Assembly (NCBI GenBank): GCA_040757035.1
Contig: JBFLYM010000004.1
Coordinates: 1-57,350, forward strand
Origin: Candidatus Micrarchaeota archaeon
GTDB taxonomy: Archaea; Micrarchaeota; Micrarchaeia; Anstonellales; Bilamarchaeaceae
Reading direction: 5' to 3'
Length of the DNA stretch: 57,350 nt
This document shows positions 1 to 57,350 of the stretch, one piece after another. The position numbers and the translations under genes were made by a program. The first letter of the stretch is position 1, and each line of letters begins with the position of its first letter. The notes beneath the pieces are model-generated. The model made no database searches. It had not been told where the DNA came from and saw only the letters and a program-made list of their open reading frames with translations.

Positions 1-2
1 AT

Positions 3-125
3 AAGGTTAACGTCGATGGAAAAGAACTTATTGCCGAAGTTCCAAAAACAACAAGAATTTTGTTGGAGAAAATTGGACTGCCCAACGATTTATTGCGGCC
101 TATTACCAAAAAACCGCAGAGTTAA
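3..125 (+). CDS. C-terminal end of an unidentified protein (gene truncated by the window start)
   Basis: The frame is open from the window edge (...KVNVDGKELIAEVPKTTRILLEKIGLPNDLLRPITKKPQS) with TAA at 123-125. I recognise no family. Its last ~55 nt recur as a degenerate copy at 52486-52540. Confidence 0.25.
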   Translation, partial: KVNVDGKELIAEVPKTTRILLEKIGLPNDLLRPITKKPQS

Positions 126-132
126 GGATTAA
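76..132. repeat. Dispersed repeat R1, copy a (3' end of the edge CDS)
   Basis: gactgcccaacgatttattgcggcctattaccaaaaaaccgcagagttaaggattaa matches 52486-52540 in direct orientation, with a 2-nt indel and 3 substitutions. Confidence 0.8.
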
Positions 133-308
133 TGTCTCGCGAAAATTAGTATGAATACCTTCTTCAAATAACCTTCTAAATTCAGATACCGGTGATTTAG
201 TAGAATTTTGATACCATTTTGCGTCTCCTTCTCTTTTTGTTGTTATTGTCATGAATATATTATAAACGTAACAGTTTATAAATTGCACGGATTATCTAAA
301 ACTAGCAC

Positions 309-434
309 CGAAAAGCGTAAGAATTTTTCTGTTGAATATTATTCGATTGTTAAATGATCGAAAATTATATAGAAAAATTAAGCGACGTCGTGAATAGCGA
401 ACTCGTCGAAATGGGAAAAATTTTAAACTGTTAC
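309..434. repeat. Dispersed repeat R2, copy a (126 nt), inverted relative to 44455-44579
   Basis: I aligned the reverse complement base by base to 44455-44579. It is identical except for one T in a T-run (5 T versus 4 T). A further 17-nt block at 273-289 matches 44843-44859. Confidence 0.9.
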
Positions 435-453
435 GAAAAAAGATAATTAATTT

Positions 454-1785
454 TTATACCACCAATAGAAAAAGCCATGCAGGTACAAAAGTGATGTGTC
501 TTCCTGAAAGCTCTTTTTCAGCAAACAAATCTTTCGTAATCAAGAATCCGTGTCTGATATTCTTCCGTTCCATAAATTTTAGGAGAATTTTAGTATCAGA
601 ATTAGATATATTGTTTCTAAATTTCACTTCGATGGGTATAAATTCGTTGTTGATTTCAACTAAGATGTCGACTTCTTCTTTTTGCGGAGTTCTCCAGAAA
701 AAGATTCGTTCGCCCATGCATCTAGCATGTTGAAAAACAATGGTTTCGATAAATCTACCTGTTATTTCATCCACATCAAGGACCGCTTCTTTGTATTTCA
801 TTAAAGCTAATGAAATTGATGGATGGACAATATGAATTTTTTTGTTTTTGCGCAATTGCTTTAGGATACTACCCGAATAATTTGGAGCGATATCAATTAC
901 GAATGACGATTTAAGATAGAACAAATAAGAACGAATGGTTAAGTAATTGACAGAGAACAATTTTCCGAGATTAGTAAGATCAAGAAGGTTGGACGTTTCC
1001 TTACTACAGTATTCAAATAGTGCCATCAAAACGTCCCTCCGCTTTATTTTGAAAACCAAGGATATATCTTCATAAATCATTTTTTCGATTACACTGCTTC
1101 GAATATATTGATGTACAAACTCCAATTTTTCTTCCTTTGCTATCTCAGGAAATGCACCTCTTAGAATATATTTTCTCAACATTTCGTTCATAATAGCTTT
1201 CTTATGGATATTTTGTTCAAAATGCTCGGAGAGTTTTTCAATGCTTATTTTACCGATATTAACATCGTTCAATTCAAGAAATTCTCGAAAGGAAAGAGGA
1301 GTGATATAGATATCAAATAGTCTTCCGGCTAAGCTTTCTTTTGATTTTTTTATGTTTAATGATGCCGAACCAGAAACAACGAATTTAACATCGTCTCTTG
1401 TATCGTAATAGCGTTTAATTATGTCTTGCCAGTATGGGATTTTTTGTACTTCATCAAGAAAAATATATTTTTTCCCATCTTTAGCAATCGTCTTGAGATA
1501 ATAATCAAGCAACTCAATCAACACATCTGAATTTTGTGCAATTAGATCATCAAAAAGGAAATAGAATATGTTATTTTTCTGAACTTTAAGCTCTGTTATT
1601 AGTTGCTTCATTATGGTAGTTTTGCCGACTCGGCGCAATCCAGTTAGAGCAATTATCTGCTTTGATTCCATAAATGTTCTCACTCGCGAAAGAACATGAC
1701 GTTGATAAACAGGAACGTTTATATCAATACATTCCCACCAGCTATTGTAATCACGAATCATTGCTCTTATTCGTTCGGATAACAT
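454..1785 (-). CDS. AAA+ ATPase of the COG1373 type (AAA_14 plus DUF4143-like C-terminal region), paralog 1 of 3
   Basis: 443-aa ORF with Walker A GLRRVGKTT and Walker B-like IFLDEVQ. The overall layout is shared with the ORFs at 7928-9220 and 44934-46136. Confidence 0.8.
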   Translation of the reverse strand: MLSERIRAMIRDYNSWWECIDINVPVYQRHVLSRVRTFMESKQIIALTGLRRVGKTTIMKQLITELKVQKNNIFYFLFDDLIAQNSDVLIELLDYYLKTIAKDGKKYIFLDEVQKIPYWQDIIKRYYDTRDDVKFVVSGSASLNIKKSKESLAGRLFDIYITPLSFREFLELNDVNIGKISIEKLSEHFEQNIHKKAIMNEMLRKYILRGAFPEIAKEEKLEFVHQYIRSSVIEKMIYEDISLVFKIKRRDVLMALFEYCSKETSNLLDLTNLGKLFSVNYLTIRSYLFYLKSSFVIDIAPNYSGSILKQLRKNKKIHIVHPSISLALMKYKEAVLDVDEITGRFIETIVFQHARCMGERIFFWRTPQKEEVDILVEINNEFIPIEVKFRNNISNSDTKILLKFMERKNIRHGFLITKDLFAEKELSGRHITFVPAWLFLLVV

Positions 1786-1801
1786 AATAAAACCTAATTT
1801 A

Positions 1802-1834
1802 TTTAACTTATCTTATAATATATTATAAGTTAAA
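1802..1834. promoter_or_regulatory. 10-bp perfect inverted repeat around an AT-rich TATA-like core, upstream of the ATPase gene
   Basis: tttaacttat (1802-1811) and ataagttaaa (1825-1834) flank cttataatatatt. The element lies 17-49 nt upstream of the start codon at 1785 (minus strand). Confidence 0.3.
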
Positions 1835-1873
1835 TTTAAAAATACATATATTACAATATTACATATACAGAAA

Positions 1874-2254
1874 TTAAATGAGTTCTTCTTTTCTTCTTCC
1901 GCACATTTCAGCGCGTTTCCAATTTATTGTAAAAGATTTGCCTTTTTCTGTGAACATTGAGAGCGGTATAAAAAGCCATTCTTCGTGGTTTCGCCTCCAG
2001 CCAATCAAAGTTGTAATACCTGTATTGCCTTCCCATTTTTTTAAATTTAGAAATTGCGCATGGTTTATCCCGAGATATTCTTTTTCGTGCGCTTTTGCTT
2101 CTATTGCATATTGATTTCCATGCTTAAACATTAACAAGTCTGGAGATTCTGAATTCACTCCGCTACCAGCAGCCCTGATTACAGAGTATCCATTTTGAAT
2201 AAAAAAAGAGATTAATTCGCGTTCTGCGCGCGAACCCTTTATGTAAGCGTGCAT
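1874..2254 (-). CDS. hjc: Holliday junction resolvase Hjc
   Basis: 126 aa. The pattern KGSRAERELISFF..NGYSVIRAAGSG...PDLLMFK.GNQYAIEAKA matches the archaeal Hjc signature (KG..ERELv..L...Gf.v.RsaGS...DL.a..g..yl.IEvK). Confidence 0.85.
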   Translation of the reverse strand: MHAYIKGSRAERELISFFIQNGYSVIRAAGSGVNSESPDLLMFKHGNQYAIEAKAHEKEYLGINHAQFLNLKKWEGNTGITTLIGWRRNHEEWLFIPLSMFTEKGKSFTINWKRAEMCGRRKEELI

Positions 2255-2263
2255 TATTTTACC

Positions 2264-3406
2264 TTAAAATCCTACTTCAAAACCTTTATTTTCAATCTGA
2301 ACATTCAAAATTTCAATATTTCCCTGCATTTCAAGTAACTTAGAGACGTCCTTTGCTTTTTTATTTGATAAGCATATCGCACAAATACTGTCTCCGCCTC
2401 CTGCACCAGGTAGTTTTGCAACCAATGCACCGCCTTTAATAATAAGCTCAATTATTTCGGTACATTGCATGGATTCAATTTCTGCACCACTTAAATCTCC
2501 AAGTTTTTTGGTTAGTAATCTGCCCTTATTGAAATGGTCTACAAACTCATCTAAATTTAAAGCGTGTGAATTGCGATCTGAAATTGCCTTAATCGCCTTT
2601 TCATTTTCTTTATTCAATTCACAAATCAATTTTGTATATTCTTCTGGTTTTTTCTTTTTAAAATCCATTACCCTTTTCACCATTTCTGTGGTCGAAGTGC
2701 TTTTATTCTTAAAATTTCCAACAACTATATAAAAATTTTTGGGCCATCTCATTTCTTTGATAGAACAATCCCATGGAGACTCGATCGTTTTTTCTATTTG
2801 TGAATTATCTATAATATTGACCAATGAAGGCGAATAGCACGTATAACAAATCGTTCCATAAGTTGCACAAGCAATATCAAAACCAGAACCAACTTTGCCT
2901 TGTGCGAGCGCATGCGCATATTGAGAGATCTTATGCACTAATTTCTTGTTTTTTCCAAAACCATTTAGCGCGAGCAAAACCGCAACTGCTGCAACGGTTA
3001 CAGCTGCGCTTGAACCAAGTCCGCTTTTTCCTGAATTAACCGAAAATGCATCATCGCTTATCGTTTTTATTTCGCAACCGATTATTTTCTTTCCTTTTGA
3101 ATTTAAATACAATTTCGTCGTGTCTATTGCTGAAATGACAAATCGTGCTGTTTTTTTCTCGTCCTCGCTCAATTCAGAAATTTTATTACATTTAATACCA
3201 AATTGCGGCATGTTCAAACCGAATCCACCATCCTTCCTTTTTTTAGCATAAGCATGTACGCGCGCGCTAACTGCGGTAACAAGCGAGACACTATTTTTTT
3301 CTAAAACCGAATAACCGCCAATCCAAAGGATTTTGCCAGGTGCAGACGCGTGAACAGATGAATGTATAGATCTATGTATGGGTTGATGAACAGATTTGTG
3401 AATCAT
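2264..3406 (-). CDS. GHMP-family kinase, most similar to ERG8-type phosphomevalonate kinase
   Basis: SAPGKILWIGGYSVLE resembles the ERG8 motif APGK.L.AGGY.VL rather than the mevalonate kinase motif PGK.ILFGEHAVV. The GHMP motif GLGSSAAV is present, and an MDD-like gene is adjacent. The N-terminus carries an odd His-rich leader, IHKSVHQPIHRSIHSSVH. Confidence 0.65.
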   Translation of the reverse strand: MIHKSVHQPIHRSIHSSVHASAPGKILWIGGYSVLEKNSVSLVTAVSARVHAYAKKRKDGGFGLNMPQFGIKCNKISELSEDEKKTARFVISAIDTTKLYLNSKGKKIIGCEIKTISDDAFSVNSGKSGLGSSAAVTVAAVAVLLALNGFGKNKKLVHKISQYAHALAQGKVGSGFDIACATYGTICYTCYSPSLVNIIDNSQIEKTIESPWDCSIKEMRWPKNFYIVVGNFKNKSTSTTEMVKRVMDFKKKKPEEYTKLICELNKENEKAIKAISDRNSHALNLDEFVDHFNKGRLLTKKLGDLSGAEIESMQCTEIIELIIKGGALVAKLPGAGGGDSICAICLSNKKAKDVSKLLEMQGNIEILNVQIENKGFEVGF

Positions 3407-3436
3407 AAATGTACCGTCTAAATATAAAAATTTGCA

Positions 3437-4159
3437 CTAAGATTTTATCTTATAAAAATTTGCCATTGCATTGAATATTATCGGGTAAAATGAAAAAAAT
3501 ACAACTATATTCAATATTGGAATGAGTAAAGTTATCCACATTATTAAACATAATATATTGAATATGAATACATCAATGAAATTTTTTATTACGAATCTTA
3601 TTCCACTTTTTATTGCTTCAATTGCAGAAATGTTTTTTACTACTGCCGCAATGCCTACAAACGAAAATATAAATTTATACACAAGTCCATTAAAACCGCA
3701 AAGAATAAGAAGTACAATCCCAAAAAGAGAAAATAATTCTGGCTTGAAAATTATAAATACAATAATTATAGGAAGATTCAAGATTAAAAAACCACCAAAT
3801 CCTATTGCAAAAATTGTAAAAAATCTAAGTGAATTTTTTATTGCATATCTGAGATATTCAAACATGTGCGGCCGCGATATTTCAGTAGTCATAAAACAGT
3901 TTAACATTGCGCTAAGGTTTGCGACCATACAATAAGCAAGGAAAATAAATGCGACAAAGGAAGCAAATGTTAGTACAATTGAACTATGAGAATCCATAAG
4001 ATTAAAAGATGCGGATATAAAAAATATGAGAAGGAATATTGCAACCGCTGTTAATGCAATAATAAAGGTGAAAAAAACGCTTAGGAATACAGGATAAATA
4101 AAATAAATTGGTTTATCTGTATATTTTTTTACTGAATTAGATATTATATTTGAAAGCAT
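3437..4159 (-). CDS. Polytopic membrane protein, unknown function
   Basis: 240 aa that is almost entirely hydrophobic segments. I recognise no motif. Confidence 0.55.
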   Translation of the reverse strand: MLSNIISNSVKKYTDKPIYFIYPVFLSVFFTFIIALTAVAIFLLIFFISASFNLMDSHSSIVLTFASFVAFIFLAYCMVANLSAMLNCFMTTEISRPHMFEYLRYAIKNSLRFFTIFAIGFGGFLILNLPIIIVFIIFKPELFSLFGIVLLILCGFNGLVYKFIFSFVGIAAVVKNISAIEAIKSGIRFVIKNFIDVFIFNILCLIMWITLLIPILNIVVFFSFYPIIFNAMANFYKIKS

Positions 4160-4231
4160 AATACTTCTTACTCCGCAAAATATAAAAACCTATTCCGAAA
4201 ACAATAAAAATACTCTTAACTTATTGAGCTT

Positions 4232-5272
4232 ATGGAATCAACCGAAACAACTGCAACCATGACTACAATTACAACTGCTACTGCGACTGCCAATGCCAAT
4301 ATCGCATTAATAAAATATTGGGGAAAAAGAGACGAAAAACTTATTCTTCCTACGAATAGTTCGCTTTCGTTTACTATGGACGAACAGCTAAGCACAAAAA
4401 CCACAGTGGAATTTTCAAATGAATTTAACAATGATGAATTTTATTTAAACGGACAAAAGGCAACGGACAAAGAAACCGCTCGCATAATTGAATTTTTGGA
4501 TTTGATAAGAGCGCGGGCTAAAACAAGTCTAAAAGCAAAAGTGATTTCGCAAAACACATTTCCAAAATCAGCTGGTTTGGCTTCTTCTGCCTCGGCATTC
4601 GCAGCGCTCGCAGGCGCAGCATCAAAAGCCGCAGGCATTGAGCTTTCAACCAGAGAACTATCTATAATTGCGCGCCGAGGAAGCGGAAGCGCGATCCGGT
4701 CAATTTATGGCGGCGCAGTAAAATGGGAAATGGGCAAGAAAAAAGATGGAAGCGATTCTATTGCGGTCCAATTAGTAAATAAAGAACATTGGCCTGAAAT
4801 AAGGAACGTAATAGGCATAATGACAAAAGAGGAAAAAAAAGTAAGCTCGCGCGCAGGGATGGCGGAAACCATAAAGACATCTTCTCTTTATAAAGTCCGC
4901 CTCAAAAGCGTGCGCAAAAGACTAAAAATTGCCGAAACAGCGATTTTGAAAAAAGACTTTCACGCTCTTGCCGAAATAATCATGCGCGAAAGCAACAATA
5001 TGCACGCGGTTATGTTTGACAGTTGGCCGCCAATAATGTATCTGAATAACGCCTCAAAGGGAATTATTGAATCAACAATTAATTTTAATTTGGAAAAAGG
5101 AAAGAATGCTATCGCGTATACCTTTGACGCTGGTCCAAATCCGCATCTTTATACAACTGTAGAATATGTAAATGATGCGAAAGCTTTGCTAAAAGAAAAT
5201 GGAATTAGCGAAATTATTGTATGCAAAGTTGGCGATGGATTACAATTCAGCAAAAATCATTTAAAAGTTTAA
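4232..5272 (+). CDS. mvaD: Diphosphomevalonate decarboxylase family protein (MvaD/MDD-like)
   Basis: ANIALIKYWGKRDEKLILPTNSSLS and GLASSASAFAAL are the canonical MDD motifs. Substrate specificity (diphospho- versus phosphomevalonate) cannot be read from the sequence by eye. Confidence 0.85.
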   Translation: MESTETTATMTTITTATATANANIALIKYWGKRDEKLILPTNSSLSFTMDEQLSTKTTVEFSNEFNNDEFYLNGQKATDKETARIIEFLDLIRARAKTSLKAKVISQNTFPKSAGLASSASAFAALAGAASKAAGIELSTRELSIIARRGSGSAIRSIYGGAVKWEMGKKKDGSDSIAVQLVNKEHWPEIRNVIGIMTKEEKKVSSRAGMAETIKTSSLYKVRLKSVRKRLKIAETAILKKDFHALAEIIMRESNNMHAVMFDSWPPIMYLNNASKGIIESTINFNLEKGKNAIAYTFDAGPNPHLYTTVEYVNDAKALLKENGISEIIVCKVGDGLQFSKNHLKV

Positions 5273-5348
5273 TATGCAAAATATAAAATAAAGACATAAT
5301 TGGAAATGTATAACCGAGAGCTATAGCCAAGAAATATAGTTGAGATGT

Positions 5349-7493
5349 ATGGCTGAAAAAAGCATTTTACTGAAAGTTGCAGAAGCGCTGCAGAACGATA
5401 TAGGAAGAGGAATAGTACGCATTAATTCTAATGTAAAAAAGGAACTTGATTTGACTACTGGCGATTTTGTAAAACTTAGTGGAAAAAAATCCGCAATCGC
5501 AATAGTATGGCAAAGTCACCCTGAGGATGAAGGAGTAAGCATAGTGCGCATGGATGGTATTATTCGTCAGAATACTGGGGTTGGATTAGGAGATAAAATA
5601 AAATTGGAAAAAACAGAAGTAAAGGAAGCAAAACGACTTGTACTTGCTCCAAAAGAGACAATAAGATATAGCCCTGGTTTTGAGCAGTATGTAAAGAGAA
5701 AATTAATCGGAAACGCAATGTTAAAAGGAAATATAATCCCGGTTGGTGTATTTGGAACCGCAATTCCGCTTATTGTTTCCCAGGTAATACCCCAAGCTCC
5801 AGTAGTCGTGACAGAAAGCACAGAGGTAATTGTAAAAAATGAACCTATTAAAGAACTTGAAAATGTTCCTTCAGTAACTTATGATGATGTAGGCGGTCTG
5901 CAAAGTACGATCCAAAAAATAAGAGAGATGATAGAGCTTCCGCTCAGACATCCTGAACTTTTTGAGCGGTTGGGAATAGAACCGCCAAAGGGTGTTTTGC
6001 TTTACGGTCCTCCAGGCACAGGAAAGACCCTGCTTGCGAAAGCGGTGGCAAACGAAAGCGACGCAAATTTTTCTTATATAGGCGGACCAGAGATAGTTTC
6101 GAAATACGTTGGCGAAAGCGAAGAAAAATTAAGAAAAATATTCAAGGAGGCTGAAGAAAACGCGCCGAGTATAATTTTTATAGACGAAATTGACGCAATT
6201 GCCCCAAAGCGCGGCGAAGTAATAGGTGAAGTTGAAAAGCGGGTGGTTTCGCAGTTGCTTACGATTATGGACGGACTTAAATCGCGCGGCCAGGTAATTG
6301 TTATTGCTGCAACAAACAGGCCAGATTCAATAGACGAAGCACTCAGAAGGCCAGGGAGATTTGACAGAGAAATAGAAATCGGCGTTCCTGACCGGAATGG
6401 AAGAAAAGAAATTTTGCAAATACATACAAGAAACATGCCGCTTGACAGGGATGTGAATTTAACCGAACTCGCTAGTGTAAGCCATGGATATACCGGTGCG
6501 GATTTATCTTTGTTTATCAAAGAAGCCGCGCTCAAAGCGCTCAGGCGAATTCTTCCAGAGATAAATTTAGAGGAGGAATTTATTTCCCCGGAAATCTTGG
6601 ATAAAATAAATGTAAAACAAGACGATTTTTTTTCTGCTTTAAGAGAAATCCATCCAAGCGCGCTGCGCGAAGTTTATGTTGAAAGACCAAATGTTCATTG
6701 GAATGAAGTGGGCGGACTTGAAAATGTAAAGAAAAATATACAAGAGGCGGTTGAACTTCCGCTTAAAAAACCAGAAATATTTGAACGGATAGGAATAAGA
6801 CCGATAAAAGGAATTTTGCTTTACGGTCCTCCAGGCACAGGAAAGACCCTGCTCGCGAAAGCGGTCGCCACTGAAAGCGAGGCCAATTTTATCGCAATCA
6901 AAGGTTCTGATTTGCTGCATAGAAATGTGGGCGAATCAGCAAAAATTACAAAAGATCTTTTTATGAAAGCGCGCACAGCCGCTCCAAGTATAATTTTTAT
7001 AGATGAGATAGAAAATGTCGGAAGAACAAGATCGGTTTCAAATCCATCGGTAATACATGAAGATATAATAAACGGCATTTTGGTTGAAATGGACGGTTTG
7101 TGTTCGCTTAAAAATGTTGTTGTTATTGCCGCAACAAACAGACCCGATTTATTGGACGCCGCGCTCTTGCGCGCTGGAAGATTCGACAAAATGATAGAAA
7201 TTCCACTTCCTGACAGAAATGCGAGATATGAAATACTGAAGATACATACAAAAAAGATGCCTTTGGAAAAAGTTGATTTAAGGGAGCTTGCCGAAGCGAC
7301 GGAAGGATTTACAGGCGCGGATTTAGAGAACATGGTACGCGAGGCTGGGATGATTGGAATACGCGAAAATGCGAAAAGAATTACTCAAACGCATTTTGAA
7401 AATGCGCTCAAAACAATAATTCCAAGTGTGAAAAAAGATGATTTAGAAAGCATGGAGAAATTTAAAAGCTCAGCGCAAGTAATGTATAGATAA
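5349..7493 (+). CDS. cdc48: CDC48/VCP-like AAA+ ATPase (two AAA domains)
   Basis: It has a CDC48 N-domain-like start and two copies of LLYGPPGTGKTLLAKAVA with IIFIDEID Walker B motifs. The ORF track opens at a TTG at 5340, but the ATG at 5349 (MAEKS) is the more likely start. Confidence 0.95.
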   Translation: MAEKSILLKVAEALQNDIGRGIVRINSNVKKELDLTTGDFVKLSGKKSAIAIVWQSHPEDEGVSIVRMDGIIRQNTGVGLGDKIKLEKTEVKEAKRLVLAPKETIRYSPGFEQYVKRKLIGNAMLKGNIIPVGVFGTAIPLIVSQVIPQAPVVVTESTEVIVKNEPIKELENVPSVTYDDVGGLQSTIQKIREMIELPLRHPELFERLGIEPPKGVLLYGPPGTGKTLLAKAVANESDANFSYIGGPEIVSKYVGESEEKLRKIFKEAEENAPSIIFIDEIDAIAPKRGEVIGEVEKRVVSQLLTIMDGLKSRGQVIVIAATNRPDSIDEALRRPGRFDREIEIGVPDRNGRKEILQIHTRNMPLDRDVNLTELASVSHGYTGADLSLFIKEAALKALRRILPEINLEEEFISPEILDKINVKQDDFFSALREIHPSALREVYVERPNVHWNEVGGLENVKKNIQEAVELPLKKPEIFERIGIRPIKGILLYGPPGTGKTLLAKAVATESEANFIAIKGSDLLHRNVGESAKITKDLFMKARTAAPSIIFIDEIENVGRTRSVSNPSVIHEDIINGILVEMDGLCSLKNVVVIAATNRPDLLDAALLRAGRFDKMIEIPLPDRNARYEILKIHTKKMPLEKVDLRELAEATEGFTGADLENMVREAGMIGIRENAKRITQTHFENALKTIIPSVKKDDLESMEKFKSSAQVMYR

Positions 7494-7524
7494 TATTATA
7501 AACTCCCAAACAAAAAATATATCT

Positions 7525-7863
7525 AGTGAGGTGGAGGGATTACGCCAATATGTCGTGTATACAATATATGTCATATGGGTGAGGAAGTTCTACCCATCCG
7601 AGGTAAAAGGTTTTTAAGGGACTGGGCAACGATACAGAAATAGCCTTCTGTTAGCATAAAAGCAATGACGAAAGGAGCGCGAACCAGAAGATGAAATAAT
7701 GTTGCCATGCCGTCTTTAGGATGCAAGGCATTGTGCTGCACGCAAATTACAAATTGCGCGCTTTTTCGTACTTTTTCACATAACTAACATAAGTGAAAAT
7801 GCGTAAAATGCGAGTCAAATATCCCATAATACATAAGGTAGACTAACCATCTCACTGAACTTC
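7525..7863 (+). ncRNA. Candidate structured ncRNA in a 430-bp gene-free gap (identity unresolved; some RNase P-like strings)
   Basis: There is 10-bp long-range complementarity between 7525-7534 and 7847-7856. Hairpins form at 7575-7580/7592-7597 (loop GAGGAAGUUCU) and at 7634-7639/7646-7651. Segment 7672-7681 can pair with 7757-7766. The region is visibly richer in G+C than its flanks. Strand and ends are uncertain. Confidence 0.3.
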
Positions 7864-7927
7864 TGTAAAGTTTGAAGTTTGCCATTAATAGAAATATTTA
7901 AATATTTTTAATTTCAATAGTATTACC

Positions 7928-9220
7928 ATGGAATATCTTGAAAGAATTCTATTCAAAGAACTGCAAAAATGGGATGGACGACGAGAATTGTTTGCAATAA
8001 AAGGCCCGCGGCAAGTGGGAAAGACTACATTACTCGAGATGTATAGGGTTTGGTTGCTCAAAAAAGGCGTGAATGAAAAAAACATAATATTTATCACATT
8101 TGAAGATCGTGAAATGCTTGAAAAATTTGAGAAAGACCCACTGAACTTCGTAAATAGATTTGTGGATGCAAAGAGTCGTTTCTATTTTTTTCTAGATGAA
8201 GCGCATTATCTCCATGGTATAGGTCAAAAAATAAAACTGATTTATGACAAATATCCGAATGTAAAGATTATAATTACTGGTTCGTCTTCGCTTGAACTCA
8301 TTTCTCAAACAGCCAAATACTTAGTCGGAAGAATGTTCTCGTTTGAATTGCTTCCGTTTAATTTCCACGAATTTCTATTGGCAAAAGATCCTTCTCTTGC
8401 GAAAATTTATTCTAAATGCCGAACAATGGTTCGCGCGCTTATCACCAAACGCAAGAATTTTAACATTCCAAAAAACGACATAATAATAAGTGATTTGCTG
8501 AAATATTTGGAGGAATATTTAATTTTTGGAGGCTATCCGGCCGTGGTGCTGGCGAAAAACAACGAAGAAAAATTCATTGTCCTGAAAAACATCTTTAACA
8601 CCTACTTGGAAAAAGATATCATTTCCTTTCTTCAAATAACGGACAGTGCAAAATTCAGAAAGATTGTTTCTATTCTTGCTTTGACTTGCGGTAACATTCT
8701 TTCATATAATTCTCTTGCAACAAACGCCGGCGGATACTTCAAAGAGATCATGCATATAATTGATGTTCTTGAGCAGACGTATATAATGAGGCGTGTGAGG
8801 CCCTTTTATGCCAATCTTGTAACCGAACTAAGGAAGAACCCAAAGGTTTATTTTCTTGATAGCGGCATAAGAAACTATGCCATTCAAAATTTTTCCGAAT
8901 TGGATACAAGAAGCGACAAAGGTCACCTCGCAGAAAATTTCGCATATAATGCGTTAAATGAAATTTCCGAAGGTCAGAATCTGCACTTCTGGCGCACCAC
9001 GTCCAAAGCTGAAGTGGATTTTGTGGTGGACAAAAGCAGTTTTCTCATTCCTGTTGAAGTAAAATTTGAGCCCTTCAAAAAAGAAAGAATTTCAAAAAGC
9101 ATGCGCAGTTTCATTTCGGTATATTCGCCCGAATTTGCGATCATTGCAACCAAGGATTTTTTTGGCGAATTAAAAATAGGAAAAACTATCGTAAAGTTCA
9201 TTCCGCTTGTCTATTTATAG
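7928..9220 (+). CDS. AAA+ ATPase of the COG1373 type (AAA_14 plus DUF4143-like), paralog 2 of 3
   Basis: 430 aa with Walker A GPRQVGKTT and Walker B FFLDEAH. It has the same architecture as 454-1785 and 44934-46136. Confidence 0.8.
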   Translation: MEYLERILFKELQKWDGRRELFAIKGPRQVGKTTLLEMYRVWLLKKGVNEKNIIFITFEDREMLEKFEKDPLNFVNRFVDAKSRFYFFLDEAHYLHGIGQKIKLIYDKYPNVKIIITGSSSLELISQTAKYLVGRMFSFELLPFNFHEFLLAKDPSLAKIYSKCRTMVRALITKRKNFNIPKNDIIISDLLKYLEEYLIFGGYPAVVLAKNNEEKFIVLKNIFNTYLEKDIISFLQITDSAKFRKIVSILALTCGNILSYNSLATNAGGYFKEIMHIIDVLEQTYIMRRVRPFYANLVTELRKNPKVYFLDSGIRNYAIQNFSELDTRSDKGHLAENFAYNALNEISEGQNLHFWRTTSKAEVDFVVDKSSFLIPVEVKFEPFKKERISKSMRSFISVYSPEFAIIATKDFFGELKIGKTIVKFIPLVYL

Positions 9221-9235
9221 ATGTCGCTGTTTTTT

Positions 9236-9268
9236 ATTTTTTCACAAGTCCTTTTTCTTCCATTTTTT
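9236..9268. repeat. 33-nt perfect copy of a coding segment of the 12806-14737 gene, located in the orc1 upstream region
   Basis: attttttcacaagtcctttttcttccatttttt is identical to 13120-13152 in direct orientation. Confidence 0.85.
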
Positions 9269-9305
9269 CCATACATATTTTAATTAAATCAACCAAAACA
9301 AATTT

Positions 9306-10385
9306 GTGAATATTATGAATATCTTCAAAAGTTTAGATTCTTCACAAACCGTTTTCAAGAACGAAGCGGTATTCTCTTCTGATTTTATCCCAACCGAAAT
9401 AGTACGTAGGGAAAATGAAATAAAGGAAATTGCGCTTACTTTGATGCCATTGATGAAAGGAAAACGCTCGTCTAACATGATTCTATACGGTCCTCCGGGA
9501 ACAGGAAAAACAATGATTGCGCGATACATTGCTGCGCAACTCAAGGAAGCTACAAGTCGCGTACATTCTGTTTATGTAAATTGCGCAGAACAAGGTTACA
9601 GATATTCAATACTCGGAACCGTTCTCTCATCTCTGGGTTATGCAGTCTCGCGCAGAGGAAGAAGTGTGGACGAATTACTTGAGCGTTTGGTTGAAATACT
9701 AAAGAAAGAAAATAAAATTCCGCTCATTATTCTTGATGATATTGATATGATTTCTTTGGATGAAAAAAATAGCCTGCTTTATGATTTTTTGCGCATGCGC
9801 GAAAATTTTGGAATTGAATGCGCAGTAATAACAATAACAAATCGCGAAGTTTTTATAATCAAATTGGACAGAAGAATACGAAGTTCGCTTTTGCAATCGG
9901 TGTTAAAATTTCAAAAATACGGCCCAGATGAACTCCGCGATATATTAAAGGAAAGGGCAAAGCTCGGTTTTATATCAGAGACATGGAGCGATGAGGTAAT
10001 CGGATTATGCGCTGGATTCGCGGCAAAAAACGGAGGAGATGCGCGACTTGGAATAAACGCGCTTTGGCTTGCGGGAAAAGAAGCGGACAAAGAAGGAGTA
10101 AAAAAAATAACGATAGAGCATGTTGAAAAAATAAAAGATAATGCGCAGATGCTTTTACGCGCTGGAGAGGAACAGAATCTTTCAAAAGAAGAAAAATCTA
10201 TACTTACGGAAATAAAAAAAGCTGGTAGAATACAAAGTGGTGCGCTTTATTCTAAATTGAAATTAAACGAGCGCACGGTGCGCAATTATCTCACAAAATT
10301 AGAAGAATTAGGGTTTATAGAATCAATACAGATAAATTCAAAAGAAGGAAATACGCGAATATTCTCAATTAAAAAGGAGATATAA
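9306..10385 (+). CDS. orc1: Orc1/Cdc6 replication initiator
   Basis: The N-terminal region reads F.PTEIVRRENEIKEI, Walker A is LYGPPGTGKT, and Walker B is LIILDDID. The C-terminal region is winged-helix-like (RTVRNYLTKLEELGFIE). The start is GTG 9306 or ATG 9315. Confidence 0.9.
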   Translation: MNIMNIFKSLDSSQTVFKNEAVFSSDFIPTEIVRRENEIKEIALTLMPLMKGKRSSNMILYGPPGTGKTMIARYIAAQLKEATSRVHSVYVNCAEQGYRYSILGTVLSSLGYAVSRRGRSVDELLERLVEILKKENKIPLIILDDIDMISLDEKNSLLYDFLRMRENFGIECAVITITNREVFIIKLDRRIRSSLLQSVLKFQKYGPDELRDILKERAKLGFISETWSDEVIGLCAGFAAKNGGDARLGINALWLAGKEADKEGVKKITIEHVEKIKDNAQMLLRAGEEQNLSKEEKSILTEIKKAGRIQSGALYSKLKLNERTVRNYLTKLEELGFIESIQINSKEGNTRIFSIKKEI

Positions 10386-10416
10386 ATAAATTTGCGAATG
10401 GACAAAAGGTGGGGTT

Positions 10417-10896
10417 TTGGAACCGATAGTTATTTCAGATTCAAAAGCGATTGAACTTTTCCGCAGATATGGTGCTGGCATTATGGAAAATGAAAAAATA
10501 AAAATCCATCCTATTGAAGCGCTTTACTTCATTGAACGCGGGAAATTAACACTTGAAAATGAGACGTTTGACTCGCTTCTTGCAAAAATAAAAAATGAGG
10601 ATGCGCTTGCTGAGGAAAAATATGCCGTACTTAAACATTTGCGGCAAAATGGATATATCTTAAGAGTTTCTTTTTTGAATGAGCCATGGATGCGTGTATA
10701 TCGCAAAGGTTTTCGCCCTGGAGAAGACAGAACGCAGTATCTTCTAAAAATAGTAAGTAATACTTGGCACCCAAAATTAAAAGAACTGATAGATGATATA
10801 AAAAAAGCAGCGCAAGTGAGAAAAGAACTGATATATGTGCTCGTACAAAAGGAAAAACCTAGTTTTTTTAAAGTTACAAAATTTTCTTTTTTTTAA
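10417..10896 (+). CDS. endA: tRNA-splicing endonuclease family protein (EndA-like) with the catalytic His position substituted
   Basis: It aligns by eye to M. jannaschii EndA: IEALYFIERGKL, KYAVLKHLRQNGYIL, MRVYRKG...EDRTQYLLKIV, AAQVRKELIYVLV. The Tyr and Lys of the catalytic triad are kept. The His position (EHSVY in M. jannaschii) reads DRTQY. The TTG start is preceded by aggtgggg. Confidence 0.75.
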   Translation: MEPIVISDSKAIELFRRYGAGIMENEKIKIHPIEALYFIERGKLTLENETFDSLLAKIKNEDALAEEKYAVLKHLRQNGYILRVSFLNEPWMRVYRKGFRPGEDRTQYLLKIVSNTWHPKLKELIDDIKKAAQVRKELIYVLVQKEKPSFFKVTKFSFF

Positions 10897-11141
10897 AAAG
10901 AATTTATATTTTATATGTTCTGGAAAAAATTAGCGCGCCCGCTCTCGAAAGCGATCGGTTGTAAAAATTAGTTTACGCTGTAATTGCGAAACTCGGGTAT
11001 TTAAGTTTAAAAAAGAAAGATTTAAAGAGTGACAAAATTGTTACATTTTGAACACACAGCCAAAACATACTCACTTCGTTCGCTGGCGCATAGCTCCTTG
11101 CTGTTTTACTAAACAAATTATTTCCAAAGTTTATTTCATAT

Positions 11142-11191
11142 GTTTTTGAAGAGCTTGAGCTAAAACAACAGTTGTTTATGGAAGCGTTTTC
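11142..11191. repeat. Dispersed repeat R4, copy a (50 nt)
   Basis: gtttttgaagagcttgagctaaaacaacagttgtttatggaagcgttttc matches 46260-46309 in direct orientation with 3 mismatches. It contains the near-palindrome aaacaacagttgttt. Confidence 0.8.
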
Positions 11192-11257
11192 ACTATCGCG
11201 CTTTGCGTGCGTGTAGCGCGAACCAAGACAAGTTAGGTATAACAGGTTTTACGACAT

Positions 11258-11399
11258 CAACGACTTCTGGCCGAAGCCCGTGGCATATTTGAATATGCTT
11301 CAGGTGAACGCTATAACACCTATTAAGGGTGCCACGGGTTCTAAAGTTTGTCTCGTTCATTAATTAAAATAGGTAGCGTTCACGAACCCGAAGTCGTTG
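11258..11399 (+). ncRNA. Candidate pseudoknotted RNA element (three interleaved 9-10 bp helices)
   Basis: Helix A is 11258-11267 caacgacttc with 11390-11399 gaagtcgttg. Helix B is 11277-11285 cccgtggca with 11330-11338 tgccacggg. Helix C is 11304-11312 gtgaacgct with 11375-11383 agcgttcac. The order is A B C B' C' A'. The strand is guessed from G-U extensions only. Confidence 0.35.
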
Positions 11400-11456
11400 T
11401 AAAAGCGCGCGCGTTTTGTAAAGTCAAGTAAAAGCGCGTACGTTTTGTAAAGTCAA
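11399..11456. repeat. Tandem 29-bp repeat x2 (plus a partial third start)
   Basis: gtaaaagcgcgcgcgttttgtaaagtcaa (11399-11427) is followed directly by gtaaaagcgcgtacgttttgtaaagtcaa (11428-11456), then gtaaaa. There are no spacers between the units. Confidence 0.9.
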
Positions 11457-11465
11457 GTAAAAAGG

Positions 11466-11538
11466 AGTTATCACCAGTTATCAAAAAAGAGCTAAATTTT
11501 GATAACTCTTGATAATTCTTGATAATTCTTGATAACTA
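11466..11538. promoter_or_regulatory. Iteron-like array: 2x AGTTATCA, then 4x TTGATAA(C/T)T in the opposite orientation, at 10-bp phasing
   Basis: agttatca occurs at 11466 and 11476. ttgataactc, ttgataattc, ttgataattc and ttgataacta occur at 11499, 11509, 11519 and 11529. The two sets face each other across an A/T-rich spacer. Confidence 0.5.
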
Positions 11539-11549
11539 GGCCTAAATTT

Positions 11550-12809
11550 CTATTTCCGGTTTTTAATAAGAAACAATAAAACAATAAGCACTCCAATCAA
11601 ACTGATATTTCCCACAATAATTGAAAATTGAATTTCACTATGCGGCGCTGATGGTCTATATACATCTAAATTTGTTATGTTTGTACTTCCGTTTTCTGCA
11701 GTCAAATTATGATGAGTAAGCAGGCGATTTGCAATTTTAAATGCGGTTGTATAATTGGAATTAAAATGATCAGTAATATTCAGTGAAAATTGATTTACGC
11801 CATATGCGATATATGTCGTATTGAAAACATATGTATATTGGTACGTTCTATTTTCTGCTTCAAATTGTATCGGTGTAATTTTCTCGGCAACTTCTTGGAC
11901 GGTTATATTGACGGAATCAGAAATATTTGACGAAATTATGCCCCACACTCCAAGCGAATCATTTGTTATGTTGAATGAATATAAATTTGCAATACCAAGT
12001 TCCTGATCGCCTTTAAAAAATCCAACGCACGCAAATTTCATATTTGCGAATGAAAATTGTTCCAGAAGAGAATTTTTGCTCCACTGTTCGCGCAAAATCG
12101 GTTTGTTAAGAAAATAAAGCGGACTACCGCTTTCAACTATGTAAGTGAGATTGCTTTTTACGCCGCGCGTGATGTCAAACGGCGTATTTGAATGTGTGCT
12201 TATGCACGAACACGAATCATTTTCATCATATACCGGAGTCTCTTCATATGCATTTAAGATATAATGAAATGTTATTGTTCCATCAAGAATAAATGTGGCA
12301 TTGTCCCATTCGCTCGCGTTCAGGATATTTTGTAATATTGGAATATTTACTGGATTCTGATCCACTATATTGGCGCTATAAGTTTGGTTTCTGAAAAACG
12401 CGCTAAGATTCGCAAATACGCTTGCATTTTTAAAAATTTTATAATAGTGACTGGTACAACAATCATTGGATATAGTTTCATCTTCATCCGCTGCTTTATA
12501 TGCATAGCGCCAAAGCGCGTATGTTTTTACATTTGAAGAAATACGATCGTCTACAGATGGATAGAGCGTGAGTAAACTTATTTCGGCGCATATTATCGGA
12601 TTGGAGTACGTGGGACTTGAAACATGAACGCATGTACTGTTAAGGAACAAAGGAGCAAGCGCATTATTGTGTTCGCTAATATTTGAGTGCGGTGCATAAA
12701 TACACGCAGCAGCCACGTTATTTATGTTATTTAGAAAGATATATAAAAAAAAGATAGAAAAGATGGCGCAAAAAATAGTGCAAAAAGTAGTGCGAGAAAT
12801 ATTCTTCAT
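11550..12809 (-). CDS. Secreted, C-terminally anchored surface protein (many N-x-S/T sequons), unknown family
   Basis: 419 aa. It has an N-terminal hydrophobic signal (FCTIFCAIFSIFFLYIF...AAA) and a C-terminal TM segment plus basic tail (ISLIGVLIVLLFLIKNRK). It has a 4-nt overlap with the upstream gene. Confidence 0.6.
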   Translation of the reverse strand: MKNISRTTFCTIFCAIFSIFFLYIFLNNINNVAAACIYAPHSNISEHNNALAPLFLNSTCVHVSSPTYSNPIICAEISLLTLYPSVDDRISSNVKTYALWRYAYKAADEDETISNDCCTSHYYKIFKNASVFANLSAFFRNQTYSANIVDQNPVNIPILQNILNASEWDNATFILDGTITFHYILNAYEETPVYDENDSCSCISTHSNTPFDITRGVKSNLTYIVESGSPLYFLNKPILREQWSKNSLLEQFSFANMKFACVGFFKGDQELGIANLYSFNITNDSLGVWGIISSNISDSVNITVQEVAEKITPIQFEAENRTYQYTYVFNTTYIAYGVNQFSLNITDHFNSNYTTAFKIANRLLTHHNLTAENGSTNITNLDVYRPSAPHSEIQFSIIVGNISLIGVLIVLLFLIKNRK

Positions 12810-14737
12810 ATCAATTCATCCAATTCATCCAATGTCGTAAGCCTAAGTATACCGTTCTTTATTTTTAATTCAAGAACTGCGCGCTTTTTACTATCAAGCG
12901 AAGACACATAAGAGCGCATATCGGTACGATCTTCAAAAATCAACAACGCCTCTTTTTTCGCATTTTCAGAATCAAAAACAATTTCCCTTTCTCCAATATT
13001 AAAACCGCATTGAGTTTCACTAAATTCCACTCCGTTTTGTATTAACTTGTCCTTTATTATTCTCTTAAGCGCATTGCGCTTTTCATCGCCCCATGAGCTA
13101 AGTCCGTACAACCCAAGATATTTTTTCACAAGTCCTTTTTCTTCCATTTTTTTCAATATTGTTTCAACGGTGCCTTCTGTCACTTCAACACCATTTGTAA
13201 CGCGCTTAAGCCCTGTGCCTATCTCTCTTGCATAGAGTGGCGTATTTTCCCAACCAAACATTTTTTCTACCTCGTCCAAGACCAAAAGAATTTCATTTGT
13301 TTTAAGTTTGATTTCTTGATTTTTGTTCGGAACGCTGTCAGGAACAAAAATCTTATATATAGCCTTTTTATTCAGGCGTATGGCGATGTAAAAGAATATA
13401 ACTATTAATGCCCCAAACACGAGATATTTTATATAAAATGCGGTTATATCTTCCTGCACATTATCATAAGCAAGATAATGTTTTTGTCCGAAAAGATCTA
13501 TTACAAATATGTTTTCTCCTGGTTTGAGATTCGCACGCACTAAAAAAAATCCATTTCGCACCTCACTCTTTACTTGTGCTGAGGAATGATTTAGTCCAAT
13601 TGTTATTGAAGCATTTTCCAAAGGTTGTTCATCCAAAAGCACACTAAACTCATAAGAATTTCCATATACACGCGCAAGCGAAACATTTATTTCCTTTACA
13701 TGAATACGCTTCGAAGCCATTGTTCCATTCTGGTCAAATATCTTAAGAAGATAGTCGCCAGATGAATTAAACGAAAACGCAAGGAAAAATGCTTGATCAC
13801 CTCTTACACGATCAAGTTCTCCACGTTGTATTATTTTTTTATCTTTTTCCAGTACAAACGTTATCTTTCCGCTAGAGTAGTTTGTCTCTATTGTTATCTG
13901 AGCTTTTTGCCATTGAAAAATATCATCGCTTCCACTTATATTTGCCCGATTTTGTGCAAAGCGTTCCGAATCAGCGAGTGGAAGCATTCGCAACCACTGT
14001 GCTCCATTAAGTTTTAGGAAATATGTTTTGTCACTATCACCAGAATATGAGAACGATGCTGAGTTTTTTTCAGCCCATGCATTTTTTTCTATTTGCTCAA
14101 AAAGCGAGTAATTTTTTTCAGAATAAAACTCATCCAATGTTTTTTCAATTATGAAAACGTGCTTTTTTGCGCTTGCAGAAATATTGGAAACCCAATCAAA
14201 TCGTTCCAATTTATCAGTATAAATAAAATCTTTTTTGCCAAGGTATACTATTTCATTTGTTGCGCTAATATTGTCAATATTTTTTAGAATATCAACTGGC
14301 AATGCACCACATGGAACAATAATTATACTATTTTGCGGTATACTATTTTGCGGTGCAATAATGCGGTCTGTTTCTTCTATGGAAAAGCCCTTTCTTCTAA
14401 GAGCGCTGAGCGAATTAATAAAATTTGAATATTGACCTGTGTTTAGAAAATCATGCTTAAGTACAAAAATTTTGGTTTTTGGTTGTTCGGAAAGCGCAAT
14501 CAAAGTCAAATTGCCGGTTCCATTATAATGCACTATAACGTATCCATAATCTCCTCCACCTCCAAACTCAATTGTTTTCACGATCCCATTTTGTACGATG
14601 GCGCGCTCTTCCTTTTTTTCAGTTGAAGAAAAATAAAATACGACACCAGTTATAATCAGGATAAGTATAACAAGTGCGATAACCAGAAATATTGCGTTCT
14701 TATAATTCACAGTTTTACCCTTGCGCTCTTGAGCCAT
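12806..14737 (-). CDS. Two-TM membrane protein with a large ectodomain and a C-terminal winged-helix-like cytoplasmic domain
   Basis: 643 aa. TM1 is AIFLVIALVILILIITGVVFYF and TM2 is YLVFGALIVIFFYIAI. The C-terminal segment GTVETILKKMEEKGLVKKY is wHTH-like. It overlaps the pheS stop by 31 nt. Confidence 0.6.
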   Translation of the reverse strand: MAQERKGKTVNYKNAIFLVIALVILILIITGVVFYFSSTEKKEERAIVQNGIVKTIEFGGGGDYGYVIVHYNGTGNLTLIALSEQPKTKIFVLKHDFLNTGQYSNFINSLSALRRKGFSIEETDRIIAPQNSIPQNSIIIVPCGALPVDILKNIDNISATNEIVYLGKKDFIYTDKLERFDWVSNISASAKKHVFIIEKTLDEFYSEKNYSLFEQIEKNAWAEKNSASFSYSGDSDKTYFLKLNGAQWLRMLPLADSERFAQNRANISGSDDIFQWQKAQITIETNYSSGKITFVLEKDKKIIQRGELDRVRGDQAFFLAFSFNSSGDYLLKIFDQNGTMASKRIHVKEINVSLARVYGNSYEFSVLLDEQPLENASITIGLNHSSAQVKSEVRNGFFLVRANLKPGENIFVIDLFGQKHYLAYDNVQEDITAFYIKYLVFGALIVIFFYIAIRLNKKAIYKIFVPDSVPNKNQEIKLKTNEILLVLDEVEKMFGWENTPLYAREIGTGLKRVTNGVEVTEGTVETILKKMEEKGLVKKYLGLYGLSSWGDEKRNALKRIIKDKLIQNGVEFSETQCGFNIGEREIVFDSENAKKEALLIFEDRTDMRSYVSSLDSKKRAVLELKIKNGILRLTTLDELDELI

Positions 14738-16098
14738 GTTAAATCGTTTTTATAAAACGTGCGAATATCATCAATATCCATTAGCATCATGAGCGGTCGC
14801 TCCAGACTAAGGCCCCATGCAAGTACCGGATATACGTTTGCGAGTGGAAGCGAAACTTCAGGACGCAGTATTCCAGCACCGCCCATTTCAACCCATTCTT
14901 TTTTTTCATTGAAATATACTATTATTTCCAAACTTGGTTCTGTGTACGGAAAATAACTCGGTCTGAATTTTATTCTTTCAAAACCGAGCTTGGAGTAGAA
15001 CTCTTTTAATATTCCAAGAAGATCACGAAATGTTGCGTTTTCCCATGCAATTATTCCTTCTAATTGCTGAAATTCGGCGAGATGTTTGTAATCCGTTGCT
15101 TCGTTCCTGAATACTCTTCCTATTGCGAAATATTTTTTTGGCGTATTTTTCATAGATGCGAGGTATCTGGCGCTTAATGCAGTGGTATGTGTGCGAAGTA
15201 CTCTTCTTTTCGCTTCGGCTTCGTTCCATGGATTTTCCCATCCTTTTTCGTGCGCTTTTTTAACGTTTTCCACAAGCTTTTTATCCGGCAAAGGTTCTTC
15301 TCCTTCCAAATAAAAAGTATCTGCGAGTTCTCGTGCCGGATGATCCTGCGGTTGAAAAAGCGCGTCAAAATTCCAGAACGCACTCTCTATATAATTACCC
15401 TCCATTTCTTCAAAGCCAAGTTCGGAAAAAATTAAGCGCACGCGCTCAATTACCTCGGTAATGGGATGAATTTTACCCATGTGCGCGTCTTTTGCAGGAA
15501 CAGAAACATCATATTCCTTAAACCCCCTTTTCTTCCATGTCCCTGTGCGCAGCATTTCTGAAGTTAATTTGGTTATTCCTTCTTCTCCAAATTTTGCGTT
15601 TATGCCATCATCGGTTATCCAAAGCGTTATTTCTTTTTTGCTTTTTTCTACCGCAATTCCTCTCTTTAACCATTCTTCTGAATTTGCGCTTTGCGACAAA
15701 TAAGATTTAGAGTACTCGCTTATCTCATATGCTGATAATTTTTTTTCTGGCACAAATTTACCTTCGATGAATTTGACAAGTCCTTTGTCCATAGCCCATT
15801 TTATGCCAAATTGTTTTTCATCGGCAGTAAACGAACTTATATCCTTTCCATCAGCAATTTTTTGATATACGCGGATTTCTGGAAGCCGATTTTTAAGATA
15901 ATTTTTTCCTTCCTCTGTAAACACTATCATCTTTGATACTACTATATCTTTTTTTATCAATCCTTTTTCTTCAAGAGAAATAAGCGGGCGCATGAGCGCA
16001 TCTTGATTTAGCTTGAGAGCGGTGGCAATCTCAGCGAGCGAAACATTTTTCATGGTTTTTAGGTAGTCTAATATTTCGTGTTCATATTTGTATTCCAT
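14707..16098 (-). CDS. pheS: Phenylalanyl-tRNA synthetase alpha subunit (archaeal type)
   Basis: 463 aa with N-terminal wHTH repeats. Class II motifs are present: HPARELADTFY, RTHTT, GRVFRNEATDYKHLAEFQQLEG and GAGILRPEV. Confidence 0.95.
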   Translation of the reverse strand: MEYKYEHEILDYLKTMKNVSLAEIATALKLNQDALMRPLISLEEKGLIKKDIVVSKMIVFTEEGKNYLKNRLPEIRVYQKIADGKDISSFTADEKQFGIKWAMDKGLVKFIEGKFVPEKKLSAYEISEYSKSYLSQSANSEEWLKRGIAVEKSKKEITLWITDDGINAKFGEEGITKLTSEMLRTGTWKKRGFKEYDVSVPAKDAHMGKIHPITEVIERVRLIFSELGFEEMEGNYIESAFWNFDALFQPQDHPARELADTFYLEGEEPLPDKKLVENVKKAHEKGWENPWNEAEAKRRVLRTHTTALSARYLASMKNTPKKYFAIGRVFRNEATDYKHLAEFQQLEGIIAWENATFRDLLGILKEFYSKLGFERIKFRPSYFPYTEPSLEIIVYFNEKKEWVEMGGAGILRPEVSLPLANVYPVLAWGLSLERPLMMLMDIDDIRTFYKNDLTWLKSARVKL

Positions 16099-16112
16099 TT
16101 CATCTCCTCATT

Positions 16113-16907
16113 TTATCTTCTTGAGATTTTCAAATAAAAATAAGAACAGATTAGTATTACCGCAATTGCCAATGCGGTCAGTTCTTCCTGCCCAAACCGA
16201 ATTGCGCTTATATTTTTCTGGAAATCAGAAAAGAACCCAACAACTTCTTTATCCAAACTTTGCTCTATTTCATAGATAAGAGAAAACTGCACCAGCGTAA
16301 GCCCGCTCCAGTTCAGAGTTTTTGATGTGGTATTCAAATTTTCTATTTTTGGATTAATATTTACTATTATTGCATTAGTCGGAAGAATAAATGAAATTGT
16401 GGTTTTCTTATCCAATCTTATATCTCCGTTTTCGGTGCGCTGAAGATTAAACGCACTTTCATTCAGTGTAAAGCGAGTCGTTCTTGGTTTATATTTTTCT
16501 ATTTTGGTAATGCCTGTATTGTTCGTTATATTTCCGTCCTTGTCGTAGTAAGGGGATGCAATATATGAAATTATTATTTGGGTAAACCAAATATCCTCAG
16601 AAATGGATTTTCTTGGAGGTTGAGGTAGTATAATGATGTTTTTCAAATCAACATTCTTTCTGTTTAAATGAATCTTTATTTCGTCTATATTGGTTATTTC
16701 CTGCCAATTAGAAAGCGCATTTTTATCATAACCGCTTTCGTAAAGCTGTCTGCTGTACGAATCGTTTATCATAATACGTATTTTTTCTTCTACATTTGCA
16801 TTACCGTCTTCATTTAATTTTATTGTAATCTCAAAATCCTGAAGCTGAAAGCCAGCAAACACAAAATTTGCCAAAAGCAGTATTAAAAGTAATTTTTTAA
16901 CGTTCAT
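16113..16907 (-). CDS. Secreted, C-terminally anchored surface protein, unknown family
   Basis: The signal is MNVKKLLLILLLANFVFAGF and the C-terminal TM is LTALAIAVILICSYFYLKISRR. The ORF track starts it at 16922. The Met at 16907 avoids overlap with the divergent gene. Confidence 0.55.
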   Translation of the reverse strand: MNVKKLLLILLLANFVFAGFQLQDFEITIKLNEDGNANVEEKIRIMINDSYSRQLYESGYDKNALSNWQEITNIDEIKIHLNRKNVDLKNIIILPQPPRKSISEDIWFTQIIISYIASPYYDKDGNITNNTGITKIEKYKPRTTRFTLNESAFNLQRTENGDIRLDKKTTISFILPTNAIIVNINPKIENLNTTSKTLNWSGLTLVQFSLIYEIEQSLDKEVVGFFSDFQKNISAIRFGQEELTALAIAVILICSYFYLKISRR

Positions 16908-16959
16908 GAATAATAAAAACACCTGCAGTTTTTTAAACTATCTTTTCTTATTAACTGAT

Positions 16960-18201
16960 ATGCGCTGTGCCATTATTATATTTTCATTACTGTTTTTTAC
17001 ACAATCAAGTTTTGCAGTAGAACCTTATTATACTATTGTTCCAATAGGTGGGCTGCTGGCTGTTTTTATCATCGCAATTTTTTACATGGCATCGCAATTC
17101 CTTCAAAACCCCCAACTTGAAGCGTGGACTAAAAATGAATTGAAAGAATTAATGATCGCAGGAATAACCATAAGTATTGTTTATGTCGCAATGAGCGTAT
17201 CTACAGGAGAACTATTAGGCACTATAACAGGTTATGCCGATAAAAGCGATTTGATTTCAGGAATAGAAACAAAATTCAATGAATTTGAAAACGCGCTTCT
17301 AAACGATTATAATCATTTGATAAAGGCTTCAAACAGATTCGGAATGCTGAGTTCCTACACATATTCGCAAAGCGCAGGGTTTATAATAATGTTTGGAAAA
17401 ACCGATGCTCCTCTTCTTGGTGCTGGCGGAATGATGCAGTCTCTTTCAATACTCGCGTCAAGCGCATCAAACGGAATTTTAATTTATGAAGCAATGAAAA
17501 TATTTCTAAAATTTTTCTTTGACACCTCAATCAATTATCTTCTTCCGATCGCGTTTGTTTTTCGCATGCTGCCGTTTACAAGAAAAATAGGTGGAACGCT
17601 TATAGCGCTGGCGCTCGCTGGCGTTTTTATTTTTCCGTTTTCAATGGTGCTTGCTGCAACAGTGCACGACAGTGTCGGAGTTACGCATTCGCAAATGACG
17701 TCCCCGGACTTTGAAAAAATAACTCTTAAACTTGATAATCGAATAACAGAGATGTGTACAGATTCCACATTAAGGCTTTTGGTTTCACTTAGCGAATATG
17801 GTTGGTGGGCGATGATATGTCCTATATATTGTTCAATATTCGCCGCAGCCTGCGGACCTGGCGCACCTGCTTGTTTTGCAGCATGTATACCACCCACACC
17901 TGGTGGAATTTGTTTTAGCAGTTATGTTTATCCATTGTATAACTATATACAAACCGCATACTCAATCGCGAGTTCAATAGCGTTAGTCACATCTGCGCGC
18001 AATGTTGTTCCGAATGTGGAAAGTAGCGGAGTGATATTCGACATATTGACGAATAAACTTATTGTTCCGGTAAGCGTTGCGGCATCTCTCCCGCTCATGG
18101 AAGTGGTACTTGTTGGCGCGCTTACAGTTGTTGGCGCAAGAAGTCTTTCATCAGCATTGGGAGGAGATATAGCGATAAGCGGATTAGAACGACTGATCTA
18201 G
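16960..18201 (+). CDS. Polytopic membrane protein, novel paralog family member P1
   Basis: The signal-like start is MRCAIIIFSLLFFTQSSFA (the track opens at 16906). The family motifs are LQNPQLEAWTKNELKEL, FRMLPFTRKIGGTLIALALAGVFIFP and the C-terminal GGDIAISGLERLI. Confidence 0.7.
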   Translation: MRCAIIIFSLLFFTQSSFAVEPYYTIVPIGGLLAVFIIAIFYMASQFLQNPQLEAWTKNELKELMIAGITISIVYVAMSVSTGELLGTITGYADKSDLISGIETKFNEFENALLNDYNHLIKASNRFGMLSSYTYSQSAGFIIMFGKTDAPLLGAGGMMQSLSILASSASNGILIYEAMKIFLKFFFDTSINYLLPIAFVFRMLPFTRKIGGTLIALALAGVFIFPFSMVLAATVHDSVGVTHSQMTSPDFEKITLKLDNRITEMCTDSTLRLLVSLSEYGWWAMICPIYCSIFAAACGPGAPACFAACIPPTPGGICFSSYVYPLYNYIQTAYSIASSIALVTSARNVVPNVESSGVIFDILTNKLIVPVSVAASLPLMEVVLVGALTVVGARSLSSALGGDIAISGLERLI

Positions 18202-18258
18202 AAGGAGGGTCAAGATGATATCAAAATACAAAACAAATTATGAATAAAGAGAGATTTT

Positions 18259-19275
18259 ATGAGAAACGCGTATTTGGATTTATTTTTTATCTTTCTTCTT
18301 TTTTCTGCGAGCAATGCTGTTAGTATAGGTAATTGCGCTGCGGCAACATTTGATAGTTATATTGAAATAATGAAAGGACCGCTCGGCGTATTGATGTTTA
18401 GTATTGTATTGGCTTTAGCGCTAATTTATATGATCGCAAACGCATTTCACAGACCAGAGTACATTGTACTAGTGAAGGACGAATCTTTTCATCTTCTTAT
18501 TTCTGTTATGCTGCTTGTTTTTTTCGGGCTTGGAATGGAAATAGGGTGCGGCGTGGTCGGAAGCGCGTTTGATTTCGCATACAAAAACATCAGCAAAGCC
18601 GGCGATCCTTGTTATCTTCCTGAAGAATCAGTACAAAAGATTGCTGTGTGTTCAATGCAGATGATGGAAAACGACGCAAATGAACTTATAAACGCATATA
18701 CCAAAAAGAATATCGATCTTCAGGTGGAGGCATCGGCATATATAAGTTATTTTGGGATTACAGGTGGTGCTACATTCGGACCTGACGCATATTTGCGTGC
18801 GCACGCAATATTTATTGACAATGTAAAGAATATGTTTACCCTGCCTGCATATTTGAGCATACGCGCACAAAATATAATTATGCAATTTTTCCTTGGAACC
18901 GGGACATATACCGGAGCAATTATTCAATATCTCATTCCGGTGGCATTTTTGATGCGGTTTATTCCTTTCTTCAGGCAAATAGGTAATATAATGATTGGAC
19001 TCGCTGTTGCGATATTTATCATTGTGCCGGTTTTTATAGCGCTTAACGGAATAATGTATTTGTATATATTTACTCCAGAGCAATGTTCACAATATTCCGA
19101 TTTGGTATACGACAATGTGTTTGAATTGAGTGGCGCTAGTGGATGCAATTCGAGCATCAATATACTCAAGGTTGCAAGACTTTATCCACAGGCGTTTTTA
19201 CTTCCGAATCTTACCATAGTAATTTTTATTACGTTTGTTAATTCATTAAATAAAGCGCTCAAAGTATTAGGATGA
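18259..19275 (+). CDS. Polytopic membrane protein, novel paralog family member P2
   Basis: It shares the core motif MRFIPFFRQIGNIMIGLAVAIFIIVP. Its C-terminal tail is divergent (NKALKVLG). It has an ATGA overlap with P3. Confidence 0.7.
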   Translation: MRNAYLDLFFIFLLFSASNAVSIGNCAAATFDSYIEIMKGPLGVLMFSIVLALALIYMIANAFHRPEYIVLVKDESFHLLISVMLLVFFGLGMEIGCGVVGSAFDFAYKNISKAGDPCYLPEESVQKIAVCSMQMMENDANELINAYTKKNIDLQVEASAYISYFGITGGATFGPDAYLRAHAIFIDNVKNMFTLPAYLSIRAQNIIMQFFLGTGTYTGAIIQYLIPVAFLMRFIPFFRQIGNIMIGLAVAIFIIVPVFIALNGIMYLYIFTPEQCSQYSDLVYDNVFELSGASGCNSSINILKVARLYPQAFLLPNLTIVIFITFVNSLNKALKVLG

Positions 19276-21122
19276 AAAGGATGAATGAAAACATAGGTAA
19301 TATGAAAAAAATAGCCTCTATAATCTTCATAATCGTTATAATGTTTTCATCATTTATAAATTTTGTAAACGCAGCGAATGTAAGCGAGTTGATAAACCAA
19401 ACGGTTGAGGGCGAGGGAGGAATAAGCGGTTCATCTAATTTATACAGTACTGGACTGTTTAAAGATTGGCAGATACTTTCAGTACTCTGTGCACTGATAT
19501 CCCTTTTTATTGTTGCAATCGCACATATGGTTGCGCAGCCGTTCAACCTTCCTGATCTTAAGGCATGGGCAAATTTGGAATGGGGTCAGGTATTTGTCAC
19601 AGTAATTATAGTTGGATGTACAATAACTGCACTAGAATTCGTGGATATAATTATAATGGAGCAGGTAAACAATTCGCCTGCCAGTCCTGTTAAGTGTTCT
19701 GCCAGTGATTTCTGCCTTTTCAATGTTTCCAATACATATTTGGATGGACTTATCGAATTGACCAATAGCAGTATGCGAAATACTTTCATAGAAAGCGTGA
19801 AAGCCGGAAAGGCCTCAATATCCCGAGTTATGCTTTCATGCACTACCTTTCTATATCCTCCATGCTTGTGGGGATACACCGGATGGGCAAACAATGCATT
19901 TTTGAGTCTTGATGTAGACAGATACACTCAAGAAATAGAGCAATATAATTCAGTTTTATATAGTCTGACAATACAGAAATTTTTCGTAAGTAATGTAAAT
20001 TACAACGTTGGTCCAGCATTACTTTTGATAGGAATAGTTGCGCGCAGTTTTTTCATCACACGAAAGGCGGGTGGCTTGTTAATGGCAACAGCAATCGGCA
20101 TAATGTTTGTTTTCCCCATGATGTATCTCTGGAACATGATAACACTTAATGTTGCTGTTTTTGGAGATGATTTGTTCCAAGGTCTTAATTCTGATTGTCC
20201 CGAAGCATGCACTTACACACCACCAGTAGCATATAAAGATGGAAACGCGCTAACCTATGGTGACTTCTATGTTTTGATTGGAATGAACGACAGTCTTGCT
20301 GAAGAATTCAAAAAAGGAACAATTGAATCGTATAACGATGTGTATTCCTGCGAGTTTTCAGCGCTTGAGACAAATACAACAGAGGGAATTTACTGCCCAA
20401 GATTATGCAGAGAGCTCCCCTATCCATATGTATTTCAAGATTGTTCTGACCCACGCGCAGAACTTGCCTGCACTCGCTTGCCAATTGCATGCAAATTAAT
20501 ACGCAATATAACAACATGCCCTCCCGACGAACTCAGAAATTGCTCTGATGAATGCAGGGTAATACCTCCGCTCAATGGCGGCAGAGACTGCGAAACCTGT
20601 TTTATAAATGCGAGCAATAAAACTCCGAACGCGATTCCATTTAGCTGTAGAATAGCATTAAGAACAAACATCGCCGATGTTAATGATACTTCAGGAAGAC
20701 CGAGCCAATGCGTTTTAGATTCCAGCCCCTACAAACAGGCAACTCTTAATTGCAAAGCGAGTTTAGATCCGTATCAAAGCTGCATGTATATAATGCCTGA
20801 TTTTCCTGACGATAGGTGCCAGGGATGCCTTAATGTTACAAATGATTATTGTTTGTTCAAGCCGCCAATAGTCAACGATTGCGGAAGCGAATGCACAGAA
20901 GAATCGATATTAAAACCAACATTGCTCAATCCAGCAGAATTTGCGAAAAAATCTGGTGACGGCATGTTCGGGCGTGAAGATATAAAAAATGTAAGCAGGC
21001 TTGTATTTCCAGCTTATTTCCTACCGCTCATAAACATAATTGTTACGTTGATGTTTATACGCGGATTTTCTCCAATATTCGGAGGCGATATTGATATACC
21101 AGGTTATCTAAAGGTTTTATAG
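19272..21122 (+). CDS. Polytopic membrane protein, paralog P3, with a Cys-rich extracytoplasmic insertion
   Basis: The core motif is ARSFFITRKAGGLLMATAIGIMFVFP and the tail is GGDIDIPGYLKVL. About 300 aa of Cys-rich sequence lies between them (CPEACTY...CPRLCRE...CSDECRV...CETC...). Confidence 0.7.
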   Translation: MKRMNENIGNMKKIASIIFIIVIMFSSFINFVNAANVSELINQTVEGEGGISGSSNLYSTGLFKDWQILSVLCALISLFIVAIAHMVAQPFNLPDLKAWANLEWGQVFVTVIIVGCTITALEFVDIIIMEQVNNSPASPVKCSASDFCLFNVSNTYLDGLIELTNSSMRNTFIESVKAGKASISRVMLSCTTFLYPPCLWGYTGWANNAFLSLDVDRYTQEIEQYNSVLYSLTIQKFFVSNVNYNVGPALLLIGIVARSFFITRKAGGLLMATAIGIMFVFPMMYLWNMITLNVAVFGDDLFQGLNSDCPEACTYTPPVAYKDGNALTYGDFYVLIGMNDSLAEEFKKGTIESYNDVYSCEFSALETNTTEGIYCPRLCRELPYPYVFQDCSDPRAELACTRLPIACKLIRNITTCPPDELRNCSDECRVIPPLNGGRDCETCFINASNKTPNAIPFSCRIALRTNIADVNDTSGRPSQCVLDSSPYKQATLNCKASLDPYQSCMYIMPDFPDDRCQGCLNVTNDYCLFKPPIVNDCGSECTEESILKPTLLNPAEFAKKSGDGMFGREDIKNVSRLVFPAYFLPLINIIVTLMFIRGFSPIFGGDIDIPGYLKVL

Positions 21123-21140
21123 ATTTTACAGGTTTTATAA

Positions 21141-22073
21141 ATGAAAAAATTCATGCTGTTCATGATTTTGTTCGCGTTTTCATTTTCTTTTGCGAGCGGT
21201 TGGCAGGAGCTCAGCGTAATAGCGATTACAATTTCAATAATGATATTGGGACTTATTTTTGCGGCAGGGCATATTATAGACTCAAATGAAATGAAATTCC
21301 TTGCAAAAGATGAACTTGTTCAGATTGTTGCAACAGCGCTTATGCTCGCATCGATCGCTGCATTTGCTACATTTTTATCCTCTATTTCTGCAGATGCATC
21401 TTTATCTATTGACAACAGTCTGCAAACTATTAGCTCAATGAACAATATTTTAGGTGGCGCTGCAGAAACTGTTGGAAAAGAAGGAAGCAGATCAATATGG
21501 TGCAGTTTTTCTGCAGTAAGCTTTGGAACTTCTGCATGCACAGGATATAGGATGTTGTCCCCTTCGCTTTCAATAGGTTTCCAACTTACAGGAACTGCGC
21601 TTGCCGAGCTTAATGCATTCAAATTTCTTATGGACAGTTCAAATACATGGATAATAAATCTCTTTTTACCGTTGGGAATTTTTCTGCGCACATTTAAATA
21701 CACAAGAGGTGCAGGAAGTCTTTTTATGGCAACCGCTGTTGCGTTTTGTTTTGTACTTCCGATCACATATACGGTAATTCAGGATAGTATAGAAAGTTTT
21801 CGCGCTGCAAATCCAAATTTTGGAGCCATGCCTTCATTTTCCATTAGTTCATGCAATGAATATGCAATAGACGACTCGCAAAATGAACAAAACGCCATCA
21901 ATGCATTTAATGGAGCAATAGCATCAGCGTTTCCACAATTATTATTCGCTTTCCTGATAGACGCAAATTTGACTATAATTGTTTCGCTTGCAGTTACAAT
22001 AAGTTCAATAAGATTCCTGATGGGCATTGCTGGAGCTGAAATAGATGTGCAATCGCTTGGAAGGTTGATATAG
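21141..22073 (+). CDS. Polytopic membrane protein, paralog P4
   Basis: The core motif is FLRTFKYTRGAGSLFMATAVAFCFVLP and the tail is GAEIDVQSLGRLI. Confidence 0.7.
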   Translation: MKKFMLFMILFAFSFSFASGWQELSVIAITISIMILGLIFAAGHIIDSNEMKFLAKDELVQIVATALMLASIAAFATFLSSISADASLSIDNSLQTISSMNNILGGAAETVGKEGSRSIWCSFSAVSFGTSACTGYRMLSPSLSIGFQLTGTALAELNAFKFLMDSSNTWIINLFLPLGIFLRTFKYTRGAGSLFMATAVAFCFVLPITYTVIQDSIESFRAANPNFGAMPSFSISSCNEYAIDDSQNEQNAINAFNGAIASAFPQLLFAFLIDANLTIIVSLAVTISSIRFLMGIAGAEIDVQSLGRLI

Positions 22074-22137
22074 AAAATGGATATAAAGGGTTGGCATAAA
22101 AAATTGATATTAAAAGTTGGCATAAAGGGTGACATAA

Positions 22138-23136
22138 ATGGATGTTTCGTTATTTTGCAGTGACACACTTCCAAACTTTCTCACAACTGAAATATTGCCA
22201 ATTACAATGATTGCCGCTGTTCTTTTTTCCATGATTATTGGAATAACTTTTGCATTGTCTCAAGCAACAAGCAATCCAAAGCTTTCTGTCTGGTCAAAAA
22301 TAGAGATTATGCAGCTTATATTCTCCACAGCTTTTGTGTTAATTCTTTTGGAGATAATAGCTTCGTTTTGCACGTTTAGCACCAATGATATCGCAATGCT
22401 CACAGGTAGTTCTGCACCTACACCAGCACTACCTGTCTATGATGGGGCTGAAAAATATTTGGTTCAAAGCGCAGCGTATTCTAAAGTCGCAATGATCAAT
22501 GCACGCTATTATTTAGGTGTGATAAATGTTCAAGAAATGGTTTCAACCTGGAAATGTCCAGATTGGTGTTTTTTAACAGTCGGCGGTACAGGAGCTTCTG
22601 CTTCACCAAACGCCGGCAGTTCAATGTTTTCATCCGCGTTTATGCTGCTTCTTAATTCTTCGCTTATGTCATTCATGTCATCATTCATGCATATTTTCTT
22701 CCTTAAGTATATTCAATCAGGACTTTTCCTCTTTCTTTTTCCACTTGCCATAATAACGCGTTCGCTTCCGTATTTGCGAACATTTGGCGCTGTTATACTT
22801 GCGGTTATTTTCGCGTTTTATGTAATATACCCATCAATTCTTGCAGCGTTCTATGTCTCGCTTTCTGATTCTATGGTTCCGCCTGTTATGAAAAATGAGG
22901 ACGAACTTAAACAGAAAGATTTTGATTTTGGTGCGGCGTTGTGGGGAGATAACCCAGTTAAATTAAGCGTGTCCGCGAGCGATATTGGTGACGTTTCTAA
23001 TTCTGCTGCAAAGGCGTTCTTTTATTCGGTGTTTTTGCCTACTGTTGCATTACTCGCCACAGGCGCTGCAGCAACATATGTTTCGCGTCTTATGGGCGAA
23101 GATATTGATCTAAGTAGATTAACTCAAATGATATAA
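22138..23136 (+). CDS. Polytopic membrane protein, paralog P5
   Basis: The N-proximal motif is TSNPKLSVWSKIEIMQL, the core is ITRSLPYLRTFGAVILAVIFAFYVIYP, and the tail is GEDIDLSRLTQMI. Confidence 0.7.
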   Translation: MDVSLFCSDTLPNFLTTEILPITMIAAVLFSMIIGITFALSQATSNPKLSVWSKIEIMQLIFSTAFVLILLEIIASFCTFSTNDIAMLTGSSAPTPALPVYDGAEKYLVQSAAYSKVAMINARYYLGVINVQEMVSTWKCPDWCFLTVGGTGASASPNAGSSMFSSAFMLLLNSSLMSFMSSFMHIFFLKYIQSGLFLFLFPLAIITRSLPYLRTFGAVILAVIFAFYVIYPSILAAFYVSLSDSMVPPVMKNEDELKQKDFDFGAALWGDNPVKLSVSASDIGDVSNSAAKAFFYSVFLPTVALLATGAAATYVSRLMGEDIDLSRLTQMI

Positions 23137-23176
23137 ATAATATAAATATATCCAAACATAATCAAACATAATTGCG

Positions 23177-24253
23177 GTGTACATACATATGGTATATTAT
23201 CCGACCACATGGGAAGCAGGACCTGGTTGCGATGTTGGTCTATTCTGCGAATGGACAAGTAGCTGGGAACCCATAATCATGCTATCCATGATGACCATTT
23301 TCTTTATGTATGCAATAATATATATGTTGTCATATTTTCTTCAATCAGAAGAACTCAAAAGAAGCGCAAAAAGTCATCTTTTGGATGCTGTTTTTACCGC
23401 TGCGCTCGCGGTGTCAATAATTTTGATAATGCAACAGACGTTTACTTTTATACAGGATTATTTCAGAACGACTGGCGCGTCTGTTTATTGCGATTTATAT
23501 GGAAAAATCAGTTTGGATAATGGCGCAAGTCCGTTTGATCTTATGAAATGCAGACTGATTGAAAAAGCATCTGCTATTTCTGTGATATATGAACGCGTAT
23601 ATGCTGCATCAAGAGAACCGTTCAAAAAATTTAGTTTGATATGGGGTCTTGCGGGTCTTCCAATCTACTCACAAGGTGCGTATATGTTTCAATCAGGTAT
23701 TTCAGAATTATACCGGGAAATAGAAAGTTACCGACTTCTTGCGCATGTTTGCGTAAGCCTTCTCATCGCCATAAACGCGTATATTGGCGCAATAGATTAT
23801 GTTTCAATGAATATGCTCAGAATGTTTTTACCTATGGGAATAGTGCTCCGCGCAATACCGTTTACGCGAAACATAGGCGCGTTTTTTATTTCTGCCGCGA
23901 TAGGATTGTATATAATTTATCCTCTTCTTTTTGTTATTACAGATCAAACCTTTGTTTCAACTCCTGGTCCGTATGTTGATATTACCGATATGAGCGACAC
24001 TTCGCTTCCATGGCCGTCATTTAACGGCGCGGTGTCATTGCTTACCATTGGTCCGCAATCGTACACATCATCGCAAATTTTCAGTTCTATGGATATAAAG
24101 CAGGGATCAGCCGAACTCGCAAATCTTTATTACGGACTTATACTTCAACCAATAGTAATTTTAAGCATAACGCTTATTTTTATACGCTATCTAACATCAT
24201 TGTTCGGTGGTGAAGCACAGGAATTGTTTAGATTGGCCAGTAAGGTTGTTTAG
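23177..24253 (+). CDS. Polytopic membrane protein, paralog P6
   Basis: The core motif is LRAIPFTRNIGAFFISAAIGLYIIYP and the tail is GGEAQELFRLASKVV. The start is GTG 23177 or ATG 23189. Confidence 0.7.
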   Translation: MYIHMVYYPTTWEAGPGCDVGLFCEWTSSWEPIIMLSMMTIFFMYAIIYMLSYFLQSEELKRSAKSHLLDAVFTAALAVSIILIMQQTFTFIQDYFRTTGASVYCDLYGKISLDNGASPFDLMKCRLIEKASAISVIYERVYAASREPFKKFSLIWGLAGLPIYSQGAYMFQSGISELYREIESYRLLAHVCVSLLIAINAYIGAIDYVSMNMLRMFLPMGIVLRAIPFTRNIGAFFISAAIGLYIIYPLLFVITDQTFVSTPGPYVDITDMSDTSLPWPSFNGAVSLLTIGPQSYTSSQIFSSMDIKQGSAELANLYYGLILQPIVILSITLIFIRYLTSLFGGEAQELFRLASKVV

Positions 24254-24255
24254 CC

Positions 24256-27200
24256 ATGAATAATATGAAAGATATAGAGAATATGAACAATATAAAGAAT
24301 ATGAAAAATACAAACAATACAATTATGAATATGAAAAGTTCGGTTTTTGTCTGCTTGTTTGTGCTATTGTTTATTTTATCTGGATGTTATGCCCCAAATA
24401 TGCAAGGTCCGTGCTGCACAATAAACACAAGCAACCCAAACACTGTAAAGTGTATGCTCACGAATCCTGTAGATCCAACTACTAGCATTGCTCCGTCACC
24501 AGAAATGTGCAATGGTTCAATAGTAAGTAACGGTCTTATGTGCAATACAGATTGGTGCGCGACAGCAGAACCATCACAAAACGAGACAATTTATGTAAAA
24601 TATGATATAAATGGGCGCCACGTTCTTAACTGTACTGGTGTTTCGCTGAGTAATAAGAGCGAACCATGCAACAATATTGGATATTGCCACATTATATTTA
24701 CAAACATCACCAATAACAACAATACCTATGCGTTTTATCCGCAGTGCAGCAATAGGGCAGAGCTTGCTTTTGATACCAATTGTAAAACCATGCTATGCGG
24801 AAACATACAATATTCACCAAAGCAGTCTCTTCTTCCTGAATATGGAAAAAACATGACGTATCAAAATCTAAAAACCACAGCAACCCAAATGCTCTATGCT
24901 GCTACATGTAATTTTTATACTCTTGATGCTCCAACAATGAAAAAACTAAAAAGGGCAAAGGATGTTTTTGTTAATACATTTAGAATAGGCTTTGGAAATT
25001 CAATATCAGATTTTGAGGAAGCGCGTCTTTATTTTCCACTTAGCGATAAATTTTGCAGGACGGCGCAAGGAAAAGATAGATATATGAATTATCTTAATGT
25101 TAGTTTTACCGCAAGCGGTTACTTTGATTGGTGGCAGTATTATTCGCACGAAAAATGGAAAACCTGGCATGCTGATAATGTAACCGTTAATTCGTTTGAT
25201 CCATCCACAATTATAAATCGTTCTGTTGCACTTGGATGTAACACAAGCGTTCGTAATTTGAGTTCACATGAAACAATGAATTATAAGGAATTTCCGCCTG
25301 CTGCATCAAGCGGAAATTATTTTCTTAAAATATTTAATGAATCATATATTCCAGCAACGTATATAATGCCTGATACAGAAAGATATAAATACGAACTTTA
25401 TAGAAATTATTGGGATAAAATATACAAAACAAATCTAAATGATTCGGCTCCTACTCTTATACAAAATTTTTCGCATTTTGAATGCAATTCTTCATTTGAT
25501 TGCGTTTCTGGGTTATGCACAAAGCAGGATAGCGGGTATGAGCGCGGTTTTTGTACGCGCAGCGATGGCAACGTAACAAATTGCATGTGTTATGAAGTTG
25601 GTTCAAGATTGCGACCAGGAAATGAAGTGCGTTGTGAAGCGTTTGAAAATTCAAATACATTCAGACCATTAACTACCAATTTATGCGAAATTAGATATCA
25701 TGAAAAAAGTGGTTCATGTAAGAAGAAGTGCGAAGGTTTTCCACCAGAATGCACTCGGACCTGCAGCGGCTACAAACCTAAAACTGGGTGTAGTGGTTTT
25801 TTTTATGTGGGGGATACATGTACATATGACGAACCATACATGAATTGTACGGATATAATCAATGCACCGCAAATAGTTTTTTTCAATCAAACTATAGAAG
25901 GATATAAAGGTTATGCAAGAATGAACGAACCCGAGTTTCAGCGCTCAATGTTAGCGGCCAGTTGCGGACCATTTGTAAAAGGAACTGATTATAATGTTGC
26001 AAACTATTTGCCAGACTACAATATAGCGACGAATAAAGATCGTTGGGCGTGTGCAAACAGTGAATGGAGAACCAAAGGAGTATGTACTAAGACTTATAAA
26101 GAGTTAATATTATTTAAAACACTTGGTAAGTGCACAAAAGATGATCAAAAGCCAGAAGCGAATTTTCTGAATGTTAGCAATGTTTATGGATGGTGCGAAC
26201 CATGTACGCATGCGACTATGGTTTCTGTGAATTTGGATGATTATTATAAGGCATATAATGGTTATTATTTCGGATGTTATTCATCATACCCCGGCGGTGA
26301 AAGTTGCGGATGTGGAGCAGCAGTTGGCGGTCTTCCATGCGGCACAATGTCGAACTATATGGACAGCGTTGCGAATATTAGAACAAGAATAGATAATTAC
26401 TTAAAAACAGGAGTAATGCCTATAATTTGGTATATGAGCAATAGCAGCAATCTTGGCACAACCTGGACATATTCTGGAGGATATTATACAGTGTGTCATA
26501 GATGCAACAATGCACCAACCGATGCTGCTCGAACAACAATAATAAACACTCTAAAAAGTTATAATCCAATATATTCTGCTGATAGTACCAATAAATTTTT
26601 TGACAATTTCAATGCTTGGTGTTATTATAATGATTGGACATCGTGTTCGTGTCACAATAAACCATGCGAATGTAGTGGCCCTTACCAAGCAAAGCAACAA
26701 TCCAGTAATCCTTCTGGAGAGACATATATTGGAGAGAGAACAGAAAATAAAGAAGCACTATCTTTCAAATGTCATGCGTGTGATCACCATGCACATGATA
26801 CTTTTTGTAATTGGGGCATGGGTTATCATTTCCTCAAAAATGCAATAGGAAACAGTGCATCAATAGTAGTTATTGCATCGTCAGTTGATGGAAAAAACGC
26901 AACTACTATAGCTACGCGCGCGACACAACTTAAAACCGAAAATTGCCCAAATTGTTTGGCTGCGCTCTATGTGCCAAAAATGAACACAACACGACTGGAT
27001 GAAATTTTTGGCTGCACAGATCAGTATAATTGCAAAATAAGAGGCAATGACGCCTGGAAAAACATAGACATCATTCTTTATGATGATAGAATAAACGATT
27101 ATACTGGGATTGATAGAAATTTGGCGATATTGGAAGGTGTGGCAAACAAAAGCAGACAGCTTCTTTTGCGCTATTCAAAACCGAGTATTCCTTTAATTTC

Positions 27201-28017
27201 AATTGATGACAGTTATTTAGGATGGTCGCTTTACAACAATACATTCGAAGCAATGAAATATTTACTGGAAAATCAAACCGAATTAATAAACAGTGGAGCA
27301 ATATCACTTTATTTCAGAACATGGTATGGTTCCAGCACAAACACCAGCACTGTTGTTACAGCGCAAAATAGTACAAATAGGTTGCCAACATCAAAAGATG
27401 AAAAATTCTGCGGAATTGAACGTGCTATGGTCAATTATTTATATCAGAATTTAATAAAAACGGTTTATAATAAAATAACCGCGGTGAATTTAAGTGATGC
27501 AAAATGCGAAGAGTGCACATCAACAGATCACTTTTTTGGTCTATGCAATCGCACATGCGAAAATGGAGTTGAATGTGAATTGTCTCCTAATATGGACGCA
27601 AATAACGCGCGCTGTCCAAGAAACACCGTGATAAACCCCTGCACGCTTTGCAACGATTCTATCTATTCAAACAGAATTATTACCTGCAATTATTCATATT
27701 CGGATGGAACAATTGACTCGCATGATTACACTTATAATGATTTCTCCACTATTAGTACATTCGATATGTATGCGGATATAATTTCCAGTCTTCCAAAACA
27801 GGACAAATGCTGTATGGCAAGCGGTGATGAAGAAGGAACGCAACAAAATTATACTTACATAAAAATAAGCGGTGAAGGAACTGCAACAAATCCAATCCGC
27901 TTTGCCGCATGGGGAAATGAAACCATTGATTGTAGCATGAACACAGATACCAGTTCATTCTGCAACATCACGCTTCCGATAAAAAATTATAAAATAAATT
28001 GTGCGGTGCAAAAATGA
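24256..28017 (+). CDS. Giant Cys-rich, sequon-rich secreted protein with a lipobox-like signal (1253 aa)
   Basis: An Asn/Met-rich leader is followed by VFVCLFVLLFILSGCYAP, a lipobox-like L-S-G-C. Cys pairs are dense throughout (for example CKKKCEGFPPECTRTCSGYKPKTGCSG), and there are many N-x-S/T sequons. I see no C-terminal TM. It starts 2 nt after the P6 stop. Confidence 0.75.
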   Translation: MNNMKDIENMNNIKNMKNTNNTIMNMKSSVFVCLFVLLFILSGCYAPNMQGPCCTINTSNPNTVKCMLTNPVDPTTSIAPSPEMCNGSIVSNGLMCNTDWCATAEPSQNETIYVKYDINGRHVLNCTGVSLSNKSEPCNNIGYCHIIFTNITNNNNTYAFYPQCSNRAELAFDTNCKTMLCGNIQYSPKQSLLPEYGKNMTYQNLKTTATQMLYAATCNFYTLDAPTMKKLKRAKDVFVNTFRIGFGNSISDFEEARLYFPLSDKFCRTAQGKDRYMNYLNVSFTASGYFDWWQYYSHEKWKTWHADNVTVNSFDPSTIINRSVALGCNTSVRNLSSHETMNYKEFPPAASSGNYFLKIFNESYIPATYIMPDTERYKYELYRNYWDKIYKTNLNDSAPTLIQNFSHFECNSSFDCVSGLCTKQDSGYERGFCTRSDGNVTNCMCYEVGSRLRPGNEVRCEAFENSNTFRPLTTNLCEIRYHEKSGSCKKKCEGFPPECTRTCSGYKPKTGCSGFFYVGDTCTYDEPYMNCTDIINAPQIVFFNQTIEGYKGYARMNEPEFQRSMLAASCGPFVKGTDYNVANYLPDYNIATNKDRWACANSEWRTKGVCTKTYKELILFKTLGKCTKDDQKPEANFLNVSNVYGWCEPCTHATMVSVNLDDYYKAYNGYYFGCYSSYPGGESCGCGAAVGGLPCGTMSNYMDSVANIRTRIDNYLKTGVMPIIWYMSNSSNLGTTWTYSGGYYTVCHRCNNAPTDAARTTIINTLKSYNPIYSADSTNKFFDNFNAWCYYNDWTSCSCHNKPCECSGPYQAKQQSSNPSGETYIGERTENKEALSFKCHACDHHAHDTFCNWGMGYHFLKNAIGNSASIVVIASSVDGKNATTIATRATQLKTENCPNCLAALYVPKMNTTRLDEIFGCTDQYNCKIRGNDAWKNIDIILYDDRINDYTGIDRNLAILEGVANKSRQLLLRYSKPSIPLISIDDSYLGWSLYNNTFEAMKYLLENQTELINSGAISLYFRTWYGSSTNTSTVVTAQNSTNRLPTSKDEKFCGIERAMVNYLYQNLIKTVYNKITAVNLSDAKCEECTSTDHFFGLCNRTCENGVECELSPNMDANNARCPRNTVINPCTLCNDSIYSNRIITCNYSYSDGTIDSHDYTYNDFSTISTFDMYADIISSLPKQDKCCMASGDEEGTQQNYTYIKISGEGTATNPIRFAAWGNETIDCSMNTDTSSFCNITLPIKNYKINCAVQK

Positions 28018-31000
28018 AAATGAGCAGGACATTGTTATCATTAAATAATGGTTTTAATAATAGCTTTTGTTCATCTGTTATGTTTACACTAATATTTATA
28101 CTAATATTTACGCTAACTTTTATATTACCGGCATGTGCTAATGCAATTACAGTTACGCAAAATCCATCTTCAGATTTATTTGTAAATCCTTCAGGAAATT
28201 TAAATTACACTCAGAATATTTTTTTTAATTGGAGTGTAAGCGAACAAGTGCAAGGAACATGCACATCTAATTGTACTTTGAATGGCGACAATTACACGTG
28301 CGTCCCATGCACGCCAGGAATATATGGCGATAGTCCATGCAATAGCAAATGCACAGTATACCCTTATCCCAATTCAAACTCATGCACTGTTTCATGCGCT
28401 TCAGGAGAAAATGTTAGTTGCAATTCCTGCACCCCACCCACTCCTGAAGATAATAATTGCAGTGCAACATGCATCAACGAAACTAATGGTGATGTATTGT
28501 GTATCGATATCTGTCATGTTTCGCCTAGTGCCTGCACAGGAAGTTGTAATCTTCCTCCTGCAGCAACATGCAATTTGTCGCTCGATAATGAAGTAAAAAA
28601 AACAATTCCTGTAACAGAAGGCACGCCATTATTTGAATCGTATTCACCAATTTCTGAATGTGTATTGCATCCATGGAATATAAATTGCTGGGATGGATTT
28701 GGGCAATCGCAAATATTCAACTCTTTTACAATTTACTCCGCTACCTCAGCGACGCCAACTTTAATCAATCAAAATATTGAAATTGAACATCAAAGAGGCG
28801 GAACGCCAATAACGTTTAATTGGAGTATGGAAGGGGGAGGATGTAAAGGTACAAATGTTAGTTGTAGTATTATAATCCCAGGCGCAAATATTGTTTCAGA
28901 ACAAACCGCATGCACGATTGGTAATTTGTGCTCTGCAACCGTTGTACTCCCAGATTCGTTCGCATGCAATTCAGATTGGTATGTGAGTTGCATTGACACT
29001 GCAGGACAAAACAGTTCAAGCGCAATTGGCAGTATAAATGTACTTATTCCGCATTGTATTAATATTCAAACCAATCAATCCCAGCCAATTTGTAAAATTT
29101 CGCAGAATTTGAATGCAAGCGGTAGCGATTGTATCTCCTTAAATAATATCAATTCACCTCAATTGGATTGCAGTGGTCATTTAATTACTGGTTTAGGAAC
29201 AGGAAGCGGAAGCAGCGGCATAAGCATACGCAATTCATCAAAAGCCGTACTTAAGAATTGCGGTGTATATTTGTTTGAAAATGGAATTGAAATATTGGAT
29301 TCTAACTCTGTTTCTATTTCAGATTGCGAAATGGCGAGTTGCTCTGCTGGACTCTATGCAAAAAATGCAGATAATATTGTCCTGGCTTCAACATCGTTTA
29401 GCGACAATACTTTGGCGGCAATTATAAAGAATTCTGATAACGTTGTTTTGGATGATGTTGATATAGGCGATAACGAAAATGGAGTTATTTTTGACCATGG
29501 CGATAACATAACAATAAATAAAATGGATGCAAAAAACACCAATTCTTCATATGCGATAAATTTTACTTCTGTAAACGTAGCGCGCGTGAGTGGTTCTGAA
29601 TTCTGGAAGAACGGTAATGCTGATGAAGAGGAAGAAAGTAATGCGAGTTCTAGCGGTGGAGGTATATTAATAGATTCATCAAATGGTGTCAGCATAGAAA
29701 ACAATGCATTTGATTCTGATACAATCTCAATAAATGTAATCGGAAGCGCTTTTAACACCACAATATCCAAAAATACTATCACCAATAGTATATCAGGAAT
29801 AGTTGCTTCTGATTCAAGCAACTCAATAACAATAAAAACAAATAATATAACAAAATGTACAACAGGACTGATGTTCGATAGCGGTTCTTCTGATGTAATG
29901 TTTTATAACAATATATTGGATAATGAACTGAATGCGGTTGTAGACACCGAATCGGTTTCTGCTTCATTAAGCGAACCGGATGAAAGCCAAACCAATATTT
30001 TAGGATGCGGTGCGTTGGGTGGAAATGCATGGTTTTCTCAAGGAAATGGTTTTTCAGAAAACTGTTCTAATTTTGATAACAATTGTTTTTGCGATGAAAA
30101 TTATTCTATTGATGAAATTGTAACAGATTTATTTCCACTCACTATAAATAAAGGTCTTGAATTTTCTGTTTTAATAAGTTCAATAGCTGGTAAACAGGCT
30201 GGTAGTTATGAACAATACATAAATAAAGAGTATGTCGCGGCAACTCCTTATATTCCTGCCCTTGTGGTTATAAACCTAATAACTTCACACGATGCTGAAT
30301 TTTTTTGCAATTCTTCACTTGGGGGCAATGTAACAATAAACACTACTTTATCCACAGAAGGCATAATAAATGTTACAAAGCCAGTTGGGTGCTATAATAT
30401 CACAGTGAAATGCGCGATCAATATTACAAATGCAAGCTCGCAAGAACATACCTTTTGCATAGACGATGTTCCTCCTGCGATCAATTTTGGAATAAGACAG
30501 AATATAAGTGGTATAATAATTAATCCGAACGATAATGAAATTTTGAATAAGCATTCGTTCAGGCTTAATATGTCTGCCGATGATTCGCTATCAACGTTTG
30601 TTGCAATGTGTATATTTGAACTGAATGATACAAACGAAATCTTTTTGCCAGAAACCAATGCTGATGGGCGGCAGTATTGCGTAAAAAAAAGAACTTTGCA
30701 AAATGGAACCTATAAGTATAGAATGTTCGCTGTTGACGCTGCGGGAAACGCCGCATCAACTGGCTATAGAACTGTGATAGTAGATGCGCCTCCTTCTAAC
30801 GCAGGCTGTTCGGAATGCGAAAACATAGGCGATTATTTCAAAAGCGGTATTTCAAGCGCTATAGATGAAACCAATAAAAAAATAGCATTAATTCTTTATA
30901 TGGAAAATTTATCAGGGCATAGAATAGCGATGCCTGGTGCACCTGTGCTTGTGTGGGTGAAAAACGCGAGCTACGAAAATTTAAGCAAAGTTGTAACCAA

Positions 31001-34000
31001 TGCGAATGGAAGCGCTTATTTTAGTTATGCCCCATGGAACAACAGTGCGATGGATTATACATTTATATATTGCTGTTTTTATGAAGATTGCGGTTTTGAC
31101 AAATGCCTGATTGGCGCAAAAGTAAGCGCAAACTATATTAAAAAATACGGTATTTATGATGTTAATAGCGTTCCTGATGCATCGCCTAATCAACCAAATA
31201 TTAATTATTCGCAAATTTATGTTCTTCCTATAAACGAAAAATTGAAAATAAATCCTAAAGTAGATAAAAATCTGCTTGAAGGCAGTGAAGCGCTTTGTGT
31301 TCCGATATTTATGCTATTTGGAATTCTTCTCGCGGCTCTTTATTATAGCGGAAGAAATCCGCTTGGATTTATAGATTTTTCTCCGTTGCGCATGAGCAGT
31401 CATATAAGATACACTCCAAGAGGCATGCAAACAGGGGTTAAGATAACTACGACTACATTAAGGACCCTTGATTCGGTACGAAAAATGGGAAAAAGAGGCG
31501 ATGATGGTAAAGAGACTAAATTCTCATTCAAAAACATTGCAAAAGCAGATAAGGTGACGTTCACGAATATCAAAGATGGAATCGGCATGATTAAAACTAT
31601 TGTTAAAGGGCATAAAAAAGAATCTTCCACCGATGGAAAAGGACCTTCCACTATACAATCATGGCGAATAGCTCTTTTCAGTGATAAAAGTGGTAAAGGA
31701 CAAACAACAGGAGGAGGAGCAGCAACAGGAACAAGCGATCAACAACCCGGTGTAATGTCTGGAGATAATATCTATAGAACAACAGGTGGAAGACAAGCAA
31801 GTGGGTTAATAGGTGTTCTTGCATTGTTTGGGTTAATGACCGGTGGAATGAAAGGAGGGGTAAAAGGAGGGGCACTAGCAAATTTCCTAGAAATAGCGAA
31901 TACGCAGTGGGATGTAATGAGTGCTGATTACCAAAGGAGATCTAAACACAAATGGCTAAGTTATGTGCCTCTTTTTGTCCTAACATACAATACAATTAAA
32001 GAGATGGTAGGTGCTGCCGCAAGGGACGTTCTTCATGTAAAGGAAAGTTGGAAAGAACGGAGTAGAAAAAATGCTTCAGAACAAAAATTACAAACAAAAG
32101 AAGTTTTAGATGCCACTCCACCTAAAGGAACTACAGATAAACCACCGAAAGAATATGTTGTTGAATTAGAGAAAGATCAATATAAAGTTCAAGTTATTAA
32201 TACAGAGGATAAAAAATCAATTAATGTAGTTTTTAAGGATGGTAAAGTAGTTATAGATCCAGAAATCGTAGATGCTGTAGTTAATAGATTGAAGGCAAAC
32301 GATAATAGAGCATATGTAGCGTATCAACAAGAACTTGAAGCTGCAAAAGCAGCACCGAAAACAAAAACAGTGGAAACAATTGTACAAGTTTCTGAAAAAA
32401 AATATTCCAGTGCTCCACAAACTTTTGAAGTAGCAAAAGTTTCGTATGGAGGATGGAAAGAACACGAAGTTTTGGAAAAAGGAGACAAAGATAGCAAGGA
32501 TTCTCATAAAATAAAAGAGCTTCAAATGTTGCTTAATTGGATGATTGACAACAAGATAATTGAGGGCAAAAAAATATCACAAAATGAAATGGGCACATTC
32601 GGAGCAAAAACAGAAGCGCTTGTAAAAGCAGCGCAAATTGCTGGAGAAAAATTTGTTGATAAAAATGGTATGATATCTGGCAGCAATATAAAATATGATG
32701 CTCCGAGAGATGGCAAAGTCGGAATAGAATTTATGTCTATGTGCAAAGCAATTACCAATGAAACACATACTATAGAAAAAACAATCAAAAAAGAAGAATC
32801 AATTAGTCCTCCTCCTATTAAAGAAGATACCCCTCGTACATTCGGAGAAACCAATTTCTACGGAACTAAAATTGAAGAAAAACAAGATATATCAATAGGC
32901 GACCATAAAGGTGTGTCGCAAATGAGAATAAATGCGGGGATAGAGAAATCAATAGAAAAGCTTCCAGAATGGTTAAAAAAGAGAGCTATGGATATGCAAA
33001 GCCTTTATGAACAAAGTACAATTGGAGGTACAGGAGGAGATGTTGCGAAAGGATTTGCAGGAGCAGTTGGCGAATCTCTTGAAGCTTTTGGACTTGGCAT
33101 AATTAATGATATGATAAAACATAAAATGACGCCTGATCAAGCACAGGAAAAAATAGATATACTTTTAAAGCGAGATAATGAAGGAAAAACGCATTTAGAG
33201 AAGCTTATGGTGGCACCTAATCCAGATGTTCATCTTAAAACTATACTCGGAGGCGATGGAAAACCGGTATTCAAAAGCGTTGGTGAATTTTATCAAGCGG
33301 TATCGATAACAAACGAAGAATACTACAAGAAGACAGAATCTTGTATTGCCGCTATGATGGGAAAGCTTAAGGACCAATCAAGTCAGAATGAAACATATAA
33401 TGAGATTAAAAAAATTTATGACTTAGAAAAAACCGATCCAAATTTATATTCAGTGCGGAAGAATGAGTATGAAAACAAGTATGAATATGATGAAATGGGA
33501 AATATACAACGCCGCAGCCGCAATATGTTTAAAGATATTAGAGGGCTTATGCCTGATAAAGATGAGACTTCTAAGGAATTTGACGCCGTCTATGAAAAAC
33601 AAAAACAACTCGGTCATCTTGAGAAGAGTTTTAATGCTTATATTGCTAATGAAATGATATATTTAGATGCTAATTACACAATAGAAAAAACCAAGAAGGA
33701 ATTGGAGAACCTCCAGGCCTCCACCAACTCAGATGAATTTAATAAAAAAGTAGAAGAAATAACCAAAAATGCAAAAAGGGTAGTTTTAATTCAAGATGAA
33801 GATCCAATTCTTACAGAAGCCAAAAAAGAATTTATTACTATGCGAGATAGTCCACCTAAATCCGATAAAGAGCATCTACAAAAACTCGCCATGTTAAAAA
33901 ATCCTGAAGTATATCTTAATTATAAACAAAGTAGCTTTGTTCTTAGTGGAGTTAACCAGTTGCGCGAAGAGATGAGAAATGCAGCAGATATTTTTAATAA

Positions 34001-34007
34001 AAAATGA
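28014..34007 (+). CDS. Giant transmembrane protein: Cys-rich ectodomain with parallel beta-helix (PbH1-like) repeats, TM segments, and a ~900-aa Cys-poor Lys/Glu-rich tail
   Basis: ATG 28014 overlaps the upstream stop as ATGA; the track opens at GTG 27999. It has a signal/TM and CxxC-rich modules. PbH1-like repeats appear (ISIRNSSKAVLKNCGVYLFENGIEILDSNSVSISDC...NIVLASTSFSDN...). A TM segment reads ALCVPIFMLFGILLAALYY, followed by a long charged C-terminal region. Confidence 0.75.
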   Translation: MKMSRTLLSLNNGFNNSFCSSVMFTLIFILIFTLTFILPACANAITVTQNPSSDLFVNPSGNLNYTQNIFFNWSVSEQVQGTCTSNCTLNGDNYTCVPCTPGIYGDSPCNSKCTVYPYPNSNSCTVSCASGENVSCNSCTPPTPEDNNCSATCINETNGDVLCIDICHVSPSACTGSCNLPPAATCNLSLDNEVKKTIPVTEGTPLFESYSPISECVLHPWNINCWDGFGQSQIFNSFTIYSATSATPTLINQNIEIEHQRGGTPITFNWSMEGGGCKGTNVSCSIIIPGANIVSEQTACTIGNLCSATVVLPDSFACNSDWYVSCIDTAGQNSSSAIGSINVLIPHCINIQTNQSQPICKISQNLNASGSDCISLNNINSPQLDCSGHLITGLGTGSGSSGISIRNSSKAVLKNCGVYLFENGIEILDSNSVSISDCEMASCSAGLYAKNADNIVLASTSFSDNTLAAIIKNSDNVVLDDVDIGDNENGVIFDHGDNITINKMDAKNTNSSYAINFTSVNVARVSGSEFWKNGNADEEEESNASSSGGGILIDSSNGVSIENNAFDSDTISINVIGSAFNTTISKNTITNSISGIVASDSSNSITIKTNNITKCTTGLMFDSGSSDVMFYNNILDNELNAVVDTESVSASLSEPDESQTNILGCGALGGNAWFSQGNGFSENCSNFDNNCFCDENYSIDEIVTDLFPLTINKGLEFSVLISSIAGKQAGSYEQYINKEYVAATPYIPALVVINLITSHDAEFFCNSSLGGNVTINTTLSTEGIINVTKPVGCYNITVKCAINITNASSQEHTFCIDDVPPAINFGIRQNISGIIINPNDNEILNKHSFRLNMSADDSLSTFVAMCIFELNDTNEIFLPETNADGRQYCVKKRTLQNGTYKYRMFAVDAAGNAASTGYRTVIVDAPPSNAGCSECENIGDYFKSGISSAIDETNKKIALILYMENLSGHRIAMPGAPVLVWVKNASYENLSKVVTNANGSAYFSYAPWNNSAMDYTFIYCCFYEDCGFDKCLIGAKVSANYIKKYGIYDVNSVPDASPNQPNINYSQIYVLPINEKLKINPKVDKNLLEGSEALCVPIFMLFGILLAALYYSGRNPLGFIDFSPLRMSSHIRYTPRGMQTGVKITTTTLRTLDSVRKMGKRGDDGKETKFSFKNIAKADKVTFTNIKDGIGMIKTIVKGHKKESSTDGKGPSTIQSWRIALFSDKSGKGQTTGGGAATGTSDQQPGVMSGDNIYRTTGGRQASGLIGVLALFGLMTGGMKGGVKGGALANFLEIANTQWDVMSADYQRRSKHKWLSYVPLFVLTYNTIKEMVGAAARDVLHVKESWKERSRKNASEQKLQTKEVLDATPPKGTTDKPPKEYVVELEKDQYKVQVINTEDKKSINVVFKDGKVVIDPEIVDAVVNRLKANDNRAYVAYQQELEAAKAAPKTKTVETIVQVSEKKYSSAPQTFEVAKVSYGGWKEHEVLEKGDKDSKDSHKIKELQMLLNWMIDNKIIEGKKISQNEMGTFGAKTEALVKAAQIAGEKFVDKNGMISGSNIKYDAPRDGKVGIEFMSMCKAITNETHTIEKTIKKEESISPPPIKEDTPRTFGETNFYGTKIEEKQDISIGDHKGVSQMRINAGIEKSIEKLPEWLKKRAMDMQSLYEQSTIGGTGGDVAKGFAGAVGESLEAFGLGIINDMIKHKMTPDQAQEKIDILLKRDNEGKTHLEKLMVAPNPDVHLKTILGGDGKPVFKSVGEFYQAVSITNEEYYKKTESCIAAMMGKLKDQSSQNETYNEIKKIYDLEKTDPNLYSVRKNEYENKYEYDEMGNIQRRSRNMFKDIRGLMPDKDETSKEFDAVYEKQKQLGHLEKSFNAYIANEMIYLDANYTIEKTKKELENLQASTNSDEFNKKVEEITKNAKRVVLIQDEDPILTEAKKEFITMRDSPPKSDKEHLQKLAMLKNPEVYLNYKQSSFVLSGVNQLREEMRNAADIFNKK

Positions 34008-34031
34008 ATAAAAATTTCTAAAAATGATATC

Positions 34032-34358
34032 ATGGGGCTTTTGAAACTTCTTTTTGAAAAATTTGGCAGTACACCTAAAGGACAGAAAGCAAAATGTCCG
34101 AACTGCGGAGCAGAAGTTACACTTAAAATGGAAAGATGCCAAAAATGCGGCGTGCATATTAAATCAATGTTCAAAAAAACCTGTCCGAAATGCAAAGAAC
34201 TTAATGATTTGGATGTTGAAAAATGCCAAAAATGTAAATATGATTTTGCAATAGAACTTGCGCAAGCGAAAAAAACAGTTTATATATGTCCGATATGCGG
34301 ATATAAAGCAGATTATTATATGCTTAAATGTCCTTCGTGTAATGCGAGGTTTGTATAA
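34032..34358 (+). CDS. Triple zinc-ribbon protein
   Basis: 108 aa with three CxxC...CxxC pairs: CPNCG/CQKCG, CPKCK/CQKCK and CPICG/CPSCN. It is the last gene of the plus-strand operon. Confidence 0.6.
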   Translation: MGLLKLLFEKFGSTPKGQKAKCPNCGAEVTLKMERCQKCGVHIKSMFKKTCPKCKELNDLDVEKCQKCKYDFAIELAQAKKTVYICPICGYKADYYMLKCPSCNARFV

Positions 34359-34395
34359 ATTTATAAACTCTTACTAGGATATACTCAATCAACTA

Positions 34396-34477
34396 ATCAT
34401 TTTAAGGAAGCTACGGCCTTTAGGCCGTGAAGGTTTATGCGTATATGCGATCCACGTTTTTTTAGTGGATCAATATA
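34396..34477. repeat. Dispersed repeat R3, partial copy of the 3' part of the element at 44580-44842
   Basis: It matches 44758-44839 in direct orientation: 77 nt identical, then one mismatch. It contains hairpins acggcc-ttta-ggccgt and gatccac-N9-gtggatc. Confidence 0.85.
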
Positions 34478-34502
34478 GAATAATTAGTATTGGTGTTGAT
34501 GA

Positions 34503-35060
34503 ATGAAACGGTTGAAAATAATTGCTCATGGTCGTGTTCAGAGAGTTGGGTACAGAGACGCAGTTGCCGAACTAGCTAGAAAGATCGGAATAAAAGGAAG
34601 TGTAAGAAATCTGGAAGATGAGGTCTCTGTTGAAATCGTGGCAGAGGGGGAAGAGAAACATCTTAATGAATTTTTAAAGCAAATCAACATACAGAGCTAT
34701 ACTATTGCGGTTGAAAAAATAGATGTTCATGAAGAAAAAGTAACTGGCGAATTTAAGCATTTTAAAATACTAAGAGGAGAAGCGAACAACGAATTAGGAG
34801 AAAGAATTGACGTCGCAGGTAATTTGCTTTATAGAATGGTGGAAAAACAGGACAAAATGCTGGAAAAACAAGATCAAACTATTGGAAAATTGGACGAAAT
34901 GCTTGGAAAGCAGGACCAAACTATTGGAAAATTGGATGCATTTCACAAAGACACGGTAAACAGATTCGACGTAATGGAGCAAAAATACGGAAAGATTTCA
35001 GTTGTTCTGGAAAGAATTTCAACTGCATTAGAAGTGTTGGCAGGAATTAGATCCAAATAG
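34503..35060 (+). CDS. Acylphosphatase-like domain fused to a coiled-coil tail with a 14-aa tandem repeat
   Basis: The N-terminus IAHGRVQRVGYRDAVAELARKIGIKGSVRNLEDEVSVEIVAEGEE fits the acylphosphatase pattern (G.VQGVGFR...G.V.N...V). The tail MLEKQDQTIGKLDE/MLGKQDQTIGKLDA is encoded by 42-nt repeats at 34857-34898 and 34899-34940. Confidence 0.6.
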   Translation: MKRLKIIAHGRVQRVGYRDAVAELARKIGIKGSVRNLEDEVSVEIVAEGEEKHLNEFLKQINIQSYTIAVEKIDVHEEKVTGEFKHFKILRGEANNELGERIDVAGNLLYRMVEKQDKMLEKQDQTIGKLDEMLGKQDQTIGKLDAFHKDTVNRFDVMEQKYGKISVVLERISTALEVLAGIRSK

Positions 35061-35103
35061 CTCTTGGTCTTTGATAAAAAGAAAAAGGAGGGATTTTATA
35101 AAA

Positions 35104-36429
35104 ATGATTGGCAAAATTTTGGAGCAGATAAAAAAAGACAATGTGAAGTTTGTAAGCCTGCAATTCACAGATATTTTTGGGATTGTGAAGAGTGTTGTTA
35201 TAACTTCAAACCATTTAGAGGAAGCGCTTGAAAAAGGGAAGTGGTTTGACGGTTCATCTATAGAGGGTTTCGCAAGGATATACGAAAGCGACATGTTCCT
35301 TAAACCAGATGTTGATACTTATGCGGTTATTCCATGGTTGAACTCGCAAGATGGAAACACCGCTAGATTTATTTGTGAGGTATATACTGCAAATGGACAA
35401 ATATTTGAAGACGATCCGCGTTATATCTTAAAAAAAGTAATGGCTGAAGCCGAAAAGATGGGATATAACTATTATACTGGACCAGAACTTGAATTTTTCT
35501 TGTTTAAAAAAGAGAATGGATTGTTTAAACCGCTCCCGCATGACAGGGGAGGATATTTTGATCTGAACATGGATCTTGCGTATGAAATAAGAAGAGATAT
35601 CAGTATCGCGCTTCAAAAATTCGGAATAGATGTAGAAACCTCGCATCACGAAGTCGCAATAGGACAGCACGAAATAGATATAAAATATGGGAACGCGCTC
35701 AAGACAGCGGACAATGTAATGACAATGAAATTTGTAATTAAAGCAGTAGCTGAAAAATATGGATTGCTCGCAACGTTTATGCCGAAACCTATTGCCGGAA
35801 TAAACGGATCTGGAATGCATGTTCATCAAAGTCTTTTTAAAAAGGATGTAAACGCGTTTTTTGATGCGAACGAAAAATATCGGATATCAAAAATTGCAAA
35901 AAGCTTTATCGCCGGGCAATTAAATCATGTAAAGGCGATGTGCTTTGTTACATCGCCAACAGTAAATTCCTACAAACGGCTCACCCCAGGATACGAAGCT
36001 CCGGTTTATATAAGCTGGGCGCGCGAAAATCGGTCCGCACTTATGCGCGTCCCAGCATTTCAATCCGAAAGACCAAACGCTGCAAGAGTGGAATTGCGCT
36101 GCCCTGACCCATCTTCAAATATTTATCTCGCGTTCGCGGTGATGCTAAAAGCGGGATTAGACGGAATAAAAAATAATGCGCAGCCGCCAGAACCAATAGA
36201 AGAGAGTCTTTATGAATTTGACGACGAAAAACTGAAAAAATTAAATATAGCGCAGCTTCCTTCTTCTCTGCTGGAAGCGCTACACGAATTTGAAAATGAT
36301 GAAGTGATAAGAAGCGCATTTGGAGCATATTTGTGCAAAAAATATATCGAAGCGAAAAACAACGAATGGAACGAATTCAAACTGCATGTAAGCGAATGGG
36401 AAATAAACAGATATGCGGAGATATATTAA
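35104..36429 (+). CDS. glnA: Glutamine synthetase type I
   Basis: Typical GS motifs are present (FTDIFG, GSSIEGF, FMPKP..G.NGSGMHVHQS, NSYKRL, RVPA). ATG 35104 is preceded by aggaggg. The track opens earlier, at a TTG at 35071. Confidence 0.95.
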   Translation: MIGKILEQIKKDNVKFVSLQFTDIFGIVKSVVITSNHLEEALEKGKWFDGSSIEGFARIYESDMFLKPDVDTYAVIPWLNSQDGNTARFICEVYTANGQIFEDDPRYILKKVMAEAEKMGYNYYTGPELEFFLFKKENGLFKPLPHDRGGYFDLNMDLAYEIRRDISIALQKFGIDVETSHHEVAIGQHEIDIKYGNALKTADNVMTMKFVIKAVAEKYGLLATFMPKPIAGINGSGMHVHQSLFKKDVNAFFDANEKYRISKIAKSFIAGQLNHVKAMCFVTSPTVNSYKRLTPGYEAPVYISWARENRSALMRVPAFQSERPNAARVELRCPDPSSNIYLAFAVMLKAGLDGIKNNAQPPEPIEESLYEFDDEKLKKLNIAQLPSSLLEALHEFENDEVIRSAFGAYLCKKYIEAKNNEWNEFKLHVSEWEINRYAEIY

Positions 36430-38207
36430 TTGGTTCTTATTATCCTTTCTACTAAAAGCGCGTATACCGGTCTTGAAATCATAAATCCAAGCAAAGAACC
36501 TATAATGGTAGAGAGCGCGAATCCTATAATTTCAGCCATACTGCTAAAAAGCAAAGGTATCATTGCAATAACTGCAACCATCACACTCATTGTTATAATG
36601 CTAAACGCATGACCGAGTTTTTCTTCATTATTTTTATTATCCTTTTTAACGAGCTCGTCAGTAATGACTATTTGCGCATCAACTCCTACTCCTATTGCTG
36701 CAAGTATTCCAGCCATAGCTGCAAGATCTATAGTAAACGAACCGAGAAGAGAAACTAATATGACAAGTTCTGATATGCTAACCATAAGTATTGGTAAAAT
36801 TATTTTCAGGCGCATATAGCGAATTGAAATAAAAAAAGCGATCGCAAGAATTGACGCAAATACGCCAAAAACACTAAACTGAAGGAATTGCTGGCCTAAA
36901 GGTGCTGGAATTGAAGTTCTGCTTCCGAGCGAGATTTGTACAGGAAGAGAACCTCCTTTAAGAATAGATGTTATTCGCTTTACTTCATCATATCCTCCAT
37001 TTCGCCCACTGCCGCTACTGGTGCCGCGCACCGAACCACTAATTGAATAATGATATGAAGGAGCTCCAGCTGTGACTGCGGGAGAGAGAAGCGGTGCGGA
37101 AAGAAGACCTATCGCCTCCCAGCGTTCTACAAATTCTTTCTTTTCATATGAAGAAGCAGAAGTACCAAAAACAGGACTTATGTTTTGTACTTCGCTTAGA
37201 TTAAAACCAAGTGCTCTTATTTTCTCCTTTGTTGCGTTGTCTAAATTTTTAGATATCAGCGCCTTTGTTTTACTTATATTGATTATTAATGAATTGTTAG
37301 AATTATAATAATTATTAGAACTATTAAAATTGTTAGAATGTGAATTGTTAAAATGATCAAAATCAAAATTATCTAAAATATACAAAGGGATATCTTCATT
37401 TTCAAACCTTAAGGATTTTGAAGCAGCTTCAATGATGTTTTTATCAGAGACTAGTTTATCTGTTTTCAATTCTTCCATTGAGATAAATATTACAACATTT
37501 TTTGGTCTGTCCAAAAACATGTATAATGGATAGTTGGCCTTTCCTTTTGAGACGTTTGCGAAATTATTCGCACCTTCTTTGGTTACCGAAAATCCAACCC
37601 CCCAATCTGCACCTTGCAGTTGTGAAACCGGAATTTGACCAATAGTACCAGGCAAAATATTTTTTCCGTCAATTGCTAATTTTCCATCAACTATCCCTTG
37701 GAAAACACCCTGGTGACTTAGAACTTCTTCAATATTTTTTATAAGCGCGTCATTTGTTCCCGGTACTTCTACATCTATTTGCGACGTTCCAATCGCACGT
37801 ACTTTGACTTCGGTGAGACCAAGGACTGACGCGCGATTTTTTATTATCTGAAGCATATCATTCATTATTTGTTCGTTCACTGCTTTTTCCAGAATAACAG
37901 GAATTCTTGTACCACCTGAAAAATCTATACCGAATTTTATCCCATTGACCATAATATTGGTAATCGAAAGCAAAAGCAGCAAAGCAAGCGCGAGAAATCG
38001 CGTATTTTTGCTTTTCCATATTGTAGAAAATATGCCGAATGTAAGAAATGCGAACAAAAGTATAAATCCGGTATATTTCGCATAAAAAAATACACTTCCG
38101 ACAAAAAGTATAAAGAATGCGATTAACACGATATTTTTTAAGTCTTTCAACAAATCATTACACAAATTACGCAAATTAAGTAAATTAGGAACCATACTTT
38201 CCCTCAA
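36426..38207 (-). CDS. secD: Protein-export membrane protein SecD (with an Asn-rich low-complexity insert)
   Basis: 593 aa with an N-terminal TM, GIDFSGGTRI, a large periplasmic domain and a C-terminal 5-TM bundle. It lies downstream of and overlaps secF. Confidence 0.8.
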   Translation of the reverse strand: MRESMVPNLLNLRNLCNDLLKDLKNIVLIAFFILFVGSVFFYAKYTGFILLFAFLTFGIFSTIWKSKNTRFLALALLLLLSITNIMVNGIKFGIDFSGGTRIPVILEKAVNEQIMNDMLQIIKNRASVLGLTEVKVRAIGTSQIDVEVPGTNDALIKNIEEVLSHQGVFQGIVDGKLAIDGKNILPGTIGQIPVSQLQGADWGVGFSVTKEGANNFANVSKGKANYPLYMFLDRPKNVVIFISMEELKTDKLVSDKNIIEAASKSLRFENEDIPLYILDNFDFDHFNNSHSNNFNSSNNYYNSNNSLIINISKTKALISKNLDNATKEKIRALGFNLSEVQNISPVFGTSASSYEKKEFVERWEAIGLLSAPLLSPAVTAGAPSYHYSISGSVRGTSSGSGRNGGYDEVKRITSILKGGSLPVQISLGSRTSIPAPLGQQFLQFSVFGVFASILAIAFFISIRYMRLKIILPILMVSISELVILVSLLGSFTIDLAAMAGILAAIGVGVDAQIVITDELVKKDNKNNEEKLGHAFSIITMSVMVAVIAMIPLLFSSMAEIIGFALSTIIGSLLGFMISRPVYALLVERIIRTN

Positions 38208-39279
38208 CGTAGTGAAGGAGTATTACAGCGTTAATACCCCATGTTGCGAACAAATCGCCGACTAATCCTGCCAATGCAACAGCAGAAATTTCATAATATA
38301 TTGAGATGTGCGTATATGTACCAATTATATAAAGTATGAAAAATGAAAAAATGGCCGTCAGGCTCATTGTTGCACCGGTTTTCATCGCGTCAAATGCCTT
38401 TTCTCGCGGGTCTCCTGTTCGTTTGAGTATCCTCATTGTAAGAAGAATATCCGTATCAAGCGAAAAGCCCAATATCATAAGCAATGCAGCAAAAGAAGCG
38501 AGAGTAAAAGGAATCCCGAAAAAACCCATTGCGCCAAGCGCAATAATTACATCGGATAACGCCCCGATTATTATTGCTAAACTCGGTACAAAAATACGAA
38601 AAAATATGAATACAAAAATTATACAAAATATGGATGAAAAGATTGCGACTCTTATTGCATTCTCTATGAAATGCGTGCTTAATGCCGGACTTATGCTTTG
38701 AACGCTGAACGAAGAGTACTCGGTATATTTGTCCAAAATTTTTGAAATTGAATTTTTATAATCATCGTATATTGTTCGATATGCGTTTAACGTTTCTGTG
38801 TTGAGCGTATTAAGATTTTCTATACCATCCGCGTTTTGCTCTTTTTTGGCGAGCGCCAACAATGCATTAGAAATATTGTTCAATATCCTCCTTTTTTGGC
38901 GATACTCTTCTAAAAACGAAGAGTTTGTATTAGATTTGGATTCAAGTAATGCAACTTCTTCTAATTTTGAATTGAATTCGTTCTTAAGATGATCTGCCTT
39001 TATCAAATCTGGATTTTGGGAAAGTTCTATTTCAGCATGTTCGCCAAAGCTTGTGCTGTAAACTTTTACTGTCCCATGCATACCATCCTTCTCCAGGTTA
39101 GTTTTAAGTTCTTCAGCATTTACCGATTTTTCCAAGTTCAAAATTATTAGTGTGCCTCCTGTGAAATCAACACCTAGTTTTATATATTGTGCGAAATAAA
39201 TCGCAGCGATAAGCAGAACAAGCGGAAAAATGATTAGTTTTTTATAATCATTTTTGTAGATATTTGGAATTGAAATCAT
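38185..39279 (-). CDS. secF: Protein-export membrane protein SecF
   Basis: 364 aa with GVDFTGGTLI and a C-terminal TM bundle (SLDTDILLTMRILKR). It is paired with secD. Confidence 0.8.
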   Translation of the reverse strand: MISIPNIYKNDYKKLIIFPLVLLIAAIYFAQYIKLGVDFTGGTLIILNLEKSVNAEELKTNLEKDGMHGTVKVYSTSFGEHAEIELSQNPDLIKADHLKNEFNSKLEEVALLESKSNTNSSFLEEYRQKRRILNNISNALLALAKKEQNADGIENLNTLNTETLNAYRTIYDDYKNSISKILDKYTEYSSFSVQSISPALSTHFIENAIRVAIFSSIFCIIFVFIFFRIFVPSLAIIIGALSDVIIALGAMGFFGIPFTLASFAALLMILGFSLDTDILLTMRILKRTGDPREKAFDAMKTGATMSLTAIFSFFILYIIGTYTHISIYYEISAVALAGLVGDLFATWGINAVILLHYVEGKYGS

Positions 39280-39316
39280 TTTTTATAAACCTTAAACCTT
39301 ACTCTGACCACAAAAA

Positions 39317-39499
39317 TTATTTTATTTTTACTGCAAATTTGCCAGGGACATTTATTTCAGCAATTTTTGCAATTTCGCTTTTTTCAGTATTAAATATAAT
39401 CATTTCACCAGAATATTTTTCTGTGAAATCGGTTCCCTGACATTTTGGACAAGTTTTTTCATCGTTAAGAATCATTTTGCAATTCCTGCACGCATACAT
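39317..39499 (-). CDS. spt4: Transcription elongation factor Spt4 (RpoE'')
   Basis: MYACRNCKMILNDEKTCPKCQG is a zinc ribbon, followed by SEIAKIAEINVPGKFAVKI. The internal Met at 39499 avoids overlap with rpoE'. The track ORF extends to 39532. Confidence 0.8.
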   Translation of the reverse strand: MYACRNCKMILNDEKTCPKCQGTDFTEKYSGEMIIFNTEKSEIAKIAEINVPGKFAVKIK

Positions 39500-39503
39500 C
39501 GGA

Positions 39504-40079
39504 TCACGCCTTTTTTTTCTCGTTCTTTTCAACCTTTGCTTTTTTCATATTTTCCTCAAACCATTCTGTTTTTCCAAGTCCTCCTGCCCTCATGGTTAAA
39601 CCTATCTTTGTATCGTTTATTGATGATTTAATGCTTACAGTGGATACCTTAAGAAAGAGAATATCATCTTTTTTTATATTTTTCTTTCCGTGAGAATAGA
39701 GACTTTTATTTTTTTTGTCGTAAAAGAATTTTTCACCTGAAATTTGAGAAAGATGAAGGAGAGCATCGAAAGGACCTATATTGGTAAACGCTCCAAATTC
39801 AACTATTTCTTTTACTACCGATTCAAAAACTTCATTAACCGAGGTATTAAAAACAAGAGCATCAAATTGGACGTTGTAATAGATGTTCGGATCCCCTGGA
39901 ACAATAACTCCAGGGCTTACAATCTCAATATTATCAATGCTGAGTATAAGACCAATTTCCTTATATATCCTCCTTTCATAGGCGTCTCTCAGAACTTTTT
40001 TTGCTGCATTAGTAATATTCATAGTTAACATGCTTGGATGGATACGAATTTTTTCCTCTATGTTCATCAGGTAGTACAT
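39504..40079 (-). CDS. rpoE: DNA-directed RNA polymerase subunit E' (Rpb7-like, S1 domain)
   Basis: 191 aa. The N-terminal Rpb7 fold pattern is IRIHPSML...VLRDAYERRIYKEIGLILSI, followed by an S1-like region (VVKEIVEFGAFTNIGPFDALLHLSQI). It forms the typical rpoE'-spt4 pair. Confidence 0.85.
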   Translation of the reverse strand: MYYLMNIEEKIRIHPSMLTMNITNAAKKVLRDAYERRIYKEIGLILSIDNIEIVSPGVIVPGDPNIYYNVQFDALVFNTSVNEVFESVVKEIVEFGAFTNIGPFDALLHLSQISGEKFFYDKKNKSLYSHGKKNIKKDDILFLKVSTVSIKSSINDTKIGLTMRAGGLGKTEWFEENMKKAKVEKNEKKKA

Positions 40080-40117
40080 AAATAGGTCACCTAATCAAAA
40101 ATATTTGAACGGATATA

Positions 40118-40190
40118 GCAACTCAACAAAGTAATTCAGAAAGTACCAAAAATTAGTACCGAGAATTATCGCATGTTGATTTACCATATA
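40118..40190. repeat. Hairpin-type repeat related to the long hairpin inside tRNA-Leu intron 3
   Basis: 40124-40145 caacaaagtaattcagaaagta is the exact reverse complement of 52775-52796. Flanking bases show weaker similarity, and both copies have an imperfect hairpin arrangement. Confidence 0.7.
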
Positions 40191-40287
40191 CAATCCAGTT
40201 TTTAATGGATTAGTATATATATACATAAAGTTTAAATACTTCCTCCTAAAATGAAGGGTTTTTAAATTCTTACAAAGAAACTTTTTT

Positions 40288-40956
40288 ATGGCAGTACATA
40301 TTAATACTGACGAAATAAAGCATCTTGATTGGAAAATAAAAATACTTTGGGCGCTCAATGCAATAATATTTGCGTTATTTATGTGGCTGTCTGCCTCAGC
40401 AATTGCGTTGTATGCATTTCCAAGCGATTTATTTGGAATACCAAATGCGTTATACACATTTATGTTCTTAATGCTCATAGGAGCAATATTTATGCCTTAT
40501 CTTGTATGGACCGAATTAAGATATAGAAATTATACCTATTATCTTTCAGAAACCGAAATAACAATAAGACGCGGTGTGTTGCGTATTGAAAGAATATCAA
40601 TTCCATTTGAAAAAATACAAAATGTAAATGTATCTCGTTCAATTCTTGAAAGAATTCTTGGACTTGCAACGATAAAAATAGAAACAGCAGGAAGTAATCC
40701 ACTTGAAGCAGAGGGTTTTTTGCCTGGAATAAATAATTATCGCGAATTGGTAGATAAAATTACCGAACGAGTAGAACGCGTACGCGCGCCAAAAATACCT
40801 GCAATAAAATCATTCAATGAGGAAAAATTAATGGAAGAGATAGTTAGCCTTAGAGCAGAGTTGCACGAATTGAAAGAATCCTATGAAAAAAAGGAAAATT
40901 ACTCCCGTCACCCACATTTGAAAACGAAAAGTATAAAAAGTCCAAAGGAGAAGTAA
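40288..40956 (+). CDS. Membrane protein with a bacterial-type PH domain (bPH_2/YdbS-like)
   Basis: Two N-terminal TM segments are followed by ITIRRGVLRIERISIPFEKIQNVNVSRSILERILGLATIKIETAG, which fits the bPH_2 pattern. Confidence 0.6.
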   Translation: MAVHINTDEIKHLDWKIKILWALNAIIFALFMWLSASAIALYAFPSDLFGIPNALYTFMFLMLIGAIFMPYLVWTELRYRNYTYYLSETEITIRRGVLRIERISIPFEKIQNVNVSRSILERILGLATIKIETAGSNPLEAEGFLPGINNYRELVDKITERVERVRAPKIPAIKSFNEEKLMEEIVSLRAELHELKESYEKKENYSRHPHLKTKSIKSPKEK

Positions 40957-41153
40957 TGTTTATGGGACTTACCAAATACGAAAAAGCGAGATTGATTGGT
41001 GCAAGAGCATTTCAAATTTATCTTAATGCACCTATACGGGCTGAAATAAGCGGAGATGAATTAGATGATATAAAAATAGATTATATAAAAATCGCCGAAA
41101 AAGAACTTGAGCGTGGTAATATCCCACTTAAGATTGTAAAACAATCAAGTTGA
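40956..41153 (+). CDS. rpoK: DNA-directed RNA polymerase subunit K (Rpb6-like)
   Basis: LTKYEKARLIGARAFQI...IAEKELERGNIPLKIV matches the RpoK/Rpb6 signature. Confidence 0.85.
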   Translation: MFMGLTKYEKARLIGARAFQIYLNAPIRAEISGDELDDIKIDYIKIAEKELERGNIPLKIVKQSS

Positions 41154-41191
41154 ACTTCTTTAGTAATTCTTTGAATTTTTGATCTCTTTTT

Positions 41192-42043
41192 TCATTTCTT
41201 CTCTTCATATTCAGCTTTGTATACGATTCCACAACTAATCCAAGCAATTCCGCTAATTATTGCGAGTATACAATAAATTATAATTAGATAAATCATGACT
41301 TCGCGCATCCATTCGGTTAGAATAAGCCTCACTTCCAGGATAAGATCTTCAATTATTTGTTTTTGTTGTTCTGGCAATTTGGAAAGCGCTTCTGTGAGTT
41401 GCACGTTTTGAGTTATTACCGAATCCACGATTGAAGAAAGTGTATACCAACATATTCCAAATGCGATGATATAAAAAATTAGATATAATAAGGTATGCAA
41501 CGCAATCGTACGCAAACCAGATATTATTTCAAACTTGCTGAGATAAAGAATAAATGCGGATATCAAGTATAATATAAAAAATACTGTAAACGCAATCGGT
41601 GTATACGCGGTTAAAAATGGAATAATTGTCTCATTTTTTATTTTATCGCGAAATTCAGCGAGTTTGGAAGTAATGAATAATTTCTTTAATTCGTTTATAT
41701 TTGATATGCTATTAATACGCGCACACGCAAAATCAATATCTTTTTTTTCAATCTGATATCCACTAACTCCGGCCAAAAACGCATCGCTTATGTTAAATGC
41801 GGAGCGCATTGTGCAAAATAATTTCACATCATCAAAAGAGATATTCTTCAATTCTGGTATATTAGAATCCATCATCAAGATAAGTTTGTCTGGTATTTCT
41901 GCACTGACTTTTTCGTACAACCTTTCAAATTCATAAGGAGCAAGTGTCATAAGTAAAGCAATAAAAAAGCCAATAAACGCAAGTCCCATAATGCCCGCGC
42001 CAACGGTCCGAAGAATTAATTCTTTTAAATCCATGCGCCACAC
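41192..42043 (-). CDS. Polytopic membrane protein, unknown function
   Basis: 283 aa with several long hydrophobic segments. I recognise no motif. Confidence 0.5.
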   Translation of the reverse strand: MWRMDLKELILRTVGAGIMGLAFIGFFIALLMTLAPYEFERLYEKVSAEIPDKLILMMDSNIPELKNISFDDVKLFCTMRSAFNISDAFLAGVSGYQIEKKDIDFACARINSISNINELKKLFITSKLAEFRDKIKNETIIPFLTAYTPIAFTVFFILYLISAFILYLSKFEIISGLRTIALHTLLYLIFYIIAFGICWYTLSSIVDSVITQNVQLTEALSKLPEQQKQIIEDLILEVRLILTEWMREVMIYLIIIYCILAIISGIAWISCGIVYKAEYEEKK

Positions 42044-42063
42044 GATTTTTTATTTATATTTCA

Positions 42064-43560
42064 TTATAGAGTTTTTCTTCCTGATTCAATATTATTTTTT
42101 ATTTTCGCATCAAGCTCGGAAATCTGAACGCGCTCTTGTTTGCTATCATTTCTATATCTTATAGTTACGCTATCGTTCTCAAGCGTTTCGTAATCTATTG
42201 TTATTGCATACGGCGTGCCTATTTCATCAGCGCGCGCATAGCGCCTCCCAATGCTTCCGCTCTCAGAATAAAGAACCATCCAATTGGATCTGAGTTTCGC
42301 GGCAACGTTGTTCGCCTTTTCACTAAGTCCATCCTTTTTCATTAATGGAAATACAGCAACTTCATACGGAGCAATTGCAGGCGGAAAATCAAACCATTCC
42401 CAATCTTTTTCTTTACTTTTTTCTCTAAACGCATGTTCTAAAATAGAGAAAAACATTCGGTCCACACCCATTGAAACTTCAAACACATGCGGAATGACCT
42501 TTTTCTTTTCATCTTCAACAAAAACAGAAAAATCTTTTTTGGAATAATTTTGATGCTGCGAAAGATCAAAATTGGTTCTATACGCATTTCCTATTGTTTC
42601 TATTATCCCATAGGAAGTTTCAATTTCCATATCAACATTTCCTTTAGAATAATGAGGAGTTTCGCCTTCGAGTAAATGTCTGAACGCGCATCTATCCATA
42701 TCAAGTCCGCACAACCTGTAGTATTCCCATTCCTTTGCAAGAAAGAAACCAAAAATTTCATTGCAAACTTTTTTGTTTATAAGTTCGCCAATACAAGTTT
42801 CCTGAACGTCTCTAAAACTGCCTTTTTGCCCTTCTCTTGGAAGATATCTTATTTTATAATTCTTGATTTTGTCAAAACCTTCAATGCTCTGTTTTGATGG
42901 ATTAAAGAAGTATTCCAATTCCATTTGGGTAAATTCTCTCATTCTAACAAGCACATTTCGTGGAGATATCTCGTTTCTAAATGAGCGTCCAACTTGTCCT
43001 ACTGCAAGCGGAAGTTTTGCGCCCTGGTTTTTGAATAATCTTACAAATGCTGTGAAAATTCCTTGCGCGGTTTCTGGTCTTAAAAACCCAGAAGCGACAT
43101 CCCCTCCTATCATTGTTTTAAACATGAGATTGAATATCCAAGGCTCTTTTATTTCTCCGCCGCACGGGCATATCATTTTTTCTTTATTTGTTGAGTATAT
43201 TTTTTTGAGAGATTCTATTTTTCCGTCCCATTTAAATCCATGAATTTTTTCTTCTGCGAAATGATCTGCTCTCATTTTTTTTCTGCATTTTGGGCAATCA
43301 ACTATTGGGTCGGTAAAATTATCTACATGACCAGAAGCCTTTAACACTATTTCAGGTGTGACTATTGCGCTTTCGACTTCGTAATTGCCTAATTCATATA
43401 TGAATTGCGTTCTCCAGAGGTTTTCAATCTTCCTTTTCATCAGCACTCCAACAGGACCATAATCATAGAATCCACTTGGTGCGCTATACTGTTCATTTGC
43501 TGGATAAAAGAATGACCTTTGAAGCGCAATTTCCATTATTCGCTCCCATAACATCGCCAT
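42064..43560 (-). CDS. glyS: Glycyl-tRNA synthetase (archaeal/eukaryotic alpha2 type)
   Basis: FYPANEQYSAPSGFYDYGPVGVLMKRKIENLW, LRPETAQGIF, QVGRSFRNEISPR and FTQMELEYF are GlyRS class II motifs. Confidence 0.9.
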   Translation of the reverse strand: MAMLWERIMEIALQRSFFYPANEQYSAPSGFYDYGPVGVLMKRKIENLWRTQFIYELGNYEVESAIVTPEIVLKASGHVDNFTDPIVDCPKCRKKMRADHFAEEKIHGFKWDGKIESLKKIYSTNKEKMICPCGGEIKEPWIFNLMFKTMIGGDVASGFLRPETAQGIFTAFVRLFKNQGAKLPLAVGQVGRSFRNEISPRNVLVRMREFTQMELEYFFNPSKQSIEGFDKIKNYKIRYLPREGQKGSFRDVQETCIGELINKKVCNEIFGFFLAKEWEYYRLCGLDMDRCAFRHLLEGETPHYSKGNVDMEIETSYGIIETIGNAYRTNFDLSQHQNYSKKDFSVFVEDEKKKVIPHVFEVSMGVDRMFFSILEHAFREKSKEKDWEWFDFPPAIAPYEVAVFPLMKKDGLSEKANNVAAKLRSNWMVLYSESGSIGRRYARADEIGTPYAITIDYETLENDSVTIRYRNDSKQERVQISELDAKIKNNIESGRKTL

Positions 43561-43643
43561 AATTCATTTTTTGCGCAAATCTTTTTAAAGACATGTAATT
43601 AATCGGCTATGGAACAGAATTTTTTAAAATTCGGTTTTAGAGG

Positions 43644-44432
43644 TCAGTTCGTATACATAAATAAAAAATCCCATGCGAATTTAAGCCCGAAAATGAACAG
43701 AAGAATCGCGAACGCTTTTCTTATCGTTTCATGCTTTATTTTATCTCTCGCTATCTGCGTTGAACCGAAAAATGCGCCAAGCATGGCAGCGAGCCCGATT
43801 ATAAATAAAAAGAAATAATCTAGTTTCGTTAATGTAGCATGACCCACAAAACCAGCAAGTGAAGCAAAGAAAACAGTGAACGTGGTTAGCACTACTATTT
43901 TTTTGAGTGGAATGCTCATTTCTGTCAAAAGAGGAACAATAAGTATTCCTCCTCCAACACCGAGAGTTCCGCCGGCTATGCCAGCCAACCCTCCAATTGC
44001 ACTTAGCTTTAGTGCTGTGTTATCCATTAAACTATTCCTCCACTTTAGCTTTGTTTTATAATCCTCAGTTTCAAATTTTCCGAAAAACGTACGCGCAGCA
44101 CCAAGAAAAAGGAACAGGGCAAACAACCCAAATATTATTTTAACAGGAATAATTGTAGAAAACCATACCCCAACAGGCACGCAAAGAAGTGTGCCAGCAA
44201 CAATCCACATTGTGATTTTGAAATCTATAAGTTTGTTTATATAATAATTGTAAGATGATATTCCAGTTGCAATAATATTTGTAAAAAGCGCAGAAGCAAT
44301 CGCAGCATCAAGCGGAATTCCCAACCAGAAAAATATTGGAACATAAACCGCTGCGCCGCCCAAACCAAGTACAGTGAACAAACAGGAAAGTAGGAAAATT
44401 ATAATAAAGAATAGGAGCATGTCCATATACAA
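43644..44432 (-). CDS. TauE/SafE (DUF81) family anion exporter-like membrane protein
   Basis: 262 aa with a duplicated 4-TM layout. Gly-rich motifs LGLGGAAVYVPIFF and GGTLGVGGGILIVPLL are present. Confidence 0.7.
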   Translation of the reverse strand: MYMDMLLFFIIIFLLSCLFTVLGLGGAAVYVPIFFWLGIPLDAAIASALFTNIIATGISSYNYYINKLIDFKITMWIVAGTLLCVPVGVWFSTIIPVKIIFGLFALFLFLGAARTFFGKFETEDYKTKLKWRNSLMDNTALKLSAIGGLAGIAGGTLGVGGGILIVPLLTEMSIPLKKIVVLTTFTVFFASLAGFVGHATLTKLDYFFLFIIGLAAMLGAFFGSTQIARDKIKHETIRKAFAILLFIFGLKFAWDFLFMYTN

Positions 44433-44454
44433 ACCAATTTTTTCAGTAACAGTT

Positions 44455-44579
44455 TAAAATTTTCCCATTTCGACGAGTTCGCTATTCACGACGTCGCTTA
44501 ATTTTTCTATATAATTTTCGATCATTTAACAATCGAATAATATTCAACAGAAAAATTCTTACGCTTTTCGATCGAGTTT
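44455..44579. repeat. Dispersed repeat R2, copy b (125 nt), inverted relative to 309-434
   Basis: See copy a. It is identical apart from a 1-nt T-run length difference. Confidence 0.9.
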
Positions 44580-44842
44580 TCGAGATATACGCAACCAACT
44601 AAGTTTTTCCGATTTTGTTTTTCAGGTTTTATCTCGATTGGTAAACCTTCACGGTTCGGAAGCCTAAGGCGTTTACACCTTAGGATGAGAACCGAGCTTC
44701 CTTTCCTACGGCTTCCCCTAAAGGCAAATGCTTTTGCATTGTCATTTTATCATTTTAAGGAAGCTACGGCCTTTAGGCCGTGAAGGTTTATGCGTATATG
44801 CGATCCACGTTTTTTTAGTGGATCAGTATAATTCGTGCAATT
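44580..44842. mobile_element. MITE-like non-coding insert specific to this copy of the R2 context
   Basis: At copy a, 19 nt separate R2 from the conserved 17-nt block. Here 263 nt do. The insert has a 12-bp long-range helix (44652-44663 aaaccttcacgg with 44787-44798 ccgtgaaggttt) and several GC hairpins. Its 3' ~80 nt recur at 34396-34477. It has no ORF and no clear terminal inverted repeat or target-site duplication. Confidence 0.4.
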
Positions 44843-44933
44843 TATAAACTTTTACTTTTTCTAGTTTTGTCTATTCTTAAAGAGCTACGTTATATCGTAG
44901 CACTTTATAAATAGACAAGTTTATAACTATTCT

Positions 44934-46136
44934 ATGGATCCAGACCAAAAAGAAGCTATAATTAAAAGATGGCAGAATTTTCCAAAAACATTTGCAAGGG
45001 AGATTGAAGATGAGATTTTGCCTCTTACTAAAAGCAAAAATGCCATTTTTCTGTATGGCCCACGCAGAGCAGGCAAGTCGGTTATATCGCAGAGACTGTT
45101 AAAAAAATCCGAAGGGACCATAAGATATCTAAACTTTGATGACCCCGCGCTACCTGCCAAATTAGCCAACCAGGATATAGAAGAATTGTGCAGCGATTTA
45201 TCCAAAGGCTCAACTGTTGTATTAGATGAAGTTCAAAACGTCGATGGGTGGGAGAAGTGGGTCAGAGCAACTGTTGATACTGTGAGATTCCATCTTATAG
45301 TGACCGGATCTTCAGCAAAATTGTTATCAAGCGAATTCGCAACGACCCTGGCGGGAAGAGGGATAGGATTTTTGATCTTACCACTTTCTTATAAGGAATT
45401 CAGACAACATACTGCCAATAAAAATTTTGAGGATTACCTAAGTCTTGGCGGTTATCCTGAAGTAGTTTTAACACAAAACAAATTAGAAATGGAAAAACTA
45501 TGGGATGCTTATTTTGACCTGGCAATTGTAAAAGATGTCATAAACAGATATTCTGTCAGAGATCCGCAAGCCCTGAGGTCGCTTGCAGTATACCTGCTAA
45601 CAAACTCGACAAAAACGATTAGCTTCAGGTCGTTGAAAGGAGCCTTGGGTATTTCGTTTGATGCAATACGACAATATCTGGATTATCTTGAAACCGCGTT
45701 TCTTCATTTTACCGTTCCATTTTTTGCCTATTCGTTAAAAAAATCCATGGAATGGCCTAGAAAAACATATAGCTGGGATCTTGGATTACAAAGCAGAATA
45801 TCTAGATCTTTTTCTCCGGATATAGGGCGAAAGACTGAAAATGCCGTTGCAATTGAATTAAAGAGAAGAAATTTTGAAACATATTACTGGAAGGGCGAGA
45901 AAGGTCTGGAAGTAGATTTTATAGCCAGAAAGGGGCCAGAGATTTTACCGATAAATGTTTCATACACTGATAAACTAGCGGAAAGAGAGACGAAAGCTTT
46001 AGAAGCTTTTATGGAAGAGCATAAATTGAAATATTCTTTGGTGCTTTCAAAAACAAAGAAAAGTGAGACAATAAAAACCAGTGGTAATGGCAAAATAAAT
46101 ATTAAAAATATCGAAGACTGGTTATTACATCGGTAA
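44934..46136 (+). CDS. AAA+ ATPase of the COG1373 type (AAA_14 plus DUF4143-like), paralog 3 of 3
   Basis: 400 aa with Walker A GPRRAGKSV and Walker B VVLDEVQ. The TATA-like ctttataaata lies ~27 nt upstream of the ATG. Confidence 0.8.
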   Translation: MDPDQKEAIIKRWQNFPKTFAREIEDEILPLTKSKNAIFLYGPRRAGKSVISQRLLKKSEGTIRYLNFDDPALPAKLANQDIEELCSDLSKGSTVVLDEVQNVDGWEKWVRATVDTVRFHLIVTGSSAKLLSSEFATTLAGRGIGFLILPLSYKEFRQHTANKNFEDYLSLGGYPEVVLTQNKLEMEKLWDAYFDLAIVKDVINRYSVRDPQALRSLAVYLLTNSTKTISFRSLKGALGISFDAIRQYLDYLETAFLHFTVPFFAYSLKKSMEWPRKTYSWDLGLQSRISRSFSPDIGRKTENAVAIELKRRNFETYYWKGEKGLEVDFIARKGPEILPINVSYTDKLAERETKALEAFMEEHKLKYSLVLSKTKKSETIKTSGNGKINIKNIEDWLLHR

Positions 46137-46259
46137 TTTTCATATTCGCATTTTGAACCACTAAACATAACTTTATAAAGACTTTTACGAATAAAAAAAC
46201 TTTCATTAAGTAGTAAAAATTATTGGTACTATCTTGATCGACTAAACGATGATAGAATA

Positions 46260-46309
46260 GTTTTTGAAGAGCTTGAGCCAAAACAACAATTGTTTATGGA
46301 AGCATTTTC
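46260..46309. repeat. Dispersed repeat R4, copy b
   Basis: It matches 11142-11191 at 47 of 50 positions in direct orientation. Confidence 0.8.
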
Positions 46310-46339
46310 TTTGTCGCGTTTCGCGGAAAAATAGCACAA

Positions 46340-46434
46340 AATTTTATCTTGCACAAGCGCGAACATTTCTTTTTCACTAAATCCGCGCAGTTCGGCGTAT
46401 GAACTTATCACTCCGCCAGCATTTGCTACAAAAT
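46340..46434 (-). pseudogene. Perfect 95-bp duplicate of an internal segment of the adjacent dehydrogenase gene
   Basis: It is identical to 46571-46665, which encodes ...VISSYAELRGFSEKEMFALVQDKI. It lies 5 nt beyond the gene's stop. The 60-aa track ORF at 46229-46411 reads through this fragment into unrelated sequence. Confidence 0.85.
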
Positions 46435-46438
46435 AATC

Positions 46439-47548
46439 TCAATGGCTAATAGTTAACAATTTGCCGCGTTTCTCCATCGCATCTTCCACTCTTTCTTTCG
46501 CAATTGCTTCTCCTGCTGCGCGTACATTATTACCGCTCATTTTTTCAAGCGCAAGATTAACGTTCTTTACAATTTTATCTTGCACAAGCGCGAACATTTC
46601 TTTTTCACTAAATCCGCGCAGTTCGGCGTATGAACTTATCACTCCGCCAGCATTTGCTACAAAATCAGGAATTATAAGTTTTCCCTTCTTCGCAAGAGTT
46701 TGCTCAATTTGATGAGCGATAGGAATGTTTGCAGCTTCAACAATTATTTTTGCTTTTACATCATTCGCATTTGCAGAAGTAATTACATTTGGTCTTGCGC
46801 CTGGAATGAGTATATCAACATTCAACTCAAAAATCGCCTCTCTTGCGAGAATTTTTCCATCTTGGTAAGATATCACGCTGCCTTTTGCTGCTTTGGTTTC
46901 CATTAATTTTTGGTAATCCAATCCATTATCGTTATAGATCGTTCCTTTGGAATCTGAGACCGCAACTATTTTCACACCGCTTTCACTCAGAAATTTCATT
47001 GTAAATGTTCCAACATTTCCAAACCCTTCTATTGCAACCGTTGCGCAGCTAATATCCATTTTTGAAAATTCAGCCGCAATTTCAGTTGCTTTTGCTACTC
47101 CAAACCCAGTACTTCCTAATTCGTGCGGCAAACCATTCATAGAAGCTGGCTTTCCAGTTGCTGCGTTATTATCACCTATTTCATCAACGAAAATTGCCAT
47201 CTCTTTTTCAGTCATGTTTATATCAGGACCAGCAATATACTTATTAGAAACATATTGTTTTATTGCATTGGCAAATGCACGTACATACGCTTCTTTATCT
47301 ACTTTTTTTGGATCGCCTTTTATTCCGGATTTTGCACCACCAAACGGAATATCAGCTAACGCATTTTTCCAAGTCATTGTACGCGCAAGTCCAACAACTT
47401 CATCTGTAGTAAGATCATGAACGAACCGTATTCCGCCTTTGCCAATTCCTCTTGCGGTATTGTCTATTACCAAAATTCCTTCCATTCCTGTTCTTTGATC
47501 ATAAACATCAATTATGTATTCTGGCCCATATTTATCTCGTATATGCAT
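46439..47548 (-). CDS. gdh: Glu/Leu/Phe/Val dehydrogenase family protein, probably glutamate dehydrogenase (short form)
   Basis: GIGKGGIRF, the Lys-containing PFGGAKSGI, and the Rossmann motif GFGNVG are present. At 369 aa it is shorter than typical GDH, so the substrate is uncertain. Confidence 0.8.
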   Translation of the reverse strand: MHIRDKYGPEYIIDVYDQRTGMEGILVIDNTARGIGKGGIRFVHDLTTDEVVGLARTMTWKNALADIPFGGAKSGIKGDPKKVDKEAYVRAFANAIKQYVSNKYIAGPDINMTEKEMAIFVDEIGDNNAATGKPASMNGLPHELGSTGFGVAKATEIAAEFSKMDISCATVAIEGFGNVGTFTMKFLSESGVKIVAVSDSKGTIYNDNGLDYQKLMETKAAKGSVISYQDGKILAREAIFELNVDILIPGARPNVITSANANDVKAKIIVEAANIPIAHQIEQTLAKKGKLIIPDFVANAGGVISSYAELRGFSEKEMFALVQDKIVKNVNLALEKMSGNNVRAAGEAIAKERVEDAMEKRGKLLTISH

Positions 47549-47653
47549 TAGTTATCTCCTCAAAATATATTTTAAAATTTGAATATAATTCAAAAGAAAA
47601 ATACAAAGAAACCTTTTTAATTCTTTTCTTCTATTTTTGTGCAGGTGATATAG

Positions 47654-48148
47654 ATGAAAGGACAAGGTTCAACAGAATATTTAGTAATCCTCGCCGTAGT
47701 TCTTGTAGTTGCCTTAATAGTTATCGGACTTTTGGGACAATTCACTGGCTTTGGTGCTTCTGGATTAGAACAACAAAGTAATGCATATTGGCAAGGTGCA
47801 ATGCCTTTTTCAATTACAGACAAAAGATTAAATAGCACTCAAATACGAATTGTATTAGTAAATAAATTGGCTACCAAATTAAATGTAACAAACATAACAT
47901 TCGATGGAACAGGAATAAATTCAACTCTAGCTGGTAACGCTACTATTCCTCAAAACCAAATTGCTTCGGGGCAAGCGGTAACGATAGTTGGAGACGTAGT
48001 TAGTGCTAATCCATGCGCAACAGTTCCTAGCGGCACTATATATCAAGTTAACCAGGTTGTTATTACATATACAAGCTATGCTAATGACAATATTGTAACC
48101 GGCTTAACTCAGGCTGGAGATAAAGGCCTCTATGGTAAGTGTTCGTAA
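47654..48148 (+). CDS. Archaeal type IV pilin-like protein with a class III signal peptide
   Basis: The N-terminus MKGQGSTEYLVILAVVLVVALIVIGLL fits the class III signal peptide pattern (KG-QxSxEYL plus a hydrophobic helix). It is preceded by aggtga. Confidence 0.7.
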   Translation: MKGQGSTEYLVILAVVLVVALIVIGLLGQFTGFGASGLEQQSNAYWQGAMPFSITDKRLNSTQIRIVLVNKLATKLNVTNITFDGTGINSTLAGNATIPQNQIASGQAVTIVGDVVSANPCATVPSGTIYQVNQVVITYTSYANDNIVTGLTQAGDKGLYGKCS

Positions 48149-48178
48149 TTTTTAATTTTTTTCTTTTTTTATTTTAAA
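48149..48178 (+). terminator. Oligo-T tract after the pilin gene
   Basis: The sequence tttttaatttttttctttttttatttt follows the stop directly. Archaeal termination commonly uses T-runs. Confidence 0.35.
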
Positions 48179-48207
48179 AACTGAAGAAAGAATTTTGTAA
48201 AATCAAG

Positions 48208-49311
48208 TCAAAATATTCCAAATCTCTTCTTCTTTCCTTCTTCATCAAATTTTATAATAAGTTCTTTTTGAACGTGTGAAAGATTTTTTGGAATTTGAAC
48301 AATTACGCGCACAAATTCATCGCCTTTTTTTCCACTATGTACATCAGGCATTCCTTCGTTGTGCATCTTAAAAAGCGTATGACTTTGAGTTCCAGGAGGA
48401 ATTTCTAATTTTGCGTTTCTTCCATCAATAGTAGCCACATCTATTTTTGCTCCAAGTATTGCTTGCAAAAGACTAATTTTGACTTCAGTATAAAGATCGT
48501 TTTTATGTCTTTCAAAAATAGGATGTTTAGCTACATGCACATGAACGTATAAATCTCCGCATCCATCATGACCATATTCGCCTTCATTATCAAGACGTAC
48601 TTGCATTCCATCATGAATTCCTTTTGGGATATGGACAAGAATTCTTTCATTTTTTCTTACACTACCTCTACCGTAACAATTTTTACATTGTTTTTCAATC
48701 GCACTGCCTTCGCCACGGCAATTGACGCATGTACTGACCGAGCGAAATAACATCGGTCCCATTCGTTTTGTCTGCGCTATTTGTCCTGTTCCTTTGCATT
48801 TTGGACAGACCTTAACACCTGAATTTGGCTCTGCTCCTGTTCCGGAACACTTCGCGCACAATGCATTTTTTTCAAGATTGATATTACGTGTTGTTCCGCT
48901 AGCAGCTTCTTCCAATGTTATTTCTATTTCTGTATGTAAATCGCCTCCATAATAACTACTTCTTCGCCTTCCCCTTTTTGTATGGAAAAAATGAGAGAAT
49001 ATGTCTTCGCCAAATCCAAATTGATCAAAAAGGTCTGAAAAATCGGAAAAATCTGCATTGCGGAAAATATCCTCCTGGCTAAAGCGTTGATCAAAACCAG
49101 CATGTCCAAACTGATCGTACTGCTCTTTTTTTGTGTCGTCAGAAAGTACTGCATATGCTTCTGATAATTCTTTAAATTTTTCTTCATTACCCTTTTCAGT
49201 ACTGCGATCTGGATGATATTTAAGCGCGAGTTCTCTATACGCTCTTTTTATCTGGTCTTTTGATGCGTTTCTTGGAACACCAAGTATGTCATAATAATCA
49301 CGCTTTGTCAT
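48208..49311 (-). CDS. dnaJ: Chaperone DnaJ
   Basis: It has a J domain with HPD (YHPDR) and four CxxCxGxG zinc-finger repeats. Confidence 0.95.
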
Positions 49312-49351
49312 AAAATCATTGTAGAATCATTCATTTCATTTTTTCATACGT

Positions 49352-51253
49352 TCATTTTTTTTCGTACTTTCCATCAACTATGGTGTCATCATTAGTTCCG
49401 CCCCCATTTGGTTCTTGTGATCCAGAATCGCCAAAGCCTTCAAAACCACTTGTTGAACCGCCGCCGCTACTACTGCTACTACTAGCACCTCCTTCTCCTC
49501 CGCGTTTTTCATAAATTTTGCTTCCGACTTCCTGAAGGACTCTTTTCAAGGATTCTATTTCTTCTCTTATGCGTCCAAGATCATTTGATGTTATCGCTTC
49601 TTGCGCTGATTTTGAAGCCTGTTGGATTTTTTTTCTAGATTCTTCGTCTATTTTATCACTTAAATCAGATATAGTTTTTTCGCTAGTGTATATCATTGTT
49701 TCCAATTCATTTTTTGCTTCCGCAAGTTCTCTCGTTTTTTTATCTTCTTCAGCGTGTTCTTCTGCCTCGCGCATTTTTTTCTCTATATCCTCCTTACTCA
49801 TTTTATGCGGCGCGACTATGCGCATTTTTTGCTCTTTGTTTGTTCCCAAATCTTTTGCTGAAACATGTAAAATTCCGTTTGCGTCTATGTCAAAAGTAAC
49901 TTCAATTTGCGGTATTCCGCGTGGAGCGGGCGGAATCCCCACAAGCCCAAATTTTCCAAGTTCCACATTGTCCCTTGCCATCGGCCGCTCGCCTTGAAGA
50001 ACGTGAATATCAACCGATGTCTGCATATCTGCCGCGGTTGAAAAAATTTGGCTTTTTTTGGTTGGAATTGTGGTGTTGCGCTCTATAAGTTTTGTGAATA
50101 CGCCGCCCAAAGTTTCTATTCCAAGCGAAAGTGGCGTAACATCCAAAAGAAGAATGTCTTTGACTTCTCCTGCGAGCACTCCGGCCTGTACAGCAGCGCC
50201 CATTGCAACGCATTCCATCGGATCCACTCCGCGTTCCACTTTCTTTCCTACAAGTCCTTCAACAAATTTTTGCACAATCGGCATTCGGGTCGGACCTCCA
50301 ACCATGATTATTTTATCTATCTGGGCCGGAGTGAGTTTCGCATCTTTAAGCGCTTGCTCTACCGGTTTTGAGCATCTATCTATTACTGGACGCATAAGCT
50401 CTTCCAATTTTGCGCGCGTAAGCAAATGCGAAAAATGTTTTGGTCCATTTGCATCTGAAGCGAAGAACGGAAGACTTATTTCACTTTGCAGTGTGGTTGA
50501 AAGTTCTATTTTTGCCTTTTCTCCAGCTTCGCGCAATCTTTGCATCGCCTGTTTGTCGCTTCTAATATCCATTCCACTGTTTTTCCTAAATTGATCAGCG
50601 AGATAATCAACAATTATGTTGTCCATGTCCGTTCCGCCTAATTGCGTATCTCCGCTCGTGGATTTTACTTCAAAAACCTTTCCTCCGAATTCCATTATTG
50701 TGACATCTAACGTACCTCCGCCTAAATCAAACACCATAATTTTCATTTCTTTTTCGTGTTTGTCAAGACCATATGCAAGACATGCAGCGGTTGGCTCATT
50801 AACTAATCTTATTACTTCAAGTCCAGCAATTTCTCCGGCATCCTTTGTTGCTTGTCTTTGATTGTCATTGAAATATGCTGGAACAGTAACCACTGCTTTT
50901 TTTATTTCATGTCCAAGAAAAGATTCGGCATCCGCTTTTATTTTTTGCAAGAGTATTGCTGAAAGTTCTTGTGGACTGTAATCCTTTCCATGCAAATTAT
51001 ATTTGTAGTTTGTTCCCATTTTTCTTTTGAATGCCGTAACTGTAGAATATGGATTGGCTACTGCTTGCCTCCGTGCAGGTTCTCCGACAAGTCGCGTACC
51101 ATCTGGGTTAATTGAAACATAGCTTGGAAATGCTTTTCCATAAAGACTTGCGCCTTCTGCACTTGGTATTATTATTGGTCTTCCACCTTCCAGTACAGAT
51201 GCAGCCGAATTGGAAGTACCAAGATCTATACCTAAAATTTTTTCAAAAACCAT
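49352..51253 (-). CDS. dnaK: Chaperone DnaK (Hsp70)
   Basis: [18 protein letters not shown] and other canonical Hsp70 motifs are present. The C-terminal tail is Gly/Ser-rich. Confidence 0.97.
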
Positions 51254-51255
51254 AG

Positions 51256-51888
51256 TTATCCACCTTTTTTATTTTCGTTTTTTTCTTCTAATTCTTCTAA
51301 TTTTTCTTCTAGTTTTCCCTCTGATTTTTCTAATTTTTTTGAGATTATAACTTGAGCGTGTCTTAATATCTTATCTTTGTAAAAATATCCCTTTCGCACA
51401 ACTTCAATAATCGTTCCTTCGGGTTTTTCGCTATCTTGTTGCGAAACTATATCATGCATATAAGGATCACTTTTTTGTCCGATACAATCCATCTCTCTCA
51501 CATCGTGTAATGCGAGCGATTTTTTGAAATTACCTATGAGCATGCTTATCCCTTTTTTTGCCTCTCCATCGGTATGTAATAGTGCGTTTTCCAATTCATC
51601 AAAAAATTGAATCTGCGATTTTGCGAATTCCATTTTTCCGATATCAGCGCGTATTTCTAATTCTTTTACGGTACGCTTTCTATAATTTTCAAATTCTGCT
51701 TGCAATCTTATAAGATTCTGCTCTAAACTTTCTTTACTTTCTGCAGCTATCTCTTTCTGCTGTTTATGCTCAATTTTATTAACCGTTTTATGTGCAATTT
51801 TTTTTATATCTTCTGCAGAAGAACTCATATCATGTTTGGTGCTATTACCATTACTATTGCTGCTGTTACTGTTTTCTTTCTCAGACAT
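51256..51888 (-). CDS. grpE: Nucleotide exchange factor GrpE
   Basis: The coiled-coil region contains [12 protein letters not shown]. The C-terminal beta domain reads [18 protein letters not shown]. It is the first gene of a grpE-dnaK-dnaJ operon. Confidence 0.9.
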
Positions 51889-52045
51889 GTATATACCATA
51901 AATTACTATTGTATTGTTTTTGCACTGTACATTGCACTATACTCAATCAGCCTATTTTCTAATGTATTATTTAAATTTAAAAAATTTTAAACTATCTTTT
52001 ATTATTTTAGCAAATCTTTTTAAATCTATCGGTTCAAAAAAAAAT

Positions 52046-52447
52046 ATGCGCAAAAATTATTTGCACAAAATAACAATAATTGACTTTGGTACACCAAAAT
52101 CAGAAAGTATAGATGATGAATTAAAATGGATATGCGAATCCTTTGATTTGGACCCAAAAAAGAAAGCACTTGCCTTTGAAATATTTTTATATCTTCTAAA
52201 CGCAAGCCGAAAAGGTAAGGGAGTAAAAACCTCTGAAATAATTAAAGATATAGATGTAACTCAAGCTGCAATAGTATATCATATGAATATTTTTTTGTGT
52301 GCGGGAATAGCATCTAAAAAAGGGCGAGTATATTATTTACGCGGGAAGAGTTTAAGCGAGACTATATATGAAATTGAGCTTGACATGGTGAGAAGAATGC
52401 ACGCGATTAGAAGAATAGCAGAAAAAATAGACGAGCAGTTGTTATAA
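52046..52447 (+). CDS. Small winged-helix (ArsR-like) putative transcription regulator, divergent from grpE
   Basis: FEIFLYLLNASRKGKGVKTSEIIKDIDVTQAAIVYHMNIFLCAGIASKKGRVYYL has an HTH plus wing pattern. I use the internal ATG at 52046. The track ORF opens at 51914 in AT-rich spacer. Confidence 0.45.
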   Translation: MRKNYLHKITIIDFGTPKSESIDDELKWICESFDLDPKKKALAFEIFLYLLNASRKGKGVKTSEIIKDIDVTQAAIVYHMNIFLCAGIASKKGRVYYLRGKSLSETIYEIELDMVRRMHAIRRIAEKIDEQLL

Positions 52448-52485
52448 TTTTCTTAGATTAGCAATTATTGCTCATTTAGAAACCT

Positions 52486-52540
52486 GACTGCCACGATTTA
52501 TTGCGGTCTATTACTAAAAAACCGCAGAGTTAAGGGTTAA
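52486..52540. repeat. Dispersed repeat R1, copy b (frame-broken relic of the gene end seen at 76-132)
   Basis: See copy a. A 2-nt deletion breaks the reading frame of the original. Confidence 0.8.
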
Positions 52541-52614
52541 GATTTAAAGCATAAGCTTCAACTATGCGCGTTTTGCAAAGTCAGATCTGAAAAATAAAAT
52601 TGCAGGGAGCAAGA

Positions 52615-52677
52615 TTTTCTTTTTGGGGTTAACCCCTTAGACCTTTTTCTTTTAGAAAAAGAAAAAGGGATATGGGT
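52615..52677. repeat. 63-nt direct repeat, copy a (3' end of tRNA intron 3)
   Basis: ttttctttttggggttaaccccttagacctttttcttttagaaaaagaaaaagggatatgggt matches 52827-52889 with 1 mismatch (62 of 63 positions). It contains a 12-bp AT hairpin and a GGGG-N4-CCCC hairpin. Confidence 0.9.
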
Positions 52678-52826
52678 CCGAACCGCGGAGGGGAGTACCC
52701 CTCCCCAGTTTGAGGTGTCATGAACGACGATTCGTTCATGAACATATAACAAACCAAACACGGTAATTCTTCGATACTTTCTGAATTACTTTGTTGGTTT
52801 GTCATATCATCCTGACCCTCCCCCAT

Positions 52827-52889
52827 TTTTCTTTTTGGGGTGAACCCCTTAGACCTTTTTCTTTTAGAAAAAGAAAAAGGGATATGGGT
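52827..52889. repeat. 63-nt direct repeat, copy b (5' end of tRNA intron 3)
   Basis: See copy a. It abuts exon 3, on the 5' side of the T-loop. Confidence 0.9.
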
Positions 52890-53097
52890 TTGAACTTGCG
52901 CAGCCGCTAAGACACAGGGTTTCTAAACATTTTTTTTGTTCGCTCTACAGTTTTGGTGTCGCGAATCCATCCATTCCAAAACCGAAAACACTAAACTGAA
53001 AATATCCCTAAGCCCTGCGCGTATAGTCTCTATAACCCAAAAAAATAGGAAACAGATTTGACCTGGCTCCGCCATCCCTGCACAAATAATACAAATA

Positions 53098-54147
53098 TTA
53101 CTCTCGACAATTTCCAAATTGAGTTGTCACGGTACTATTCAGTGTAGTATTGCATTCCGAAGGTAAAACATTAAATGCTTTGCACACAGCAATTTTTATT
53201 TCCTCTGGAGTGTACGCATCAACATTAGCTATTTTACCATTTATCACAAATGTTGGCGAACCTCGCACACCATATTGCTTATTTAAATCTTTTTCAACAG
53301 GGAATTGCGGATAGCGAGAAGCAATCCAACTAGACTTATCGTTATATAGATTGGTAATATTATATTCCGCATCAGTTGAATTATAACATGCATCAAACTT
53401 AGTTTTATTTATTTTTGAACTGCTAAAGCAAAGTGTGCTATTTATATTAGTTACAAAACAAGAAAGATACTCCCAATATTTTGATTCTTCTTCTTTTTGT
53501 ATACAATATTGTCTTAGATTCTCTTGAAGCTCCCCTGAGTCTGGATGCATTATATAATCAACAAATCTTATTTTAAAATCTGCCTTTCCTTTTAGAAAAT
53601 TTTGAACCGGTAAAATACCTTTCTCAGCCTGAATACCATATGGGCAATAACTCATTACAAAAACTTCTACCAAGGGTTTATCTGATTTAACGATTTGAAA
53701 TGAATCATTTTGTTTAGCTTGCAAAATTTGAGCTTCTAATTGTTTTATTTTTTCAGCAAATACATCCAATTCTTCTGCGTTGCTATAGATATATTGAAGA
53801 TTTCGCGATACTGGAATGAGTATGGCCCTATTTTCATCATCAGAAAAATTCAATAATACAAATTCGCCATTGTCTTTTGCATTATTAAACTTAAGTGTAA
53901 CATTTTGACTATATTGTACACGTATAAATGCTTCAATAGTTTCTTTAACTTTTAAAATTTTTTCTTGCGAAAATTGAGTGTTTTGTATAAAAGTATTATT
54001 TGTTATTTGTATGATAGTTGTATTGTTAGCAGGTTGAAAAGGATTACTCATAGGCCAAATATTAATACATCCAATAACAAATATCATTATTATCGCTAAT
54101 GCATAAACCGTAATTATATTCTTGTTTATTTTGCTCATATATACCAT
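53098..54147 (-). CDS. Membrane-anchored, extracytoplasmic thioredoxin-fold (DsbA-like) thiol:disulfide oxidoreductase
   Basis: It has an N-terminal TM anchor (IITVYALAIIMIFVIGC). The redox motif CPYG sits in VFVMSYCPYGIQAE. The C-terminal YGVRGSPTFVINGK resembles the DsbA/thioredoxin cis-Pro region. Confidence 0.6.
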   Translation of the reverse strand: MVYMSKINKNIITVYALAIIMIFVIGCINIWPMSNPFQPANNTTIIQITNNTFIQNTQFSQEKILKVKETIEAFIRVQYSQNVTLKFNNAKDNGEFVLLNFSDDENRAILIPVSRNLQYIYSNAEELDVFAEKIKQLEAQILQAKQNDSFQIVKSDKPLVEVFVMSYCPYGIQAEKGILPVQNFLKGKADFKIRFVDYIMHPDSGELQENLRQYCIQKEEESKYWEYLSCFVTNINSTLCFSSSKINKTKFDACYNSTDAEYNITNLYNDKSSWIASRYPQFPVEKDLNKQYGVRGSPTFVINGKIANVDAYTPEEIKIAVCKAFNVLPSECNTTLNSTVTTQFGNCRE

Positions 54148-54209
54148 TTCCTCGTTTTTGTTATTTATCGTTTTGCTTATATTTAACCAACTATTTATTA
54201 TTTTAAAAT

Positions 54210-54695
54210 TCAGTTTTTAATGTGTTCAATAATTCCGTGTTTTGTAGGCTTTAATACAATTATCACATCAGCAGTATTTTTTAATGCTATTGAAAATGCT
54301 AAGTCAAAAGCAATAACAATCGTTTTTTTCTTATATTTTTTTGCTTTTTTAAGTACAGGAATAAAATCAGTATCTCGCGTCATAAGCGCAAGAATATCCG
54401 TATCCTTTTCCATTATATATTCCATTGCTTCTACGGCCATGGTAACATCAACATCACCAGTGGTTATTTCAACTCCAAGACCTTGATTTACCATTGCTTC
54501 TATGAGTTTATCAGATGCATATTGATCAAGGTAAACTTTTGCAATACGAATATTGCCATATTTCTGAAGTTCATTTTTCACTTTCTTCAAATCAATGTCC
54601 ACTCCTTTTCTTATATTATTAGGACCATCTACAAGAAATACAATTTGATCGCTTTTATTTCTTCCGAAAATGGTATCAAAAAAACCTTTATTCAT
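54210..54695 (-). CDS. NYN/LabA-like (PIN-related) domain protein
   Basis: FLVDGPNN...TGDVDVTMAVEAMEY...DILALMTRDTDFIPVLKKAK has the layout of acidic residues typical of NYN/DUF88. Confidence 0.6.
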   Translation of the reverse strand: MNKGFFDTIFGRNKSDQIVFLVDGPNNIRKGVDIDLKKVKNELQKYGNIRIAKVYLDQYASDKLIEAMVNQGLGVEITTGDVDVTMAVEAMEYIMEKDTDILALMTRDTDFIPVLKKAKKYKKKTIVIAFDLAFSIALKNTADVIIVLKPTKHGIIEHIKN

Positions 54696-54791
54696 AAAGT
54701 CATCAACTGTTTAATTTATAAGATTATTAAATATAAAGTAATTTCGTCATAGATTATACCGAACCATCAAGGACCAAAGGTTCGCGGAAGC

Positions 54792-55514
54792 TTATATTAA
54801 ATGATCTAATTTGAATAACCTAATCGCATTTTTTGCCGTATGTTCTGCAATTATGTCAATGTCAAGTTTTTTAATTTCAGCGATATATTGAATCGCACAC
54901 TTAACTTCATAAAAATTTTTTGCAACATAAGGCGAATCAGTTTCAACCAATATATTTTCTAATGCAACATTATTTATAATCTTTTTCCTTTCTTTCGAAT
55001 ATACGGGGGGGATTGAAATAAGTGCGCCAAGATCAATCGCTTTTTCAGCTTCTTTGAGTGTGCCTGAAAAAAAATGCATCATTATCCCACTTTTCAATTT
55101 GCGCTCGCGCAAAATGTTGATTACTTCTGTCTCTGCTTCACGCGAATGAATAACCATCGGAAGTTTTATTTCCTCAACGAGCGAAAGCATTCTTTCAAAA
55201 AGTATTTTTTCCCTTTTTATTTCATCCTTACTTTTGGCCCAGTGAAAATCAAGTCCTATCTCTCCAATTGCAACAGGTGAATGTTTTTTTATTTCCGCAA
55301 TCCAAAGTTCTAGATTTGAGATTCCTTCTTTTACCGCAGTTTGCGGCGCAACGCCAAGTACATAAGGCAGATTATATTTTTTTGCGATTGCTACATTTGC
55401 GATGTTTGACGAGTGCGAATACCCAGTTGTAATCGGAAGCAAACCATTTTGCATTTTTATTGTTTTATAGCTGTCCAAATGGCAATGTGCATCAACAATG
55501 AGGGAAGCTGACAT
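54792..55514 (-). CDS. tatD: TatD-family metal-dependent hydrolase
   Basis: The N-terminal DAHCHLD, EIGLDFHW, VIHSREA and ETDSPY are TatD motifs. Confidence 0.85.
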   Translation of the reverse strand: MSASLIVDAHCHLDSYKTIKMQNGLLPITTGYSHSSNIANVAIAKKYNLPYVLGVAPQTAVKEGISNLELWIAEIKKHSPVAIGEIGLDFHWAKSKDEIKREKILFERMLSLVEEIKLPMVIHSREAETEVINILRERKLKSGIMMHFFSGTLKEAEKAIDLGALISIPPVYSKERKKIINNVALENILVETDSPYVAKNFYEVKCAIQYIAEIKKLDIDIIAEHTAKNAIRLFKLDHLI

Positions 55515-55680
55515 GAGAAATGTTTATAAATACCGAAATATTAATCCTTATGTGTTCTAAATTTTATAAAGTTATCAGATTTTTTTATAAAATATGCATA
55601 TTATTAGATTTCAACTGTATTAGATTTTAACTGAGTTTGATATTATCAGATCGCTAAAGATCGCTAAGTTTGGTGGTTTT

Positions 55681-56076
55681 ATGAGTAATGAAAAAATTTT
55701 TGTTACAGCAAAAGATTTAAAGGAAGGTAAATATCTTCTTATTGATGACATTCCATGTAAGGCTGTAGAGATAGATATCTCTAAATCAGGAAAGCACGGA
55801 GGGGCAAAAATGCGCATTGTTGCAATAGGAATTTTTGATGGTCAGAAAAAAACATTGCTTGTTCCTGGTGATCAGGATGTGGAAGCTCCGATAATTGAAA
55901 GAAAGAGCGTTCAAATTATGAGTGTAAATGGGAAAACAGCGCAAGTTATGGACAATGATTCGTATGAAATGTATGATTTAGAAATCCCTGATGAATATAT
56001 GGTTAATGCGCAGGCTGGGAAAGAAGCAGAAGTACTTCAGGCCATGGGTAGAAGAAAAATTGAAAGAATAAAATGA
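55681..56076 (+). CDS. eif5a: Translation initiation factor 5A (aIF5A)
   Basis: The hypusine loop SKSGKHGGAKMRI is present. The protein is 131 aa and is preceded by ggtgg. Confidence 0.9.
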   Translation: MSNEKIFVTAKDLKEGKYLLIDDIPCKAVEIDISKSGKHGGAKMRIVAIGIFDGQKKTLLVPGDQDVEAPIIERKSVQIMSVNGKTAQVMDNDSYEMYDLEIPDEYMVNAQAGKEAEVLQAMGRRKIERIK

Positions 56077-56086
56077 TGGTGGGAAA

Positions 56087-56416
56087 ATGGATATAACAAT
56101 TAATACTACGGAAAACGATATTCTTGGAAGAAAAGAGATTATCGCGAATATTCAATTTGATAAAAGTACTCCCACTAGAAAAGAAATAAAGGAAATCATC
56201 TCTGCAAAAATTGGTGCAAATCCTGACAATACTGTGCTTAGAGAAGTAAAATCAAGATTTGGAGTGCGAAGTATTAGAGCGGTTCTTCATGTTTATCCAA
56301 CGAAAGAAACGGCGTTGTTATTCGAACCAAAACACATACTTATACGCGATGGTATGGCTGAAAAAAAACAAAAAAAAGAAAAAAAGAAGATTTCTCCTCC
56401 TCCAACGAAAAAATGA
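56087..56416 (+). CDS. rps24e: Ribosomal protein S24e
   Basis: 109 aa with NDILGRKEI...F....TPTRKEIKE...FG.R...A...VY and a Lys-rich tail. Confidence 0.85.
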   Translation: MDITINTTENDILGRKEIIANIQFDKSTPTRKEIKEIISAKIGANPDNTVLREVKSRFGVRSIRAVLHVYPTKETALLFEPKHILIRDGMAEKKQKKEKKKISPPPTKK

Positions 56417-56434
56417 GTTTTCACTCTTCTTTTT

Positions 56435-57052
56435 TCATCTTAACAAGCTTCCAGCAACCCCTCCTATAATTGAACAAATTATATTAGAACTAGACTTATT
56501 CCCTATGCCTCTTTCCTCAAATACACCTGCGATGCTGTCTGCAATACTGCCTAAAAATCCTCCAACCCCGATCATAAATGCTGTGGTTGGTTTCACTCCA
56601 AAAATAAACACCGCGCATGCACCTATAACAAGCGCGCCTGCGAAACTCATTATCGTACCCATTGTACTCATTGCTCCGCTTGTTCCTGGCACAACTTCTT
56701 TAAAGGAAAAGAGGGATATTGGTTTATTTTTTCCAAGCACACCCAACTCAGAACCAAATTTATCAGCTGTCACTGCAGCTACAGAAGTTATAAATGGGAG
56801 AACCCCAAAAATATTATGTCCAACTACGAACAGAGTTGGTACAATGCCATTGCTTAGTACGTTTTCCCAACTTCTTTCATATTCATAAATACCAGATTCT
56901 TTTTTTTCTTCTGCCCCATAACGCGTAACTATTACAGATATTATAAGAAAAATTATTAAGAATGCAAGATATTCTTTTCCACCATAAACAAAAACCACTA
57001 TACCAAGAAGAAAAGAAAACATAAGCCCTTTTTTATCAAGCATTAAAGACAT
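56435..57052 (-). CDS. DUF92/TMEM19-family integral membrane protein
   Basis: 205 aa, polytopic. AAVTADKFGSELGVLGK and GGVAGS resemble DUF92 conserved blocks. Confidence 0.5.
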   Translation of the reverse strand: MSLMLDKKGLMFSFLLGIVVFVYGGKEYLAFLIIFLIISVIVTRYGAEEKKESGIYEYERSWENVLSNGIVPTLFVVGHNIFGVLPFITSVAAVTADKFGSELGVLGKNKPISLFSFKEVVPGTSGAMSTMGTIMSFAGALVIGACAVFIFGVKPTTAFMIGVGGFLGSIADSIAGVFEERGIGNKSSSNIICSIIGGVAGSLLR

Positions 57053-57350
57053 TATTCCACTCTTATTTCATTATTTTCTTCCAAAGCTATTTTTCTTTCT
57101 ATAAACTTTGAAATTATATACGCATTTGTTTTGATATGCATAGTGAGGGTAGAAGTTTTAAATCTTGACCTTCCGCTTGCGAGTGCCGCATAAACAAGAA
57201 TCTGATCTGCGAGATGCTTATCTACTTGACTTCGCCATGGGCCGTGGGCATTGCGCCCCGAACCAATATGGCACCTAATTATTGAAAGGATGTGCGCTTC
57301 ATTTATTTGGTGATAAAATGAATGCAGACACATCCATATCTTTAGGCGGA
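57052..57350 (-). CDS. rtcA: RNA 3'-terminal phosphate cyclase (RtcA), C-terminal part; the gene runs off the window end
   Basis: VDKHLADQILVYAALASGRSRFKTSTLTMHIKTNAYIISKFI parallels the E. coli RtcA region VDEYLADQLVLPMALAG...H..TN..V...F. No true start lies inside the window. Confidence 0.7.
   Translation of the reverse strand, partial: RLKIWMCLHSFYHQINEAHILSIIRCHIGSGRNAHGPWRSQVDKHLADQILVYAALASGRSRFKTSTLTMHIKTNAYIISKFIERKIALEENNEIRVE

Follow-up and report, generated by a model that had tools for sequence, protein, structure and literature searches.

Gene Content of the Locus

The analyzed window, a stretch of 57,350 nucleotides, comes from a tiny, probably host-dependent DPANN archaeon with relatives in the Micrarchaeota/Iainarchaeota. 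At positions 11550–34358 it carries a 23-kb locus of 13 open reading frames, all of which were confirmed in place together with the gaps and overlaps between them. On the plus strand, six paralogous genes, P1 (16960–18201), P2 (18259–19275), P3 (19272–21122), P4 (21141–22073), P5 (22138–23136), and P6 (23177–24253), are followed by G1 (24256–28017), which encodes a lipobox protein of 1253 aa, by G2 (27999–34007), which encodes a single-pass giant of 2002 aa, and by Zn (34032–34358), which encodes a protein of 108 aa whose four CxxC pairs make up a double zinc ribbon (Pfam DZR, 1e-9). The minus strand holds m419 (11550–12809; 419 aa), with a signal peptide, a sequon-rich ectodomain, and a C-terminal TM anchor; m643 (12806–14737; 643 aa), with two TM segments; pheS (14707–16098), encoding phenylalanyl-tRNA synthetase alpha (Pfam tRNA-synt_2d, 2.4e-89); and m269 (16113–16907/16922; 264/269 aa), with a signal peptide and a C-terminal TM anchor. 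The features of m419, m643, and m269 were derived from the open reading frames and hydropathy. The ATG at 16907 is probably the true start of m269, and reading of the sequence showed an AT-rich intergenic region of 52 bp (16908–16959) between the divergent genes m269 and P1. The initial annotation was borne out as to the layout of the operons, the six paralogs, the two giants (one with a lipobox, the other with a beta-helix and a TM segment), and the zinc ribbon.

Domain searches with Pfam and HMMs found no ATPase, pilin, or known transporter domain inside the locus, in agreement with that annotation. In the entire 57-kb window, neither a VirB4/CedB-type ATPase (Pfam, HMM) nor a pilin-like open reading frame of at least 40 aa was detected. 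A complete Ced/Ted-like type IV secretion system (T4SS) at the locus was ruled out because the window contains neither this ATPase nor a VirB2-like pilin gene. P1–P6, G1, and G2 matched nothing in Pfam, NCBIfam, PHROGs, or PDB sequences except for the beta-helix/NosD domains of G2 and zinc-ribbon families. Apart from these domains of G2, the paralogs and giants stayed without curated-family assignment, as had been supposed.

The Paralog Family

P1–P6 are true paralogs with pairwise identities of 19–25% and invariant R, R, G, and P residues, which lie in a shared hairpin, LPxxxxxRxxPFTRKxGG. Most of them end in a C-terminal tail of the form GGD/E...GLxRLI; P2 is without the GGD/E motif. According to hydropathy, each paralog has ~5 TM helices and a signal-like N terminus, and hydropathy and AF2 models agree with polytopic proteins of the cytoplasmic membrane (~5–7 hydrophobic helices). 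The charged RxxPFTRK loop and the distribution of cysteines and sequons would fit an N-out/C-in orientation, with the Cys-rich, sequon-bearing segment of P3 outside. This segment is an ectodomain of ~280 aa with 28 Cys, inserted after the conserved hairpin. In P1, a Cys-containing ectodomain separates TM4 from TM5, and P4 is a minimal family member. The family comprised 3100 representatives at 50% identity (E ≤ 1e-3). Some members carry N-terminal Beta_helix/NosD, CARDB, or Ig fusions, which are the kinds of domain seen in the G2 ectodomain.

No significant match of the family to TrbL/VirB6 or to any curated family was obtained with Pfam, with NCBIfam using 83 members, in a PDB profile search, or with hhalign against TrwI, and no significant match to CedA was found as judged by curated models. 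Structure prediction was applied to P4 and to P0, the latter being a seventh member that is encoded away from the six-paralog array. The AF2 model of P4 (pLDDT 88.5, pTM 0.82) consisted of long helices throughout plus one beta-hairpin, and that of P0 (pLDDT 89.7) of long helices throughout. When the models were compared with the PDB by Foldseek, rank 1 for P0 was R388 TrwI/VirB6 (8rt9_F; E 0.077, probability 0.84, TM-scores 0.25/0.30), and the top probability and TM-score for P4 also belonged to TrwI/VirB6 (7o3v_G; E 0.37, probability 0.69, TM-scores 0.34/0.37). The identity of these chains was verified. All VirB6 matches taken together had E values of 0.08–0.8 and TM-scores of 0.25–0.37, none of them significant. 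The helical fold of the family is confidently predicted, and the likeness of the models to VirB6 is suggestive only.

Conservation of Gene Order

The order P1–P6 followed by G1 recurs in more than 30 Micrarchaeota/Iainarchaeota loci. It was seen in L001, L002, L006, and 24 GTDB species genomes, all of them Micrarchaeota or 'ainarchaeum', and also in L033/L034 and L071–L073. Dozens of independent contigs from MAGs and metagenomes share the identical gene order, far more than chance would give. The earlier view of a dedicated, conserved envelope locus whose proteins stand outside curated families thus withstood comparison with relatives. When 13 complete arrays, the window, and 14 cassette members (see below) were compared, the best match in another locus had the same rank in 14/14 cases for each of seven orthogroups, with P1–P6 as orthogroups 1–6 and P0 as the seventh. 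Judged from these matches, orthology is strictly positional across the phylum.

A Seventh Paralog in a CedB-like Cassette

In related genomes, P0 belongs to a chromosomal cassette that encodes a VirB2-like pilin, P0, a 2-TM protein, a CedB/VirB4-like ATPase, and a wHTH protein. Among single-copy loci, 22 extended 2.5 kb or more downstream, and 20 of these contained the ATPase gene. Its best NCBIfam matches were CedB (8e-22), the VirB4-like CD1110 (3e-20), and TraC, and one homolog is named CedB by NCBI. Pilin-like genes, which lay directly upstream of P0, were present in 16 of all 40 single-copy loci; some of the loci counted here are near-duplicates. An 81-aa protein in L035 matched PF18895 T4SS_pilin at 6e-4. 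P0 shares the cassette with pilin and ATPase and therefore occupies the VirB6/CedA/TedA position. An 18-sequence pilin profile was aligned with the TM1–TM2 hairpin of the family by hhalign with a probability of 54% and an E value of 1.3e-4, as compared with 0.13 and 0.35 for controls; the probability was 7.7% with only four pilins. This similarity, which could be partly due to transmembrane composition, would mirror the relation of pilin and N-terminal TM hairpin of the polytopic protein that is described for CedA1/CedA and VirB2/VirB6 (PMC9905601).

The claim that none of the known archaeal modules for secretion, pili, or conjugation matches the locus had to be abandoned. Its paralog family provides the polytopic component of a Ced/Ted-like minimal T4SS cassette in the same genomes, and two of its minus-strand proteins, m643 and m419, are homologous to proteins of that cassette. 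The locus looks like a hitherto undescribed derivative of the type IV, or conjugation-type, machinery for secretion and DNA import.

These data bear on two other explanations. The resemblance to VirB6 might be convergent, and the locus might encode an envelope-biogenesis or uptake system unrelated to T4SS, for instance a platform by which Cys-rich glycoproteins are inserted or exported, or a pore for nutrients or lipids. The lack of a significant sequence or fold match to VirB6 speaks for this, as do SecD/SecF genes 2 kb downstream of the locus. It nevertheless leaves unexplained why the seventh paralog is placed between a T4SS-type pilin and the CedB/VirB4-like ATPase and why VirB6 was the best PDB analogue of two separately modeled members, and we regard it as improbable. 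T4SS-like components typically sit on mobile elements, and the window contains three dispersed DUF4143/AAA_14 ATPase genes, which raised the idea of an integrated conjugative or other mobile element. GC content is uniform, however, Pfam revealed no integrase, relaxase, or coupling protein in the window, and no relatives were found in IMG/VR. Together with the positional orthology across the phylum and the conservation of the chromosomal neighbors of the cassette between L075 and L079, these observations largely refute that the locus is part of such an element, a reading that is very improbable.

The Minus-strand Unit

The anchors and the two-TM layout of the minus-strand proteins were found as described, but the unit is not uniform. 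The pheS gene is an embedded housekeeping gene; in L003–L005, pheS-pheT lie directly 3′ of the CedB cassette. The m643 protein consists of an N-terminal TM segment, an ectodomain of ~390 aa, a second TM segment (aa 430–457), and a cytoplasmic domain of ~185 aa resembling a PadR-like winged helix (Pfam PadR 3e-4, below cutoff). In phmmer searches it matched proteins of 710–730 aa encoded 3′ of the ATPase cassette in L051, L066, L068, and L077 (1e-17 to 4e-15), which identifies it, by sequence, as a homolog of a CedB-cassette protein. Residues 24–129 of m419 matched an HMM built from cassette proteins of 724–1024 aa (E 2e-8; phmmer 2e-5 to 6e-5). On this similarity, m419 is related to the large surface protein of the CedB cassette but shorter, with homology confined to its N-terminal ~105 residues. 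For m269, homologs were not detectable in any of the related loci retrieved, and a weak Pfam match to DUF2207_N (0.003) was obtained. The protein is lineage-specific and only a candidate member of the system.

The Cysteine-rich Giants and the Zinc-ribbon Protein

G1 contains 71 Cys (5.7%) and is predicted to be secreted. Its signal peptide ends in the lipobox LSGC, of the type [LVI/FA][AST][GA]C, so that lipidation is predicted. The G1 family was represented in 17 loci, always directly 3′ of P6, and [LFA][AST]GC followed by GCC was present in 16 of the 17.

G2 contains 55 Cys (2.7% overall), nearly all of which fall within aa 1–1091 (4.8%), ahead of a TM segment at aa 1092–1118. Conservation is limited to one part of the 2002-aa protein. 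Only aa 924–1292 align to f1 proteins, whose genes in most other loci stand upstream of P1 in divergent orientation, and aa ~935–1290 (nt 30801–31868) form a conserved module made up of the membrane-proximal ectodomain part, the TM segment, and the first cytoplasmic stretch. The Cys-rich ectodomain in aa 1–~930, with a beta-helix at aa 406–678 (nt 29214–30032; Pfam NosD 9e-24, Beta_helix 4e-14) and an Ig-like domain, is a lineage-specific addition. Residues 1290–2002 are Lys/Glu-rich and cytoplasmic. The whole cytoplasmic region of ~880 aa contains no Walker A motif and matched no ATPase family in Pfam or NCBIfam.

The zinc-ribbon protein is 54% identical to a neighbor in L002. It is a frequent companion of the array, following G1 in L017, L021, and L024 and lying upstream of P1 in L002.

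Relation between the Array and the Cassette

An ATPase gene was found in 0/32 multi-paralog loci, and within 8–10 kb of these 32 loci neither a pilin nor a 2-TM partner was detected, except for pilin-like genes in L002, 8 kb from P1. Both loci occur together in each of two MAGs, STA_33 and STA_81, with the ATPase on other contigs. A functional coupling of array and cassette would rest on the shared family, the two neighboring homologs m643 and m419, and co-occurrence in related MAGs.

The consistent separation from an ATPase would also suit an autonomous surface-anchoring or adhesion complex, in which VirB6-derived P1–P6 would now serve just as membrane scaffold for the giant Cys-rich adhesins G1 and G2, and in which there would be neither transport driven by an ATPase nor any functional tie to the CedB cassette. 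The ectodomains are indeed adhesin-like (beta-helix, Ig-like, Cys-rich, sequon-rich), and family members are fused to adhesin-type domains. The strongly conserved cytoplasmic features, i.e. the RxxPFTRKxGG loop, the C-terminal tail, the large cytoplasmic G2/f1 domain, and Zn, are hard to reconcile with a passive anchor, however, and proteins of cassette type are encoded beside the array, namely m643 and m419 here and the pilins in L002. We consider such a complex rather unlikely.

We hold it somewhat more probable than its opposite that the locus is the second half of a T4SS-derived, Ced/Ted-like envelope machine common to Micrarchaeota/Iainarchaeota. In this machine, P1–P6 would assemble in the cytoplasmic membrane into a VirB6-like heteromeric base, and long helical hairpins of the base would project outward and bear the Cys-rich ectodomains of P1, P3, G1, and G2, through which a host or partner cell may be contacted. 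On the cytoplasmic side, a docking face would be offered by the conserved RxxPFTRKxGG loop together with the GGE...GLxRLI tails, the tail of G2, and Zn. Energy and pilin would be supplied by the cassette encoded elsewhere, of which only two proteins would remain nearby in the window, m643 and, through its N-terminal domain, m419. We infer common ancestry of the family with VirB6, heteromeric assembly, coupling of the locus to the ATPase, and cargo. The likely role would be contact-dependent transfer between the small archaeon and a partner, with DNA (the Ced/Ted cargo) or other macromolecules as possible cargo. A further-reaching proposal, possible but on balance doubtful, is that P1–P6, perhaps with P0, form a hetero-oligomeric VirB6-like conduit of six or seven subunits that, together with G1 and G2, physically bridges to hosts and exchanges DNA or cytoplasmic material with them. 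If true, T4SS-derived nanomachines would include a class of their own that spans the phylum and has sequence orphans as its only components.

How DPANN archaea attach to and use their hosts is a long-standing question, for which hardly any machinery is known from Micrarchaeota. From ~23 kb of hypothetical proteins, the analysis derives a hypothesis that can be tested. It rests on a very large orphan family with seven fixed orthogroups, the VirB6 stalk base as its structural analogue, and a partner set of pilin, 2-TM protein, CedB-like ATPase, wHTH proteins, and proteins resembling m643 and m419.

Comparison with Known Systems

The DNA-import systems Ced of Sulfolobales and Ted of Thermoproteales are minimal domesticated archaeal T4SS (PMC9905601). 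Here, too, a pilin of VirB2 type, an ATPase of VirB4 type, and a VirB6-like polytopic protein make up a chromosomal, non-mobile set, the N-terminal hairpin of the VirB6-like protein may be akin to the pilin, and the components are unrecognizable by sequence, as they are between Ced and Ted. The Micrarchaeota system differs in that its polytopic component comprises seven ancient paralogs, six of them in a separate operon with giant Cys-rich proteins and without ATPase or pilin. Its host phylum is DPANN, and DNA import is only putative. The idea of a domesticated minimal T4SS would be extended from Crenarchaeota to DPANN.

VirB6/TrbL (TrwI of R388; 7O3V/8RT9) is a homopentamer forming the oligomeric stalk base that mounts VirB5 and the pilin (PMC9259494). 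TrwI and the P family both consist of long alpha-helices, several of them hydrophobic, which in the P family too would form a membrane base with helices projecting outward, and TrwI was the best PDB fold analogue of both models at the low TM-scores given above. In contrast to the R388 homopentamer, six or seven distinct subunits are found here, some with large Cys-rich ectodomains, and a sequence relationship is not detectable.

Nanohaloarchaeal giant SPEARE proteins have been reinterpreted as T4SS-related with a proposed role in host interaction (PMC10266531). T4SS are also reported for Patescibacteria (PMC12102498, PMC10633639), where they are essential for epibiotic growth as cited in PMC12102498. 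Common to these cases and the present one are ultra-small episymbionts with giant membrane-anchored, adhesin-like proteins and T4SS parts. G2 was considered as a SPEARE-like giant and rejected: ectodomain, TM segment, and cytoplasmic region are present, but the cytosolic VirB4/TraG ATPase domain of SPEARE proteins is absent, and the families differ.

The rvh T4SS of Rickettsiales has tandem VirB6 paralogs with huge extensions (PMC2653234, PMC7648143). Tandem proliferation of VirB6-type proteins, great enlargement of some copies, and a small-genome, host-dependent organism recur here, whereas the Rickettsiales are bacterial diderms whose paralogs are recognizable as VirB6 by sequence. The likeness is one of parallel evolution and not of homology between the arrays. 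Together with the dependence of Patescibacteria on T4SS, it suggests that reduced, host-dependent cells have convergently come to use parts of T4SS.

Composition of the locus

The thirteen open reading frames that the initial annotation had placed in the envelope locus (11550-34358) were all found where it put them, with the same gaps and overlaps, and the GC content was ~36% across the whole window. Its claim of six paralogs held up, as the membrane proteins P1 to P6 (plus strand, 16960-24253) aligned over their full length with 19-25% identity. They share a hairpin, LPxxxxxRxxPFTRKxGG, in which R, R, G, and P are invariant, and most end in a tail of the type GGD/E...GLxRLI. Hydropathy gave a common layout of a signal-like N terminus, TM1, TM2, a loop of ~100 residues, a TM3-loop-TM4 hairpin, and TM5, the last two separated by a variable segment that in P3 is rich in Cys and sequons. 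The distribution of charge, Cys, and sequons suggested an N-out/C-in topology. The accompanying proteins were also as had been described. The lipobox protein G1 (1253 aa) contains 71 Cys and the lipobox LSGC, and Pfam assigned the 108-aa zinc-ribbon protein to the double zinc ribbons. In the 2002-aa giant G2, NosD/Beta_helix was recognized at aa 406-678 (Pfam), a transmembrane segment lies at aa 1092-1118, an Ig-like domain was weakly indicated, and the C-terminal ~880 aa are Lys/Glu-rich and devoid of Cys. The identity of pheS on the minus strand is certain (Pfam, 2e-89).

When all locus proteins were scanned against Pfam, NCBIfam, and PHROGs, no curated family matched P1 to P6, G1, or the minus-strand proteins m419 and m269; scans of 27 and of 83 members of the P1-P6 family for curated families gave no match either. 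Searches of PDB by sequence and profile found nothing for the family profile, for G1 or G2, or for the minus-strand 643-aa protein m643. A homolog of m269 was absent from everything searched, and this protein can therefore not be assigned to the system.

Conservation of the gene array

A profile of the six paralogs matched only unannotated proteins from metagenome-assembled genomes (MAGs) of Micrarchaeota and 'ainarchaeum', the latter probably being Iainarchaeum, and an exhaustive HMM search put the family at 3100 representatives at 50% identity. Some members carry N-terminal beta-helix, CARDB, or Ig fusions, domain types like those of the G2 ectodomain. The gene order recurs in relatives, as the view of a single envelope locus had implied: six genes, a protein of 1050-1370 aa, and then a giant are present in L001 (73% identity) and in L002 and L006 (26-31%). 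In BLASTP, the best match of each window paralog was the gene at the same position in the relative.

One genome per GTDB species was scanned with P1 orthologs, yielding 24 loci, all from Micrarchaeota, Bilamarchaeaceae or 'ainarchaeum'. Their mapped core consists of a G2-like single-pass protein, mostly encoded divergently and immediately upstream of P1, followed by P1 to P6, G1, and the zinc-ribbon protein; the gene for the last lies immediately 3' of G1 in L017, L021, and L024, its position in L002 being upstream. Among 13 complete arrays plus the window, the best match elsewhere had the same rank in 14/14 cases at each position. The array is thus an ancient one with a fixed gene order. G1 orthologs kept the lipobox and the subsequent GCC in 16/17 cases. 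The G2-like proteins of other lineages have in common with G2 only aa ~935-1290, comprising a membrane-proximal ecto module, the transmembrane segment, and the first cytoplasmic stretch; the 930-aa Cys-rich beta-helix part is a lineage-specific addition. A variant array was seen in L033/L034 (Anstonellales, 10001-17342), where six family members in tandem precede an open reading frame of 228-231 aa that was not flagged by the family HMM. G1 is missing immediately 3' of this array, and a class I aminoacyl-tRNA synthetase gene (926 aa) lies between P1 and a 1412-aa G2-like gene.

A single-copy relative encoded with a CedB/VirB4-like ATPase

One weak family match, the single-copy protein P0016, carries the family hairpin almost verbatim (FLPLGLIFRSFFITRKIGG). 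In its gene cluster, P0016 is preceded by a 135-aa protein that has a signal peptide and two hydrophobic helices. P0016 is followed, in order, by a 262-aa protein carrying two TM segments near the N terminus, a 513-aa ATPase (DUF87/AAA_10), a 266-aa coiled-coil wHTH protein, and pheS-pheT. The best NCBIfam matches of the ATPase were CedB (8e-22), the VirB4-like CD1110 (3e-20), VirB4 of a mycoplasma ICE, and TraC; the CedB, VirB4, and TraC matches outranked HerA, all of them under the curated cutoffs. The same cluster recurs in a 34%-identical relative, with an upstream 81-aa protein that matches Pfam T4SS_pilin (6e-4). The ATPase family comprised 1171 matches at E<=1e-10, one of them named CedB by NCBI, and every match with an organism name came from Micrarchaeota or 'ainarchaeum'.

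A metagenome scan returned 39 loci, and the cassette copy of the membrane protein formed an orthogroup of its own, P0. In a six-frame HMM census, the ATPase was present in 20/22 single-copy loci with enough downstream sequence and a pilin-like gene in 16/40 single-copy loci, counts that overstate independence because some loci are near-duplicates. The same search found the ATPase at 0/32 multi-copy loci and pilin-like genes at one, L002. ATPase, pilin, and the 2-TM partner were all absent from the window by phmmer and HMM searches of all open reading frames and six-frame translations; the lack of an ATPase and a pilin at the locus had been correctly noted. The main rival to a secretion-derived machine is that the six paralogs now merely serve as a scaffold for adhesins, which we consider possible, though unlikely.

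The same housekeeping genes flank the cassette in the MAG STA_33 and in Ca. Bilamarchaeum dharawalense, and no relatives of the cassette were found in IMG/VR. We therefore conclude that the cassette is chromosomal and vertically inherited, as are Ced and Ted (PMC9905601). That the locus is a mobile element fits worse and is very improbable. Added together, the 2-TM protein (260-270 aa) and the ~500-aa ATPase (11043-11831 and 11828-13369 in L003, and equivalents) roughly equal a VirB3-VirB4 fusion in size. By itself the ATPase seems too short to include the VirB4 N-terminal domain, and so the 2-TM protein may supply it.

Several genes link the array with the cassette. m643 is homologous to a 710-730 aa protein encoded after the cassette in L051, L066, L068, and L077 (1e-17 to 4e-15), and the ~320-aa stretch of homology takes in both the TM and the cytoplasmic wHTH domain. 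Only the N-terminal domain of m419 matched the HMM of the next cassette protein (2e-8), which in L075 is placed between P0 and the ATPase. Two pilin-like genes lie 8 kb upstream of P1 in L002. Array and cassette occur together in STA_33 (contigs JAQTME..06 and ..07) and in STA_81 (JAQTOF..11 and ..28). The pilin-like genes of L002 are paralogous (120 and 114 aa). Four small proteins are encoded behind them, three or more with an N-terminal hydrophobic segment, and the whole stretch (1619-4185) looks like a small pilin cluster.

Possible likeness to VirB6

By sequence, no test related the family to VirB6, neither curated-family scans nor a PDB profile search nor hhalign against TrwI, the VirB6 of plasmid R388. 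The AF2 models were confident (P4, pLDDT 88.5, pTM 0.82; P0016, pLDDT 89.7, pTM 0.83), consisted of long helices, and were compared with 350,542 PDB chains. For P0016, TrwI/VirB6 of the R388 T4SS ranked first without reaching statistical significance (8rt9_F, E 0.077, probability 0.84, TM 0.25/0.30). For P4, TrwI/VirB6 (7o3v_G) was top in probability (0.69) and TM-score (0.34/0.37), again not significantly (E 0.37), and 8rtd_L matched similarly. That the matched chains are TrwI, not TrwJ, was confirmed against the R388 record and by searching PDB sequences. The remaining matches were BAR domains, TTYH channels, and designed helical repeats, with RMSD mostly 18-60 A. R388 VirB6 is described as a protein with seven long helices, of which five are hydrophobic, that forms a pentameric stalk base bearing VirB5 and recruiting pilin (PMC9259494).

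In hhalign, an 18-protein pilin-like profile matched TM1-TM2 of the family with its entire two-helix hairpin (probability 54%, E 1.3e-4), compared with E 0.13 for the next alignment and E 0.35 for a reversed-profile control. This likeness parallels what has been described of pilins and VirB6-type proteins in the pairs CedA1/CedA and VirB2/VirB6 (PMC9905601). Gene position, topology, best fold analogue, and pilin-hairpin likeness all point the same way, to a VirB6-like family, none being conclusive singly. Because membership was not established by sequence, the locus is not classed with the VirB6 family. An envelope system unrelated to T4SS fits worse and seems distinctly unlikely to us.

The most economical reading, toward which we lean with some reserve, is an envelope machine derived from a T4SS of the Ced/Ted kind, with a multi-paralog VirB6-type module and its ATPase and pilin encoded elsewhere. 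A VirB6-type subunit would have multiplied into seven specialized paralogs, six of which would make up this module together with the giant surface proteins. We only infer that the locus works as a VirB6-based apparatus, with presumed heteromeric assembly, ATPase coupling, and cargo. The closest systems are Ced/Ted and bacterial VirB6, together with the VirB6 paralog arrays of Rickettsiales (PMC2653234, PMC7648143), the T4SS-linked giant proteins of nanohaloarchaea (PMC10266531), and the T4SS of Patescibacteria epibionts (PMC12102498). In the literature on Micrarchaeota or DPANN with CedB, VirB4, VirB6, or T4SS, we found neither a description of the locus nor a T4SS described in Micrarchaeota.

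Neighboring genes and other features of the window

Three small genes that recur upstream of other loci encode a PadR-like regulator (f3), a Fap7/AK6-like kinase, and ScpB; the latter two are housekeeping genes outside the system, and none of the three has a homolog in the window. The f3 gene (~105-aa PadR-like wHTH) adjoins 14 related loci upstream of the G2-like gene (L010-L032), followed by the Fap7/AK6-like and ScpB-like genes, and may be a regulator of the locus. The window lacks f3 but has m643, the cytoplasmic domain of which is a weak PadR match. A CDC48-type double-AAA ATPase is encoded a few kb from the locus both here (5340-7493, plus strand) and in the distant relative L002 (5438-8149). 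It was rejected as a system member, and its proximity is probably coincidence, because it was not seen at other loci.

The 650-bp non-coding gap from endA to the end of m419 (10897-11549) gave no match in Rfam and tRNA scans, and the whole 57-kb window contained no tRNA, rRNA, or other Rfam-recognized RNA gene. Within the gap are a near-perfect tandem duplication of ~30 nt (gcgcg..ttttgtaaagtcaagtaaaa, at about 11395-11470) and, at about 11500-11540, four copies of cttgataa(t/c)t. SecD and SecF are encoded 2 kb downstream of the locus (36426-39279, minus strand), beyond open reading frames of 185 aa and 452 aa, the latter glutamine synthetase-like on reading, and could be relevant to how the giants are exported. 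A 349-aa protein (53098-54147, minus strand) with a weak thioredoxin-like domain (Thioredoxin_2, 1.5e-4, under the cutoff) is a candidate for a factor that forms disulfides outside the cell in the many Cys-rich ectodomains. Three paralogous AAA_14 plus DUF4143 ATPase genes (454-1785, minus; 7928-9220, plus; 44934-46136, plus) are unusually many for a 57-kb contig.

Follow-up and report, generated by a model that had tools for sequence, protein, structure and literature searches.

A locus on the minus strand of the 57,350-nt stretch of DNA analysed here (the window) is, judging from its sequence, probably a functional tRNA-Leu(UAG) gene of a member of the Micrarchaeota that is interrupted by three introns of the BHB type (Table 1). 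When its four exons are joined, they form an 86-nt class II tRNA that ARAGORN calls as tRNA-Leu(tag), with the anticodon loop CUUAGGA, the T-loop UUCAAAU and A73. Class II tRNA-Leu was defined by a 7-bp acceptor stem, a long variable arm, an anticodon of the form NAG or YAA, A73, U8, G18G19, U33, GUUC and C61; the spliced product has all of these in addition to the ARAGORN call and 23 out of 23 cloverleaf pairs. The original prediction had assembled the tRNA from four minus-strand segments, and its coordinates were base-exact; both loops, A73 and the helices and bulges quoted with them were likewise present as described. The exons have a GC content of 60%, compared with 29–41% in the introns, and the sequence of exon 1 (E1) recurs identically in Logan contig L064.

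Table 1. Coordinates of the split tRNA-Leu(UAG) gene, of the elements within intron 3 and of the endonuclease unit in the window.
Feature	Position	Strand	Description
Exon 1 (E1)	53058..53081	-	24 nt; acceptor 5' strand, D-stem 5' strand, D-loop to GGUCAA (positions 1 to ~21)
Intron 1 (I1)	53023..53057	-	35 nt, D-arm
Exon 2 (E2)	53007..53022	-	16 nt; D-stem 3' strand, anticodon stem 5' strand, anticodon loop to G37
Intron 2 (I2)	52921..53006	-	86 nt, canonical 37/38
Exon 3 (E3)	52889..52920	-	32 nt; A38, anticodon stem 3' strand, long variable arm, T-stem 5' strand, T-loop UUCAAA (to 59)
Intron 3 (I3)	52615..52888	-	274 nt, T-loop 59/60
Exon 4 (E4)	52601..52614	-	14 nt; U60, T-stem 3' strand, acceptor 3' strand, A73
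Repeat copy 1	52827..52895	-	69 nt; last 7 nt of E3 (GTTCAAA) + 62-nt unit
Spacer between repeats	52684..52826	-	143 nt, hairpin-rich
Repeat copy 2	52615..52683	-	69 nt; pseudo-T-loop GTTCGGA + 62-nt unit
Relic of ancestral 3' inner-helix strand, GGATGATATG	52812-52803	-	just after copy 1, in spacer
Spacer hairpin A (long)	52815-52736	-
Spacer hairpin B	52741-52718	-
Spacer hairpin C	52704-52687	-
tRNA-splicing endonuclease (EndA) family unit	10417..10896	+	159 aa, single unit, PF01974 E = 5e-12; 42 kb away

The cloverleaf was examined by aligning the spliced product with 11 tRNA-Leu(UAG) genes, either intact or spliced. In these 12 genes, 99.3% of the cloverleaf cells were paired, against 35–60% with slid partners, and compensatory changes in which both sides were altered affected 12 of the 23 pairs. 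None of 500 shuffles equalled the observed percentage of paired cells, either of two counts of compensatory changes or the covariation score, while a fifth measure on the same alignment, the number of further pair types, was equalled by 32 of the 500. As judged from the aligned genes, pairing in the cloverleaf is far above chance. E4 pairs perfectly with E3 in the T-stem and with E1 in the acceptor stem at columns that vary within the family, in spite of lying 274 nt away.

Without removal of the introns the gene is invisible to standard tools. ARAGORN reported no tRNA at the unspliced locus or anywhere else in the 57-kb window, and Rfam gave no match at the gathering threshold in the window and no tRNA-like match at E ≤ 10 in positions 52300-53400. 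The expectation that the usual finders would fail here was borne out, because both programs miss the genomic locus. Further hidden tRNAs were not detected in the window by ARAGORN with introns allowed, BLAST with the exons, a scan for GTTCRAR or a scan for GC islands, and a 650-nt non-coding stretch at 10897-11549 had no Rfam match.

An archaeal BHB intron was recognized by two 3-nt bulges on either side of a 4-bp helix (hBHBh') or by one of the relaxed forms HBh' and hBH/BHL. All three introns carry such a motif, namely HBh' in intron 1, hBHBh' with one U-U in intron 2 and hBH with a 3-bp H in intron 3. In intron 1, H is GGUC/GACU, the bulges are AA|A and AU|A and h' is UCUGU/AUAGA; this structure is the MFE fold of the D-arm, and the junction can slide by one A (21/22 or 22/23). 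Intron 2 combines H = CUUA/UUAG, which includes the U-U, with the bulges GG|G and AA|A and a 7-bp h' (AUAUUUU/AAAAUGU). Its strict BHB register lies 6.4 kcal/mol above the MFE, and MFE folding of the whole precursor is a poor guide to this motif because another register is preferred. In intron 3, the T-stem GCAAG/CUUGC forms the outer helix and UUC(A)/(A)GAA the central one (3 bp plus A.A). The 3' bulge is AA|U, the 5' site (AA|C) lies in an open loop, and no inner helix h' was found. When the T-arm and its intron are folded on their own, this combination of T-stem, UUC/GAA and AAU bulge is the MFE structure; within the full precursor, it comes at a cost of 2.7 kcal/mol. The three motifs had been proposed in these same forms, and each withstood the analysis: intron 1 as the MFE fold, intron 2 with all its helices, and intron 3 by folding, including the lack of h'.

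Both non-canonical intron positions recur in about a dozen loci among metagenomic class II tRNAs. A search of JGI metagenomes for exact matches to a pattern from exon 3 found none, and a second scan with the shared 5' end of the tRNA yielded 120 class II tRNA loci in which the BHB motifs recur and covary. Introns of the D-arm class are inserted right after GGUCAA and have H = GGUC/GACN with the bulges AA|A and AW|A; besides intron 1 (35 nt, GACU), the class comprises L101, L132, L135 and L181 (32–109 nt). In the T-loop 59/60 class, the outer helix is the T-stem, H is UUCA/UGAA and the bulges are AA|N and AA|U; this class was found in nine loci (L084, L126, L128, L144, L180, L186, L112, L010 and L067; 21–133 nt) in addition to the window. 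Among these 10 T-loop introns, intron 3 of the window is the longest, with twice as many nucleotides as the second longest, and its H, in which AGAA provides 3 bp plus A.A, is the weakest.

A thioredoxin-like (Trx-like) gene ends 17 nt upstream of E1, and this synteny was used to find orthologous loci. In the Micrarchaeota genome DR5_33_55 (L010), the orthologous tRNA lies directly downstream of a Trx-like neighbour with 40% identity and has a D-arm intron of 44 nt and a T-loop intron of 133 nt at the same positions as in the window, with none at 37/38. Its T-stem is GCAGG/CCTGC, a compensatory change relative to GCAAG/CTTGC in the window. The L010 gene has C33 in place of U33 and is rejected by ARAGORN, which hints that tRNA copies at this type of locus can decay. 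In L067 (GCA_018813445.1), only the T-loop intron is present, with 80 nt and a complete hBHBh', and the tRNA-Leu(UAG) genes of L065 and L068 have no introns. The same gene is thus found in a graded series with none (L065, L068), one (L067), two (L010) and three introns (window), and intron 2 is missing from all four of these orthologues. Partial tRNA-Leu fragments occur at the locus in L065 and L067, and no tRNA adjoins the other Trx-like homologues examined for synteny (P0005, P0006 and P0095).

Intron 3 contains two direct repeats of 69 nt that are 96% identical and 212 nt apart, a feature that the original prediction had missed. Each repeat opens with the 5' half of a T-loop, GTTCAAA in copy 1 and GTTCGGA in copy 2, followed by a 62-nt unit consisting of CCCATATCCC, a 12-bp T-rich/A-rich hairpin, TCTAAG, a GGGGTTCACCCC hairpin and AAAAAGAAAA. 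The unit carries T5 runs, and intron 1 contains a T7 run; runs of either kind could terminate archaeal transcription. The 274-nt length of the intron is explained by this internal duplication and the spacer and not by unusual cargo. Candidates for a cargo were considered individually. No intron of the gene has a D box (CUGA), and a single C-like site with one mismatch to the C box RUGAUGA was found; with these boxes missing and no Rfam snoRNA match above noise, a C/D box sRNA in the long introns was ruled out. Group I and group II introns were ruled out as well, as Rfam gave no match at the gathering threshold in the window or at E ≤ 10 in positions 52300-53400, and no known RNA family matched intron 3 even at E ≤ 10. 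Two ORFs of 65 and 67 aa in intron 3 are called in neither the NCBI nor the Logan gene sets and have no record elsewhere, and a coding function was rejected. A nested tRNA using E4 was dismissed on inspection, as no pairing with E4 is possible for the pseudo-T-arm CGCGG-UUCGGA that precedes copy 2. Spacer hairpin A has a paralogue in intergenic DNA of the window (40112-40207), with a local score of 67 compared with 27.5 ± 4.7 for shuffles and an identical core of 22 nt. Hairpin B resembled a hairpin in the trailer of L181, but not robustly (score 36; shuffles 21.8 ± 3.8, maximum 44).

Repeats of this kind raise the question whether intron 3 was assembled correctly. The true locus might consist of E3, one unit and E4, with a 62-nt intron and a spacer originating from elsewhere, or the number of tandem copies in the assembly might be too low or too high. 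Such an error would be compatible with an identical stretch of 46 nt common to both copies and with the coverage of the spacer, which is spanned by the MAG contig L001 (identical to the window) only; a search for an independent spacer contig found none, and of the Logan contigs assembled from the same reads, L064 breaks off 14 nt into copy 1 and L002 begins 33 nt into copy 2. Nevertheless, we consider an assembly artefact improbable. The copies differ at defined positions (GTTCAAA/GTTCGGA, TTCACC/TTAACC and A5/A4), and the Logan contigs match the window both in the variant flanking E3 and in the variant flanking E4, with L002 joining the copy-2 variant (GGTTAACC) to E4. A 46-nt identity is spanned by 150-nt reads, an artefact would need a free circle of 212 bp or a second locus, and tandem arrays of the same type of module are found in unrelated contigs.

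A MAFFT alignment shows homology of the 62-nt unit with the T-loop introns of L067 and L010, where it is present in single copy, and with an element in L065. Their core module consists of CCATATCCC, a poly-T/poly-A hairpin, GGTCTRAG, GGTTCACCCC and AAAAGAAAA. With the same insertion point and a homologous core module, both established with MAFFT and BLAST, these introns represent a conserved 59/60 intron lineage. In L067, CACATATC at the 5' end of the unit pairs with GATATGGTG just before UGGA-AA|U, which results in a full hBHBh'. The relic in the spacer of the window aligns with GATATGGTG of L067 and with GATGATATTG of L010, both of which lie just 5' of their 3' splice sites, while in the window it no longer adjoins a splice site. 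The ancestral 3' half of the motif has thus been displaced into the spacer, and a substitute 3' half would be in use: the A-rich end of copy 2 (AGAA AA) adjoins E4 and contributes both H and the bulge to the 3' splice site, AGAA-AA|U. This copy-2-based 3' site has the weakest central helix of the T-loop class.

A weakened site of this kind would also be expected if the locus were a recently inactivated pseudogene, in which duplication and insertion displaced the ancestral 3' inner helix of intron 3 and weakened its central helix, E4 is left unjoined and another copy of tRNA-Leu(UAG) serves the cell. Points that weigh against function are the weak motif of intron 3, the T7 run in intron 1, the strict BHB of intron 2 with its U-U mismatch and its distance from the MFE, the replaced His in the EndA unit described below and C33 in the syntenic L010 copy. 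Inactivation would account for an intron with the weakest H, no h' and twice the length of the next longest among 10 T-loop introns, for the ancestral 3' helix strand stranded in the spacer and for the T7 run; the failure of the C33-bearing L010 copy with ARAGORN and the tRNA-Leu fragments at the locus in L065 and L067 would also fit. Yet we regard it as unlikely, since all 23 pairs as well as U8, G18G19, U33, GUUC, A58, C61 and A73 are intact next to introns that have diverged freely. Moreover, the relaxed hBH is still the MFE structure of the T-arm, cleavage of a relaxed hBH intron at 59/60 has been proven for ARMAN-2 (PMC3239211), no other tRNA was found in the 57 kb, and CUA codons are used. 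A functional gene that is spliced at all three introns is the reading that we prefer.

If the gene is functional, the 481-nt stretch would be transcribed as a single precursor, in which the exons would fold into the cloverleaf and thereby bring the distant pieces together. Six cuts within the 3-nt bulges would then be made by an archaeal splicing endonuclease, after which ligation of the four exons by an enzyme of the RtcB type would yield the 86-nt tRNA, which is predicted to read CUA (and CUG) codons. Intron 1 would be excised via the relaxed HBh' built on GGUC of the D-loop, and in the excision of intron 3 the T-stem would act as outer helix and UUC(A) of the T-loop as one strand of the central helix. 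Intron 3 itself is probably an old, conserved T-loop intron that once had about 80 nt. Its extension to 274 nt would be due to a partial tandem duplication, with a period of 212 nt, of the 62-nt core together with the last 7 nt of E3. The original 3' inner helix would thereby have been left in mid-intron, and the 3' site would since then be provided by the A-rich end of the second copy.

The host is a MAG of the Micrarchaeota (DPANN), in agreement with the DPANN/ARMAN context originally suggested for the gene. Besides a tRNA-intron endonuclease unit, the window encodes Cdc48, Orc1/Cdc6, Hjc, RpoE', eIF5A, S24e and a DnaK/DnaJ/GrpE operon and has a GC content of about 36%; NCBI contig JBMORY010000030.1 (assembly GCA_049322435.1) is identical to its final 10.9 kb. 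Among full-length homologues of the thioredoxin-like protein encoded next to the tRNA gene, the nearest ones (41–48% identity) carry the annotation Micrarchaeia or Micrarchaeota. CUA codons occur at 6.3 per 1000, and therefore a tRNA-Leu(UAG) is needed somewhere in this genome. Cleavage of relaxed motifs is a property of endonucleases of the (alpha-beta)2, epsilon2 and loop-bearing alpha4 types. In alignments to three solved EndA structures, the EndA unit of the window retains the catalytic Tyr and Lys and has Arg at the position of His; because Arg replaces the catalytic His, this protein is probably a structural subunit. No catalytic partner was seen in the window.

Modules with the same architecture, consisting of a T-rich arm, an A-rich arm, a spacer and a second A-rich arm, were observed at other tRNA genes as well. 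In L183 (five copies) and L141, 73-nt tandem repeats of the module directly follow an intact tRNA-Leu, each together with the last few tRNA bases. The module is a 3' trailer in L128 and opens the D-arm intron of L135, and in L065 the MAFFT alignment revealed a clear homologue on the opposite strand that abuts a fragment of a tRNA-Leu end. An intact tRNA in L112 is followed by two perfect copies of its own last 14 nt, and each spare copy is preceded by CUGGAAC|, which resembles a 3' splice site. These arrangements suggest that local duplication of the 3' region of tRNA genes may feed the gain and growth of T-loop introns.

The position of the module directly behind tRNA 3' ends, where a terminator is expected (L128, L141 and L183), and the presence of TTTTTCTTTTT in the unit also allow for a split gene encoded in cis. 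The T-rich hairpin of the unit would then terminate an RNA comprising E1 to E3, E4 would be transcribed from a promoter in the spacer, where A/T-rich, TATA-like stretches are present, and trans-splicing at the T-loop would unite the two RNAs. Genes of the split and tri-split type exist in Nanoarchaeum equitans and Caldivirga maquilingensis. As in those genes, the pieces in the window would be united by pairing of the tRNA body, with BHB-like cuts and a break in the T-loop or another non-canonical position. In contrast to them, the pieces in the window are adjacent and collinear, all on one strand and within 481 nt. In L067 and L010, the module sits in compact introns that have an inner helix in cis, and T5 runs are also found in other introns of the set. 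Taken together, trans-joining appears highly improbable at this locus, and splicing in cis remains our preferred explanation.

A further-reaching proposal, which we offer tentatively and hold to be rather unlikely as a whole, is that the 62-nt module is a locally duplicating, tRNA-associated repeat that can reside in the trailer or in the gene, and that 59/60 introns arise and grow when the 3' end is duplicated in tandem and the proximal copy is lost, turning the trailer into an intron. In these DPANN archaea, the duplicated region would comprise the 14-nt last exon and the trailer, for which the evidence is circumstantial. On equally circumstantial grounds, the window might represent a snapshot of this process while it is ongoing, with a duplicated junction and module, a stranded old helix and an improvised 3' site.

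Several known systems resemble this locus in part. In ARMAN-2 (Candidatus Micrarchaeum acidiphilum), 56% of the tRNA genes are disrupted, with up to three introns per gene (PMC3239211), and a relaxed hBH intron at 59/60 was cut in vitro by the organism's own endonuclease (Fujishima et al., 2011, PMC3239211). The window belongs to the same phylum-level lineage and shares with ARMAN-2 non-canonical introns including an hBH at 59/60, the maximum of three introns per gene and the failure of standard finders to detect them. The 59/60 intron tested from ARMAN-2 has 13 nt, however, compared with 274 nt and an internal 69-nt duplication in the window, and the endonuclease of ARMAN-2 is a three-unit epsilon2 enzyme of about 390 aa, whereas the only EndA unit seen in the window consists of one 159-aa module that lacks the catalytic His. 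For Micrarchaeota, tRNAs with three introns and introns at 59/60 have been documented before (PMC3239211), and the type of gene is known, because the D-arm and T-loop classes recur and the 59/60 intron of ARMAN-2 was cleaved in vitro. What is new is intron 3, a composite of 274 nt.

tRNAs with multiple introns and transposition of introns have been described in Thermoproteales (Sugahara, 2008; Fujishima, 2010; both as cited in PMC4033280). Thermoproteales and the window have in common three BHB introns per gene and related intron sequences at different places, suggesting duplication or movement of modules. They differ in that Thermoproteales belong to a different superphylum and that the module of the window also occurs outside introns, in tandem 3' trailers and, in opposite orientation, beside tRNA fragments. 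Archaeal tRNA introns have been reviewed as 11–129 nt long with medians of 12–25 nt, and a long intron of archaeal tRNA-Trp carries a C/D box sRNA (PMC4090602). Intron 3 resembles this tRNA-Trp intron in lying far above the median of 12–25 nt, but it lacks C/D boxes, is located at 59/60 instead of 37/38 and owes its length to duplication and a spacer with hairpins.

Splicing endonucleases differ in architecture among DPANN archaea, and disrupted tRNAs that escape detection are to be expected in these lineages; descriptions of DPANN MAGs routinely list an incomplete set of tRNAs, and a manual search for hidden disrupted genes has been urged (PMC5829648). The present locus is a worked example of such a hidden gene for DPANN annotation, and the motifs GGUC/GACN after the D-loop and UUCA/UGAA at 59/60 could become search rules. 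If intron 3 is spliced, its 274 nt would more than double the published archaeal range of 11–129 nt, and a relaxed hBH site would work across a long, structured insert. Together with the duplicated module, the series of orthologues with zero, one, two and three introns provides a rare view of the gain and enlargement of tRNA introns.

Directly 3' of tRNA-Leu genes, the metagenomic contigs L183 and L141 carry tandem arrays of a poly-T/poly-A hairpin module, and the last few tRNA bases are copied in every repeat; the L183 array comprises 5 copies of about 73 nt each. Fragments of tRNA-Leu were also found upstream of the tRNA-Leu genes in L065 and L067, two contigs with orthologous tRNA-Leu(UAG) loci. 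They match the first 13 nt and the last 10-11 nt of the tRNA identically and are set within small hairpin structures (e.g. GCAGGGGTGGCGG...CCCCTGCG), and in L065 a homologue of the 62-nt module of the intron 3 repeats abuts one of them on the opposite strand. Such fragments may have arisen by partial duplication or may be att-site-like relics. In Micrarchaeota DR5_33_55, the syntenic tRNA-Leu (L010:5025-5288) has the anticodon loop CCUAGGA, with C33 in place of U33, which is universal in tRNA, and ARAGORN rejected its spliced product.

Features in the window and in related contigs
Feature	Coordinates	Strand
AAA_14/DUF4143 ATPase paralogue	window 454-1785	-
AAA_14/DUF4143 ATPase paralogue	window 7928-9220	+
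AAA_14/DUF4143 ATPase paralogue	window 44934-46136	+
14-nt exact match to tRNA 5' end	window 4853-4866	+
tRNA-splicing endonuclease homologue (single unit, 159 aa, TTG start)	window 10417-10896	+
Non-coding stretch (650 nt) near orc1/cdc6 (9306-10385)	window 10897-11549	
Very large ORF, 1253 aa	window 24256-28017	+
Very large ORF, 2002 aa	window 27999-34007	+
Intergenic paralogue of intron 3 spacer hairpin A	window 40112-40207	+
tRNA-Leu fragments upstream of tRNA-Leu	L065:6190-6320	
tRNA-Leu fragments upstream of tRNA-Leu	L067:1700-1866	
tRNA (intact body, one 37/38 intron)	L112: start 4816	+
Tandem hairpin module array	L183:5685-6040	+
Tandem hairpin module array	L141:8640-8480	-
Tandem hairpin module array	L141 contig end	

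The endonuclease homologue is encoded immediately 3' of orc1/cdc6. When it is aligned to its counterparts from A. fulgidus, M. jannaschii and M. kandleri, Tyr and Lys of the catalytic set are conserved and Arg occupies the catalytic His position, so that by sequence the protein may be a beta-like subunit with a structural role. The non-coding stretch, which had no match in Rfam, contains aaaagcgcgNNcgttttgtaaagtcaagt twice, at about 11400-11465, and cttgataaYt in four tandem copies at about 11500-11540, repeats that could be origin-like. AAA_14/DUF4143 ATPases are represented by three paralogous genes within one 57-kb window, and the run of six ORFs (269-431 aa) at 16113-24253 had no match in Pfam. 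The match to the tRNA 5' end, GCAGGGATGGCGGA, lies within a mevalonate-diphosphate-decarboxylase-like gene and is probably due to chance, because its BLAST E-value is 0.014.

The paralogue of hairpin A is flanked by rpoE' on the minus strand (39504-40079) and by a plus-strand gene for a bPH-domain protein (40288-40956) and has an identical 22-nt core, CAACAAAGTAATTCAGAAAGTA, in common with the hairpin in the intron 3 spacer, which suggests that both belong to a small dispersed element. Downstream of the tRNA in the metagenomic contig L112, its last 14 nt (U60 to N73) are repeated in two perfect tandem copies, located 181 and 233 nt downstream of the tRNA 5' end and each preceded by the hairpin GTTCCAGCAAACAGCTGGAAC. 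Judged from this arrangement, the extra copies look like spare 3' exons in a 3'-splice-site-like context.
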